Part shown: piece by piece, positions 1 through 64,000 of the stretch | Numbering within the stretch: position 1 is the first letter of the stretch | How the letters are laid out: each line of letters begins with the position of its first letter | NCBI RefSeq assembly: GCF_000372725.1 | Contig: NW_005201327.1 | Coordinates: forward strand, 77,022-141,021 | Reading direction: 5' to 3' | Source: Emiliania huxleyi CCMP1516 | Taxonomy: Eukaryota | Length of the DNA stretch: 64,000 nucleotides | Translations under genes and position numbers: made by a program | The notes under the pieces: model-generated | The model's input: only the letters and a program-made list of their open reading frames with translations | What the model was told of the DNA's origin: nothing | Database searches by the model: none

Positions 1-369
1 GGGTTGTGACATTTGGCGATTCCGCGGCTTACTGGGTCCCTGAGCCGCTCCCCGTGTGCGATTATTGTGGCCCAGGCATGGTACTGATAGTAAACGGGTC
101 AGAACCGGCCAAACACAGGCTACAGCCCCACACACGCGCCCGCCATAGCTCCTGGAGAGCATGCGCGAGTGACGCGCTACAAGCCGCGAGAGTGGCATCA
201 GAGGCAGGAACGACGTGCTCTTGCTGCACCTTGCAGCTGCACCGAGTGTGCTCGCAGTGTATGCCACGGCCGCCGCCTGCGGCATTGCTCTCGTGCAGCT
301 AAGGCGACGCAGGTCCATCAGCAGGGCTCATCCAATGCGAGCACACATTGTGCTTAGCCGCGCGGCACC

Positions 370-501
370 GGGCCGGTGCTTGCACTTTGAATGCCGTGGG
401 GCTCCTGCCCGTGTCCGGGCGTGGAGATGCGAGGGTCGCCCCCCCTTGCCCCACCACTTTGTGTGTGTGGAGACGTTTACCTTACGATACCTTACCTTAC
501 C
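370..501 (+). mobile_element. SINE-like element family A (CTTAC-tailed), intergenic copy
   Basis: Core GCACTTTGAATGCCGTGGGGCTCCTG...GAGGGTCGCCCCCCCTTGCCCCACCAC...GTGTGGAGA plus a TTACC-repeat tail; the same sequence recurs at least 7 more times in the window. Confidence 0.8.
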
Positions 502-546
502 CCCCAAAGAGCCGGAACCCAAACTTGGAGGATTTGGAGTCCAAAC

Positions 547-2998
547 ATGGTGAGTGCTCGCGAGCTTGGCAGCGGCGCAGGATCCCTGAGCTGCTCCGAC
601 GCGGCCGTGCTGGCGGCGGAGCGTGGCGAGGAGGTGGCAGTGCTGGCGTGGCTCGAGGGCGGGGGGCGGGCCGACGCGACGTACGAGAGAGGCGGCGGGC
701 GGGCCGACGCGACGTACGAGAGAGACGGCGTGAGCGGCCTCACGCTGCTGATGGGCGCCGCCCGCAATGGCCACGAGCGGGTGGTCGAGTTGCTGCTGCG
801 GCACGGGGCGAAGATCAACCAGCAGAACAGCAACGGCGAAATTGCGCTGATGAACGCCGCCTACCACGGCCACAAGCGGGTGGTCGAGCTGCTGATACGG
901 CGCGGCGCTGAGGTCAACCTGCAGGACAGCCTCGGCGGCACCGCGCTGATGCACGCCGCCCAGGAAGGCCACAAGCGGGTGGTCGAGCTGCTGCTGCAGC
1001 ACGGCGCAGAGGTCAACCTGCAGAGTAGCAACGGCAGCACTGCGCTGATGGGCGCCGCCGACAGAGGCCACGAGCGGGTGGTCGAGCTGCTGCAGCAGCA
1101 CGGCGCGGAGGTCAACCTGCAGGACAGCATCGGCATCACCGCGCTGATGCACGCCGCCATTAACGGTCACGAGCGGCTGGTCGAGCTGCTGATGCAGCAC
1201 GGCGCTGAGATCAGCCTGCAGAGGAGCGACGGCGGCACCGCGCTGATGAGCGCCGCCCAGCATGGCCACGAGCGGGTGGTCGAGTTGATGCTGCGGCACG
1301 GGGCGGGGATCAACCAGCGGAACAGCCTCGGCGGCACCGCGCTGTCTCGCCGCCCACAACGGCCACGAGCGGGTGGTCGAGCTGCTGCTGCGGCGCTGCG
1401 CTGAGGTCAACCTGCAGGACAGCGGCGGCGCCACCGCGCTGATGGCCGCCGCCAACCACGGCCACGAGCGGGTGGTCGACCTGCTGATACGGCACGGTGC
1501 TGAGACCAACCTGCAGAGCAGCATCGGCAACACCGCCCTGATGCTCGCCGCCACCAAAGGCCACGAGCGGGTGGTCGACACGCTGATGCAGCACGGCGCA
1601 GAGGTCAACGTGCAGGACAGCAAAGGCTACACCGCGCTGATGGGCGCCGCCTACAGCGGCCACACCGCCGTCGTGCTCCGCCTGCTTCGTGCTGGCGCGA
1701 ATGCAAAGGCTCGCTCTGCAGACGGCAGGTCCGCGCTGCAGATCGCCAAGGAGGGGGCGGCCAAGGTGCTAGCTACTTCCGACGCCGCCAGTGCTCCTGA
1801 AGCGGACCACGCCGGGTGCGTGCGCGCTCTCACAGAGCACGCAGCGGCGCTGAGGGAGGCGGAGGCGGCGGAGAAGGCGGCGGAGAAGGCGCTCGAGGCC
1901 AAGGGGCGGCGCGAGCAGCGCGAGCGGGAGGCGGCGGCGGCGGCGCGAGAGCGCGAACAGGCGGCACGACAGCGCGAAGCAGAGCGAGCGGAGGACGAGG
2001 CGCGCCGGGCAGCGGACGCGGCGGCGCTGGAGGAGCAGAGGCGAGCCATTGCGGCGGAGGCGGAGGCAAAGCTGGCCGCTGAGCGTGCGGCAGCAGAGGC
2101 GACACTGCGGGCGAGGGAGGCGGAGAGGCTTGCGGCTGAGGAGGCGCAGCGAGAGGAGCAGCGGGCGGCCGCGGCGGCGCGCAAAGCCGCTCAGGCAGAG
2201 GCGGCGCGGCGCGACAAGGAGGCTGCGGATAGGCGGGCGGAGGAGGAGAAGGCGAGGCGGCGCGCAAAGGCGGCGGAGGCAACGGCGGCCAAGAAGGAGG
2301 CCAAGGCGAAGAACAATAAGGCCAAGAAGGCGCCGTCTGCTTTCGCGCTCGAGGAGGAGCGGAGGGTGAAGGCTGCAGCAGAGGTTCGCGCACAGGAGGA
2401 GAGGGCGGCGCAGCTGGCTGCTGAGCAGGAGTCGGCGAAGCGGGCGGAGCGGGAGGCGGCAGAGCTAGCGGGTGCGGCAGAGCAGGCGGCGCTGCGCGAG
2501 GATGCGGAGCTGGCAGAGGCGCTGCGCCGGTCAGAGGCGGATGCGGAGGAGGAGGCGCTGGCGCGTCGGGTGTCGCGGTGCGAGGAGGCGGTGAGCAGCG
2601 AGTCGACCGGCGGCGGCGGGGACTTGCCGCGGCGTGTCGAGCGGCTGGAGGCGAGCCTCGGCGCGGCGACCGAGGGCAGCCTCGAGGAGCGGGTCGGCGC
2701 CATCGAGCGCTTGATCGAGCCAGAGGCGGGGGAGGCGGCGGAGCAGCATCTGCCAGTCACCGAGCCGCTTGCTACCGTCTCACTAGCCGACGCCGGCCTC
2801 GACACGGGGCGGCCAGCTGCCCCCGAGTCCACGATGGGGGGAGAGACCACGTGCATCGTGTGTTTCGCGAGAGTCAAGTCGCATGCTGCGGTTCCGTGCG
2901 GGCACTTGTGCGCTTGCGGGCCATGCTCTGAGCTGATGCAAGAGTGCCCTTACTGCCGCGAGCCAGTGATGATGTGGATGGTTCCGCGTCCGGTCTAG
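547..2998 (+). CDS. Ankyrin-repeat protein with coiled coil, UIM-like motif and C-terminal C3HC4 RING; frameshift near 1345
   Basis: About 10 ankyrin repeats (GxTALMxAAxxGHxRVVELLL) across ORFs 391-1404 and 1373-2998. EDAELAEALRRS is UIM-like. RING: CIVC...CGHLCAC..C...CPYC. The repeat at 1341-1365 lacks 2 nt relative to its neighbours. Confidence 0.85.
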
Positions 2999-3367
2999 GC
3001 TAGACTATGTTTGTGAGTCGGTAGGTTATGTTCGAGTCGGAGCGCACAGACGGCACATCGACCGCCGGAATGCTGGGCAAAGGCACGAGGAGCGTCAGGG
3101 GCGGCGGGAACCCGCAATTTGAGATGCCGAGGCATCTGAAATTGCCCGATACGCGATACGATTTCTAATCTCAGAAAAAAATGCAAAACGATTTTTGCAA
3201 CTCAAAATGCCCTCGTCTCAAATTGCGGGTTCCCCGCCCCTGACGGAGGGCAGCGACCGCAACCGACTATGGATTAGATCGAGGACCCTCTCCTCTCGTG
3301 AGGGCGCAGAAGACGGGGGGGAGAGGTGTAGGTTCTTGTTTGCCCGTGGTGCACCGTATCACAGGTA

Positions 3368-6230
3368 TCACTCTACATCAGAGTCATCACTTGCTCGTGC
3401 GGACACGTCTGCCGCCACGACGTCGAGCCAGCGCCTCGCGACGGCCGCCCACGTCTCGGAGCGCAGCGTCGGCGTGTCGACGGACGGCAGCGCGCCGCGG
3501 GCCTTCCACTCGAGCAGGATCTCGGCCGCCCTGGCCGCCGCCGCGCGCTGCGTGCTCGGCTCCGTCGGGTCGCCCTCGACGCGGAGGACGTAGTCCTTGC
3601 TCGGGTCGGAGAAGACGGCGACGCTCGAGGTGAGCGGCACGCAGCCGAGCATCGCGGCCTCGCGCACGGCGATGCAGTCGATCTCGGGCCAGTCGCCCAC
3701 ATAGTAGAGGAGCTGCGCGCGCGCCTTGGCGCGCAGCAGCTCCAGCTGCCCGACGCGGCCGTGGTCGACCACGCTCGGCCCAAAGCTCGCGAGGAGCGCC
3801 TTCATGCCGTCGCGCCACGCCGAGGCTGGGTGGAGCAGCTCGTGCGTGCGCCAGCCGTAGTACACGTGCAGCGTCGCGTCGGGCACGCGCGCCAGCAGCG
3901 CCGGCCAGCCGTGGCGCAGCATGTGCTCGAGGCCGCGGTCGTACGACGACGTGTACACCAGCCGCGGCGCGGCGGGGCGGGGCGCGCCGGCGTCGGCCTC
4001 GGCCGCTGGCGCCGCGGGCTGCCGCCGCTCGGCCTTGACTCTGGCGACCATATCTCCCCGCATCTCCCCGTCTCTCCCCGTCTCTCCCCATACCTCGGCC
4101 TTGACTCTGGCGACCAGCTCCTCGTCGACGCCGTTGGGGAGGACGCAGGCGGGCGTACCCGAGGCGACGGGCGGCAGGACGCCGCGCTGGAACTCGCTCT
4201 TGCACATGAGGCGGTCCACGCGCGCGAGGCGGCGCGGCGACATGTCGCGCCGCCGCGGCATGTCGTGCAGATCGAGCAGCACTAGCCGCGCGTCGAGGGG
4301 CTCGTCCAGCAGCTCGAGCGAGCGCCACGCGATGAACGTGCCGAAGCTGTCGGACGGGTTGAAGGCCGCCACGTCCACGAGCCGCACGCCGCGCCACTCG
4401 CGCTCCGTCGCCGCCGCCGCCGCCGCCGCCGCCCCCGCGGCGCCATCGGCGGGCGCGCCCATGCGCAAGTACACGGCCACCTCCCGGTCGGGCTCCATCG
4501 CCTTCCAGCGCGAGGCGAGCTGCAGCACCGCCGTCTCGGAGCCGCCCAGCCCGGTCTCGAGCCGCTCGGGGCCCCACGGCTCGAGCGCGACGCCCGTGTA
4601 GTACACGAGGGAGGAGGGCGGCCACGCGCGCGGCGGCGGCCGCTCAGCCGCTGGCCTCCAGTGGCGCGACTCGGAGCGCGAGAGCGACGCGACCGTACGC
4701 GAGGCGAGCGCGCGCGTGGGGGCGTGGCCGCTCGTCTGCAGCAGCGCCGCCAGCTGAGAGAGGAGAGGCGCCGCCTCGGGCATCGCGGCCGCCGCCTGCT
4801 CGCGCGCCGTCGCAGACACACGGCACAGCCTCTCGAGCGCCCGCAGCGAGGCGTGCCGCGCCGCCTGCTCCGCCGGCGAGGAGGCGGCGGCGGCGGCGGA
4901 GGCACAAGCGGCGCCGCCGCTCGGGAGGAGGTGCAACGCGAGCGCCCCTGCCGCGCCGCACTCGACGAGCAGGTCAAGCGCGTCGTCGTCCGCGCTCGCG
5001 TTGCACACGGCGCCCGCGGCGCGGCGGCGCACTGTCAGGTCGCCCGACGCCAGCGCGGCGACGAGGGGGGCGGCGCACGCGCGCGGCGGCAGCCTCACGA
5101 GCCGCGCGTGCTCCTCGCCGCGGGTGAGTAGATGCTGCAGGGCGCCGGCGCCCGCGGCGTGCGCCTCAACGGGCACGTCACCTGTTCACAGGCCGCGGTG
5201 AGAAGAGACGCTGCTCACGCCTCCTGGCGCCTCCGCGGGCAAGGCCACGCCCCGGGCGAGCACCCCGGCGAGGGCGGCGAGTAAGCTGCGGCCGCCTGCG
5301 CCTCCTCCCCCCTCGCCTCCTCCCCCCTCGCCTCCGCCCCCCTCGCCTCCGCCCCCCTCGCCTCCTCGCGGCAAGCGCTCGACGGAGGAGGCCGCGTGCG
5401 ACCCCTCCGGCAGCGCGGGCCCGCTCGTGCGGAAGAGGAGCTCCTCGCTCAGAGCGGCGGCCGCCACGATCGCCCGCAGCTCTGGCGGCAGCGAGGGCGG
5501 CGGCGGCGGCGGCGGCGGCAGCGAGGGTGGCGTCCGCAGTAGCGCCGACAAGACGTCGAGCACGCTCGCCATCGCTCCGGCGTGCAGAAGGCGCTGGGCA
5601 ACCGCGGCGCCGTCCGCAGGTGCCGCCGTCGCGGCGGCGCGATGGTCGGCAGAGGCTCGACGGAGCGCGTCGAACGCCTCCGCCACCTCCTCAGCGTCGA
5701 CGGCGCCACCGGCCGACCTCGAGGACCTGCCGAGCAGCGTCCCGAGCGTCTCCCCCCCACGCGCCGCCGCCGCCGCCGCCCCGTGCGTCGTCGGTGGTTC
5801 AAGCAGCGAATCGCTCGCCGCGCGCAGCCGTCGGAGCATGGCGCCAGTGCTATCCTCCTCCGCAGCGCCGGCCTAGAGGCGGCGGCGCGGCGGCTCGCAG
5901 ACAGCTCGCGCAAGTGCGCATCTCCCCATACAGAATCTCCCCATACCTCCCCGCATCTCCCCGCATCTCCCATATCTCGCAGACAGCTCGCGCAAGTGCG
6001 TATCTCCCCATACAGAATCTCCCCATACCTCCCCGTGTCGCCCCGCATCTCCCATATCTCGCGGACAGCTCGCGCAAGTGCGTATCTCCCCATACAGAAT
6101 CTCCCCATACCTCCCCGCATCTCCCCACATCTCCCCATATCTCGCGGACAGCTCGCGCAAGAGCGTGAGGAGGCGGAGCGCCTGGGCTCCGCGCCTCGGC
6201 GGGGTGCGGGACGCACCCGCCCGCCCGGCT
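3368..6230 (-). CDS. ARM-like region plus GT-B (GT4-like) glycosyltransferase, multi-exon, 5' end unresolved
   Basis: ORF 3368-5176 contains GLGGSETAVLQLA, LPNGVD, YTSSYDRGLE, EIDCIAVREAAMLGCVP. Upstream helical ORF 5186-5839. Probable intron 4028-4093. Confidence 0.7.
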
Positions 6231-7186
6231 CTACGGGCTACGCGCCCCCTCTTCGGCAAAAACACCACACAACAGTGTGTGGCACACTCCACGACCCCTA
6301 AAATCTCCAACCGTGACGGACGGTCCATCACACTGGAGCAAACGCACCCTCTTACACCACCCTAAGAAGCGGCCGCAGCCACCCGCAGATGCGCTCATCC
6401 TTGACGACCGGAGCGATGGAGCGACCACCCGAGCAGTGAGCGAGTCGAGCGGAAGCGGGCAGGGCTCCGCTAGGAGCAGCCCGAGCGCGTCACCGCGGAT
6501 GGCACGCCTCCGCCTCCCGGGGCGGCGGCCGAGCCGGAAGTTGGCTCTGCCACCAGCCTGTGGGTCGTCAACTTCTTCAACCGCGTCGCCCGCCGCGCTC
6601 GTGCCGAAGCCGCCCTCCTCGCCTCGATCCCCCTCCTCCCCCGCGCCTGCTTCGCCGCAAGCCCTCGCCACGCCGCCCACGTCGCCGGCGAGCTGCGGGC
6701 CAGACGCGCCCTTTGCCCTGGTGCCAAACTTTACCGTCACATCGGTCATCGCGAGCGCCCGGTGGCCAACACTTTCTTTTCTAACCGTGCCGATGAACCG
6801 ATGTTGGTGTAAAGCCTTTAAACCAAAACTTTAGGCTAAGCCGTACTAGTTTGTGCGCGAGACACACACACAGTCCACACACCCGTGTCCCAGCATGAGG
6901 GGCGTTGAGGACAGAGGACAAGAGGAGGCGGGCGGGCGGCGGCGTGCTTGGCGAGGGAGCGGCGGCGGCGGAGGCGGCGAGGCGGCGCGAGCGGCGGCGC
7001 GGGGTGGACATCGCGAGAACAAGAAAAACGAAGCCATGTTTGGGCGCCTTTCGCCCTTCTCATCACTGCCCCGGCGCCCACGTCTCGATCTTCTTCGGCA
7101 GCAGCTGGTTCGACTCGTCCTCTCCGTGGCCTAGGCAGGCGTCTTCGCCCTCGCCCCAGGTAAAGACGGCGCTGTCGGCGGTGACA
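6231..7186. repeat. Inverted near-identical copy of 12627-13582, including the RCC1 gene 3' end
   Basis: Reverse complement matches almost base for base, and the ORF track gives identical peptides on opposite strands. The copy abuts the N gap. Confidence 0.9.
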
Positions 7187-7191
7187 ACCGA

Positions 7192-7291
7192 NNNNNNNNN
7201 NNNNNNNNNNNNNNNNNNNNNNNNNNNNNNNNNNNNNNNNNNNNNNNNNNNNNNNNNNNNNNNNNNNNNNNNNNNNNNNNNNNNNNNNNNN
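7192..7291. other. Assembly gap (100 N)
   Basis: Run of n characters. Confidence 1.
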
Positions 7292-7861
7292 GGGGTTGCC
7301 CAGCTCCGCGGAGAAGACGCCGCCGCCTCCCGCCGCCGGCATCTCAAAGTACGAGGCGCCGCCGCGCGAGGCGGACAGCTCGCACACGCAGCGCACCTGC
7401 ACGGAGCACGCGTCGGCGCCGGTGCGAGCGAGGGCGTCGAGCTGCGCCTGCGCCGCGTCGGCCGAGCGCCAGTCGTCGTCGTCGCAAAAGAGGATGGCGT
7501 CCGTGCCCGACAAGCTGCACAGCTCGAGCGCGAGGTTGCGCTTGAGCCGCAGGCACACGCGGCCCGACGCGTCTGGAGGCACGGCGACGTACCGCACGGC
7601 GACGTGGCCCTCCGCGACGGCGCTGTCGGCGCCGCACAGCCGCGCTCGATCCACGCCGCAGACGGCGGCTCGCACGTACGGCCAGCCCGCTGCGTCCGGG
7701 CCGTCGTCGAGCACGAGGACCTCGAGTGCCGTCGCCGAGGAGACGCGCTGCGCCGCCGCCGCGCGGACAGCGCGCTCCAGCAGCGGCGCCCGCTCCGGGC
7801 GGCGGCGCGTGGCCGTGAGGACGACGACCGTGAGCCTGCGGGGAGGGAAGTCCACCGCCAT
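7292..7861 (-). CDS. GT2-like (GT-A) glycosyltransferase, N-terminal part, cut by the gap
   Basis: TVVVLTATRRR, LEVLVLDDG, KRNLALE, ILFCDDDDW (DxD motif). Confidence 0.7.
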
Positions 7862-8249
7862 ATGTGCGCAGCTTTTCTTTTTTCGTCGCGCTGTTTTTCT
7901 TCCACGCGCCCCTTCCCCTCCTTTTCCAAAATCCTGTGAGGTTCTCAACACACCCTGGTTTGGTACCCCGTTTTATTTCTTTCTTTCTCTAGCTTTACCT
8001 TTCTCTTCTCTTTCTTGTTGCCAAGCCCAAATCCCAAACCACATTTTCCCTTATGGCGATTTTTTATTTCCGCCGACCTGGACGTCCAGTTTGTGGCCCT
8101 GTCTCTCGCTCGGGTGATCCGCCGCCGCTGCCGCCGCTGCATGCCGCAAGGGCTCGAAGCCTTCCACGAAGAAGCATCCGCCGCCCCGCCCAGTCTTCTG
8201 CGCGCACCGATGGATTGACAGACTCGCAACCTGCGCGGCCACAGGAACG

Positions 8250-9161
8250 ATGCCCTACCTCGGTGCCAGTTTTGATGACGCCACGCAAGCCGCGCTGGCG
8301 GAAGCCGCCGACCGCTTTGCCGCTAATTCGCCCTTTGAGAAGGATCAGACGCGGCCCTTCCACATCCCACTCATTGGCGGGCTGCACGTCTACACGCGCG
8401 ACGAGATCAGCAACGCCGTCGAGGCTGGCAGCCAGGCCGCCTCCGACGCCATCGAGGGCCGGTTCGTCCGATGGGAGGCGAGCCCGCGCGGCCGCCTCCG
8501 CGTCGTGGTCTCGCTCAAGAGCCACGACGGCCTCGAGCGCATCCGCTGGCTGCTGCCGCGCGGCAAGGAGTGGCGCGACGAGAAGTACGTGGACGTCGGC
8601 TCGCTCTCCGAGGTGAGTCGGTCGGAGAGGGACGCCTTTCTCGAGGCGGCCGCTGCGGCCTTCCCCATCACGGAGAGCAGCTGCTTTGCTTGCCGCGCGC
8701 TCGACTACGTCGAGCTGCCAAAGAAGCCGCCGGCCTCGCGCGGCAAGCGCCGCGCCAAGCTCGCGGAGTCTGTGGCTCGCATCGTCGTCAGGGAGGACGC
8801 GATGGCCATCTCCCTCGACGACCTGATCAAGGAGCGCAAGGCCAAGGGCGGCCTCAAGAAGCCCGCTCCGAGCAACGGCTCGCAGCTCAACCCTGACGCG
8901 GCCGTTTTCGTCCCTGGCGCCGCGGCCAAGCTGCCGCGCGCCACGACGCCCAGCGGCCGGAACAGGGCGGTGCGACCCGGTGCGCTCGTCACGGCGGGCC
9001 CGCTTGGCCCGCCGGCCATCCGACGCCAGCACGCGCGGAGGCAGCAGCCGACGGCTCCGAAGGAGCGGGTGGGGAAGGGCCCCATGAGCGGCGGCCCGAT
9101 CCGAAAGAAGCGGGCGAATGGAATGCAGCGGGCCTCTGGCGCGGCGTTGATTCGCCCGTAA
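8250..9161 (+). CDS. Hypothetical RNA-associated protein with a PAM2 motif and an ALYREF-like SLDDLIK motif
   Basis: Single clean 303-aa ORF. SQLNPDAAVFVPG matches PAM2. MAISLDDLIKERK resembles the UAP56-binding motif. Confidence 0.6.
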   Translation: MPYLGASFDDATQAALAEAADRFAANSPFEKDQTRPFHIPLIGGLHVYTRDEISNAVEAGSQAASDAIEGRFVRWEASPRGRLRVVVSLKSHDGLERIRWLLPRGKEWRDEKYVDVGSLSEVSRSERDAFLEAAAAAFPITESSCFACRALDYVELPKKPPASRGKRRAKLAESVARIVVREDAMAISLDDLIKERKAKGGLKKPAPSNGSQLNPDAAVFVPGAAAKLPRATTPSGRNRAVRPGALVTAGPLGPPAIRRQHARRQQPTAPKERVGKGPMSGGPIRKKRANGMQRASGAALIRP

Positions 9162-10381
9162 GCCCATGCCTTCGCCGACACGAGACGAGCGACGCCGCCG
9201 GGAGAGCGGAGACGTGGCTGGCCCGTGGGGACCGAGAGACTGACCTGACGTGACTTGCGTTGTTGAGGGTTTCTTGTGCCGGATGATGACGGCCGATGTT
9301 TGTTTGCTGTTGGTTTGCTTTTCTTCTTTCTTTTTTCGATTTTAATAGGTACTTTCTTTTCTTTTCAGTCCCGTGCCTTTTCACACGGGGACAGGCGCGG
9401 CGCCGCCCTGACGTGCAACGACAAAGCCGCTGCTTGTCACCTTGCTTGTCACGTCGCAATCACACCGGGCGTGCCACCTTTGCGTGAGCGCGACACAGTT
9501 TTTCATGCCTGAACTTGGAGCACTTGGAGTGCAGTCGGTAACCTCAAACCTGAAGAAAAGAATTTAAACAAAACAACTCCCTCTCACAGCAGACAGGCTC
9601 GACACAGGTGCGGACTGGCGCGTGCTAGCACTATCACAGGCAATGCAACCGGAGCCGCCTAAGCGACTCCGGTAAGCACGGCAATGCACTTAGCGCCGTG
9701 CACAATGCCGCTCTCCCCGCACGCTAGCTCGTTCACCGTCCACGCCACGGCGGCGTGGAGAACGACAGACAAGCGCTGCATCTGCAGCCCGTGCCAGTTC
9801 TTGGTGGTCCATGTGACCTCATCGAGGTGGTGGCAAGCAAACTCCACCCAAAAATGTGCATTTTGTGGCCATGATCGCCTGCAGCACATATCGCCTCTGC
9901 CCATCGCGGAGCCCAAACCCTCGTCTCAGAGCCGATACTGCGACTCGTCGCTCGGAAGGGGACCGGTCTAGGCCTGAGTAGGTGCTATCAGTGGGCTACA
10001 TGCCGCTTGCCGCGGCTCCTAGGTCGACGAAACGCTCGCGCTTCACCCTCCCCCCCTCTGACGATAGGTGCCTGCGTCGCGCGCTCACCGGCAAAGAAGC
10101 ACACGGCGGGCGATGGCGGCGCGCGGCGACGCTTCTGGAAGGTCGCTCACATACCCATCATCACCACAACGCCGTAGGCGGGTCGAGACTGCCCGGGCGG
10201 CGCTGCCCATCGCCGCAACTGGGCGGCTGGTGGCGGCGCAGACGACGTTTGTCCACCAGCCGCCCCCGCGCCCCGCGCCCCAGGCTCAGCCCGTGGGCGC
10301 CACGGCGGCAGTCGGTAGGCGAGGGGGGAGAGGGGGGCGTGGTCGTGGCGGGCGGGGCGGGCGGGGCGGGCGGGGCGCGGC

Positions 10382-10488
10382 CAGGGTTCGTGAGTGAAAT
10401 TTCACCCTTTCACTTTCACATGTGAATTCATGTGAATTTCACATGAAACGTTTCGGCCGCCCCCGTTTCACTGAAAATTTCACAAGTT
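10382..10488 (+). mobile_element. TIR-like end (CAGGGTTCGTGAGTGAA...), left
   Basis: Inverted match to 30039-30147, with internal TTCACATGTGAA/TGAAATTTCA palindromes. Confidence 0.7.
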
Positions 10489-10518
10489 TGCATCCAAACG
10501 CGGTGAAAGCGACGAAGT

Positions 10519-11103
10519 CGCCGCCGCCCCTACACCGCCGCCGCCGCCCTCCCGAGGCCAGATAATAGCCCAAGTCGAAGAGTGCGCGCCGCCCTCGGTA
10601 TCTGGGTGGCAGGCGGGACTAGTGAGGCACGCCAGAGCACGGCCGGGGGCGCGAGCCGCCATCTTGGACTGTGAGGCGAGTATTTGCCACCGGGAGCTCG
10701 CCGCCGCCCCTACACCGCCGCCGCCGCCCTAACGAGGCCAGATAATAGCCCAAGTCGAAGAGTGCGCGCCGCCCTCGGTATCTGGGTGGCAGGCGGGACT
10801 AGTGAGGCACGCCAGAGCACGGCCGGGGGCGCGAGCCGCGCCATCTTGGACTGTGAGGCGAGTATTTGCCACCGGGAGCTCGCCGCCGCCCCTACACCGC
10901 CGCCGCCGCCCTCCCGAGGCCAGATAATAGCCCAAGTCGAAGAGTGCGCGCCGCCCTCGGTATCTGGGTGGCAGGCGGGACTAGTGAGGCACGCCAGAGC
11001 ACGGCCGGGGACGCGAGCCGCCATCTTGGACTGTGAGGCGAGTATTTGCCACCGGGAGCTCGCCGCCGCCCCTACACCGCCGCCGCCGCCCTCCCGAGGC
11101 CAG
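10519..11103 (+). repeat. 180-bp tandem repeat, ~3.2 copies
   Basis: GATAATAGCC recurs at 10561, 10741 and 10923. Same family as 28295-29260 in the opposite orientation. Confidence 0.9.
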
Positions 11104-11646
11104 GGGGTGATATGGATTTCATACACGCCGAGCGCGCAGGCGCGACACATCGGAGACAATAAGGGGATCCCGGATTTACGCCCTTCCCCTTCGAAGTAGG
11201 GTACCACCCTACTATTTAGGGTGGGCTCCGGCGCCCGCGCCCGCATCGCCCCCAGATGGCAAGCGGAGCCTACCCAACAGAGTTTCCTCGAAAAAATCGC
11301 CTGGAAATTCTTTGAGAGCGCCTTCGTTGTTAATACCTTAATACAAACGGATGGTCACTTCCTGCAGTCACATCACACGTACACACCCACACCGTACCGC
11401 ACCCCGCGCCCGCGCGCCCCCTCGCCCCGCCTAGGTTGGAAGGAGGTGGAACAGCCCGAGGAAAGGAGCGACCAAACACGCGTATGGGAGGTTTGCCGGG
11501 CGTTTCTCACTTTCCGGAGCAGCACCAAGGTTCCGGCTTCGTTGATTCTTTTTCGCACCTGTGTCGAGCCTGTCTGCTGTGAGCGAGAGTTGTTGTGTTT
11601 AATTCTTTTTCTCGCACAAAACATAAAATTCTTTTTCTCGCGATAC

Positions 11647-12750
11647 ATGTCCAAACCGCCGCGCCGCCGCTCGCGCCGCCTCGCCACCGCCGCCGCCGCC
11701 GCGCCCTCGGCAGACACGCCGCCGCCCGCCCGCCTCCTCGACCTCCCCACGGACCTCCTCGTGCGCGCCCTCTCTCGCTGCGACCCCGCCGACATCGCTC
11801 GTGTCACGGCCGTCTCCCTCGTCTTTCACGCCTCGCTTGCGGTGGAGGCCATCCGCTTGTGGGCGCAAGAACGCGGCTACCAGCTGCCGGCGCAGCCAGA
11901 GGGCGAGGGCTGCGCCGTGCGGTGGCTGTGCTATTCGGCGTTGCTGTGCAAGTCCAACCCGCCGGCGAGGGCGACGGCAGGCGACCGGCACAGCGTCTTC
12001 ATCGACGGCGAGGGGCGGCTCTCGTCGTGCGGCTCGGCTCAAGAGCTCCTCGGCCACGGTGAGGGCGTGACGCGGCTCAACACGCCGACCCGCCTCCCTT
12101 CTCCGCTGGGTGGCGAGCGCGCCGTGAGCGTGTCGGCTGGAGCACTCCACAGCCTCGCCATCACCGCCGACGGTGCCGCCTGGAGCTGGGGCTATGGAGG
12201 CGGGGGCCGGCTGGGCCACGGCGACGAGCAGCGCCAGCTGCTGCCGAAGAAGATCGAGGCGTTGGCTGGGCAGCGCGTCCTCGCCGTGTCGGCTGGAGGA
12301 GCGCACAGCCTCGCCCTCACCGCCGACGGAGCCGTCTGGAGCTGGGGCCACGGTGGCTGGGGCCGGCTGGGCCACGGCGACCAGCAGAACGATCTGCTGC
12401 CGAAGAAGATCGAGGCGTTCGCTGGGCGGCGCGTCCTCGCCGTGTCGGCTGGAGGAGCGCACAGCCTCGCCCTCACCGCCGACGGAGCCGTCTGGAGCTG
12501 GGGTTGGGGATGCTTTGGCCGGTTAGGCCACGGCGACGAGCAGAACCAGCTGCTGCCGAACATGGTCGAGGCCTTTGCTGGCCAGCGCGTCGTCGCTACC
12601 TCGGCGGGAGGCTACCACAGCATCGCTGTCACCGCCGACAGCGCCGTCTTTACCTGGGGCGAGGGCGAAGACGCCTGCCTAGGCCACGGAGAGGACGAGT
12701 CGAACCAGCTGCTGCCGAAGAAGATCGAGACGTGGGCGCCGGGGCAGTGA
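11647..12750 (+). CDS. F-box-like plus RCC1-repeat protein
   Basis: LLDLPTDLLVRALSRCDPADIARV (F-box-like) followed by repeats of VSAGGAHSLALTADGAVWSWG.G..GRLGHGD. Confidence 0.85.
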   Translation: MSKPPRRRSRRLATAAAAAPSADTPPPARLLDLPTDLLVRALSRCDPADIARVTAVSLVFHASLAVEAIRLWAQERGYQLPAQPEGEGCAVRWLCYSALLCKSNPPARATAGDRHSVFIDGEGRLSSCGSAQELLGHGEGVTRLNTPTRLPSPLGGERAVSVSAGALHSLAITADGAAWSWGYGGGGRLGHGDEQRQLLPKKIEALAGQRVLAVSAGGAHSLALTADGAVWSWGHGGWGRLGHGDQQNDLLPKKIEAFAGRRVLAVSAGGAHSLALTADGAVWSWGWGCFGRLGHGDEQNQLLPNMVEAFAGQRVVATSAGGYHSIAVTADSAVFTWGEGEDACLGHGEDESNQLLPKKIETWAPGQ

Positions 12751-12801
12751 TGAGAAGGGCGAAAGGCGCCCAAACATGGCTTCGTTTTTCTTGTTCTCGC
12801 G

Positions 12802-12891
12802 ATGTCCACCCCGCGCCGCCGCTCGCGCCGCCTCGCCGCCTCCGCCGCCGCCGCTCCCTCGCCAAGCACGCCGCCGCCCGCCCGCCTCCTC
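12802..12891 (+). pseudogene. Truncated duplicate of the RCC1 gene 5' end
   Basis: MSTPRRRSRRLAASAAAAPSPSTPPPARLL versus MSKPPRRRSRRLATAAAAAPSADTPPPARLL at 11647. Confidence 0.6.
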
Positions 12892-14277
12892 TTGTCCTCT
12901 GTCCTCAACGCCCCTCATGCTGGGACACGGGTGTGTGGACTGTGTGTGTGTCTCGCGCACAAACTAGTACGGCTTAGCCTAAAGTTTTGGTTTAAAGGCT
13001 TTACACCAACATCGGTTCATCGGCACGGTTAGAAAAGAAAGTGTTGGCCACCGGGCGCTCGCGATGACCGATGTGACGGTAAAGTTTGGCACCAGGGCAA
13101 AGGGCGCGTCTGGCCCGCAGCTCGCCGGCGACGTGGGCGGCGTGGCGAGGGCTTGCGGCGAAGCAGGCGCGGGGGAGGAGGGGGATCGAGGCGAGGAGGG
13201 CGGCTTCGGCACGAGCGCGGCGGGCGACGCGGTTGAAGAAGTTGACGACCCACAGGCTGGTGGCAGAGCCAACTTCCGGCTCGGCCGCCGCCCCGGGAGG
13301 CGGAGGCGTGCCATCCGCGGTGACGCGCTCGGGCTGCTCCTAGCGGAGCCCTGCCCGCTTCCGCTCGACTCGCTCACTGCTCGGGTGGTCGCTCCATCGC
13401 TCCGGTCGTCAAGGATGAGCGCATCTGCGGGTGGCTGCGGCCGCTTCTTGGGGTGGTGTAAGAGGGTGCGTTTGCTCCAGTGTGATGGACCGTCCGTCAC
13501 GGTTGGAGATTTTAGGGGTCGTGGAGTGTGCCACACACTGTTGTGTGGTGTTTTTGCCGAAGAGGGGGCGCGTAGACCGTAGTGCCTGGATCTCCGAGCG
13601 CTCGACGCACGCGCGAGACCCCCGGGACGAGCCGCCGGCCCGCCGGGACCTGTCCTCGCCGACGACGCGAAAAGCGCGAGGCCAGGCGTGGAGGTTACAC
13701 CATACACGTCCGCGCGAGAGAGCCCCTCTCCCCTTGTTCCCCATTAGAGCCGACGATCGAAGATCAAGGTCAAGATACAGATACAGATCGCCGATGAAGA
13801 TGCACATCGATTCCGGGACCGGCATTCGAGAGCAACTCAAATCGGCTCTACGTATGCCGCATTAAGCTACAAGTATACGATCGTACGTACGCGAGAGAAG
13901 CCTCGAGGCGAAGGCCGAAGCTTTGGTGTTTGGAGATTGTGGACTTCAATCTTCACATCTTTCTGCAGGCATTCTGTGCTTTCTGAGCACTGAGGTGTGA
14001 GGCGCTCTCACAACCTCTCATCCTCTCTCTCAGTCTCTAAGGAAAAGGAGGCAAGTCGGCCGAAGAGTTTTGTAAGGGAAGAATATAACGAACTCATACG
14101 ACACATGCGAAACTGTACGTTTACCCGACGCCCCTCCCACAGCGTACACATAGGTACAAGACGTTAGAGCTCATCGATCGGGCTATCGCGTATTGACCAT
14201 CGTCGTGGGGGGCGGCTGCTGGCAGACCGCTCGTCCGCCGCGCCCCTCCCGTTCACCGCTGGCAGAGCGCGCTCTGG

Positions 14278-17200
14278 TCAAATCACGCCGTGCTCACGCC
14301 ACACCAGCTTGCAGCCTATCTGCTTGCCCTTGGCCTCCTTTTGCTGCGCGGCCTGCAGCGCCTGCCGCAGCCGCTCGAAGGGCTTGTTCGAGCCGTACGA
14401 GTAGAAGACCTCCTCGCCGGGCTCAATCTGCCGCGTGGCGAGAAGCACCGGCCGCACGACGGCGAGGTCGGCGACGGCCTTCCCGACGGCGGCGGGCTTG
14501 ACGAAGGCGAGCAGCGCGTTCGTGCGCCGCTTGTCGCGAGGGTCGTTGGCCATCGCGCCCGCGCCGAAGCCCCACGCGGCTGCGCCGGCCAGCGGCACGT
14601 GGCACCCGTCCGCTGACGGGTTGGCGGGGTTCGCGCGGATGGCGTCGGCGTACGGCTTGCCGTTGACGAGCGCGCCGCCCGCGTTCGGCAGCCGGACGAT
14701 GTAGGACGCGTCCGCCTGCGGCGACGTGTCATGGGACGTGTCCTGGACGTGTCGCGGCCGCGTCGTGGACGCGTCGTGGACGTGTCCGGGGACGACGGCA
14801 GGGGCGGGCGCCTCGGGCGCCATCTCCTCCTTGTACAGCAGCGAGCCGTGGTACGTCGAGACCACCTCGCCCGGCTGCACGCGCTCGCGCGCAAAGAGGC
14901 CGAGCCCCGCCGCCTCGCCGAGCGTGGATGGCCGCACCTGGAGGGATGGGGAGGGATGGGGAGGGATGGGGAGGGATGGGGAGGGATGGGGAGAGATGGG
15001 GAGAGATGGGGAGAGATGGGGAGAGATGGGGGGAGATGGGGAGAGATGGGGAGAGATGGGGAGAGATGGGGGGAGATGGGGAGAGATGGGGAGAGATGGG
15101 GAGAGACGGGGAGATCGCCGAGCGTGGACGGCCGCACCTCCACCCGCCCGTCCGCCAGCGTCCCGACCTCGCGGTGCCCGAGCGCGGCGAGGGGGCAGCG
15201 CCCCTCCGTCCCATACCCGCCCGCCCCGCCCCCCCCTCCGCCGCCTCCCCCTCCGCCGCCCCTTGCACCGCCGGCCCCTCCGCCGCCAGCCCCTCCGCCG
15301 CCAGCCCCTCCGCCGCCAGCCGCCGCCTCGTCCCTCGGCTGGCGGCCGCGCACCGCCACCGCCACCGCGGAGGCGGCGGCGGCGGCCGTCGCGCGACGGT
15401 GCTGCTGCGGCGGCGCTGCGGCCATGGCCTACACGGGGCGGTCCCCTCTTCATTTCGCCGTCTCTAGCCGGCGCACGAGAGTAGCCACGTCGGCGCGCAC
15501 TAGCTCACCTCCGTGTCCCAGTCCGCTCTCCTATGTTCCTACCGCAGATCTCTGGCACGTCTTGGAGCAGCTAGCCACCGCCACCGCGGCGTCGGCGTCG
15601 TCGGCCGCGTCCTCGCACGCGATGCAGCGGTCCTTCGCGCCGCCGTCGCGGTACTGCGCCTTGCACCCGTAGTGGAACCAGCGGCCGCAGTCGGCACACT
15701 CTGTCGCGAGGGCCTTGCGCGCCCTCGGGTCGGCGCAGACGCAGGACCACTCGCGGCGCTCCAGCTCTGCAGCACAGCGAGCGCCGTGCCGCTCGGCGGT
15801 GCGGTGCTCCTCCGCCTCGAAGCAGCGCGTGCACGACTGGCACTGCCAGACGAAGCGGCCGGCCGACGGGTCGTACCCCGCGCGCTGCAGCTCCTGCTGC
15901 TGGCACGACGAGCAAAGGAACGTCTTGTCGGCGGCGAAGCGCGCGAGCTCCGCGGGTGTGTAGTCGAGCCGCTCGCACTTGGAGTGGAAGGTGAGGGCGC
16001 ACGAGCGGCACTGCAGCTCGGCACCGCCGCGTAGCACGCCTCCCGCGCAGACGCACCCCCACTGGATGGCCGTGCCGCCGCGCCTGCTGGGGAGGCGAGG
16101 GGGGGGATGGGGGGGGGGGGGGGAAGAAGAAGGGGAAGGGGGGGGGGGGACCAGGAAGAAAAAAGCCAAGGCCGGAAAAGGGGGGGGGGGGGACAGGGAG
16201 GAGAGAGGCGGGATCGGGCTGGGGAGGAGGCGGCGGCGGTGCGGGGAAGGGAGCGGGGGAAGGGAGGCGGCAGGGGAGGAGGAGGGAGAGGAGGAGGAGG
16301 AGGCGCGCTGGCGAGGTTGCAGAGGCGGACAGGGGAGGAGGAGGAGGGGCGGGGAGGAGGAGGCGGCGGCAGGTTTGAAGGGGGGGGCGCGCCGCTTCTC
16401 TGCAATCTGGTCCGCGACGGAGGCGAGGGACTCGTTGGCGCACTTGTCGGCTCGGCCCTTGTGGAGGTAGTCTTGCAGCGCCGCCAGCTGCCGGCTCTGC
16501 CGGTTGCTCCTCGCCGCCGCCGCGGCCGCCTCCTGCGGGCGGCGAGGGCGAGGGCGGCGGAGAGAGCGGTGAGGGCGAGAGTGGCGAAGGGGTGAGGTGA
16601 GGGCCGAATGGGCGGTGAGGCCGTGGGGGCGATGAGGGCGACGGTGCGGGAGGAGGTGGTGGCGGCGAGGATGGCCGCGGCGGCGGCGGCGGCGGCGGCG
16701 GCGGGGGAGGGTCAGAGCGCCTTCGGGCTGGCGCAGCACACGCGAAGTGTGAGCGACACGCCGCCGCCGCCGCTGACGGAGAGAGCTGCCCGCACCGAGG
16801 TGGCGGCGGAGGCGGAGGCTGCGCGCGGCGGCGGTTTGCCCACCTCGGTGCACTCCTCCCACACCACCCCTCCACCCGAGCGGGTGCCTCCGCGCCCTCC
16901 CGAGCGCCGCTTCCGGGGCGGCTCGCCGCCGTCGCCAGGCTCCCGCTCCCGTCCCGCTCCGGATGCTACGGCCGGTGGCGGCGGCGGCCGCGGCGCCGGC
17001 GGTGACGGAGGAATGCCCTGGTCCTTGCGCCACGCGTCGGCGATGGAGACGGCGCGCTCCCCATTCGGGCCGTGGAAAACGTTGTACGAGCGCGCCACCG
17101 CCTTGCGCCGCTGGACCGTCCATCCCGGCGGGAGGGCCTTCGGGAGGGCCTTGGGAGCGCGGGGGTGCTTGGCCTCGGGCGGCGGCTGCCCGTCCTCAAG

Positions 17201-17350
17201 GGGACGCTTATCGACGAGCGGCTGGTCGCCCAACAAGTCGAGTGCAGCGAGTCGCTCGTCAGCGGGCGGCGCAGTGTAGTGTGCGCGCTGCTGTTGCACG
17301 GCGGCTGCGAGGGCGGCGAGCCCGTCGAGTCCGCCGGTTGAGAGCAGCAT
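14278..17350 (-). CDS. Chromatin protein: MBD-like domain, two PHD-like fingers and a SET domain (multi-exon)
   Basis: MBD-like LPPGWTVQRR...YNVFHGPNGERAVS. PHD-like CVC..CRSC..FHSKC..CSSC and CVC..CADC..WFHYGC..CIAC. SET GLGLFA..GAMAND..ATRQIEPGEEVFYSY. Intron 14938-15137. Joining these into one gene is inferred. Confidence 0.7.
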
Positions 17351-17425
17351 CCTGTCTCCCGATGAAGACGGGCGGTTATTAGGGGACAATATTTTTTTAT
17401 GGGAACCACGAATGGCAAGAGACTC

Positions 17426-17514
17426 GCTCGTGCGTGCCGTCATCATCTGTCCAGCGTCCACCCATACCGCGTTGGTGTCCAGTCCGAGCCTGGCTGTTCT
17501 TCACCTTTCTACCT
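17426..17514. repeat. Short dispersed repeat, inverted copy at ~36822-36910
   Basis: GTCATCATCTGTCCAGCGTCCACCCATACCGCG...CCAGTCCGAGCCTG is present reverse-complemented near 36840-36900. Confidence 0.8.
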
Positions 17515-18970
17515 ACCTACCTAAGAGACTAAAGGGACGATGCTCAACCCGAAGGCTTCTTCTCGCTCGACACCGTCTCGCTGGATGTGGACATCCCACG
17601 CACCTGGAGCAGCACCAGCAGAGAGATTTCGATTGCTCAATTTCTTGGTGGCAGCCTGCTCTGACGCCGTGCACACCACCGGGGCAGCGTGGACTAGTCC
17701 GTGGCGCATCTACTTTCCCCTCCCATACGTGATTGTGCTCCTCCTTCGGGCTGCTCCTTCTCCTCATATCTCTTTCCCACCTAGGCGGTGCGGTGGGCGT
17801 GCGCGCGGTGCGGTGCGGTGTGTGTGTGTGTGACTCTAATGTTTGGTCGTTTCCTTTGAGCTGGTTGATCCTCACTTTGAGACCTCTCGCTCAATCCTCC
17901 ATAGAGTACACGGGAGCCAACCGCGATCACCCGCGGGACACCTTCGCTCGCGGCGCCCACGGCCACGGGCCACGGGGGGGGTTGTGTGCCTCTCCGGTTC
18001 CGATCGCGCCTGCACCGAGCCAGGCTGGCAGCCTGCAGCGCAGCGTCGCCACCTGCCCTAGCCAGAAGACTGCGGGCTGCCATGAGGCACCAGCATGCAA
18101 ATGTAATCAGAAGCCGGCGAGCGCGCGTTCGAGCGACATCAGCCCCACTTCAGGCATACATCTCCAGACAACTGCAAGCAGCCGTCCACGCACACGGGTA
18201 CGTGCAGCCAAGGAATCCAGTGTGTTCAGAGAGAGATAAAAAAGAATTTCAAGAGCGAAGAAAAATATGTATGTAAAAGAGGGAAGGTGAATATTGGATG
18301 GAGGGTGGACGCGTCCAAGTGGTGGGGGGGCTAGGGCGCTGATCTTCAGATCGACTTCTTAGCTAAGAGCCAAGGCTCCCGTCTGACGCCCGACACTGCA
18401 CAGTCGCTCGGATGTACGGCCGGGCAGATCGCGACAACACACCCCGCACACATGCAGCAAAAGGAACCTCCGAAGCTGTGAACAGCGCCTCAGCAATCGC
18501 GGTTGCGAGATCGATCGTCTCTCACTTCTCTCTCTCTCTCTCCCCCTCTCTCACCCTGGCAGGATTCGCACAAAAAGCCGCGGGTAGGGGGTAGACAGCG
18601 TCCTAATCTAAAATCCGAGGATTAAGGATTCAGGCATCGCTTCAGTGAGGCCAAAGTGAGTTTATGGATGTGTGAGAACGGTACGGGACACGAGGAAGCA
18701 CGCGGACCGACTCGTCGGTGACTCTGCTGCACGCCGTTTCAGATTTTTTCTCAGCGTGAGCGAGACGTGAAGAGTGCCACCGTCGGGTAGGACGGGCCGG
18801 CCCGGAGCATCAGAGTAGCCGTCGTGGTCGTGGTGAGCAGCGCCGGCCACTCCGGCGCCGCGTCGGCAACATGGGAGCATGTCCACCGCCACTTCGCGGT
18901 CGCAGCGCTGTTGTCGCCCAAAACGCCGCGATGTACCTTTCGGGCAAACCATCGAGCTGCATGTCGATTT

Positions 18971-19021
18971 CGACTTGACGGCGGCATGGAGGCATCATGC
19001 CTCCATGCCGCCGTCAAGTCG
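18971..19021. repeat. Perfect 25-bp-arm palindrome inside a dispersed repeat (partial copy 47268-47390 plus 47996-48028)
   Basis: CGACTTGACGGCGGCATGGAGGCAT-C-ATGCCTCCATGCCGCCGTCAAGTCG. Confidence 0.9.
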
Positions 19022-19798
19022 GAGCCAGTCTGCGGCGACCACAGCGCTCAGAAAGGTACATTGCGAGCTATTCAGAGTCAAGCGATTGCGCGAAATCCCA
19101 CACTGGTGGATTTTGGGGCGCTGTCCACCCCCTACCGCGGGCGTGTCCCGGGCTTTGGAAAAAAGAAAAAGTCCCCCCACAGAGACGTGCGTCTGTGTGC
19201 GACTCACAGACACCCTGGGTACCACATAAACAACGGCGACGCATCTTCGACTGACGTTTGCTGCGCGAGCGCGCTGCTGCGGATCCGACCCCTAGTCCGA
19301 CCCGCCTTGACAGTACATAACCTCCCAGCTCCCATCTCCCAAGCTTCTCGACATCCGTTCTCCCCGCGTCAAGCAAGAGTCACGACAAGGAGTTTCGACC
19401 TCTCGTGCGCAGGAGGCGCCTGGCCGCACCTCTCCCCGCACCGCTGAGGCACCCTCGCCCCTCCCAACCCTCTGTTGGCACCGCTGGGCCGCGCACGCTC
19501 GGCCGGCTCGGTCCACTGGCGAAAGGTGCATGATCATGTGGGCCGGCCTGGCAAACGAGAGGAGGGAGGAGAGAGTAAGGGACGTGCGAGGCAATGGGGG
19601 GGGGGGGGGGGGAGGACTTTCCGCCGCGGCGCTTCGAGCCTCCCGCCACCGCCTGCACCTCGGATAAATTTGGAGTCATCTCGGCTACATCTCGGCGGCA
19701 TCCCGGCGAATGTCGGCTATATCTCGGCTGTATCTCGACTGCATCTCGGCTACCTCATCATCTCGGCTACCTCGGTTGCACATCGGCGTATCTCGGCT

Positions 19799-20455
19799 TT
19801 ATCTCGGCTCATCTCGGGCGATCTCGGCTTTTCGCGCCGATTGGCGCGACACGGCAGGGGCATCGCGGCGGCTCCTCTTGCTCGGCCGCGACTCCTTCTC
19901 CTTGGCGAACGACGTCGGGTCGCGCAGGTACGCGGCGACGCGCTGGTCCATCGCCGTCAACGCCAAACCCGCATCGTACGGGTACTTTCCGCGCAGCCAC
20001 TTTGAGATGACCGGGGCACCGACTCCGACGCGCTGTGCGAGCTTGTCCTGCGAGAACCTCTCCGTCTCCATGAGCGCCTCGACGTCGGCGACCAGCTCGG
20101 CGTGCGTGCGCGTCGGAACCGGCAACGACAGGACGAAATCGGACGGCTTGTACCTTGTTGCGGGGAGGTCGGCCAACTCGTCGCTCTCGAGGTAGACCTG
20201 GTGCGCTTCGCTACCCTGTCTGGCCGCCGACATCACATGCCGCTTCCGCTTCCCGCGGGCCCCTCTGCCGCGGAAGGTGAGGGGGCAACCCGTCGCGCCG
20301 CAGCAAAGGAGCTCGTCGCGCTCCTGCGCGTTCTTCTCCCTGTCTCTCTTGTTTCGAGCAGCTCGAGCACTCGCCTCCTCGCCGTCCGCGTCCCGTAAGT
20401 CCGCCGCGGCCGCCGCCGCCGCCGCCGTCCGGGGCGCCGCGATCGCCCTCCGCAC
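19799..20455 (-). CDS. Hypothetical protein with an XRE-type helix-turn-helix
   Basis: FSQDKLAQRVGVGAPVISKWLRGKY. Gene boundaries uncertain; may join exons at 20693-21103. Confidence 0.45.
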   Translation of the reverse strand: MRRAIAAPRTAAAAAAAADLRDADGEEASARAARNKRDREKNAQERDELLCCGATGCPLTFRGRGARGKRKRHVMSAARQGSEAHQVYLESDELADLPATRYKPSDFVLSLPVPTRTHAELVADVEALMETERFSQDKLAQRVGVGAPVISKWLRGKYPYDAGLALTAMDQRVAAYLRDPTSFAKEKESRPSKRSRRDAPAVSRQSARKAEIARDEPR

Positions 20456-20692
20456 CTCCGAATCACGTTCGTTCCAAACCTACCAAAATACGTCGCGTTG
20501 GCGCAGAGCTAGGACTGCGTCTCGCGTGCGACCGCCACCGTGGAATCGTACCTTGGCTTGCCCAGTAGATTTGGCCGCAAGCTTGTCCTCGGCCGACGCG
20601 ACCGAGATGGACTCGAACAGGACGTCCCTACAGAGAACAAGACCCACATGTGCGCAGCCGCCGCGAAGCGCCCCTCACCGCGAACCTGCAGT

Positions 20693-21930
20693 TCACTTGA
20701 AGAAGCCGCTGCCGCCGCCGAGGAGCGCCGGGAGGCCACCGACCCGCGACTCGAGCAGCTCGGCGAACGCCACCCGATCCTCCTGTTTCATCTCGGAGGG
20801 CAGCGCCTCGACGCGCGCCTTGATGCCGGAGAGGCGCTCGGCCTTGTCGGCGGCGGCCTTCTGCCGAGCGGAGAGGCGCAGCGCGCCCAGTTGCGCAAAC
20901 GCCGAGTCGAGCCCGGCCGCGCCGAGCATGGTGAAGTTGTTTGAAGACGGTGTCAGCGACGTCTCCGGGTGGATGAAGTGCGAGGCGAGCATGCCCGCCT
21001 GTGCTCCGCTGCCCGGAACCATGATCTTGGTGAGCAGCAAGCCCGCCGCGTCGCACGCGTCCTGCAGAAGGTCCTGCCCCATGGCCGCCGTCTTTGACAT
21101 CGTCGCCAGCTTCACCTCGGTGAACTTCAGGCTGGCATAGTACTATTGAGTGATAGTTAATCGTGAAGGGAGTAGCTACCATGAACGAGTAACTATTAAT
21201 ATGTTGAGCGGCGTGTGCGCGCCTCGCAGACAGCTGCTAGGAAGCCGGACACGACGGCCTTCACGGTCAGGCTCTCGCACGCCTCCTTGCACTTCTTGTC
21301 CGTGTCGAATCGAGGGGCCTCTTCCGACGCGCGGACCGCAGCGAGCACCGGGTAGACGTCCACCGTTTCGTGGAACGTCTCGCCGTAGAGCGGAACCTGC
21401 TTGCCGAGCTGGTCGTAGCCGTCCTCGCCGGCCAGGGCGTGCTCGTACGCCGCGGCCTGCTGCAGCGTGCGCAACGACTTTGCCACGACGAGCCCCTTCT
21501 TGTCGTGCTTCAGCAGCGAGTTGGCGTAGTGGCCCGGCGCGTACGTGCCGAGCAAAAAAGCCAGCACGCCTCCGGTGACCTCGGGGTCCGGCTCGCCGTT
21601 CGGCGCGTATGTGCTCACCGGGTGCGCGAGGGGCGGCTGCGGCAAGTCGCCCAACTCGCTGAAGCAGATGATGAGCAAACGGGCGTACCAAGCGGCGACC
21701 TTTGCGCTCCGAGCAGCCTCAACGGCGCTGAGCGCGATCGCCTCGCGCTCCAGCTCGGAGCAAGCGTCGAGTCTCGCGCGAAGCGCCGTCGTCTTGGCAG
21801 CTGAGAGCTCCTCGAGCGCCGTCGCGACGACCCGCTGCTCGTACTCGGTCTTCGCATCGAGGAGAGCGACGATCGCAGCCCGATCGGCGCCCAGATCGTC
21901 ACCCTCGCTGGGCTCGCCAGCGGCCGCCTA
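20693..21930 (-). CDS. Hypothetical coding segments (20693-21103 and ~21196-21930)
   Basis: Protein-like open frames with no recognisable domain. Confidence 0.35.
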
Positions 21931-22379
21931 TATAAGACATGTCGTGGACCTGTCACGGATGTGTCACCATAATAGTGGAACGTCTGGTCCTGCTGGCGCG
22001 CGGCCGCCTCCTCGGCGGCGGGCCACGGGACGTCAGCGGCCTTGTGGCCCCTTCGAGCTCGTGGCGCGGCGGGTTGCGTGGCGGGTGGCGTGGCGGGTAG
22101 CGTAGCGGGTGGCGAGGGCTTGGCGGGCGGCTTGGAGTGCGGCGTGTCGGGTGTGGCCGCCTTCCCGGCCAGGCCTCCGCCGGGGAATGTCACCCCAGAC
22201 GGTCGGGCGGCAGGCTGGCGCCCCGACTTGCGGCGCTGCGCCGGCGCTGCCGCGCCTCCCGCGCCCTCGCCGGCCTTGGGGGAGCTCGAGGGGCACATCG
22301 AGCTCTCGCCGTTGCCACGGGCCTGTTGCAGAGGGCACCTAATCTCATGTAATATCGGGTATAATCTCCGTGACCTTTC

Positions 22380-24485
22380 GGTTCTTACGCTGTGAGGACG
22401 CCACCTTGGCGTTGGCCTTTGCTGGCCCGGCTCGCAGTCAAGGTTGCGGCAGGCCCCCTTCTGCGCTGCGCCAGCGGCCGCCGGGGTGGCAGGAGCAAGT
22501 GCGGGCCTCTTGCGCTCCACCGGTGCGGTGAATACCGCTGGCTGGCTTTGCGGGGCCTGGAGTCTGGCTGCCGCCTCCTCCGCTGTCTTCTCCGCCGCCT
22601 CAGCCGCCTCCGCCGCTTCGATGGCCTCGGCCGCCGCTGTCGCCTCAGCAGCGGCAGCCTTGGCCGCCGCAGCTGTGCGTGGCGTGGCTGCGGCGGGCTC
22701 GGGATCGAGCATGAGGAATCCGGCGACGGCAGCCTCCTCTGCACGGCGGAGCAGCTCCGCCTTGACCACCTTCTTCCCTGTGACCTCAACACCGGCGCTC
22801 TCGAGCAGCGAGCGCAGCTCGGCCACCTTGAGGGCCGCGAGCTTCGCGCGCTGCTCCCCGCCGAGCGGCTCCGGCTCCGCTTCCCGGGCAGCCTTGGAAG
22901 GCGTGGGTGGCGTCTCTGCCCGCGCCTTTGGCACAGCGGCAGCTCGCTTCGCGTTGTTTGGGACGCCTGAGGCGCGCCGCTTCGACGGCTGCGCTGAGTC
23001 GGTGCCGCCGAAGGTGAACGGGTCGTCCTCATCGCCGCCGAAGGCGAAAGGGTCGTCCTGGTCCGACCTCGCCGCCGACGCAGCCCTCCCCTGCGAGGCA
23101 CCGGCAGACGGCGCCAAGTGGTTCCTCTCCTTGGGCTTGGCAGCAGCACGGCCGGCGCCGCTGGTCTTGTCGGAGCTCTTGCGGCCCTCCTTCTTCGCTG
23201 CTGCCGCACTCGCCGCAACCTTCGCCGCGGCCTCTTGCGCCGCAACCTTCGCCGCCTTCTCCACCTTGGCCTGCTCCGCTGCTACAGCAGCCTTCCGAGC
23301 CGCCTCTGCCGCCGCCGCCGCCTCGGCCTCGGCCTTGCGACGCGCCGCCTTGGCAGCCGCCTCGGCCTCTCGACGTGCTGCCTCAGCCGCAGCCTCCTCT
23401 CGCTTCTGTGCCGCCTCCGCCGCTGCCGCCTCCGCCGCTGCCGCCTCCGCCGCTGCCGCCTCCGCCGCTGCGACCTCCGCCGCTGCCGCCTCCGCCGCAG
23501 CCTCCGCCGCCGCAGCCTCCGCCGCCGCAGCCTCCGCCGCCGCAGCCTCTGCCGCCGCAGCCTCCGCCGCAGCTACCTTTGCTGCCGCAGCCTCCGCTGC
23601 AGCCGCCGCCTCCGCAGCCGCCTTCTCCCCCGCCGCCTTGCGCGCAGCCTCTGCTGCCGCCTCCTCCTTGGCTTTGCGTGCCTTGCTCGCCTTGCCCCCG
23701 CTTGCCTTCGTATCCTTCGATGGAGAGGGTGCCGAGGGAGCCGCGGGAGCAGCCGCCTACTCGCAGCTTGACGCGTGAAGAGGCACGTTTCACAGCAACC
23801 GCCCGCTCGGCAATGGAGTAGGCGCCCTCTTTGGCTTGGCCGGAGCGGCGAGATCCGGCTGCTTTGCCGGAGCTGCCCTGCTCGGCTTGGTCGGGGGGGC
23901 GGGATCCGGCTTCTTCGGCGGTTTGCTCTTGTTGGCCGGTCGCTGGCGTCCGCCCGCTCCACTCGCGCCCGACCCCTTCTCGCTCGGTAGCACCGCATCT
24001 GCAGGGCTCTTGCGGTCGGCCCGGCGAGAGGAAGCGGCCGCACCCGCGCTCTTTGAAGCCACCCCCTCCGCGCCGTCCTTGTCAGTGTCGTCCGCTGCTC
24101 CCGCATCCTCGCCCCGCAGCCACGCCTCGTTGGTCGCTAGGAGCATCTCCTCGTACCTCTTCTTGAGCTCTTGCACGTCCTTGGCGCGCCGGCCAAGCGC
24201 CTTGGCAACGACTGACCAGGCTCGCTTGTTCTCGACCTGCTCGTAGCCGCCCTGTCGCGTCACAGCCTCGAGCAGCTGTGAGTCGTCGATCAGCGGCGGA
24301 AGTGCCTCCGGCTGCGCGGGCTTCGCCTTGCGCGGAGGCTCGCCGCTGCGAGACGACAGTGCAGGCGGAGCCATCGCGCCGCTGGCAGGCTTGAGCGGTT
24401 TCTTCTGGACTAGCAATGCCTCTGCGCGTCGCACTGCAGCAGCCTCTTCTTGTAGCAGCCGGCCCGGCTCGTCGACCAGGCTCAT
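22380..24485 (-). CDS. ARID-like domain, (EAAAA)n helix and SAP-like domain protein
   Basis: ARID-like LLEAVTRQGGYEQVENKRAWSVVAKALG...LKKRYEEML. SAP-like LAALKVAELRSLLESAGVEVTGKKVVKAELLRR. Probable GC-AG intron near 23757-23826; 3' end uncertain. Confidence 0.6.
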
Positions 24486-25085
24486 GGCGGCCTCGGGCTT
24501 CGCTCGCTCGATAGCGTGGAGAGCTCCTTTTGACGGGGAGAGGCGAGGGTGAGCCGCGTCAGCATACACAAGAGTAAACGTAGGCGGGACGGGGCTGACG
24601 CGAGTCAGGAGAGATGGGGAATGCGCGGCGGGGAAGCAGAAAGTGGCGGCGCGTGGGGCGCGCAGGTGGAGAGGCGCAGTGGTGGGCTGCTTCGCGACAC
24701 GGCGGCTTTGCCGCCCCGCGTCGGACGCTTGCTGGGCCACGGAGCGCAGACCCATCCGGCGGCGGCGGGGGGCGGGGGCTCTCTGTGTGTGTGCGTACTC
24801 CCACGAAGCCACAGAGACGCGCCGCCGCCAGAGCAGGTCGTGTGTGGGTCACAAAAAAATGTACTTCAAAAAACAAATATTAACAGTGCTCTTTGTGAGT
24901 CTTGGCCGCCGCCTCTGTCAGTGTGCCCGTGATAGTGAGAGACTGCCAGTGAGAAGCCGGAGGAAGGTCGCTAGTCGGAGAGAGATCGCCAGTGGAATAG
25001 GGAGTCCACCGTGCTGCGAACCTGTCGCTGTCCCTTTTGTCAGTAGCAGGAGAACTAGGAGAGCGCAACCAGTAGGAGGCCCGCG

Positions 25086-25440
25086 CCTGCCCCCGTGCCG
25101 CCGGGTGCAACTTTGTCCTATACGAGAGGGGAATCCCTAGCCCCCGACAGTTGACTCCAGGCCTTGTCCAGTGAGGGAGGGCGAGACGATCGAGGGGTCC
25201 CACCCGATGCGGAATCGACCCCACAAAGAACCCTGCACAAAGATCGCAAGGGCGGGGACCTGTTCTTTTTTACCCACCTCAATAAATAAATAAATACAAC
25301 GGACATCCCAAGCTAGGGCTGGGTCGAGGACAGACACGTCCCCACCTTTGCAGGATTTTGCAAAAGCGAGGGGGGAGGGCGCATCGCCGCGCGGAGAGGG
25401 CTGGGCACAGGGCACAGGGGATCTCTCTCGCATAGGATAT
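25086..25440. mobile_element. Two diverged, oppositely oriented copies of repeat family B ((TATT)n-tailed)
   Basis: CCTGCCCCCGTGCCGCCGGGTGCAACTTTGTCCTATA is shared with 50168-50204. TCCTAT.CGAGAG recurs inverted at ~25420-25440. AATAAATAAATAAATAC at ~25281. Confidence 0.55.
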
Positions 25441-25601
25441 GCAGTAGAGAGGCGTTACGCGCGTTAATCATTCATTTCTTTATTTATCCGCCAGTGCTCA
25501 AGGGGTGTCCCGCCAGACGCTCCACACCACCCGGCCGACCCTGTCTACTGCTGTCCCTCTGCCACGCTCCTGCTCCTACTCCTACTGCTACATTGTGTTC
25601 G

Positions 25602-26243
25602 ATGCTCCGCGCCCCTGCTGCCCTTCGCATTCGCCCTCGACGGTGCCGGTCCCTCTCCTCGGCCGCAGACCCATATGCCATCCTCCGTGTCGAGCGAGGA
25701 GCCACCAGCTTCCAGATCAAAGAGGCGTACCGCAGAATGGCACTCAAGACGCATCCAGACCACAACCGGAGCAGCCCGGAGGAGGCCGAGCGGCAGTTCA
25801 AATCAGTGACAGAGGCTTACCGACGCATATCTGTCGAGGGGCCTCAGGCGTCTTTGGCGATGGGGACGGTTGGCTGCCGCGACGTAGGCTGCGCGGCGAA
25901 CTGGCGACCCGCCGGAGCCGCCGCCTTTGTTTGGAACGACAGCATGCTTCCGGAGCTATTTGCTCTCCTCCTGAGCGAGAGTGGGGACGTGCGGCTGACG
26001 CAGCTGTACCAGCAGTACGTCGACAACGCGCTGTCACGCCGCGACACGTTGCTCTCTGTGCGCAACTTTGCGTCGCGCGACGACTTCCGGCGCGCCCTCA
26101 GCACACTTGCGGCCAGATACGCGCGCGAGGGCCCACAGGCCGTGTTTGTTCACCGTGTGCGCGCCAGCATCAGCAGCTGCGACGGCTGGGGCGGCTGGGG
26201 CGGAGGTGCAGGCGCATCTGAGGTGTGGTACACCTGTGATTGA
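25602..26243 (+). CDS. DnaJ-domain protein, probable mitochondrial presequence
   Basis: DPYAILRV...IKEAYRRMALKTHPD (HPD motif); Arg-rich N-terminus. Confidence 0.85.
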   Translation: MLRAPAALRIRPRRCRSLSSAADPYAILRVERGATSFQIKEAYRRMALKTHPDHNRSSPEEAERQFKSVTEAYRRISVEGPQASLAMGTVGCRDVGCAANWRPAGAAAFVWNDSMLPELFALLLSESGDVRLTQLYQQYVDNALSRRDTLLSVRNFASRDDFRRALSTLAARYAREGPQAVFVHRVRASISSCDGWGGWGGGAGASEVWYTCD

Positions 26244-26478
26244 ATAGTTCAATAGAGAGACGCAGAGACGCGCGTGTGTGCATTGTAACTCTAAATTGTA
26301 ATCTACTACGGCGCACACGGCACGCACGACGCAGCGTGTCCAGCGCGAGTGCCGCGCGCGGACTCAGTAGTCAGATCTCACGCGCAGAATAGCTCTCTCT
26401 GTGTGGCGTGAGATGAAACGTAGCCGGGTCCCGGAGGGAGAGCTAGCAACTCAGAGTTCGCACGCGCGTGCCCCACCG

Positions 26479-27586
<1,108 letters not shown>

Positions 27587-28294
27587 CAAGGCAGTGCCGC
27601 GGTGGTGTCTGGTTGGGGCGGTGGCAGCGTCCAGAAAAAGAATTCAAGAAAGAAGAACTCTCTCTCACCGACACAGGTTCGACACAGGTACCAAAAGGAG
27701 CACAGCAGACGGCAACCCCTTAGGCGCCGTCGAAGAGACCGGCCCACCTGGCCGGCCGCTCTTCCCCCCTCCCCTCGAAAGCGCGCTCAATCGCTCGCTC
27801 GTCGCACTCCACCCCCCGAGCCCACCTTGCCGCGCTGCGGGCCTCCCGCCGCCGGCCATCGCGGGACCGCCGCCCGCCGCCACCCCCCCCACTCCCCCGC
27901 GCCGCCCGCGCTGCCGCCGCCTCCGCGCGCTCTTCCGCCAGCAACCGCTCCCTCTGCGTCACCGCGATGGGCCCCTGGCGCATCCACGACAAGTCGCGGG
28001 CACGCCCTATCCAGGGGTTACTCGAATACGGCGCTCTCCCTCTGCGCAGCTCCGAGTAGTCGCCAAAGCCCCCCCCCAAATAGCCCTCCAGGCAATCGTC
28101 GCAGCACCACTCGCCTAGCTGAGAGATCTGAAGCCCATAGGCAGCAATACTATCGCCCCGCCGCATCTCCTCCTCCGCCGCCTCCATCTCCTCTCGCGAG
28201 AAGTCCCCCAGCTCTGACCAGCCCTCCCGCATCGCCCGGCGCCAGAGCCAAGGCTCGACGCCAAACCCGCGGTAAAACTCCTCAAAGCAGTCCT

Positions 28295-29260
28295 GGGGCG
28301 GCGGCGAGCTCCCGGTTGCAAATACTCGCCTTACAGTCCAAGATGGCGGCTCGCGCCCCCATCCGTGCACCGGCGTGCCACTCTAGCCCCGCCTGCCGCC
28401 CAGATACCGAGGGCGGGGCGCACTCTTCGACTTGGGCTATTATTTGCCACCGGGAGGGCGGCGGCGGCGGTGTAGGGGCGGCGGCGAGCTCCCGGTTGCA
28501 AATACTCGCCTCACAGTCCAAGATGGCGGCGCGCGCCCCCATCCGCGCACCAGCGTGCCACTCTAGCCCCGCCTGCCGCCCAGATACCGAGGGCGGGGCG
28601 CACTCTTCGACTTGGGCTATTATTTGCCACCGGGAGGGCGTCGGCGGCGGTGTAGGGGCGGCGGCGAGCTCCCGGTTGCAAATACTCGCCTCACAGTCCA
28701 AGATGGCGGCTCGCGCCCCCATCCGTGCACCGGCGTGCCACTCTAGCCCCGCCTGCCGCCCAGATACCGAGGGCGGGGCGCACTCTTCGACTTGGGCTAT
28801 TATTTGCCACCGGGAGGGCGGCGGCGGCGGTGTAGGGGCGGCGGCGAGCTCCCGGTTGCAAATACTCGCCTCACAGTCCAAGATGGCGGCTCGCGCCCCC
28901 ATCCGCGCACCAGCGTGCCACTCTAGCCCCGCCTGCCGCCCAGATACCGAGGGCGGGGCGCACTCTTCGACTTGGGCTATTATTTGCCACCGGGAGGGCG
29001 TCGGCGGCGGTGTAGGGGCGGCGGCGAGCTCCCGGTTGCAAATACTCGCCTCACAGTCCAAGATGGCGGCTCGCGCCCCCATCCGTGCACCAGCGTGCCA
29101 CTCTAGTCCCGCCTGCCGCCCAGATACCGAGGGCGGGGCGCACTCTTCGACTTGGGCTATTATTTGCCACCGGGAGGGCGGCGGCGGCGGTGTAGGGGCG
29201 GCGGCGAGCTCCCGGTTGCAAATACTCGCCTCACAGTCCAAGATGGCGGCTCGCGCCCCC
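28295..29260 (-). repeat. 180-bp tandem repeat, ~5.4 copies, with a 360-bp higher-order pattern
   Basis: AATACTCGCC every 180 nt from 28321 to 29221; variants alternate between units. Confidence 0.95.
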
Positions 29261-29357
29261 AAGCATCCATGCTCTGATGTGTCGCTTGGGTCGCCTCTGC
29301 TGCTGTGTCTCTGTCTTAGCCAGATATCGAGAGCGCGCGACGACAACCAACCCCTTA

Positions 29358-29580
29358 CCCTAATCCTAACCCTAACCCTAACCCTAACCCTAACCCTAGC
29401 CCGAAGAACCCAAAGCATTCACCGAGAGCTCGTGTCGACGGACCGCTGATTCCTCCATTTGGTTTCGGCCCAAACCGGACCATTCTCTTAGGACTGCACA
29501 ACGGCTTGAACGCTCTCTGACCCTAACCCTAACCCTAACCCTAACCCTAACCCTAACCCTAACCCTAACCCTAATCCTAA
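29358..29580 (+). repeat. Two interstitial telomere-like (CCCTAA)n tracts (29358-29398 and 29521-29580)
   Basis: Direct reading of the sequence. Confidence 0.95.
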
Positions 29581-30038
29581 CGACACGGTGCTTCTTAAGA
29601 GGTCGTGCGCGTCGCTGCCGACGCATCTCGCGTGTATGGTGTATTTGCAGTGTATTTCGGCGGGGGCGCGCATTAAAAGAACATTGAGGCAACACACACG
29701 TCCTCGAGCGCCCGAGGACACGAACCAAGCTGCACCTCCTCTCGCTAGAGTTATTGTGGGCTCTTTCCTTTCTACACTTCCTTGCTTTCACCGCGTTTTG
29801 ATGCAGTGAGGGCGGGCCCCTGCTCTTTGAGCCTTGGGGACGACCACGGCCTTGACCACGGCCTCGCTGCAGGGAAGCAGGAACGCGCGGCATTGGTGGC
29901 ACAGAGATCCCTACCGGTGCCGGCAGTGGTAGGCGCACCGCCGCTCTCTCCGCTGTGCCGCCTCCGCCGCTGCCGCCTCGACTGCTGCCGCCTCCGCCGC
30001 TGCCGCCTCGGAGATGCCAGAGCCTTCGAAAGTAGTCG

Positions 30039-30147
30039 AACTTGTGAAATTTTCAGTGAGAAACGGGGGCGGCCGAAACGTTTCATGTGAAATTCACATG
30101 AATTCACATGTGAAAGTGAAAGTGTGAAAATTCACTCACGAACCCTG
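30039..30147 (-). mobile_element. TIR-like end, right (...TTCACTCACGAACCCTG)
   Basis: Inverted match to 10382-10488. Confidence 0.7.
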
Positions 30148-31223
30148 GGGCGGGGTCGGGAGCACGGGGAGTGGATGGTCGCTAGGGACGGCAGAGTTTA
30201 CCTGAGAGAGGTTTGCACATCGCGCTCGCGGCGTAGCTGTGGGCGCGGTCGACCCAGCCACATGTTTGAAAAATGCAGAAAAATGCACGCCGTTTACAAA
30301 ATGAACTCTCCTGCGGGAGCGGGAGGCGGCGGCGGACGAGGCGGCGGCGACGGGTCCTCCTCCATCCGATCGAGTGCGTCGGTCCGCTGCGCCTTGCCGG
30401 GCGGCGGCAAGCCTAAATTAGCGCCCGGCCTCGACACCGTCGCCCAGCCGCCGACAGCGGGGCGCTTGCCGTCGGGACGCGCAGTCTCGACAGCGGAGCG
30501 CGTGCTTCTTGCCGGCGGAGCAGCATGCTCCTCAGCAGCGAGCGCAGAAGCTTTCTTGCGTACCGCCGCCGCGCAGTCCTTATGGATGCGCGTCGACGCC
30601 GGAGACGCCGGACCGAGCGCTTCTCCTCGCTCTAGAGCCACGGCGGGCAGCCCGTTGGCCGCCTCACCGCCCTTGCGAGACCAGGTCGTGGTCCCGCACC
30701 ACCAACAGCCGTCCATCTGAGCGGCGACGGAGGCCAAGCCCGACGTCTGCGCTTTAGCCGATCACCTGGCCGCCCGCGACGAGCCGCCAGTCGGCGTGGC
30801 GGCGAGGAAGGGAGCGAGAGCACCGCCAGTGCGGCTGGCACCTGTGGCCTGGCCTGCGAATGCTCATAAAGCCTGTTCACCTGTTTTTCACACCTTTGAA
30901 AAGGTCGTTCAAACGCACCCTCTCGCCCCGTGCAGCCGGCTGCTTGCTGGTGGCACTAGGGCCGCTGGGACGCGCAAGAAGAATGAGCAAAAAAGACGAA
31001 GATGGCGACGAGCACGAGCATGCCAAAGTGGGACTTCGCGTGCTGGACGAGGGGACATCCAAGCTCTCTTCACAGGGGGTCGGCCGTTACAGGTGGTCGG
31101 CCTGACTGGAGGACGGCCCCGTGCGCGCTCCCAGCGCCGAGCCGCGGCCCCACGCGCCACCTGGGCTGCCTCTGGCACGGCCGGGGTCCGCCGAGAGGCT
31201 GGGCTTGGCCGGCGGCGCGACGC

Positions 31224-32672
31224 ATGGCCTGTGCTGCGGCCATCTCGGACGTTTAAGCGGCGCCAGCCAGCGGCTCGGCCGCGCATCCTTCACACACGCC
31301 GCCACGACCGGGACGAGCGGCCCCGGTGTCGAGCCATGGTGTGAGCTGCATGTGCGCGGCGGCCGTGGCGACAGCAGGTCCACCAGACGGACCTCAAAGC
31401 TTGCCGTCGGCGTGCTGTCGTGGCGAGAGCGCGAGACAGCTGCAGAGGAGCCGAGTGCAGTGGCGAGCCAGAAGCTACCTGGGTCACCAAGTGGTGGATC
31501 CTGCCCATTCTGACCAGGGCTGTGCTTTGGTGGGGTTGTGCTTGAGCGTGTGTGAAGTGGGAGTGCGTGCCGGCGGTGTCTGTGGGTGAAACAGGCGTGT
31601 GTGAGGCCGTAAGAGCCGTGGTATGAGCCAGAGTGGGCTTCATCACCCAAGATAAGGGCGGTTTGGGACAGCTCAGGCTTGATACTGATGGGGCTTGGCC
31701 AGGAGAGAGACAGAGAAGGCGAGGTGGTGAGCTGGGAAGCCGCTTTGTCTGCACCTGGACGTGTCGCGATGAAAAGTGCCAAGAAGCGCCTTTTGCGGCT
31801 ATTGCTCAAAACATTTGGAGAGAAGGCCTACATATTATGACTGCATCCATGCGTCTGGTGCATGAGGACTGTGGATCGGGACATTTCACGGTCGGTGGCG
31901 CCGACAATGACCTCCGTAAAGCCCTCACAATCGCTCGGCACGGGCCACCGGGAGTGCTCTCGAGCGCCTACACCGGAGCATCACGAGCCGGTGTGAGCTT
32001 GAAGACCCGAGATAAGTGCGGTCTGGGACAGCTCAGGCTTGCTACTGATGGGCCTGGGCCAGGAGAGCGACAGAGAATGCGAGGTGGTGACCTGAGAGCA
32101 GGAAATAGCGCTTCGTGGCAGGTGCTTCGCGACAAGTTTAGGCGCGGACAATGCAGCTTCTCAGCTCACCACCTCGCCTTCTCTGTCGCTCTCCTGGCCC
32201 AGGCCCATCAGTATCAAGTCTGAGCTGTCCCAAACCGTCCTTATTTTGGGTGATGAAGCCCACTCTGGCTCATACCACGGCTCTTACGGCCTCACACACG
32301 CCTGTTTCACCCACAGACACCGCCGGCACGCACTCCCACTTCACACACGCTCAAGCACAACCCCACCAAAGCACAGCCCTGGTCAGAATGGGCAAGGGCT
32401 ACCACTTGGTGACCCAGGTAGCTTCTGGCTCGCCACTGCACTCGGCTCCTCTGCAGCTGTCTCGCGCTCTCGCCACGACAGCACGCCGACGGCAAGCTTT
32501 GAGGTCCGTCTGGTGGACCTGCTGTCGCCACGGCCGCCGCGCACATGCAGCTCACACCATGGCTCGACACCGGGGCCGCTCGTCCCGGTCGTGGCGGCGT
32601 GTGTGAAGGATGCGCGGCCGAGCCGCTGGCTGGCGCCGCTTAAACGTCCGAGATGGCCGCAGCACAGGCCAT
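31224..32672. repeat. Long inverted repeat / foldback (arms 31224-31740 and 32156-32672)
   Basis: ~517-bp near-identical arms. Diverged third partial copy in the spacer (~31990-32100). Outer inverted remnants at 30866-30883 and 32824-32841. Confidence 0.9.
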
Positions 32673-34172
32673 CGCTCAAACAATCGGCCGGTGCTAGGGC
32701 CGCCGCAGTCGCCGGTGGGTCCACGGCGATGGGCCTGGTCGATTTCAGCCGACGGGAGGGCAGCAGGGCCGCGTGCGGGGCCTGCGCTTGGATGTCCCCG
32801 TCGGGCGCACGGTGTGCCCACTGCAGGTGAACAGGCTTTATTCACAGCGATGCCTGATGAGGGGAAGTGGAATTATATATATACGCAGTGGAATTCGAAA
32901 TGCACGCCCGATTCGCGGCAAGGGCTTGTTCCGCTAGCCCATACGAGGAGCGTAGATGCTGTTTTACTTTGGTCTCCGCGCAACAGCGCCGTCGCCGCTG
33001 TCCGTGCCTGCCACGAGCGGCCGCAGGCGGCTCTGCAGTGTCATGGATGGCAGCGATCGCGAGCCAGCCTCGGGGCCTTTGCCCAGTTGGGACGCGCTGT
33101 CAGACGCGCTGTCGGATGCGAGCTGGGACCTCTTCGTGATGCCCGGCGAGCACGCCAACTCACGGTACGACCGCCCGCTTCAGCCTCTGGAGGCGAGCGG
33201 TCTGCTGGAGGAGGAGGAGGCCCGCCCGTATGACTGGGACGGGCAGACAGAGGACGAGGAGCGTAGATGCGGAGTACGGATCGCTGCACACCACTCCAGT
33301 CGCCGCCGCCACGCGTCTCATTTCACCATATCCAGGGCCCGGATCGCACGCACACGGACAGTGCGAGAGACAGTGGGCAGACAACCATAGTCGACTAGTT
33401 TCACTCTTCAGGACGAGGAGGCTCTCCGTCTCCCAAAGGGCCGCGCCGCGGAGCGCCTCGCGGCGCCCGCCTCCAAGCCGCGCGGGCTGTGGTTCGAGAG
33501 GCGCGGCCGTGACATCGCCGGCGACATCGAGGTGCTTAGCCGGGAGTGGACGCGGCTGTGGGTCATCTCTGTCGCCGTGTCGCTCTGCATACTGGCGGCA
33601 GACTCGCAGGCCGAGACGCCTTGCTAGCCGTAAGCCCTAGCCACTCTCCCAGGCGCCGCCCCCCCGCAGACTAGCGCCGCTCCGCCCCGCACACCACCTC
33701 TCCTCAGCCCCTCCCCCCTCTTCCGCAGGCTAATTTGGACGCGGCCGGCCCGCCCGGCGACGCGAGCGGCGGCACGCGGCAGGAGCAGTTCATCCGACGG
33801 CGAGTGGAGGAGAGGCTCACCGCTGAGGTTTTGCGGGCGGACGAGCAGGCGAGGGGGGGCGGCGCCGTGAGGTGACGGATCAGCGAGAGTCTCGACGGAA
33901 ACGGGAGACAGATAGTGTCTTGAGGCAGAGAGCTCGTGACCGTGTGTCCCACCTAATGTGCGCCCCAACCAGCAGTCCTGAGCGTACACAAACACCATGC
34001 CTGGGCTACCGAACAGTACAATATGGAAGTAATATTGCTTACCTCGCGTGACGCGTCGCGAGCGGCGCGGTCATGGCACATCCACATGCGACATGGGCGT
34101 GCGCGCACGCGAGACACTAAACTAGAAGCCACTCGCTTCGCCCACGGCCGCGGCCATCGATCGACGCCAGCA

Positions 34173-35078
34173 CTAAAACCCAAACGGGTTTGCGTCCTCA
34201 AGTGGGCGCGCCAGCTCCGAGCCCATGCGTGACATCGTCTTGTCAGACATCAGGCTTTTGAAGCCGCTGCCCATATCGCTCGAGATGCAGACTGCTTGCT
34301 GGAGATGCGCGAAGTCGGGATCGAGGACCGCATCCAAGCAGAACGCCGCCAGGTCGGCACGGTTGATGGCACCTGCCTCGCCATCGATCACGTTCACGAT
34401 GCCGGTCGGAGCGCCCTGCTTGAGGCCGCCGGGGCGCACGATACAGAACTCAAGGTCGGCGCCGGGCCCGTCCAAGAAGAGGCCCTCCTGCGCATTCTTG
34501 TCGTCCATGATTTTCTGCATCATCGTCTTCATCAGGAGCTTGAAGGTCCATGGCGCCTGGTCCATGGAGTCGCCCGCCCCAACAGTCGAGACAACGCAGA
34601 TGCGCTTGACGCCGTGCGCTTTGCACGCCGCAATTATGTGGGTCGTGCCATCGAAAAGCAGCGTCGGCCCGACCTCCCGTGTCTTGCCACCGAGCGCGAC
34701 GACCACGCCCGTGATATTGTTGCCATCGAAGACGTCATCCACATCCGCGCGGTTGAGCACCGAACCCTCCGTCCTTACCATCTTGTCGTTCATATAGGGG
34801 CTGAAATTGTGCATCGACCCCTTGCGGAGGTCCATCTCGGCATGGTCTCGTGGCGCCGTCAACCGGATTCGATCGCGGACTAGGCAGCTGACCTCCTCGC
34901 CGCGCTCCAGCGCCTGAAGCACCACCTCGCTGCCAGTGCGACCCGACGCACCAAAGACTGCTATTGTACTCACAGCGTCTGCTGCCCGCCGCGAGCGGCC
35001 GGCAAGGGCGAGCGGGTGCGTGGCGTGAGGAACGAGGAATGCTGCGGCGCTGGCGGAGGCGGCGAGTAGCAGGCTCAT
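34173..35078 (-). CDS. NAD(P)H-binding atypical SDR (flavin reductase/BLVRB-like), probably plastid-targeted
   Basis: IAVFGASGRTG, VVALG, VSTVGAGDS, IVRPGGL, INRADLAAF. N-terminus MSLLLAASASAAAFLV resembles a bipartite presequence. Confidence 0.85.
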   Translation of the reverse strand: MSLLLAASASAAAFLVPHATHPLALAGRSRRAADAVSTIAVFGASGRTGSEVVLQALERGEEVSCLVRDRIRLTAPRDHAEMDLRKGSMHNFSPYMNDKMVRTEGSVLNRADVDDVFDGNNITGVVVALGGKTREVGPTLLFDGTTHIIAACKAHGVKRICVVSTVGAGDSMDQAPWTFKLLMKTMMQKIMDDKNAQEGLFLDGPGADLEFCIVRPGGLKQGAPTGIVNVIDGEAGAINRADLAAFCLDAVLDPDFAHLQQAVCISSDMGSGFKSLMSDKTMSRMGSELARPLEDANPFGF

Positions 35079-37025
35079 CGTGCACTCTCCAACGTGCCGC
35101 GATGCGGAGAGAGCTCTACTCGCATAATGTGGGTAAACGAAAAAAGTAGCGCCCAATTGGTCTACGTACGGCTTAGTGAGTGGTTGGGGTGGCCTCAGGC
35201 ATCCCCAAGGGAGCCTCTGCGGTGCCACATAAGCAGCTTAGGGATTGTCGAGACTTAAAGTGTTTCGTTTGAAGAAACGCAAACCGGACAGACGGTACTA
35301 TGGTCACCAGTAAACGAAAATTCGACTTTGAGGGATCATATCTCAAAAAGCCGGGAGATAACGTCGCATTATTGTTGCATATTATGCCACATAAGGTCAA
35401 ACTTGACCCCAGAAGCATCAAGAACCCGATGCTCCGGCTCGACTGTGCCGGCACACTGCCTCCTCGCGCACGCTGGTGCCAGCAGGCCGTTGCGGCCCGT
35501 GGTGCACCAGAGAGAGAGGTCGACGCGTTGCCCCCGCCGGCGACCCCGCGCGGCTCAGGCCAGCCAGAAGGTGTGTGGTGACGGCACCGTGGCAGGAGTG
35601 CGGAGAAGAGCTCGCCGAACGCGAGCAGCAGATGGCCAAAGTGTGCCAGCGCGAGAGCCTCGCGAGCGGGCGCAGAAGGAGCTCGCCGTGACACGATGCC
35701 GGGCGGTGGTGGTGCTCTGGCGACTGTGCACAGTGGGCAAAGTCAGGCTGCAACAGGGCAGCACGTTGGTAGTGCCCTGCTGCAGCCTGGCCTGACATGC
35801 ACAGGGCGAACAGAGGCGGTACTATCGTCCGGCGCTCGTCACCGAATCTGGGCCAACTTCGACCGCCGCCACAGCTCGCCACGAGCACGCAGCGACAAAA
35901 TGTTGACTGTATGGAAGTCGAGGCTGGTCCATAGGAAGAGGCTGCCGTGCGAGCCGGCAGCAGGCTGGCTCGTCGTGGACTGCCGCGGCGACTTTTTTCG
36001 GTGTCTTTCTTGATAGTACCGAATACGGTACTTTCGTTTACCCACATTCTGCGAGTAGGAAACTGCCCGGGAGGGAAAAGAAGAATTCTTGCATCTTACG
36101 TGGGAGAAGAATTTTGCAACAAAACTCTAAATTGGGCACGGGACTGGCGCGCACTGGCACTACATGTAACACAAGGCAAAAGAATTTTACAACAAAAGGC
36201 GGTCGCACGACACGATTCACGCGACAGGCAGGCGAGGCGCGGGCGACAGCTTCCTCAGAAGCCGTCGCCCGCACCACAGGAGCAGTCACACCACTCCCGC
36301 TCCGGCGCCCACCCACTCCCCACCCCAGACAAAAGAATCCGCACAGCCCGATTCCGCGACAGACAAGGCGCGGGCGACGGCTTCACCACAGGAGCAGTCA
36401 CACGACTCCCACTCCGGCGCCCGCCCTACCCCACCCCAACATCCCCACCGCACGACCCGGCCCCACCCCGACCCGAGCAACCCCGCCCCAACCCGACCCG
36501 ACCCGACCCACCCCGCTCCGCCCCGCCCCGCCCCACCGCACCGCAAGAGAGAGATCTCCTGCGGGGCGCAGGTATGAATATGAAACTAATTGTGCCTCCT
36601 ACCACCTACCGATACCGAACAATGCAGGCTCGGAAAGGAAAAACAAACACTCAGGCCCTGCGCCACCGCCACGCTCCGGTGGGTGTCGGTCGTGGGCCTG
36701 ACGCAATGAGACACGCTCCGCACCTCCGAAGCCTCCGAACGTTCGATTCGCCCCGTCCGTAACGTCTAACCGCCCGCCGCGCATAACTGACTCCTCATCA
36801 CCTCCCTGCTAACATACATATGTAGGAAGGTGAAGAACAGTCAGGCTCGGACTGGACACCGACGCGGTATGGGTGGACGCTGGACAGATGATGACGACAC
36901 GCACGAGCGACACACAGACACAAACAAGCTCACAAGACACACAGCCAGCGGGCTGCCCCACATCCTGAGTGGGCGTAGACCGCACGCAGAATCTTTTTCT
37001 TGGCGCTTCAGTCACAAGAGCATTG

Positions 37026-38413
37026 ATGCGGTGCTCGAGCAGCTCGCGATCTGACTTGAACAGCCTCCCGGACACGCCCGAATCGCCCAAGAGGCTGCCA
37101 GAGGACCCTGAGCCGCCCAGCTCCGGCGTGGGAGTCCCGCCCGAGCAGCTTCATGGCGGCGACGGTGCTGTCGTGCAGCACGAAGGAACGCAGCGAACGG
37201 GACGCGTGAGCACAGGCCGCTCGGGCAAGTCCAAGCGCGTGCTGCGCGCGGAGAGGCGGCTGCGCGCCGGAGCTGGGACGCCGCCCGACGGCGACCGGCT
37301 CGGCCGCGTCTCTCCCGGCGGCTTGTCGCCCGGCCGCCTCAGTGGCCGAGGGAGCCCCGCGTCGCCGATCGAGTCGGCGCTCGGCGAAGTCGGCAGGCTG
37401 TGGGGCGTCCTCCGCCAAGAGCTGGCACGCGAGACGCCGTACGTGCCGGGCCTCTCGATCCACACGCCCAAGCGGCGGTGGCAGCTGACCGCCGCTTCGC
37501 TCACCCTGCTCGGCGCCGCGAAGGCGGGCGACGCGCTGCGCATACGGCGGCTGCTCCGCAGGTCACACACACACACGCACACACACACACACACCGCTCA
37601 CCCACGCGCACTGGGCCTTGCACTTTGAATGCCGTGGGGCTCCTGTCGTCAGACGTGGAGACGCGAGGGTCGCCCCCCCTTGCCCCACCACCTCGTGTGT
37701 GTGGAGAAGTTTAAATTTACCTTACCTTACCTGCTCTGCAGGCACGGCGCGAAGCTGCCGACGGTCTTCGAGGTCGTCACCGAGGCGGTGGAGATGCAGC
37801 GGAGGCAGTCCTTCGCGCTGCGGCGGGGCGAGGCGTCGGTCGGCGGTGGAGGTGCGGTGACAGTGCCCCCGCGCGGCGCCATGAGCGAGCCGCTGGCACG
37901 TCGCGCCGTGCCGCCGCCGCCGCCGGCGGCAGGTGCGGCGGCAAGGGCGGCGGCAAGGGCGGCGGAAGGGGCGGCGGCAGGGGCGGCGGCAGGGGCGGCG
38001 GAAGGGGCGGCGGAAGGGGCGTCGGAGGAGGCTGCCGGCACTTCCGATCTTAGCACCGGGCTGAGCGCGCCGGCAGAGGCCGTGGTCATCTCTCCCGGCA
38101 CCGCAGTCCCCCGGCCGCGCCCATATCTCCCCGGATCTCCCCAGATCTCGCCATGTGCCTCGCCACACACCTTGGGGCCAGATCTCGCCGTCCCTCCCGC
38201 AGGCTCGGAGCTTCTCCTCTCCCCCTCCTCTCCTCCCCCTGCCCCCCCCCCCCTCTCTCTCCTCTCCCCCCCCCACCTCAACCTCCTCGCCCTACTCCCC
38301 CCCCAGGCGCAGCGCCGGCGGTCGAGCCGCCCGTCAGCGCGGGCCCGTGGCGCGATCGACCGTGGTCCTCGCCTCCGGGCTGGATCGAGGCTCTCTCTCT
38401 CTCTCTGACTCTC

Positions 38414-38505
<92 letters not shown>

Positions 38506-40561
38506 CCCTCCGATCTCGAGAAGCGGAGATCGCATTCTAGCTCGACTCCAACCAGCGCTCGAGAGGGCACGTATTTGGATGCAGTCCGCCGTATTCCTGC
38601 GGTGTTCGTTGTCCTCGTGTGCCCCTCGTCCTCACGCGGTGCTCCGAGTAGTACTCTGCACGACCACTGCCCCTCCCCGCCCCGAGGCTGGCGTATCCAC
38701 ACAAACACACAACCCCGGACCCAAGACGCACAAGCAAGCACAGACCGTCGGGAAGGGAGAGACAGCGGCGGCAGTCAGAAGCCAGCGCTGGGTCCCAGGA
38801 AGGCGAATGCGAGGACGGCATCTAGTGCGAGCTCTAGCTAGTGAGCTCACCATTCCCCACGCAGGCAGCCGATGCCGAGGCGGGGTGGACGGCGCTGATG
38901 TGGGCCTGCTGGCTGGGGCACCGCGCCGTGGTGGAGGCGCGCGCCGTCTTTTTTCTTTTTTCTAGGCGGAGCTCGACCACTCGCACGGCACGACTGCAGC
39001 AACATGTCTTTTGCTGTGTAGGTGCTGCTGCGCGCCGGGGCGAGCGTCGCCACCCGCTCGGCGCAGGGAGGGAACACGGCGCTCATGTGCGCGTCGCGTC
39101 GAGGCGCCGTCGACCCCCCCCCCCTGCTCCCCTTGCTCCCCCCCTGCTCCCCTTGCTCCCCCCCTGCTCCCCCCTGCTCCCCCCCCTGCTCCCCCCTGCT
39201 CCCCCCTTGCCCCACCGCCTTGCGTGTGTGTGGAGAAGTGCACCTTCCCTTCCCTCGCCTTAGGCCACGCCGAGATTGTCCGCTTGCTGCTCGAGGCGGG
39301 CGCGGAGCCGGACGCGCGAAGCCACGACGGCGTGAGTGGGGTCGTCCTCGCTGCCGAGCACGGGCATCTCGAGGTCATGGCGAGATCTGGCGAGACGGAG
39401 AGGCATGGCGCGATCTGGCGAGAGGGAGGACGATCGGCCGTAAATCCCGAGGCGAGGCACGAGAGTCGTCGGTTGAGCTAGGGAGCCTGGCGAGGGACGC
39501 CACCAGTCCTCGACAGGCTCTGGTACTCCACACTGTCCGTGCGCCGGGCGTCGCACTCTGACTTTGAATGTGCACTGGGGGGTGTTGCCTGCCTGCTCGC
39601 CTGTCTGGGAGTGGAGCCTTGCGAGAAGGCCCTTTGATCCCCCCACCCCCTCGAGTGTGTGTGGAGGACGTTACCTCACCAGCCGAATCACCAGCCGAAT
39701 CGCCACAGGTGGTGCGCCTCCTCGTCTCCGCCGGCGCGGAGGCGCTGTGCTGCTGCTCGGACGGCAACCTCGGGGAATCTCGGGGAATCTCGGGGAATCT
39801 CGGGGAATCTCGGGGAATAGGCGCTCTGCTGCTGCTCGGACGGCAGCACCGCGCTGCACCTCGCAAGCCGCGGCGGTCACCCGCAGGTCGTGTCGTATCT
39901 CCTCGGCGCGGGGTGCGCCGTCAACGCGACCGACCACGCGGGCCTCACGCCGCTGCTATGCGCGGCGGCGGCGCTGGAGACGGACGCGCACGTCGACGTG
40001 ATCCTGCGGCTGCTGCAGGAGGGCGCCGACCCCGACGCCAAGAGGCTCGACGACGACCTGTGCGCGCTGGAGCTGGTCGAGCTGGCGTCGCCCTTGACGC
40101 TGCTGCAGCACCGCACCCCGTCCGGCGAGGCGGGCGGCGGTGGGGTGGGCGGCGAGGCGGGCGGCAGCGAGAGCGGCGGTGGGGCGGGCGGTGAGGCGGG
40201 CGGCGGCGAGGAGGGCGGCGGTGGGGCGGGCGGCGGTGGGGCGGGCGGCGGTGGGGCGGGCGGCGGCGCGGGCGGCAAAGAGCAGGGCGGCGAGGCGGGA
40301 GGTGGAGTCGGCGGCGGCGGCGGGCAGGCGATCGCGACGACGAGCGGCGATGCGGCGAGTGAAGCGGCACGTGAAGCGGCAGGTGAAGCGGCAAGCCGGA
40401 GGGTCAGGGCCGCGGCCAGCACTCGCCGGCAGCAGCGGGCGGCGAGGGTTGCGCTCGCGCTGGTCGCGGCGAGGAGCGCGCGCGCCGACCTCGGCGAGGG
40501 GCTGTGCAACTCCATCGCCCGCGCGCACGTCGCGGCATTGGGGCATTGTTTGTTGAGCTGA
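37026..40561 (+). CDS. Ankyrin-repeat protein, many introns
   Basis: Ankyrin segments GWTALMWACWLGH, GNTALMCASRR|GHAEIVRLLLEAGA, AAEHGHLE, GLTPLLCAA. Introns include 37562-37741 and 39742-39820. Confidence 0.7.
37562..37741 (+). mobile_element. Family A element forming an entire GT-AG intron
   Basis: (CA)n, core and CTTAC tail between direct repeats CTGCTC(C/T)GCAGG; removal gives LLRRHGAKLP in frame. Confidence 0.8.
38391..38500. repeat. (CT)n microsatellite
   Basis: Direct reading of the sequence. Confidence 0.95.
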
Positions 40562-41956
40562 TCCATTGGGGCATTGTTTGTGTTGAGCTGATCGACGCCT
40601 GATAGTTTTGACACGCACGCATGTCATGGTGGAGGGAGGGTCAGGCGTGCCTTAGCTCTACAGTAAGCTACATGCGTACAGCCGCGTGGATGCCCTCTCT
40701 GTCTACGTTATGGGCTGACGGTGACGCGTCACACAGACAATAACATGACGACACGTGTACGGCGCTAGGGAACCGCGTCGCCCCCGGAGCCGGTCGTCGA
40801 CCCCCTTATCCTTTGGCCGCATTGGCGTTGGGTAAAGCGTAGCGTTTAAGATTAGGTGAGTGTGTGAGACGGTTGGTTAGAGCGCGAGGATTGATGTCCA
40901 TTAGAGACAGAAGACTACGTCATGCAAAAAGTGTGGGAAAAAAACCAAAAACGCTGTCACGGCCAGCTCGGCACTATCTACTCAAAAAAAAGTGACGTAG
41001 AGCACCCACTTTTTAAGCGTTCCGCGCACACACAAGGTCCGCCTGCGTGCGCCGCCAGCTTCTCAGGGCCATCGCGCGAAAAACGACGGAGGAGATGCAT
41101 CCTAGCTGTCGCCACCGAAGGCGACTCGACGTCGCTGAGATCGGAGTTCGGAGATCAAGCTCTGACAGGTCACACGTCGCTCCTTTGACGCCGACGTGAC
41201 TCACCCGTGCAGAGCACATCAGGACACGGTCTCGACGGGCACTCTGCCAGAACTAAGACGAGACCGCGACCGACGGCGGGCCGTGCTTGCTGGCGAGCAT
41301 CCGCGCTGCTGACGACGTGCTAGAGACTGACCTTCAGAGCGACGAGATTCTCGCATGCTTTGAGGAGGCGCTCGGCGAACGGCAGCCAGAGATGGGAACG
41401 GATGCTGCAGCAGGGCGATAGGCGAATCCATCCCGCCTCGCAAGACGAGACTCACACGTGCGGCGCGCTCGCCGCAGGTCGGCGTGCGGAGCGTCGGGCA
41501 TCGGCTCGCCATCCCGGGAGCTTGCCTTGAGCGGCCCGGGCTGGGACCGACCGCGGGAGCTGCCTGCCTGCACCAACCAACCAACGGACATGAGCGATCC
41601 GCAGTTGTCGAAGCGCCCCCCCCCCCCCCCTGCTAGTGTCTGTCGTCGTTCCTACCCCTGATCCTACCCCACGGCTCACGCTAATGTCTGTCATCTCCAG
41701 CGCACAAAAGAATTTAAACAAAACAACTCTCTCTCACAGCACACAGGCTCGACACAGGTGCGAACTGGCGCGTGCAAAAGAAAAATCTAAACAAGCCGCA
41801 GGAAACCGGCGCTCAACCAACACCCCCTTGTTACACCCCACCACCCGAAGAGGCTGCTGGCGCGTGCGTGCGAGGCGTCCGAGCTGCAGCAGGTGAGGAA
41901 GCTGTCCGCGTCTCTGCTCGGCACGCAGTGGGCCGGGATCGAGTCGCCCCCCGCCA

Positions 41957-43736
41957 ATGCGCCGGAGTGTTTTGCGGATTCGCTCACTCACTGCCGCTGC
42001 GGCCTTGTCCGCCGGCTCCACCCTCCGCTGCGAGCCCTCCGCTCCCTCAGCAGCCAAGCAGCAGGAGCGCGCGTCGAAGAGTCGCGCCATGCAGCAGGAG
42101 GTTTCGGCCGCCGAGAATAGCGGTGCGGCCCGCTTCAACGCCGCCCAGAACCCGTCCACCTTCCGCGTCGACGTCTCTGTTCAAGCCGAGCCGGAGGTCG
42201 CCGCGGCGAAGCGCTTTGAAGAGGAGCTGGACAACGCTCTCGATCACCACGCAAAGCTTACCAAGGCCTACTCGCCACCGTCCCTGACTCTCCCACTCGC
42301 CACCGTCCCTGACGACTGCTACCAGCATGGCGGCCGCCCTCACCGCGCCTCCCCCCGTCCTCAAGGTTGACGCCGTCCGTGTGGCCGCCATCGAGGCGCT
42401 GCCGCGCATCAAGGCGCCCCTCACCATGGCGCCCCACGTGCCGCCGCCCATTGAGCGGAGAACGCCGGCCCGCCTCGTCGTCGACTTGTACAGCACGGAG
42501 AAGACGATGCCTGTGTCGCCATCCTGCAAGTACCCGTTCTGGACTTTCAACGACGGCGTGCCGGGGCCGATGATCCGGGCCCGCGTCGGGGACGTGCTCG
42601 AGGTACCTACGGCCGCCTCTCCGCCGTAGCCCTTCTCCTCTCGGTCGCCCCCTCCGCGCCGCGGCCCTGACCCCCGACCCGCCTCCACCAGGTGAACTAC
42701 ACGAATCGGGCCGAGTCGGGCATGGCGCACAACATCGACCTGCATAGCGTGGTGGGCCCAGGCGGCGGGGGCCCGTGCCTGTATGCGGAGCAGGACGAGA
42801 CCAAGACGGGCATTTTCAAGTGCACCTCGCCTGGGCTGTTCGTGTACCACTGCGCGGCTGCGCCTGTGCCGGTCCACATTGCGAACGGCATCGCGCGCCG
42901 CCTGCCCCGCCGAAGCCCCGGCCTCCCCACCCGCAGCGCTGCGGCGGTGGGCGCCACCCCTACTAGTCGGCATCTCCCTTCTCTTACCAGGCACCCACCC
43001 CTCGCCGCAGGCATGTTTGGCCTCGTGCTTGTGGAGCCAGAGGGCGGGCTGCCCTCCCCACCGCCACACCGCCGCTGTCTGCTCACCGCCACGCCCGAAA
43101 CGCCTCGCGAAGGCGCTCTCACCGAAGCGTGCGGCGCGCCGCCTCCGCGCAGGCGGCCTTCCTCCGGTGGACCGAGAATTCTACGTGGTGCAGCACGAAG
43201 TGTACTCCGCCGAGGACGAGGAGGGGTCGAGTGTGCTGGAGCTCGACTACGAGGCGGGGCTGCGGGAGAGTCCGACGTATGTGGTCTTCAACGGCCGGGA
43301 GGGTGCATTGACCGAGAGGCCGCTGATGGCGAAGCAGGGCGAGCGCGTGAGGATCTACTTCGGCAACGCCGGGCCCAACCTGATCTCGAGCCTCCACGTG
43401 ATCGGCGCGATCTTTGACAAGGCCACGTCGTGCTAGTTGCGGGTGGGGCCCGAGGTTTCGAATCAAGTTGCCTATTACTGCTAGGTCTATCGCGAGGGCG
43501 ACCTGATCTCGCCGCCGGCGCGGGGTATCGGTGTCACGGCGGTTCCTGCTGCGGGTACCACCGTGGTCGAGTTTGACGCACTCGTACCCGGCAGCTACAC
43601 CCTGGTGGACCACAGCATATTCCGCATCGACAAGGGCGCCGTGGGCTTTCTGAAGGTGAAGGGCGAACCGAGGCCCGACCTGTACGACTCCAAGGAGATG
43701 AAGGTGTACTGCGATGGGTGCAAGCTGCACTCGTGA
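41957..43736 (+). CDS. nirK: Copper-containing nitrite reductase, probably mitochondrial
   Basis: FWTFNDGVPGPMIRARVGD, HNIDLHSVVGPGGG, FVYHCAAAPVPVHIANG|MFGLVLVEP, GNAGPNLISSLHVIGAIFDK|VYREGDL, YTLVDHSIFRIDKGA. Introns 42603-42691, 42888-43010, 43044-43152, 43422-43484. The link to the presequence-like exon at 41957 is uncertain in frame. Confidence 0.93.
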
Positions 43737-45437
43737 GAGGGGGAATTGATTGATGGGAAGGCGAAACACAGTCCGACCAACGACTGGGACACCAACGCGT
43801 TATGGGTAACATGAGCTGAGAGAAACTTCGCACTGAGCGAGTAAATTCTTTTCTCGCACGACACTGGGCACGGGACTGGCGCGCACTGGCACTAACACAG
43901 GTACACCAGTGTCGTGCGAGTAAGTTTCATGTAAAAATTTCGGGCGCCCCATCCGGAGCGCGCCGCAAGAGCGACTACGCGACCGAGAGGGCGAGAACGA
44001 GATTGTGATGGACGAGAGCGAGTGTCGGACCATGCGAGAGCGGGGAACGAGCACGACGTGGAGGGCGAGGGACCTGGCGTGCCGCCTGCACAAGTGGCAC
44101 CACTTCACAGCGGCGGCAGCGACGGACGCATCGCTAAAGAAGACTCGAGACGGAAGGCTAGCATCATTCGGGGGATGGGAGGGCGCAATCGTCGTCAGTA
44201 CTGCTACGCATATGCACGGAGGCCCATATGCATACGCATCACATTACGCCCTCTCGGGAATACGTAAACTCGGTGCGTGTACGTCACTTGCCAGTCCAAA
44301 TGCGTCGCATTACGCAGCCCGTCGAACGCCTCCCCCTTCAAAAATAAATAGAAAACGTCAATACATACACGTAATCATCGCGTGCGTGACGGTGCGATGG
44401 CCCTGTGGTTGCCTCATACGTACCACGTGTCACGTATACGGATTATGGATCTCCGCCGCATCAATAATCAAAGTACGGGAAGGGAAGAGGAAGGGACTCG
44501 AGGCGGAGAGGAAGGAACGAGTAGCCTCGGAAACAGAGCGCCTGAGAGAGGGACAGAAGGAAAGGTAGGAAGGAGAGGATACGAGAAATGGAGTGGGCGG
44601 CGAATGCGTGTATTTGCTGGCGACGGAGGCGACATCGACAACGTGATGCCGAGGAGAAGGAAAGGGAAGAGGCAGAGAGACGCCTCGAAGCGGGGAGAGG
44701 CAGAACGACGAGAGCGATGGGGATGACACTCAAAACGACCCACTGCGAGCTCGAAGGCGAAGGCCAGCGCAGGAAACGCGGTGACAGGCCCGCCCTCCAC
44801 CCACCTCCCCGCGCGGGGTCGCTCCGGGGCGACCCGGCCGCCCTCTGACCGCACTGCCATACTACTATCCTTCGACAGTATTCAATCTATCAGCCCAGCC
44901 CGAGCGGGTCCCTCGCCGCCCGCGCCGCCCGCGTGCGCTGCCGCTTGGCGTTGGAGCGCTGCGTGCGCCACTCGGCGCTGCCGGCGTGCGCGTTGCAGTG
45001 CGCCGGCGCCCTCGGCTCGCCGCCCCGCCAGTGGCGGCACTCGGACACGGGCGCGTCGCACGCGAAGCACACTGTGTACGCGCGCGTGCATCGTGGAGAG
45101 TGGCCGCGCCTGTTTGAATCTACAACAAGTATATGTAGTACACAGCAGTCCGCTCAGTCACGGAGTCAGCGTCCGGAATAGACAACACACACTGTGGAGC
45201 GCACGCAGACACATGGAGGGGGCTCCGGACGGACAGACTTGGCTCTTGGGTAACGCACGCGCGCTTGACAATCCTCAACCCACGCCCCGCGACAGTACGT
45301 GCTCGTCTACAGACGTTCATGCGACCGGTGGGAGTACGATAATGGACTCCTCGGCGCCGCCTCCTCCGTTTCGAGCTGTTAGCCGAGGTCATACTAGCGC
45401 TTCTCCCCCACCCCCTCCTCAAGAGCATACACGTCGA

Positions 45438-46694
45438 TCAGGGGGCCGCCGGCGGCGGCGGAGACGGGGGAGGCACCAGGGCCGCCAGAGCGAGCACCTT
45501 GTCCACGACGTGGATCACGCCGTTGCTGGTCTGGACGTCGGCGGAGATCACGGTGGAAGGGCCGCCGAGGATACTGGGCGTGACGAGGACGGAGCCGGTC
45601 GAGCCGTCGACCGTGATGTCCTCTCCGTTCAGCGTGGTTTGGGCGGAGTTCTCGAGCGTCAGCGCGACTGACGCTGGGACCTCGGAGCCGAGGGCGTGCT
45701 TCTGGAGGAGGGCGGTGACGATTGCATCGTCCGCGAGCACGCTTTGGAGGAAGGTCTGGTCGAGGGCAGCGAACGCGCCGTTCGTTGGGGCAAAGACGGT
45801 GTAGGACCCGGAGTTCGAGAGCGCGTCAGCCACCGCAGAAGACGCTCCGACCGCGGCGCAGAGCGTGCCGACGGTGGCGTCGAGGCTAGGGTCGCAGGCG
45901 ACCTGGGCGATGGACATGTAGGACCACGTCGCGATCACCTTGTTGATCTCGTGGATCACGCTACCGCCGTTGTCGGCCTCGGCGAGGTTGGGGGCGACCA
46001 CCTCAGCAGATCCTCCAACGATGGCGGGCGTGATGGTGACGGGCCCGGCGGTGCCGTTGCCGTCGACAACGATCTTCTCCGTGATGCTGTTGGTGGAGGC
46101 CAGGGTGTCGACAGGCTCGTTGACGAGGTTCAGCGCGTCCGCCGCCGGCACCTTGGACCCGAGGGTGTGCTTCAGCAGGAGGTTTGTGAGTGCGGCCTCG
46201 TTCTCGGGCTTGAGCAGGTCGGCGAGCGCTCCGTCTGGAAGGGCATCAAACGCGTCGTTGTTCGGAGCAAAGACCGTGTAGGTGCCCGCGGCGGAGAGCG
46301 CGGCGAGGACCGTGGGAGACGCAGCGATCGCGGCACAGAGCGTGGAGAACTGCGCCGGGGCGTTCGTGCCGCAGGCGACGTCGGCGATGGTGGAGTACGT
46401 GGAGATCGTGGAGTCCTCCTTCTTGTTCAGTCCGACACCGAGACCGACACCGAGGCCGAGAGCCAGTGCAAGCGTGAGTATCACGATGGCGATGATCCAT
46501 GTGTTGGAGCGCGCCTGTGAGAGGGCCGAGTGCGTGAGAGCCAGTGCAAGCGCGACGATCACGATGGCGAGGATCCATGTGTTGGAGCTGTGCGAGGGCG
46601 AGCGCGTGAGGAGAGGAGAGAGAGGGAGGCGTCTGGGCTGGTGGGAGCGCACCTTGGGCGGCAGTCCCTTCTCGAGGTCGGCTGCGCGGCACAT
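45438..46694 (-). CDS. Membrane-anchored protein with two fasciclin (FAS1) domains
   Basis: YTVFAPNNDAF...VIHEINKVI and YTVFAPTNGAF...NGVIHVVDKVL; N-terminal TM helix; likely intron 46515-46652. Confidence 0.9.
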   Translation of the reverse strand: MCRAADLEKGLPPKVRSHQPRRLPLSPLLTRSPSHSSNTWILAIVIVALALALTHSALSQARSNTWIIAIVILTLALALGLGVGLGVGLNKKEDSTISTYSTIADVACGTNAPAQFSTLCAAIAASPTVLAALSAAGTYTVFAPNNDAFDALPDGALADLLKPENEAALTNLLLKHTLGSKVPAADALNLVNEPVDTLASTNSITEKIVVDGNGTAGPVTITPAIVGGSAEVVAPNLAEADNGGSVIHEINKVIATWSYMSIAQVACDPSLDATVGTLCAAVGASSAVADALSNSGSYTVFAPTNGAFAALDQTFLQSVLADDAIVTALLQKHALGSEVPASVALTLENSAQTTLNGEDITVDGSTGSVLVTPSILGGPSTVISADVQTSNGVIHVVDKVLALAALVPPPSPPPPAAP

Positions 46695-47390
46695 GGAAGC
46701 TGGAAGAAGTAGGGACTCGGTCGGGCACGGCGGAGAACTCGCGAGGAAAACACCGAAGACACGCGCCAAAATAGGCGGATGGTGTGTGAAAAACGGGAAA
46801 TGTCCTAAGGAGTTCACCCTACCCCCACGGCGGCGCAAAAATGCCTTGATGTTTCGTGGGTGCGAGAGAGTCTCTTCTTGGGTGGTGCGTGTGTGTGGGT
46901 GGGTGCCGCTGGCTCCTGTGGGCCTTCCTTCGCGAACGAATCAAACTCTTGGGCGAACAAATGACGAAGGCGTGTGAACCGCGCCATTCGTTCTCACCTG
47001 GCAATCCTGTCTGCACGCCTCGCGCGCGCGCGAACAGGGCGCAGTAAGGGCGAAGAACAGCCAGGCTCGGTCGGACTTGAGTGCAGTTCCTACACATCGC
47101 CACCCACGGGTATCTTGGAGTGGTACACACACAAAATATGGACGTTTTCAGTGATGTATCTGCATGAAACTCTTTCCTCATTTATTCCACGCGCCAACAA
47201 CAGCGCGGTGCTCTCTTATCCCTCTGGCGGGCCAAAGATCGACTCGCATGTCGCGAGATTTTGACTCGAGGCATCACGTCTCCATGCCGCCGTCAAGTCG
47301 GAGCCAGTCTGCGGCGACCACAGCGCTCACCGCAGGGATATGCGAGCTTTTCAGAGTCAATCTTTTGCGCGAAATCCCACAGTGGTGGAT

Positions 47391-47995
47391 GTTGAATAAA
47401 TAAATACATAAAAACGGTCAAACTCTGAGACGAGATGGGATTTAGGGACATGTGTCCCCGCCCTGCACGATCTTGGTGTGAGGGATCTTCAAATTGTCCC
47501 CTCACCCCTGGTCACTACGGTTTACCCGACACTAGAAGAGCAGCAAGAGTTGGGGCTGCGGCTACGGCTGCGGCTGCGGGAGGGGCTATGGTCGCGGGAG
47601 AGCCGCTGCGCCGCGTGGGCGCGCCTACACCGCGCTTGCTCCGCTCGCCACCTCTCGCAAAGGTCCAAAGTCATAGCCATCACCTCCTCCGGCAAGTCCT
47701 TTTCGCCTATCTCGCCGTCCCTCCATGCCTGGTAGAGCTCGTCGGCATAGCCATACTGCATCACAGCCTGCTGCACTGCGTCGTGCACAACCCCTGCCAC
47801 CCTATCCCGCGCCTCAGCGTCGGAAAATTCGAGCTCGGAGTCATACCCGGAAGCAGGCGCAGACGGCCGCGGCGATTTGGCAGGCGGCGAGGTGGGGGAG
47901 GGAGAGCGCGGCGGTGCGCGCTCGGTGCTCCCGCTGGTGCCAGAAGGGCCAGCGCCCAATGCGCTCAGCCTGTTCTTGTCCACCACCTTGGGAGA
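47391..47995 (-). mobile_element. Family B retro-like insertion with a 10-bp TSD
   Basis: AGTGGTGGAT at 47381-47390 and 47996-48005; (TATT)n tail on the minus strand; an uninterrupted homologous site exists at ~19095-19134. Confidence 0.65.
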
Positions 47996-48096
47996 AGTGG
48001 TGGATTTTGGGGCGCTGCGCACCCCCTATTTTAACCGCGCCTGGCAGGCGTGTTCGTCCAAGTTCATGACTCGGCTCCGACCACGCAGCGTGCCGT

Positions 48097-50064
48097 CTAA
48101 GTTCGAGCCCGGCCGTCTCGCTCCGGCCGGTGCTGCTGCGCCGGTGGCGCGCGGCGCGGCCACATGCTGCCGCCGTCCGCCTGGACCACGGAGATGGTGA
48201 CAGTGGCGCTGACGTTGGCGTCGGTCTCGACGATGGCGGTGGTGCCGATGGGTCGGCGGGCGACGTGGCGGACGAAGCTGCTCTCGTCGTCGGTGACGAG
48301 CGTGTAGGAGAGGCGGTCGATCTCCGGCAGCAGCAGCTCGTCGGCAAAGTCGAACGCCCACCGCCGCGCGCCGACGAGGTGGAGCGTCCTCGACGCGCGC
48401 GTCGCCTTGAGGCGCGGAGGCTGCAGCGCCGGCCACGCCGCGTCCTGCACGCTGCTCGCCGAGTCGTCGATGAGTGTGCGCCGGCCGCCAACGAACGAGC
48501 CGCTGAGCTTCACCGACGCGTAGCCGCCCGTGCTCTTTGCGGCGAAGAGATTGTCGCGGATGATCACGTTGTCGAGCGACGCCCCGCCGTCGCCCTCGGC
48601 CTGCTCCGCGCCCTCCGCCGCCGCGCGCAGCTCGACGTGCGCGTTGAGGAAGAAGGAGGACTCGACCGTGAGGCTCGAAGGCGCGTGCACGATCAGGTGG
48701 TTGAAGTCCAGGTAGCAGCTGCGCAGCCGCGTCTGCGGAGAGAGGTCTGAGGTCAAGTAAACTTCTACTTCACACACCGTAAGTGGGTGGTGAGGCAGGG
48801 GCCGGGCAGCCCTCGCATCTCCACACACCCGGACAGGCAGGAGCAGGCCCGGCATTCAAAGTGCGAGGCCCGGTGCACGTGGGTGAGCAACCTGCGGAGA
48901 GAAGACGGAGCCGCCGACGACGATGCCGCCCGCGAGCGCCTGCGCGCGCGCCAGACAACGCGTCAGACAACGCGGTAGGGCGGGGAGCGCGCGACCGCGG
49001 ACGCGGCAGCCCGCACATTATTCCACACGTGCACTCCGCTCAGCGTGTTGCAGCAGCCGTCGACCGTCACGCCCGTCTGCGTGTACGCGAACACGATGAC
49101 GTCGGAAAGCACGTTGTCGATCGAGTCGACGACAACGCCCACCGACGTCGAGTTGAGCCTCGCGACGATCACCGACGGCAGCAGCGCCTCCGACCAGAAG
49201 TACTCCGCCGCCCACACCTGCGTTATGAGCCCCTCGTGCCCGCCCGCCAGGCGCAGGCCGAAGCGGCGGAAGCCATAGAAAAAGGCGTCGGCCACGGTGG
49301 CGCCCATCGTGCACGCCACGAGCAGGCCGCCCGCAGCGACGTGCGCCGCGTCAAAGTAGACCTCCCGCACGTTGACAAACTAGAGAGGAGTCAACTCTAC
49401 TGGTCCAGAGGGCACCGCCGTTCATGGCTACGAATGGTTAGTCTGGCACCTCATTGCAGCTCTTCTGGCCATCGGGGAGCCCGCGCGCGTCGAACGGATG
49501 GCAGTCGACACTGCCAACGGTGAGGAGCACACCGTTGCGGGGGAACGACGAGGAGGCGCGCAGCGTGCCGCGCATGATGTAGAAGTTCCCAAAGAAGGCT
49601 GGGACGAGAAGCGGCTGCGAAATGAGGAACTCGCCCTCGAGCTCCAGCGTCGCGCCGCCGAGGTCTGTGATGTTTGATGCCAGTTTCGAGGCGGCAGGTT
49701 TGAGACTACCCACCGACAGGAGCGCGACCAACGCTGCCTGCAGCGCTCTCGTCGAGTCGAGCCTGCCTGTTGGGTCCGCTCCAAAGTCCACCGGTCGAAA
49801 GTTGCGACCCGATCTTGGCTGAAGAAGCGTTGGCGCGTGAGAGGAGCGCACGCCTGGCACCGGCGCCACGGCGAGCGCCGTCGCGTGGAGTCGCTGCGCC
49901 GCGATGAGTGTGGTCGGAGGCCTGTGGGCTGCAAGCGCCACTGCTGAGGCAGAGGTGTGCGACGCGACGCTCGGCAGGAAGAGGGTGTAGCAAAACACGA
50001 GCCACAAATTAAAGAGAGCCGATGGGGCGGCCTCGTCAGAGAGGGGCCGCGGCCACATGAACAT
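48097..50064 (-). CDS. Pectate_lyase_3 superfamily beta-helix protein (QRT3-like), multi-exon
   Basis: FRPVDFGADPTGRLDSTRALQAAL, ITDLGGATLELEGEFLISQPL, GTLRAS, GHEGLI, TRLRSCYLDF. Confidence 0.75.
48733..48891 (-). mobile_element. Family A element forming an entire GT-AG intron
   Basis: Flanked by the 11-bp repeat TCTCTCCGCAG (minus strand); removal gives GSVFSPQ|TRLRSCY. Confidence 0.75.
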
Positions 50065-50306
50065 GAGCAGAGTGGGCTGCGAAGGGCGAAGGCGGCGGCG
50101 AACAAGCGCTCCAAAACCACTGAAGTGCAAGAAAAAAAATAAAAGCTCGGGGGCAATCTCCGCTGGTCCTGCCCCCGTGCCGCCGGGTGCAACTTTGTCC
50201 TATACATGCGCTCCCCGCTCCCGTTCCCCTGTGTCCCTGATCGTCCTTACAAGATCCTGCTCGCGCAGGTGGGGACCCTGTCGCTTCTCCCAGCTCCCAC
50301 CCCTTG

Positions 50307-50382
50307 AGACGCGAGGGTTGCCCCCCCTTGCCCCACCACCTCGTGTGTGTGGAGAAGTTTACCTTACCTTACCTTACCTTAC
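50307..50382 (+). mobile_element. 5'-truncated family A copy with a 13-bp TSD, nested in a family B repeat (50168-50426)
   Basis: CTCCCACCCCTTG at 50294-50306 and 50383-50395; clean (ACCTT)n tail. Confidence 0.85.
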
Positions 50383-50439
50383 CTCCCACCCCTTGTTTGG
50401 TGTGTCCGTTTTATTTATTTATTTATGGTCCTGTTTTCT

Positions 50440-51807
50440 TCAGTGTATGTAGCTCTTGTCATCGCCTTCCACCGTGAGTAATACCGGCACGCCGGCCGCA
50501 TATGGCGGGCTCGTCTTCGCGTCCTCGCCGTCCGCATCGGGATCGCAGAACATGAACAAAGGCACGCCGCGCCGCGTCGCCATCGCGAGCACCGACTGCG
50601 TCGCGTCGCCATACGCCTCGCCCACGCTGCGCCCCTTGGCGAGGGCGGCGAAGAAGGCGCGCGCGAGCGTGCGCGACGCCGCGTCGGCCGCCTTGGTCCG
50701 CCAGCAGACGACGTGCGGCACGCCGCGCTGCCGGAGCTGCGCGCCGAGGCTGGCCGTGTCGCAGCCGTTGAGGAAGACGAGCTGCAGGCCGTGCGAGGCG
50801 AGCATGGCCGCGAGCGTCGTCGGCAGCGTCAGCTCGAGCTGCCCCGTCGCCGTGTTGGTGAAGCCGAGCGTGACGGTGCGGCTCGCCTCGCGCGCCTCGC
50901 TCGCGTCCTTCGCCGCCTCGCTCGCGGCCGCCGGCGCGGCGGCGGCGGCGGCGGCGGCGGATCGCACGGGCGGCAGCCGCACGTCGCCATGGCCCGAAAA
51001 GAGGAAGTACTTGTACGCGCCGTGGCCGTCGAGCAGCTCCTGCTTGAGGTCCGTCGGCGAGCCGCCGCGCCGGATGCGCGCCGTCACCTCGTTGGCCACG
51101 TCGATCGCCTCGTCCTTGGCGTGTGGCAGATGCAGGCTCTGCTGCGTCGGGCTGCAGACGAAGATAAGCGCCTCGCGCGGCGCGCCGCCGCCGCTGGTCG
51201 CGCACGAGGCGACGCTCGTCGCGTCGCTCGCCTGACGCGACACGTCGGCGCCGCTCGGCGGCGCGCCGCTCGGCGGCGCGTCGCCACCGAGCGAGAGGCG
51301 GCCGAGGGTGGCGGCCGCGTCGAGCAGCTCCGAGTCGCACACGTGCGCGTCGGCGAGGCACGCGGCGCCGGCGTCCTTGTGCGCGCGCAGAGCCGCGTAC
51401 AGCTGCTTCGCATCCGCGGCGGTCATGAAGAGGACCTTCGTGCCTCGCCGCAGCGCGCCGCGGTGGTATGCATCGAGCAGCTCGACATCGGCGGGCGGCG
51501 CCTTTTGCTGGTGCTCGACGTTCGAGCCGAGCATGAATTTGAGGCACGGCTCGCCGGCACTCGCCGAGTGCGTCACCTCGATGCGCGTCAGCTCGCCCAT
51601 GGGCCACTGCAATTCATGCTTCTTGCGCTTTTTGAGGAGCAGCCGCCCGCTCTCGAAGTTGAGCTCAAGCTTGCAGCCGCGGGGCAGCGTGACCTCGTCC
51701 TTGTTGGGCGAGTCCTCATCCTTGTCGCCGGGGGAGAGACGCGTCGGCGTGACGGAGATCTTGTCGGGCGAGGGCGTTGAGGGCGTTGAGGAGCCCGAGG
51801 CGGGCAT
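50440..51807 (-). CDS. CHAT-domain (caspase-clan) protein
   Basis: YFLFSGHG and LVFLNGCDT His/Cys motifs, GVPHVVCW, FFAALAKG.SV.EA. Confidence 0.8.
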   Translation of the reverse strand: MPASGSSTPSTPSPDKISVTPTRLSPGDKDEDSPNKDEVTLPRGCKLELNFESGRLLLKKRKKHELQWPMGELTRIEVTHSASAGEPCLKFMLGSNVEHQQKAPPADVELLDAYHRGALRRGTKVLFMTAADAKQLYAALRAHKDAGAACLADAHVCDSELLDAAATLGRLSLGGDAPPSGAPPSGADVSRQASDATSVASCATSGGGAPREALIFVCSPTQQSLHLPHAKDEAIDVANEVTARIRRGGSPTDLKQELLDGHGAYKYFLFSGHGDVRLPPVRSAAAAAAAAPAAASEAAKDASEAREASRTVTLGFTNTATGQLELTLPTTLAAMLASHGLQLVFLNGCDTASLGAQLRQRGVPHVVCWRTKAADAASRTLARAFFAALAKGRSVGEAYGDATQSVLAMATRRGVPLFMFCDPDADGEDAKTSPPYAAGVPVLLTVEGDDKSYIH

Positions 51808-51841
51808 GAATCCTCGGTGCAAGGCGCGACACTTTCACACC

Positions 51842-51992
51842 TAAGGTACTCGAGTAAGCCTAGATTTCTCCACACACACAAAGTGGTGGGGCAAGGGGGG
51901 GCGACCCTCGCATCTCCACGCCCGGACACGGGCAGGAGCCCCACGGCATTCAAAGTGCAAGCACTGGCCCGGTGCACGTGGGTGAGCAGCCT
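51842..51992 (-). mobile_element. Family A copy upstream of the CHAT ORF (possible 5' intron)
   Basis: Near-identical to 370-480 in reverse; ends in ...TACCTTAG. Confidence 0.75.
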
Positions 51993-52350
51993 GCCCCTCC
52001 CTCCCGACAAACCAACTCCCGCACACACACAATCGCACTCTGGCCATCGAATGACTCCGAATGACTCACTGTGTGTGCTAAGACAGAATCTCCGCAGACA
52101 GCCAAAACGGGCCCTGCCGCGTTGTTGGTGCCTTCTCAAGTACTAGCAAGCATCCGGGCTTTCACGTGTTCTGTGCTGCCTGGTGACTCACCTCACACCT
52201 GCACGCCCGTGCGGCGCGCCAAGGCGAGGCCGGCGCCTTGCACCCGGCCCGCGGCCGGCTCCGCCTCGCCCCACCACTGACCGCTCTGCGGCTTCTGCGC
52301 GCAGGCATCACCACAACAGAAGTACGTACATGCCGGCCCCGATCGAGGTG

Positions 52351-52731
52351 TAGAGCTGTTTAACGTTGGGAGCTGAACAGTGTTGCTAGTGTTAACAGTA
52401 ACAACAGAACAACAGTGGGGCTCCCCAACAACAGTAGCTAACGTTATGCCGGCTGAACAACAATAAGGAAGGCCTGGCAGTGACCCACGACGTTCTCCAG
52501 CGTCCAGTGCGGGTAATACCCGAAAATACCCGGAAAAGCGGAAAACCCCAGGTATTTTCGGGTTTTACCCGGGTTTTTTGGCATTTTCTGCTTGCTGACC
52601 GCTGAACAACAGTAACAACAGTAACAAACAGTAACAGCATGAGCTGGGGTGAACACTTTGAACAACGTTGAGGATTTCAGCCAACACTAGCGCAACTGTT
52701 AGGCCCAAAGTTAATGTTAAACAGCGCTCTA
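52351..52731. mobile_element. hAT-like MITE
   Basis: TIR TAGAGC..TGTTTAAC / GTTAAACAGCGCTCTA; 8-bp TSD TCGAGGTG at 52343-52350 and 52732-52739; internal AACAG repeats. Confidence 0.85.
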
Positions 52732-52993
52732 TCGAGGTGCAACTGCGGCATCCGGCACAACGCACAAGCTGACGCTGCGCCGCACGACCCGGAGAGGTGT
52801 CCGGAGGGGAGTAAGGTGTATGCACACGCGCGTTTCAGCTGTAGTCTCCGCGCATTTATTGAGACGCCACATCGACACGCTAAACACAGCTCGAAAGGTA
52901 TGCGGCGGTAAACAGGATATTCATGGGACGGCGGACGTTGCGCCCACATTTTTTTGGGCAGTGATCGCGTGGTGGAGCGCGTGTGTCGTCGCG

Positions 52994-53356
52994 CTAAAGC
53001 AGCCTCCCAAACACCGAGGGGCTAGCCGTGTTCGGGTCCACAAACTTGACCAGCTCCACTATGAGCCCGAACGCGAGAGAAAAGAGCACGGACGCGATGA
53101 GGCCACCAGTCGGCGTCTGCACGTTGATGTCGAGACCGAATAGGCTGGTGGGCATGTCGCCGCGGCTGTTTGCGATGGTGGTGTCACCTGGCACGCGTGG
53201 TGGCGTGCGTGGCATAGCATCGCTCGGCTCCTCCACCGACGGCGGCGGCTCCTGCATCACGAGCCTGAGCCGCGTCTGCGTGGAGATCGGCCGAAGCGAG
53301 GCACAGCTGACGGCAGCCGCCGGAGCAGCGCAGAGCACGGCGATCAGCGCTCGCAT
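52994..53356 (-). CDS. Small membrane protein with a signal/transit-like N-terminus
   Basis: MRALIAVLCAAPAAAVSC... and a C-terminal hydrophobic helix GGLIASVLFSLAFGLIVELV. Confidence 0.5.
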   Translation of the reverse strand: MRALIAVLCAAPAAAVSCASLRPISTQTRLRLVMQEPPPSVEEPSDAMPRTPPRVPGDTTIANSRGDMPTSLFGLDINVQTPTGGLIASVLFSLAFGLIVELVKFVDPNTASPSVFGRLL

Positions 53357-54869
53357 TAGGTCGAGGGAGTGCAAGAACAAAGAGGCCAGGGAGCGAGCTG
53401 TTTCCCCTCCCAACTCGTGTGCGCAGCGCGCAAAGAAAAAAAACCCATCGAAGTGCTCCAAGTGATATGCGGTTGCTAACTGCACTCCAAGTGCTCCAAG
53501 TGCTCCAAAACGACTGCTGCGCGGTCATCTCTTCCCCTATCGTGCCATGCATCCGGCCCGCTGGTGCGCTCCATACACCATAGCAGCTCCATTGATAGCT
53601 CCCCGGCCCTGGTGCCTGGATTCCACGGCTGGATGTGTCATGTTAGGGTGCCCACGGGGCCCAAAAAAAGAAAGGAAAAAAGAAATGGGCCACCCCAGAT
53701 CGCAGCACTTCGTGTTGGAGAGTCGAGATATTGAGAGTGTGACTAGGAGGGAGGGACGCTGGGGATTCTCAAAGGTATACCCTTGGAATGGCCGGATCCA
53801 GCCTTAAAAGTACGAGATCGCGCGCGCTTCGCGCACAGCACCGCCTGTTCTCCGCGGCTGTGTGACGCGCGCGTGCCGTGTACCAGCAGAGTTGGGCGCG
53901 CGCGGCGCGACGGCGCCCGCGAGGGAAGGCGCGGGTGCAGCGGCCGGCGGCGGCCGTACCGCCCGCCAGCCGGCGCAGCAGCGGCCAGCGCAGCGGCCGC
54001 CGGCGCAGCAGCCAGAGCAGCCGGTGCGCGCCTTGCGAGGCGAGTACTGCCGTCCGGCAGCCTTGAGGCGGCCGGGCGGCAGTACTCGTTCGAACTTTGC
54101 GAGCCGTGCGCGCGCCGAGGCGCCCGCGGCGCGCGCCCGCCCGGCTGCCAGTAGGAGGCGGCGCAATATGGCCTATAGTACAGCCCTTGAGGAGAAGGAA
54201 GAGGCTGGCTGGCAGTGCTGTATGCCGCCGAGGGGCAGTTTTGGGGTGCTGTCCCCATCCCACGGGGCTGCAGAAGGCGTCCGCAGCCGGGACAACCCGC
54301 CCCCCCAGCCGAGGCCGGTCGAAGCCCACTTGCAAGCAGCCATGAGGAGTCCTCTTGGTGCTCCTGGCGGCCGTTGGAATGGCGAGCGCGCGCCGATGGG
54401 GGGGGGCGGGGGGTCTTGCTTGCTCCACACCGAGCGCCATCGGTCCGGACCGGTGCTTGCACCGAGGGGTGGCTTGCACAAGGTCTGAGCCGCGGGCGCT
54501 CGGCGCCAAGTGCAGTGTCACGCTCGCGCTGGAGCGGGACACAATGGGGAACCCTCGTTTCCTAGTCACTCGGTCCCGCAACGGAAGAGGCCTCGCTCCT
54601 ATTGGAACACTCCAACATCAGATTTGCCGCGTGCGTCCCTTTTTGAGGCGGAAAGCTGTGTTTCTTTTGGGTCCTGTGGGCACCCTAGTCATGTGAGGAG
54701 TGAGGTTGCCAACTGCAGTCTGCACACTGCACTCCGAAGTGCTCCAAAATTTCCCCCCTGCGCGACCTTGACCCTCCCCCTCTTTTCCATGCCGCCACTA
54801 CTGGCCAGCGGTGCCGTGAGCGGCGACAGGTCCCCACGCCCACCCGACAAGCCCCACGGCGCCGTCCGC

Positions 54870-55892
54870 TCACCACCGCGGGAATTCCCACTGCGTCTCG
54901 CCCGTCTGCTCGTTAAAGAAGTACGTGTCTCCGCTCGCTGGGTCGACGTCCGCGAACCAGCCGGCAGGCAGCGCGGAGCCCGGCTGCGACGCGCCCTCAG
55001 CCACGCACATGAGGACAGCCGCGTCGGGGTCCTGCGCGTCCAGGCTCACCATGTCGCCGTCCTCGAGGTCGTGCCTCTGGCCTGCGGTGTGGATGCGCCG
55101 ACTACAGAGTGTGACTACAGCTCCGGAGAGTGTACTCGTGTGAACACACGGGCTGCGAATACAATGAATACCGCTGAACACGGCCCGGAATACAGCGGAG
55201 TACGTGTCCTCTCCCTGGCGATCGGTTTCAGCTTCTGAAGGCCTCAGCCTCTGAGGAGCGCGTTCCACGAGGCGCCTAACGGGGTCGCGGCCGCTTAGGT
55301 ATGGCCGAGATAGGCCGAGACATGGCCGAGATATGGCCGAGGTATAGGCGAGATATAAAGGCGCGATCTGGCCGAGGAGTAGCCGAGAGTTAGCCGAGAG
55401 ATAAGGCAGCACGCCTGTCCGCGACCGCCACAGAGTGGGCGGCTTGCCGCAGCTGAGTAGACTGGCGGTGCCGTCGCCGAGCACGCTCACCGTGCACTGC
55501 TCTCGAGACACGTGCAGCTTCTGGACCTCCATGTTCCACCGGCTCAGCACGAGCTCCTCGCCGCTCTGCACAAAGTATGGCAGGTCGCGGTAACGGTCGA
55601 GGTGGGTGAAGCCGTCCGGGTGCGTGAAGCCGCTGACACCGGCGACGCCTCGCACACTCCAGGTCACCTGCGCGCTCTGGCCTTGCTGCGCCCACTGAGG
55701 CGGCTCCCACTGGCACTCGCCCGTCTGGTCGCTGCAGAAATACGGCGTACCGTCGAAATCAAAGCTGGTCGTCCAGCCGGCGGGCTGGCCTTGCGTGTAG
55801 CCCTGCTGCTGCGCAACGAGCAATCGCGAACGGCTGAGCGTCGGCGGCCGCAGCACAGCCGCCACGATGCTTGGCAAGAGTGAGCCGATCAT
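54870..55892 (-). CDS. WW - FHA-like - WW protein, multi-exon
   Basis: WW domains AGWTT...PYF...TGECQWEPP and LPAGWF...DTYFFNEQTGETQWEFP; FHA-like HVSREQC...LEDGDMVSL. Confidence 0.7.
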   Translation of the reverse strand: MIGSLLPSIVAAVLRPPTLSRSRLLVAQQQGYTQGQPAGWTTSFDFDGTPYFCSDQTGECQWEPPQWAQQGQSAQVTWSVRGVAGVSGFTHPDGFTHLDRYRDLPYFVQSGEELVLSRWNMEVQKLHVSREQCTVSVLGDGTASLLSCGKPPTLWRSRTGVLPYLSANSRLLLGQIAPLYLAYTSAISRPCLGLSRPYLSGRDPVRRLVERAPQRLRPSEAETDRQGEDTYSAVFRAVFSGIHCIRSPCVHTSTLSGAVVTLCSRRIHTAGQRHDLEDGDMVSLDAQDPDAAVLMCVAEGASQPGSALPAGWFADVDPASGDTYFFNEQTGETQWEFPRW

Positions 55893-56034
55893 GATCCGTC
55901 GAGGTTGGAGAAACGGGAGGCAGATAAGGGCCTCGCCGCCGCCGCAGGAGGTGGAGTGTTGAACGCTGGCGCGGGCGAGATTGCTCGCGGCGGCGAGGGT
56001 CGTGGCGTGCTGTGCTTCGGTTTTGAAAAGAAAA

Positions 56035-56901
56035 TCACGCCGCTTCTTCTCTTGCGCCAGCGACGGCCGCCGCAGCACCAGCAGCAGCCCCAGCAGTGCC
56101 GGCCCCCGCGATGCGGCTTTGCAGCGCCGTGTGGGCCGCGACTGCTCTCACGTGATCGCCTCCCAGCCGGAAGCAGGCAAGGAAGGCCTCTTTGTCCGGC
56201 CCGGCCGGGGGAAGCGTGGGCTTGCCGTGTTCGCTCATCCCCGCGGCGCGGGAGAAAATGCTCAGCGCGTAGCGCGGCTCCCACGCCACGTCAGCCTTTT
56301 GTTGAGCTGGCCCGAGCAGGTCTCTCAGCATCTCGGCATATGAATTCATGAATTTCGAGGCGCAGTCGAAGCACGTGAACATCCTCCCGATCCGTGGTGA
56401 CTGCTTGTCGCTGTACTTGCCTGCATCGCCTTCTGCCCGGCTGCGCTTGATCACCTTTGCCTCCACGCAGCGAGGGGCCGATGGGTTGTCACTGGTGCCA
56501 TAGTCCTTCAACCGCCCATCGAGCTCGCTAGCCGGCATCGCCATCTTCGTGACCAGCAGGCGGCCCTTCGAGGCATCGCCGCATGTCCGGCACTTCGCCG
56601 AGCATGCCGAGCCTGCATACTGGAACGCACACTGCGGGTGATACGCCCCCTCAATAGCAAGCGCGTCTCCCCTGCCGTCAGTCTGCCTGTACCAAGTGTT
56701 GGCACTCGTCCAAGTTGAGAGCTTGGGAACGAAACGGCGCACAATCCTAACATCGTCGGGCCGAAAGGGCAGGCTGCACCACAGGCAGATGCTATTGTCG
56801 CTCCCGCCCGGGTCCACACGAACCAGCTCGTCCGCTGTCCAACCCGCAGGCGCAAGCTGAGGCGCGGGCGCGGGCGCGGGCGACGGCGCGGGCGACGACA
56901 T
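56035..56901 (-). CDS. Hypothetical protein with a PARP-type zinc-finger-like pattern
   Basis: CLWC...DVRI...AYHPQC and SAKCRTC...TCFDC. Confidence 0.45.
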   Translation of the reverse strand: MSSPAPSPAPAPAPQLAPAGWTADELVRVDPGGSDNSICLWCSLPFRPDDVRIVRRFVPKLSTWTSANTWYRQTDGRGDALAIEGAYHPQCAFQYAGSACSAKCRTCGDASKGRLLVTKMAMPASELDGRLKDYGTSDNPSAPRCVEAKVIKRSRAEGDAGKYSDKQSPRIGRMFTCFDCASKFMNSYAEMLRDLLGPAQQKADVAWEPRYALSIFSRAAGMSEHGKPTLPPAGPDKEAFLACFRLGGDHVRAVAAHTALQSRIAGAGTAGAAAGAAAAVAGAREEAA

Positions 56902-56997
56902 ATACGTGTTGGGTCGAAGAGGCGGAGGCGGAGGCCGACGCGGCTGGGCGGCAACGCGAAAGCACGCGCGCCGGACTCGGCACTCTGCAGGTATGGG

Positions 56998-57411
56998 CAG
57001 GTGCGTATTCTTTTTGCTTGGGGCGGACAGAATGCTGAATTCTGGAAAAACCTGACCGGCCCCTGCTGTGCCCCTACCTACCTACCTACCTACCTACCTA
57101 CCCTACTTATGGGAAACTAAAAAAGAAATCACGGTATCGGTGAAGGTGGGGTGCTATTCCAACTAAAGTGATGGCTGGTGGTACTCTCCTGCAATCACAG
57201 TCCTTCCTGTGACATGGCAGGCCACTATCAAGCCCTACAAGCACCAGATCACCCACTTGGGGAGGGTTGACGTCGTGATTTTCGCCGAAAATTTCTTTTT
57301 TTGCTGTGAAAATTCCGGCGTGAAGAGAGGGGAAAACCCGACGGGAGCGCCCAGACCTACCCTACCTACCCCGGCATGCTGTCCGCCCCAAGCAAAAAGA
57401 ATACACACCTG
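56998..57411. mobile_element. MITE with ~40-bp TIRs
   Basis: CAGGTG(C/T)GTATTCTTTTTGCTTGGGGCGGACAG inverted at both ends; GTATGGG duplicated on both flanks. Confidence 0.8.
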
Positions 57412-57593
57412 GTATGGGACCAGTTTTGTCGACATACCGGCTGGCATCCGTGGCGTGGGGCTCGCCTTCGAAAAGTCGGGCATGGCTCTCCCCGCAACTT
57501 TCTCGCTAACACGCGCGCACCACCGAGACTGTGGTGGGCGCGCTGCGGTCGCACGTCTACCTCCGTCTTCATAGTGCCACGACGTGCGGCCTA

Positions 57594-57686
57594 GATTTAG
57601 CACACGCCCCTCTGGTCGCATACACTCATACAATAGTTCTGAACTATTGTATGAGTGTATGCGAGCAGAGGCGCGTGTCCTAAATC
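57594..57686. repeat. Hairpin with 46-bp arms and a 1-nt centre
   Basis: ...CGCATACACTCATACAATAGTTC-T-GAACTATTGTATGAGTGTATGCG... Confidence 0.9.
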
Positions 57687-58275
57687 AGAGATAGGGCTAG
57701 CAGTAGGCAGCTAGCCTGTGAGGAGGGCGTCCATAGACACCTCACTAGACCTCACACACGGTCTCGTCCGTGCCTCGCCGGCCGGAGAGATTGCTAGAGG
57801 TGGAGCAAGCCTGCTCTAACCTAGAGCCTCTACAACAAACTCTACACCACTACAGCAAAATCGCGCTCTACATCGCTCTACATCTGCATCGCTCTGTCCC
57901 GCGCCGAATGTAGAGCTCTACAGCTCTACAGCGCTCCAGAGCGCTCTACATCTCTACAGCTCTACAGCGCTCTACACTCTACATCCTCTACACCCTCCCT
58001 CCCTCAGAGCTCGTGGCGATCGTCGATCCGCGAGCTGCCAAGCTTGTCACAGGCCGGCACTGGATCGAGGACGAATGGCGCCGCGCGGCTGGAGGCAACG
58101 GAGAAAGGCATTGTGGAGCGGCGAGGCGTTAGGAATGTCGAGGCACGGAAAAATCCGACCAACCTGCAAAATCAAGTATTCGTGGGATCCTGAATCTCCG
58201 GCACTTCCTGATGCCGCGGCCTTTCGCGCGTTCCACCAGCCAGTTGCTGGCCCCCCGGGCTGGACTGCTACAAGT

Positions 58276-59483
58276 ATGCTTACCGACATCAGCCTGCTGC
58301 GACACGAGCGCCGCGGTGCGGCTGCGGCGCTGAGTGCGCTGAGTCTCCTCCTCGCCACGGGGTGCGTCCTCCTCCTCCTCTGCCGGCCGCCGCCCACGGC
58401 AGTCGCGGCGCAATCACCGTCGGTGCACAACCGCGCGAAAAAAGATAGCCCACTCCTCTTCTTTGCGATGGGCGACTGGGGAGGTGGGAGCCGGTCCATG
58501 CCCACGACGCGCTCCCAGCTAGCCAACGGCGACGGCATGGCGACAGTTGCCAGCTGGATGGGCGTCACGCCCGCTTTCGTGATGGCTGTCGGAGACAACT
58601 TTTATGAGTGTGGCGTCACCGACGTGGAGTCGCGCCGCTTTGCCTCGACCTTCGAGGCGGCCTTCAGCCAGCCGGCGCTGCAGGTCCCTTGGTACGCCAT
58701 CGCAGGCAACCACGACCACTGCGGCAACGTCTCGGCGCAGCTGGCCTACGCAGCCCAGCGGCGCGGGACGGCGCGCTGGCGATATCCACACTTGTGGTAC
58801 ACGTTCACCGAGCGCGCGCCGTCGGGCGCGACCGTCCAGATCGTCTACATCGACACGGTGGTGCTGGCGGGGATGCCTCAGGAGGAGGGGGAGCCGGGCG
58901 TCGTGGCCGAGCAGTACGCGCCTCACCCGGCGCAGCGGCTCGGCCCGGATCAGCTCGCGTGGCTCGACGCCACACTCGCGTCCTCGACGGCCGACTACCT
59001 GTGGGTCAGCGGTCACTACCCCGTCTTCTCGCCCTGCCAGCACGGCCCGACGCCCGCGCTGCTGAGGGACGTGCTGCCGCTGCTGCGGAGGCATGGCGCC
59101 GCGGGGTTCATCGCGGGGCACGACCACTGTTCGGCGCACTACGAGCAGCACGGGATGGCGTTTGTCCTCTCCGGCGCGGGTCGGGAGTGCTGCTACCACC
59201 CGCGCCACCTCGCCTCGCCCCTCAACCCGGGCCCGCCGCACTTTCGAATGGACCGAGAGCGGCACTATGGCGCGATTGGCGGCTTCGCGTCGTTCAGCGT
59301 CGGAGCCGGCGCCACCACGCTGCGCTATCACTCCGACAACGGCGCACGCAGCTCCCCGGCTCATTCGTCAACACGCCTCATCCCCCCCCTCTCTCTCACG
59401 CCGCGCTCCCTCGCTTAGGCACGGTGCTCTACACCGCCGAGCCCATCCTGCCGCGTCGCCCGGAAGCTGGCACAGAAAGGTGA
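58276..59483 (+). CDS. Purple acid phosphatase (ACP5/TRAP-like metallophosphoesterase)
   Basis: GDWG, GDNFY, GNHD, GHYP, GHDH motifs; N-terminal hydrophobic anchor; GC-AG intron 59342-59418. Confidence 0.92.
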
Positions 59484-59996
59484 ACGCGCGGCCGCACCCC
59501 CGAGCTTGCAGTGGCAAGCGCCGTAGAGCTATAGGACCCAGCTTAGCAGCTGAGAGAGTGACAGTCTGTGTGAGTCGAAAACGGGCATCCAGGAGGGAAC
59601 CGTGCATACCCAGTAGCTCCAGCGTCCATGCTCCACGTCCAGGTCCAGCAGCAGTGTAGTCGCGGAGTCAGTGCTTTTCCGCGGCCGTGAAAACCATGGG
59701 GACAATATGACGTGGCTGGGGTCTACAAGATGATGAGGTGAAGCGGACACGGACAGGCCTCTCTCCCTCGCCCCGCTATCTCATGAACTCATCACACTCG
59801 TGTCGCACGTTCGAGCACACGCTGAGACACGGACAAATGCCTCTTCCCTCTCTCCTCTCTCCTGATCATACAAAGGTGGGTCTCGTCTCGCGACCTACGA
59901 CACGGGCCGCTGGCGCGGTGCGGCTCCGCCCTAGGCTCCGCGCCAAGCCTCGCGCTCCAGAGGGGCGCAAAGCGACCAGCAGCCTCCTCCACTGCG

Positions 59997-60682
59997 CTAC
60001 GAGGTCAAGGTCCAGCGGATGTACCACTCGACGATGTCGAGCGGGAAGAAGATCCAGTTGAGCGGGAAGGGCAGCGAGAAGCCGTACTTGAGCTGCGAGT
60101 AGAAGCCCAGCCCCGCGATCGAGTAGCCCACCACCTCGTCCAGCTTGGTGTCGGCCTCATCCGGGATCGAGGTGTACCCCTTGTTGCGCACCCACGCCAT
60201 CAGCCCGCGCGCAAACATGAGCCCGCCCACCATCGCCAAGTGCGCCGCCGACACAACCTCCTGCAGCTTCCACGCGATGAAGCAGCCGATCGAGCGCGAG
60301 GCGTTCTTGATGACGAACTGTATCCAGTTGTGGTACTCCTTTGGCAGCGTGTGCACCAGGAAGGGCACGGCGACCTTTTGCGCGAGCGGCGCGATCATGC
60401 CCGAGATGGAGATGCCGAGGGCGATCGTCTTTGCGAACTCGATGCGCAGCATGCCTTGCACCGCGATCCACGACGTCATCAGCCCGCCGAGCGCCGCCGA
60501 CAGCTTTTCCGGGTCCTTGACGGCCTGCGCAGAGAGGTAAGGGTAAGGTGCGGTACGGTACACTTCTCCACACGCACGAGGTGGTGGGGCAAGGGCCAGG
60601 CTAGCCCCTCGCGTCTCCACGTCTAGACGACAGGAGCCCCACGGCATTGAAAGTGCAAGGCCCAGTGAGTGTGTGTGTGAGC

Positions 60683-60747
<65 letters not shown>

Positions 60748-61383
60748 CGGCCTGCGCAGAGACAGCTAGCTTGCGCGAGAGGAGCTCGTTCGAGTCGATG
60801 TCGCCCTTCTCGAGGTGCGCCGCGTCGTCGTGCTTCTTGCTGTCGCTCACGTTCGCCGCCCACACCGCCTGCACGTCCTTGCCGATGTCGATCAGCGCCG
60901 CCTCTGTCCTGTCCCAGCCGCAGACCTGGAACGCCTTGACCGCTGAGATGGAGGCGGTGTATCCGCCGCCACAAAAGGTGAGCGCGAGGCCGGCGAGGGT
61001 CTGGATCGCCTCCTTGGGCAGCCTCTGGTACAGCTCGAACCCGAGGTTGCCCAGCTTCAGGTAGAAGGGGCCGATGTAGTCAATCAGCAGCCGTGCGATG
61101 AAGCCGATCGGCTTCGCGAGCGGCTTGAGCGTGTTGGCCACCTGCGGCGATCGGACGTGCGCGTGGCGAGAGCGCCGCTGGCCCGACCCCGCGAGGCGTG
61201 CTGGGTGTGTGGCACGTGTGGCACACAGTGCTCTCGGTGGCACCGCCTCGGCTCTCCCGCCGTCATCTGTGTGAAGGGCGCCTTGGCGAGGACCGGCGGC
61301 TCGCCCTCCGAGGCGCGCATGATCTGAGACGCGAGCGTCTGCTTCTCTACGAAGGCATCGGTCTCCGCCGACTCTTTCGTCAT
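59997..61383 (-). CDS. Multi-pass membrane protein of unknown function, multi-exon
   Basis: Hydrophobic helices across three frames; intron 60525-60751 and another ending near 61142. Confidence 0.7.
60525..60751 (-). mobile_element. Family A element forming an entire GC-AG intron
   Basis: Perfect 18-bp repeat TCTCTGCGCAGGCCGTCA at 60518-60535 and 60745-60762; removal gives LAVSAQ|AVKDPEK. Confidence 0.85.
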
Positions 61384-62946
61384 TGCTGCAGCTTAGCCTT
61401 CGATGTTATCCCTTGTGAGGCTTCGCGGCAGCGGCAGCGGCGCCGAATCGCTCCTGTCTCTAAGGCGATTCACAGTGCCTTGCCTCCCCACACTTGTCAG
61501 GGAGAGTGTGATAGTTGGGGAGACGGTGTGAACGGCGTCTGAGCTCTGATCAGACGTCTTCCTTCATCCTGGTTCCCCCAGCGTCTTCCTGGTCCTACAT
61601 TGTATTCCTTAAGGATCGAACTCTACATTCTGCTCCCGTTCACATGGGACATGGCACCTTCGCGTGAGATTCTCGACGACACCTCGGTCGTCATGAACGG
61701 CACCTCGGCCGTCTGCGAGTCGCGCAACCTCGTGCGCGACAACTCCATCCGCTCGATACGGTTGGAGGACATGGATGCTGAGTTGTGCGGCAAGGCCGAC
61801 AACCAGCTGGACATCACCTGCATCATCATGGAGGACCCCGCCAAAGGAAAGGCCGAGTCCACAGGCAACACGAACCACAACATCACGTCTGACAAGTATT
61901 CCAACATGCCGCCCGACTCCACGCACTCCATCCTGCTCAAGCCGAACAACGGAGACAGCGTCGGAAACAAGTGCCTCCTACGTAGGGCGCGCGCCACTGC
62001 GCTCGCCTTTCCCGAGGCCCCTCCCCGAAAGGCAAGCATTAGACCCATGAAACCGAGACCCCTCCCCACCGCCCCGATCCCCCCACCCCCTTGCTCCCCT
62101 CCCCCCCCTCGGGAGGGCCGAACTGAGGCGCCCGTGGGGACCCCACAATTCCCTTCCCCCCTCGGAGGGGGCCGGACGGAGGCGTACCCCGAGGGCCCCA
62201 CTCTTTCCTTCGCATAGCGGCCACTCTTCGGATCGCTGGTCGAACGACCCGGGGGATGCCCCGCGCGCCTGACCCAGGCGCGAAAAACGAATCTGCGAGG
62301 CGTGGCCGCTCACGCGGCCCGATGGGGAGGCTTGGGGAGGAACGGGGCGAGCCCCCTCCAACCCACCCGCGCTAGGTCTCGGGGGACGCAGGGGTCACTC
62401 CCGCGCGACCTCGGGAACTAGCCGGGGCAGTCGGAGAAGGGGCAACTCCGTGCACTGACGGTCGGCCGTCAGAAAACACGCCTCCGTGGCTCGGGTTACA
62501 CCAATCCTCGCTACCCAACGCGGCCAAAGGATATCCACCTCGAGAACCTCGAGAGAGACACCCTCCCCACTCGCCACTCCTCACGTGTGCACAAACCCTC
62601 ACCCTCTCCTCTCTCCTCTCTCCTCTCTCTCTCTCTCCTCTCTCTATCTCTCCTCTCCTTGTCTGTGCTGTCTGCCTGACTCGGGCACTCAATCTGATGC
62701 GTGATTGTTTGTGGGCTGCTCCGAGGGGGCCCTGTGCGATCCGACGGGTAGGGGGTCTGTGCCCGGGCGGTGTCCGGTGTGGAGTCTCTCTCTGATCCCA
62801 CCTGTGATGTTGGGTGTGAGGTTGTGGCGGCTTCGATCCCAAGGGGGGGAGCTGATCCCACTCGTGACCAACTCTCAGGGGCAGTAGGTGGGCGAGCTTC
62901 AAGCGCGCTCATCTCGATCGACAAGGCGTCGCTACGCGCGGTTTTT

Positions 62947-63015
<69 letters not shown>
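62947..63015 (+). repeat. (CAG)23 microsatellite
   Basis: Direct count. Confidence 0.95.
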
Positions 63016-63017
<2 letters not shown>

Positions 63018-64000
63018 CGGGATGAAGCGGCCCTTTGAATCAGCGGCAGACTCGCGCTTCGACAGCGCGCGGCGGGCGGTGCAGCAGGCGCACGAGGCTG
63101 CCCGCGAGACTGCGGCCGCACCACGACAGCCCACGAGATGGGTGACCACGGTCGACCTCACCGATTCGCCGCCCCGAGACTCGCCGCCCCGGCCCTCGCC
63201 TCCACGGCAGCCTCCGCGGCAGCAGCCGTCGCCACAGCAGCGGCCGTCGCCACAGCAGCAGCCGTCGCCACAGCCGCCGCAGTCGCCACAGCAGCTCCCG
63301 CCGCAGCAGCAGCAGCCGTCGCCCCACCCTCACGACCCGCAAGCGGTGGTCAACGGTGGGGGCGCCAGACGTGCGCCCGAGATATGGGGAGGTGTGGGCA
63401 GACCTGCGCCCGAGAGCGCCGCCGCTGCCGAGAGCCCGGCCGCTGCTGAGGGGCCCGCGGCGCCGGAGCCGGAGCCGTGGAGTGGGATCATGAGGGTCGA
63501 CGGGCGGGTGTACCGACGCAACGTTGCGCACTTTGCCGCGGTTCGCGCTTGCAACACTTGCCTCTCCTCCCCTTCCCACCACCCCACCCCACCCCACACC
63601 CCAAGGCCCACTCCAGACATGACTGTGACGTCCTCCTCGCCCTGCCGCACCATCCAACCCCCCCCCCCCCAAAAAAAACTCCGCCCCTCACCCCGCCGGC
63701 GGGTGTATACACCAGGCAAAGTTCATCCAGAGCGAGCAGCGCAAAGAGAGCGGCAGCAGCTCGGCCGCCGCGACAGACTCACGGTGGCAGACTCACGGTG
63801 GCCGACCACTGCCGCCACACCAGACACTGCATGGGCGTGACTGGTGAGAGACTCAGATGGGAGCTGGGCCGCGCGACACAGTGATCTTGATGTGATGTCC
63901 TGTGCCCTCCCGCCGTTCTTTCTCCCGGGAGTTGTACCATCGTTTATTTGACCTGGGGGAGAGCGCAGCGCACTACACGTGGGTACTAAGTAATTAGGGA

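What the first reader, a model, noticed from the sequence alone, without database searches (positions are those of the whole stretch)
37562..60751. SINE-like retroelement that appears to create spliceosomal introns (candidate retro-type introner)
Seen: one short family occurs at 370, 37562, ~39200, ~39540, 48733, 50307, 51842 and 60525. Three copies each make up a whole intron in unrelated genes (37562-37741, 48733-48891, 60525-60751). Each is in sense orientation and bracketed by 11-18 bp direct repeats of exon sequence containing CAG, and removing it restores the reading frame. The element has no TIRs and ends in (CTTAC)n just before the duplicated AG. Known: TSD plus 3' tandem tail plus 5' truncation marks target-primed reverse transcription, CTTAC fits the yUnAy branch-point consensus, and the best-characterised introners are DNA transposons. 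Inference: the tail supplies the branch point and the TSD supplies the acceptor, so exonic insertions are spliced out seamlessly.
Basis: partly seen in the sequence, partly recalled or inferred. Interest (0 to 1): 0.9.

Follow-up and report, generated by a model that had tools for sequence, protein, structure and literature searches.

The report
Retroelement fragments that become new introns
In the alga Emiliania huxleyi, clipped copies of a common repeat, likely a retroelement, fill whole introns in unrelated genes, two of three here are cut cleanly from RNA, and they likely became new introns when they landed in exons.

Summary
Observation confirmed. All 8 copies exist; 37562-37741 (+), 48733-48891 (-) and 60525-60751 (-) are whole introns with 11-18 nt boundary repeats. 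RNA contigs drop exactly 180 nt and 227 nt at two of them. The host is E. huxleyi. A scan gave 121 more loci. They show a (CCTTA)n tail, ragged 5' ends, variable target duplications (32 of 64 vs 11% by chance) and no terminal inverted repeats: the marks of a non-LTR retroelement. It is not a classical SINE: the long form carries a multicopy ~290-aa ORF, and no RT was found. Most copies are non-coding with no strand bias; 6 of 58 two-flank loci are whole introns, all sense. Splice sites come mostly from the duplicated AG|G[T/C/A]. The branch-point role of the tail is only partly supported. Element-free introns here also have boundary repeats, and no empty allele was shown. Non-LTR introners and E. 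huxleyi introners are already listed (PMC12130899), so this is a well-resolved variant, not a new category.

The parts
37562..37741 (+). Whole GT-AG intron (180 nt) made of a young (CA)n-headed copy plus one copy of a 12-nt duplication (1 mismatch), in an ankyrin-like gene
   Evidence: RNA contig joins 37557 to 37738 (run X9)
48733..48891 (-). Whole GT-AG intron (159 nt), older diverged copy, 11-nt duplication; donor GT comes from the element at a GCAG microhomology
   Evidence: no bridging RNA contig among the pieces listed; DNA run X5 carries it
60525..60751 (-). Whole GC-AG intron (227 nt), (CA)n-headed copy, 18-nt duplication giving both splice sites; gene of EMIHUDRAFT_467072
   Evidence: RNA contigs of X9 and X11 join 60529 to 60757; junction collinear with 34 of 34 homologues
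351..505 (+). Truncated copy just upstream of an ankyrin-repeat gene; no duplication of 7 nt or more found
39104..39263 (+). Likely intron whose 3' end (39201-39263) is a degenerate copy ending CCTTAG
   Evidence: boundaries inferred, not RNA-tested
39374..39708 (+). Likely intron whose 3' part (39538-39680) is an old copy
   Evidence: boundaries inferred, not RNA-tested
50307..50382 (+). 76-nt non-intron copy with a perfect tail and 13-nt duplication, just past the stop of the CHAT-domain gene, antisense to it
51839..52158 (-). 320-nt copy (subfamily B) with a 7-nt duplication, upstream of the CHAT-domain gene start, sense

Best explanation
The repeat is likely the 3' end of a high-copy non-LTR retroelement of E. 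huxleyi whose clipped copies likely create new introns when they insert, in sense, into an exon at an AG|G[T/C/A] site. Shown: tail, ragged 5' ends, variable duplications, nine whole-intron copies in unrelated genes, exact removal from RNA at two. Inferred steps: (1) RNA of a long element (single ~290-aa ORF, 3' UTR, (CCTTA)n tail) is copied by target-primed reverse transcription, using an RT supplied in trans or lying further upstream; (2) copying stops early, often at a microhomology, leaving about 60-400 nt between duplications of mostly 7-18 nt; (3) if the duplicated exon bases hold AG|G[T/C/A], the left copy gives the donor (or the element's first bases do) and the right copy the acceptor, so splicing restores the exon exactly; (4) the pyrimidine-rich tail serves as the 3' splice region and at first offers several branch-point-like adenosines; (5) E. 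huxleyi accepts GC and GA donors, which widens the target; (6) other exonic insertions are removed by selection, so only sense, spliceable copies persist in exons. Intron-making is a by-product in roughly a tenth of copies, not the element's way of spreading.
For: Exact flanking repeat of 7 nt or more in 32 of 64 two-flank copies vs 11.1% of 4,032 mismatched pairings. Under a stricter rule 30 of 64; 21 of these are not at introns, so the element itself makes the duplication. AG|G in 7 of 9 intron-associated vs 3 of 21 other duplications; 5' microhomology in 13 of 21; 5' ends from 4 to 332 nt upstream of the core in 73 copies. RNA: 2 of 2 RNA runs join across 60525-60751, 1 of 1 across 37562-37741. 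Six more whole-intron copies among 58 two-flank loci (L015, L019, L029, L049, L055, L079; 70-188 nt; 4 GC, 1 GT, 1 GA donor). L049 splits oligopeptidase A exactly in register with PDB 4ka8; L055 splits a NeuB domain. A 10-nt stretch of coding DNA holds AGG[TCA] 9.8% of the time. GC 56% and GA 4% donors in curated E. huxleyi genes (PMC4028052, passages). The ORF upstream of the repeat in L033 has 117 related clusters, 20 named as different E. huxleyi gene models; 12 of 244 related proteins read on into the element's UTR.
Against: No empty allele shown: no DNA run laid (X1, X5 at 60525; X5 at 48733; X3, X4, X5 at 37562) showed a joined form, and L068 carries the same insertion. RNA and DNA runs are from different samples, so splicing vs an empty allele is not formally separated. 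No RT found (0 of 74 upstream ORFs; ORF has no Pfam, PDB or fold match). Introns without the element also have 16-27 nt boundary repeats. 4 of 15 intron-associated tails have no yTnAy, and in 4 of 15 the acceptor is not the first AG after the core. Four loci show insertion at the 3' end of an existing intron (L006, L046, L071, L073). 48733 has no RNA or homologue support.
Confidence: 0.8

Rival explanations
1. Introns arise here by a general process (staggered break or tandem duplication of an AG|G site with captured filler), and the retroelement cDNA is one filler among several.
For: Element-free introns with 16-27 nt boundary repeats and 10-mer tandem filler at window 4028-4093, 14938-15137, 39742-39820 and in L034, L051, L057, L071. 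Break-associated repeats are reported for new Daphnia introns (PMC4202315, abstract only).
Against: The same duplications flank 21 non-intron copies and abut tail and 5' end; lengths 7-14 (one 23) are shorter than the element-free class.
Confidence: 0.1
2. The element inserted into, or replaced, small introns that already existed, and the old intron sequence was lost.
For: Insertion at existing acceptors is seen (L073 duplicates the acceptor of a kinesin intron; L071, L006, L046). No empty allele seen.
Against: In the whole-intron cases the duplicated bases are exon sequence on both sides and 0-15 nt separate them from the element; no room for an old intron.
Confidence: 0.06
3. An older subfamily (CCTGG variant) is a specialised introner that targets AG|G in exons or spreads from spliced introns.
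For: 7 of 10 such loci are intron-associated vs 3 of 95 young-type loci (Fisher p=6e-7, 4 loci unassigned); they share diagnostic bases.
Against: They are more diverged (mean pairwise 16% vs 4%, inflated by mixing two head types), as expected if only co-opted old copies survive; each sits in its own duplication, unlike direct reverse splicing; young-type copies also form introns (37562, L015, L049).
Confidence: 0.04

Closest known systems
Non-LTR introners of Gozashti et al. 2025 (PMC12130899; section 6 read, supplement file 8 rows seen)
   Same: Non-LTR elements forming whole spliceosomal introns: 5% of classified families, 14 rows, one in a haptophyte (Pavlovales CCMP2436 fam1, 7 copies).
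   Different: The rows I saw give classification by homology or pipeline and mostly 2-5 nt duplications (one 11); I saw no row describing a tandem tail, ragged 5' ends and variable duplications together. E. huxleyi's three listed families are classed LTR, Unknown, Unknown; no sequences were in the files searched, so overlap with this family is open.
E. huxleyi introners of Gozashti et al. 2022 (PMC9860276; passages and supplement rows)
   Same: Same species already scored as introner-bearing (79 first recovered, 653 in total, 82% in genes).
   Different: No mechanism given in the rows seen; the family here is mostly outside exons. Identity with it not testable.
Polarella glacialis ILE class 14 (bioRxiv 10.1101/2020.10.14.339549; passages)
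   Same: Both splice sites recruited from an AGGH target duplication; host accepts GC and GA donors.
   Different: Fixed 4-nt duplication there; variable 5-18 nt with 5' truncation here.
Micromonas/Aureococcus MITE-type introners (PMC11282704, PMC9860276; passages)
   Same: One splice site co-opted from the duplication; precise removal.
   Different: Those have terminal inverted repeats and fixed ends; neither is present here.
Naiad/Chlamys Penelope-like elements (PMC8557442; passages) and ORF1-only non-autonomous retroposons of the HAL1 type (recalled, no call)
   Same: Frequent 5' truncation, tandem insertions (L048, L096), (CA)n association; single non-RT ORF as in HAL1.
   Different: No RT or GIY-YIG seen, no homology shown; the (CA)n here travels with the element into exons rather than being the target.

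Membership tests
Introner | Similar sequences forming whole introns in unrelated genes | tested here: met
   3 in the window and 6 of 58 two-flank loci
Introner | Precise removal from mRNA | tested here: met
   RNA contigs at 2 of 3 window introns; transcript-derived proteins P0036, P0037, P0039 carry the joined junction; 48733 not covered
Introner | Intron absent in orthologues or other alleles | tested here: inconclusive
   No joined form in DNA runs; P0042, P0043, P0048 retain intron 1 but lack this intron, source DNA or RNA unknown
Introner | Copies concentrated in genes as introns | tested here: not met
   10 of 109 loci intron-associated; the exact-match pattern favours young copies
Non-LTR retroelement (target-primed) | Variable-length target duplications | tested here: met
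   32 of 64 vs 11% null; 7-23 nt
Non-LTR retroelement (target-primed) | Fixed 3' end with tandem tail, ragged 5' ends | tested here: met
Non-LTR retroelement (target-primed) | Reverse transcriptase in the element or a partner sharing the 3' end | tested here: inconclusive
   None in 74 upstream ORFs or among relatives of the ORF; no genome held
SINE | tRNA, 7SL or 5S-derived head | tested here: not met
   No Rfam match near threshold; ARAGORN at a relaxed 80% score hit only the 3' part in 6 of 7 A-type and 0 of 4 B-type copies; the head of the (CA)n type is not known
SINE | Non-coding along its whole length | tested here: not met
   Long A form carries a 283-301 aa multicopy ORF; B linked by 1 protein (P0208); (CA)n type not linked to an ORF
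MITE-type DNA introner | Terminal inverted repeats and fixed duplication length | tested here: not met
Penelope-like (Naiad/Chlamys) | RT with GIY-YIG endonuclease; pseudo-LTR tandems | tested here: inconclusive
   Two tandem loci (L048, L096); no such protein found

The most novel reading that the evidence does not exclude
E. huxleyi is gaining introns on a large scale by target-primed reverse transcription: this ORF-bearing, RT-less retroposon, at least one more repeat family, and perhaps the 10-mer-filled introns with long boundary repeats are all such products. The (CCTTA)n tail would be a two-way splice cassette (branch and pyrimidine tract in sense, tandem AG|GTAAG donors in antisense) kept because it hides insertions from selection.
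Probability: 0.25. Interest if true: 0.85.

Novelty: new variant of a known kind. Interest (0 to 1): 0.62.

Why it matters
How new introns arise is an open question, and most resolved introners are DNA transposons. Here the retro-insertion marks are visible on both intron-forming and ordinary copies of one young family in a culturable, much-sequenced alga. That makes three things testable: whether intron gain needs only an AG|G in the duplicated target plus a tolerant spliceosome, how tails change after capture, and whether gains are still polymorphic. Such introns differ in length and 5' end, which likely hides them from all-against-all intron searches (inference).

Tried and rejected
No whole genome held, so no genome-wide count. 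Pattern scans of viral and prokaryote contigs: 0 hits each. Ab initio intron finder in the window too noisy, discarded; replaced by a repeat-anchored scan that recovered 3 of 3 window introns but only 2 of 6 known locus introns. The coding model was self-trained from six seeds, one of them in the wrong frame and one running past stops; its base pattern looks right (GC3 90%) but calls from it are approximate. An 8-nt repeat first taken as the duplication of the 51842 copy was replaced by the 7-nt one that abuts the homology end. No special RNA fold in the core (z -0.15). ORF structure model poor (pLDDT 49) and no fold match; Atlas gave no usable hit. Tree of 64 cores poorly supported, 3 of 57 branches starred, so no claim on one origin. 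Summed contig depth over the core is thousands of times that of unique DNA but is not a copy number. No RNA piece bridging 48733 was listed (table cut). Earlier scan notes: nothing. Literature searches (listings) showed no description of this family; the library lacks most subscription papers and Repbase, and bioRxiv supplements were not seen.
Full report
Check of the observation. The three introns have the stated ends: 37562-37741 (+, 180 nt, GT-AG), 48733-48891 (-, 159 nt, GT-AG), 60525-60751 (-, 227 nt, GC-AG); removal opens a frame that is otherwise stopped or shifted. Boundary repeats are 12 nt with one mismatch, 11 nt and 18 nt. No terminal inverted repeat in 3 of 3. The window is 66% GC, and the gene around 60525 belongs to a cluster whose named members are Emiliania huxleyi. 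No genome was held.

Splicing. RNA contigs of both RNA runs laid on 47500-61500 join 60529 to 60757, 227 nt out. The one RNA run laid on 36400-38370 joins 37557 to 37738, 180 nt out, keeping the left copy's base at the mismatch, as splicing predicts. The joined protein at 60525 aligns without a gap at the junction to 34 of 34 homologues; 10 of 14 further cluster members carry the exact junction, three of them transcript-derived. For 48733 no bridging RNA piece was listed and no homologue was found. No DNA run showed a joined form at any site, and L068 carries the same insertion as 60525. RNA and DNA came from different samples. Three records keep the gene's first intron yet lack the element intron, and one protein with the junction occurs on contigs up to 6.3 kb; these may be empty alleles or partly spliced RNA, which is common in this alga (PMC4028052, passages).

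What the repeat is. Nearly all end in (CCTTA)n. I dropped four duplicates (L026, L043, L121, and L068 as the same site as 60525) and the two most degenerate window copies; 64 copies had both flanks (58 loci, 6 window). An exact flanking repeat of 7 nt or more occurs in 32 of 64, against 11.1% of 4,032 mismatched pairings. A stricter rule keeps 30 of 64; 21 are not at introns, 7-23 nt long, 13 of them with 5' microhomology; 5' ends lie 4-332 nt upstream of the core in 73 copies. By established knowledge these are the marks of target-primed reverse transcription. Three head types share the 3' 120 nt. No tRNA-like head was found. In L033 the repeat follows a 281-aa ORF with 117 related clusters, 20 named as separate E. 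huxleyi gene models and nine more names; full length is about 283-301 aa; 12 of 244 related proteins read on into the element's UTR. So the long form is a coding repeat of at least 1.2 kb. The ORF has no Pfam, PDB or fold match. No RT was found in 74 of 129 upstream ORFs scanned or among longer relatives.

How often it makes introns. Six of 58 two-flank loci are whole introns of 70-188 nt with duplications of 4-12 exact nt. L049 splits oligopeptidase A with a GA donor, exactly in register with PDB 4ka8; L055 splits NeuB; L015 lies between LRR and kinase domains. These six have no RNA test. Four more loci form the 3' end of an existing intron (FtsH, kinesin, two unnamed). In all, 10 of 109 loci with enough downstream DNA are intron-associated. 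All nine whole-intron copies are sense; of 20 copies with long flanks, 5 lie inside a same-strand gene and 0 inside an opposite-strand gene, while the nearest downstream coding stretch is sense in 22 and antisense in 25, none in 63 (approximate coding model). AG|G is in 7 of 9 intron-associated and 3 of 21 other duplications; 9.8% of 10-nt coding stretches hold AGG[TCA]. This fits filtering by selection, not targeting. An older variant is intron-associated in 7 of 10 loci against 3 of 95 and is more diverged; survival of co-opted copies is my reading.

The tail. CTTAC fits yUnAy (recalled consensus), and 11 of 15 intron-associated copies keep such a motif 5-37 nt from the acceptor. But 4 of 15 have none, and perfect CTTAC units are fewer in intron copies (mean 1.4 vs 2.8), the tail turning into a pyrimidine tract. 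The branch-point claim stays untested. The reverse strand of the tail is a run of AG|GTAAG; two loci have an opposite-strand ORF running into it, but no whole antisense intron was seen.

Control against the reading. Introns without the element also carry 16-27 nt boundary repeats, often around 10-mer tandem filler: window 4028-4093, 14938-15137, 39742-39820; L034, L051, L057, L071. A boundary repeat alone is therefore not diagnostic here; the tie to the element rests on the same repeats flanking its non-intron copies.

Comparison. Gozashti et al. 2025 (PMC12130899; passages, section 6, supplement files 1-12 and 14 searched by term, file 13 not searched) count non-LTR elements as 5% of classified introners, with 14 rows including one haptophyte, and list three E. 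huxleyi families as LTR or Unknown without sequences. Gozashti et al. 2022 (PMC9860276; passages and rows of a cut supplement) already score the species as introner-bearing. Recruiting both sites from an AGGH duplication is described for Polarella class 14 with a fixed 4-nt duplication (bioRxiv 10.1101/2020.10.14.339549, passages). Nine searches showed no description of this family.

Verdict. A real, well-resolved case of a likely retro-inserted element making introns as a minority outcome; not a SINE, not categorically new. Confidence 0.8, interest 0.62. Empty orthologous sites and the RT partner are the missing proofs.

Noticed in passing
window 38521-38864; L073 1-286 and 1022-1192; L046, L095, L045: A second repeat family of about 300 nt ends at the acceptor of introns in unrelated genes (ankyrin-like here, kinesin in L073).
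   Followed up: partly
window 36811-36990 (-), 17424-17515; L028, L039: A third high-copy repeat; loose contig ends suggest (CTAAC)n, (CTAA)n or (CATA)n tails, the first being the textbook branch-point word.
   Followed up: partly
window 4028-4093, 14938-15137, 39742-39820; L034, L051, L057, L071: Element-free introns bracketed by 16-27 nt exon repeats, several filled with 10-mer tandem arrays; they look like very recent gains by another route.
   Followed up: partly
L033 3-845: A ~290-aa ORF of no known family is carried by the long element and is annotated as at least 29 separate hypothetical genes in E. huxleyi; pieces are fused into other gene models.
   Followed up: yes
L042, L078 (opposite strand): An ORF runs into the reversed tail, which reads as tandem canonical donors; possible antisense intron starts.
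   Followed up: partly
L002, L018, L048, L096: Copies nested in or next to other copies, in tandem or inverted.
   Followed up: no
window 6224-7186 and 12627-13589; 31224-32672: Long inverted repeats: 963 nt at 100% with 5.4 kb between (one arm beside a 100-N gap), and 546 nt at 97%.
   Followed up: no
window 28295-29592; 10518-11103: 180-nt tandem array beside (CCCTAA)n telomere-like repeats, with an inverted related array at 10.5-11.1 kb.
   Followed up: no
window 60525 junction; P0038: The reference gene model has one extra residue at this GC-AG junction compared with transcript-derived proteins.
   Followed up: no

What the first reader, a model, noticed from the sequence alone, without database searches (positions are those of the whole stretch)
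50294..50395. Intergenic 5'-truncated copy with a perfect 13-bp TSD reveals the insertion mechanism
Only the 3' ~76 bp of family A is present, with a clean (ACCTT)n tail, between two copies of CTCCCACCCCTTG and nested in another repeat. The direct repeats therefore form independently of splicing, and the pattern fits non-LTR retrotransposition.
Basis: partly seen in the sequence, partly recalled or inferred. Interest (0 to 1): 0.7.

Follow-up and report, generated by a model that had tools for sequence, protein, structure and literature searches.

The report
Truncated retroelement whose siblings become introns
A 76-base tail-end piece of a repeated element sits between two identical 13-base copies of its target site, likely pasted in by reverse transcription in what is likely a coccolithophore alga, and sister copies inside genes have intron ends, one of them being skipped in RNA like a new intron.

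Summary
Observation confirmed. 50307-50382 is the last 76 nt of repeat family A with a (TTACC)n tail, between two exact 13-mers, nested in a second tailed element (B) that has its own 8-bp duplication. B paralogs carry one 13-mer homolog. Across metagenome copies the 3' end is kept (86 of 97), 5' ends scatter, and duplications of 7-18 bp flank 17 of 41 copies (5 of 300 shuffled pairs); duplications tend to start in the tail's register. This fits target-primed reverse transcription of a non-autonomous non-LTR element; long relatives carry one orphan ORF and no reverse transcriptase was found. Two corrections: the site is not plainly intergenic (RNA contigs place it in the 3' UTR of a CHAT-domain gene), and this copy has GT-AG ends on that strand. 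The 'no splicing needed' point rests instead on 6 of 19 duplicated copies with no splice ends. Sibling copies in exons have GT/GC-AG ends; one is skipped in RNA and present in 4 of 4 DNA runs. Verdict: ordinary insertion mechanism, but good evidence for a non-LTR introner family in an Emiliania-like genome.

The parts
50294..50306 (+). left copy of the 13-bp target-site duplication (part of host element B)
   Evidence: B paralogs have one homolog of it
50307..50358 (+). 5'-truncated family A body: last two predicted hairpins of the 3' end, starting at the foot of the third
   Evidence: (z -2.27, 6 of 200 shuffles fold as well)
50359..50382 (+). (TTACC)n tail; reads (GGTAA)n, a GTAAG donor-like run, on the minus strand
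50383..50395 (+). right copy of the 13-bp duplication; its first two letters continue the tail register
50172..50425 (+). host element B (second tailed repeat family, (TTTA)n tail), including the nested A copy
   Evidence: RNA contigs skip it exactly; L070 copy is 5'-truncated with a 13-bp duplication
50164..50171 (+). left 8-bp duplication of element B
50426..50433 (+). right 8-bp duplication of element B
50440..51834 (-). CHAT-domain open frame whose 3' UTR contains the B+A insertion
   Evidence: (PF12770, E 1.7e-10)
48733..48891 (-). sibling family A copy acting as a 159-nt GT-AG intron, 11-bp duplication ending in CAG
   Evidence: skipped in RNA X11, X15; present in 4 of 4 DNA runs
37562..37741 (+). 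sibling copy, predicted 180-nt GT-AG intron, 12-bp duplication (1 mismatch); removal restores the frame
   Evidence: no RNA test
60525..60751 (-). sibling copy, predicted 227-nt GC-AG intron, 18-bp duplication; removal restores the frame
   Evidence: no RNA test
39104..39263 (+). degenerate sibling, predicted 160-nt GC-AG intron in an ankyrin-like frame; acceptor made of tail TTA plus G; no clear duplication left
   Evidence: no RNA test
51866..52150 (-). longer family A copy (subfamily A3) with a very short tail, no duplication found
365..506 (+). family A copy with a degenerate tail, no duplication found
25282..25445 (-). family B paralog with one homolog of the 13-mer (empty-site comparison)

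Best explanation
The 76-nt piece is the tail end of a repeated element and was likely inserted by target-primed reverse transcription of a non-autonomous non-LTR retroelement RNA. Shown: fixed 3' end with a (TTACC)n tail, scattered 5' ends, duplications of variable length, a single 13-mer in B paralogs, long relatives with one ORF. Inferred: an unidentified LINE protein nicks the target, the RNA tail pairs with 1-4 target bases, synthesis stops early, and a second nick 13 nt away gives the duplication. Also inferred: because removal of element plus one duplication restores the target exactly, copies that land in exons survive when the duplication, the tail and the truncated 5' end supply GT/GC and AG, so the family works as an introner; this was seen in RNA for one sibling.
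For: Duplication of 7 bp or more in 17 of 41 distinct copies with both flanks (12 of 10 bp or more), against 5 of 300 and 2 of 300 shuffled flank pairs; lengths 7-18. 3' core plus tail in 86 of 97 copies anchored on a mid-element 26-mer. Element lengths 55-417 nt in 41 copies, up to about 1.3 kb upstream in L025. Duplication starts in the tail register in 16 of 19 (1 nt or more) and 9 of 19 (2 or more), against 23% and 5% for random flank positions. B paralogs show one 13-mer homolog: X9 contig and loose-end consensus in four DNA runs, window 25323, L065, L070, L102. Sense GT/GC-AG ends in 8 of 19 copies against 1.6-1.9 expected, and in 5 of 5 whose empty site reads as an open frame with GC3 0.87 or more in the element's direction. 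Copy 48733-48891 is skipped with CT..AC ends in RNA runs X11 and X15, plus a second joint from an internal donor to the same acceptor in X15, while single DNA contigs span it in 4 of 4 runs.
Against: No reverse transcriptase or endonuclease was found in or linked to any copy, so the motor is unidentified. 24 of 41 copies had no duplication of 7 bp or more by the rule (two were found by eye and added); 69 of 110 cores were dropped first (54 no 5' flank, 6 duplicates, 5 no tail or contig end, 3 short 3' flank, 1 no hit). 11 of 97 copies failed the 3' test; about 7 are true 3' breaks. The metagenome set was picked by a mid-element pattern and under-samples short copies. The register test is partly built in, since the duplication was allowed to slide into the tail. 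RNA and DNA runs are different samples; the RNA joints are single contigs at depth 2.6-9.4, and X12 and X14 gave no joint there. An A-less allele at this exact locus could not be tested because joints in 50351-50394 were masked.
Confidence: 0.87

Rival explanations
1. Family A is moved by a Penelope-like element or another reverse transcriptase that is not a LINE.
For: 5' truncation is also typical of such elements (recalled). One copy has a 26-nt inversion (L077), one tandem pair exists (L027), and B copies meet tail to tail at 25086-25445. No LINE protein was found.
Against: Clean short-repeat tail with duplications of 7-18 bp that start in tail register. No hammerhead or other ribozyme match in the window at E up to 1. 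No terminal repeat of the element's own end was noticed in L022 or L025, though both are cut by contig ends.
Confidence: 0.05
2. The piece is a cDNA patch captured during repair of a staggered double-strand break, without an element-encoded nick.
For: Many copies lack a duplication (24 of 41 by rule), and junctions show 1-4 nt of microhomology.
Against: Patches need not keep the 3' tail, yet 86 of 97 do; 12 of 41 have duplications of 10 bp or more.
Confidence: 0.04
3. Family A spreads as an intron by reverse splicing, and the direct repeats are exon ends.
For: 13 of 19 duplicated copies, this one included, have GT/GC-AG ends on one strand; one sibling is spliced.
Against: 6 of 19 duplicated copies have no such ends; donors and acceptors fall at different places in different copies; 5' ends vary; reverse splicing gives no 7-18 bp duplication (established knowledge, recalled).
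Confidence: 0.02
4. A is a DNA transposon (MITE-like introner) or the repeat is a chance or assembly product.
For: About 82% of classified introners are TIR DNA transposons (PMC12130899).
Against: No shared 5' end or inverted termini seen in 41 copies; variable duplication length; chance about 1e-5; family present in many independent contigs.
Confidence: 0.02

Closest known systems
5'-truncated non-LTR retrotransposon insertions made by TPRT (review PMC2881922, passages)
   Same: 3' end of short repeats, 5' truncation, target-site duplication.
   Different: No partner LINE or clade could be assigned here.
ORF1-only non-autonomous LINEs: HAL1, HeT-A, Ag-Sponge (PMC5786205, passages)
   Same: Long family A elements (L022, L025) carry one 260-300 aa ORF, then a 3' UTR with the shared end; no RT.
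   Different: The ORF has no Pfam, Atlas or distant homolog, so it is not shown to be an ORF1; dN/dS 0.72 between two copies is inconclusive.
Introners, including the 5% classed as non-LTR (PMC12130899, section 6 and supplement rows; PMC9860276)
   Same: Repeated element that forms introns by co-opting splice sites from its duplication. E. huxleyi CCMP1516 is already listed with three introner families.
   Different: Those three are classed Unknown, Unknown and LTR, none non-LTR; their sequences were not seen, so identity with family A is open (one is noted with '10bp terminal direct repeats'). Family A introns vary in length and 5' end, and the tail can serve either strand.
tRNA-, 5S- or 7SL-headed SINEs
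   Same: Short, high-copy, non-autonomous, LINE-like tail.
   Different: No tRNA or Rfam head found in the window copies; short copies look like truncations of longer elements.

Membership tests
non-LTR (TPRT) insertion | fixed 3' end with poly(A) or short-repeat tail | tested here: met
   86 of 97 copies
non-LTR (TPRT) insertion | variable 5' truncation | tested here: met
   lengths 55-417 nt in 41 copies; sample biased to long copies
non-LTR (TPRT) insertion | target-site duplication of variable length | tested here: met
   7-18 bp in 17 of 41 against 5 of 300 shuffled pairs
non-LTR (TPRT) insertion | empty site with one copy of the duplicated sequence | tested here: inconclusive
   met in B paralogs; the orthologous A-less allele was masked
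non-LTR (TPRT) insertion | partner LINE with RT and endonuclease sharing the 3' end | tested here: inconclusive
   none found; no host genome was available
ORF1-only non-autonomous LINE (HAL1-like) | single ORF without RT upstream of the LINE 3' end | tested here: met
   L022, L025; 142 homologs of 141-452 aa, only 3 longer, with unrelated or no domains; both contigs cut the element
ORF1-only non-autonomous LINE (HAL1-like) | homology of the ORF to a LINE ORF1 | tested here: inconclusive
   no family match; model pLDDT 47, not searched
SINE | head derived from tRNA, 5S or 7SL RNA | tested here: not met
   no ARAGORN or Rfam hit on window copies; long loci were not scanned
introner | homologous copies spanning whole introns in unrelated genes | tested here: met
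   window 37562, 48733, 60525 and loci L014, L018, L113
introner | spliced from transcripts | tested here: met
   one copy only: 48733-48891 in RNA X11, X15, present in 4 of 4 DNA runs of other samples
Penelope-like element | pseudo-LTR, hammerhead ribozyme, RT with GIY-YIG | tested here: inconclusive
   no Rfam ribozyme hit; no RT found; full-length ends not available

The most novel reading that the evidence does not exclude
A high-copy non-autonomous non-LTR family with orphan-ORF master elements is a two-way introner in Emiliania. In sense the (TTACC)n tail gives branch point, pyrimidines and often the acceptor (TTA plus G); in antisense it gives AG|GTAAG, and tail-target pairing at CT puts an AG on the far duplication. 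Retrotransposition would then make scarless introns routinely, be a main source of recent intron gain and of GC-AG introns in this alga, and explain the direct repeats at its intron ends.
Probability: 0.35. Interest if true: 0.75.

Novelty: new variant of a known kind. Interest (0 to 1): 0.5.

Why it matters
Most described introners are DNA transposons and about 72% are unclassified (PMC12130899). A family with clear TPRT marks shows in sequence how a retroelement can make frame-neutral introns, and suggests that similarity screens needing matched ends miss 5'-truncated ones. It gives a testable source for part of the GC-AG excess reported in E. huxleyi (56-65% GC donors, PMC4028052): 3 of the 8 sense-intron copies use GC. 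The single insertion itself is ordinary.

Tried and rejected
No host genome was held. Search for the autonomous partner failed: no RT upstream of the anchor in 13 long loci read by eye, none in 80 window ORFs (15 of 95 candidates were not sent), no 3'-end match in viral or prokaryotic collections; the one tail-only hit L122 is an AT-rich giant-virus-like contig with no family body, rejected as chance; L123-L125 are 0.7-kb fragments in a bacterial MAG, likely contamination; viral contigs gave no ORF relative. ORF identity: Pfam, Atlas and the profile search gave only fragments of the same family, all 360 aa or shorter; AlphaFold pLDDT 47, so no fold search. One search used an incomplete reference and was replaced. 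A tRNA or ribozyme head was considered and not found. Covariation in the 3' hairpins rests on essentially one subfamily change and is not counted as support. The L077 inversion has no clear duplication and is not claimed as twin priming. Summed contig depths were not used as copy number. The product of null probabilities for six hand-picked coding copies is post hoc and not relied on. Earlier-findings look-ups returned nothing.

Full report
Check of the observation. The 13-mer CTCCCACCCCTTG occurs only at 50294-50306 and 50383-50395. Between lies a 76-nt insert matching the 3' end of a repeat found 7 more times in the window and ending in a perfect TTACC run. Its 56-nt body is identical in 15 metagenome loci, so it belongs to a young subfamily (inference). 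The chance of such a repeat at both ends is about 1e-5.

Host. The genome is a 65% GC eukaryote. The ORF of long family A elements has many homologs named Emiliania huxleyi CCMP1516, so the window is inferred to be Emiliania/Gephyrocapsa or a close relative.

The surrounding repeat B. B spans 50172-50425, ends in (TTTA)n and is flanked by its own 8-bp repeat. A B copy in L070 is 5'-truncated with a 13-bp duplication, so B looks like a second non-LTR family. B paralogs carry a single homolog of the 13-mer: window 25323, L065, L070, L102/L107, an X9 contig, and the loose-end consensus at 50282 in four DNA runs. None showed two. The A-less allele at this exact locus was not testable because joints in 50351-50394 were masked.

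Of 97 distinct copies with enough 3' sequence, 86 keep core and tail; 22 too short and 5 duplicates were set aside; several of the 11 failures have a degenerate tail and about 7 are real breaks. Of 110 3' cores, 41 distinct copies had both flanks (69 dropped: 54, 6, 5, 3, 1 as listed in the Against line). They are 55-417 nt long and 17 have a duplication of 7-18 bp at both boundaries, against 5 of 300 shuffled pairs. In 19 duplicated copies (17 plus 2 found by eye) the duplication begins in the tail's register far more often than random flank does (16 of 19 against 23%), as expected if the RNA tail pairs with the nicked target; the test is partly built into how the boundary is set. At least three subfamilies share the 3' 130 nt, which folds into three hairpins with little independent covariation. 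The finding's copy begins at the foot of the first hairpin, which is only suggestive of a stalled reverse transcriptase. L022 and L025 extend over 1 kb and carry one 260-300 aa ORF with a predicted long helix and no known family. No RT was found anywhere. These marks match the description of TPRT products in PMC2881922 (passages), and the layout recalls ORF1-only LINEs (PMC5786205, passages), but ORF1 homology is not shown.

Splicing. Removing the element and one duplication restores the target, so any GT/GC and AG reachable by sliding within the duplication gives a scarless intron. Eight of 19 copies have such ends in sense against 1.6-1.9 expected, including 5 of 5 whose empty site is an open high-GC3 frame in that direction. 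Two geometries recur: AG inside the duplication (window 37562, 48733, 60525) and tail TTA plus the first G of the duplication (L014, L018, L070, L113, window 39104). For 48733-48891, RNA contigs of X11 and X15 skip 159 nt with CT..AC ends and 11 shared letters, X15 also joins an internal donor to the same acceptor, and both runs splice the neighbouring ordinary intron. DNA contigs span the copy in X1, X4, X8 and X9. An empty allele would mimic the first joint but not the second. Samples differ and depths are low. Six of 19 copies have antisense AG|GTAAGG ends (about 2.2 expected without allowing for tail pairing), this copy among them, and 6 of 19 have no splice ends at all.

Is the site intergenic? 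RNA contigs in X11 and X14 run from the CHAT-domain ORF through 50439 straight to 50171, skipping B and the nested A exactly, with one copy of the 8-bp repeat (the two extra letters fit a 3-nt deletion seen in all four DNA runs). So the site is in a 3' UTR. B's 3' end is attached to this flank in all four DNA runs. The skip is either an empty allele in those populations or a GA-AG intron; one GA donor was verified in E. huxleyi (PMC4028052, passages). I cannot separate these.

What is known. Introners include non-LTR elements (5% of classified; PMC12130899 section 6). Supplement rows list three E. huxleyi families, two Unknown and one LTR, without sequences, and 79 initially recovered elements in the 2022 study. 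Files 13-14 of the 2025 supplement were not searched. A review of transposon-derived introns mentions retrotransposon origin only for single introns in the passages seen (PMC11282704). A recent genome preprint gave no family detail in the passages seen (10.1101/2024.05.26.595999). Eight searches (listings only except where a paper is cited) found no description of this family, but Repbase, which holds E. huxleyi entries (a name appears), could not be checked.

Verdict. The mechanism is most likely TPRT of a non-autonomous non-LTR element (0.87), which is ordinary. The interest lies in the family: 8 copies in 64 kb (about 20,000 if scaled to the 167.7 Mb, a rough extrapolation from one window), several forming introns, with a tail that can supply splice signals on either strand. 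Novelty: new variant of a known kind. Interest 0.5.

Noticed in passing
window 50164-50433: Element B with the nested A copy is skipped exactly in RNA contigs of X11 and X14 but attached in four DNA runs: empty allele or a GA-AG intron about 10 nt after the CHAT stop codon.
   Followed up: partly
L022:72-845, L025:1856-2656: Orphan 260-300 aa ORF family in long family A elements; many copies are annotated as E. huxleyi hypothetical genes and three are fused in gene models with U-box, perforin-domain or unlabelled parts.
   Followed up: partly
window 4028-4116, 14915-15128, 39748-39845, 46458-46552: Other short inserts, three of them 10-bp microsatellite runs, are flanked by exact direct repeats of 14-23 bp; possibly further duplication-flanked insertions or introns.
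   Followed up: partly
window 25086-25445: Two family B copies meet tail to tail in opposite orientation; in L073 a reversed B replaces the tail of an A copy.
   Followed up: no
L077:1508-1627: Family A copy with a 26-nt inverted 5' segment; no duplication found.
   Followed up: partly
window 10381-11103 and 28295-30148: Two related 180-bp tandem arrays in opposite orientation, one beside (CCCTAA)n runs at 29352-29581; may be a satellite or an element with telomere-like repeats.
   Followed up: no
window 31224-32672: 546-nt inverted repeat, 97% complementary, 357 nt apart; foldback-like element.
   Followed up: no
window 6224-7186 and 12627-13589: 963-nt near-identical inverted duplication ending next to the 100-N gap at 7192; possibly an assembly artefact.
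   Followed up: no
window 9556-9625, 11547-11612, 27633-27699, 41706-41775: A third short dispersed repeat family of about 60 nt with four copies.
   Followed up: no
L025:1-1680: The left half looks bacterial and joins the algal element abruptly; probably a chimeric metagenome contig.
   Followed up: no
window 57073-57102 and 57350-57370: (CCTA)n runs resembling another short-repeat tail.
   Followed up: no
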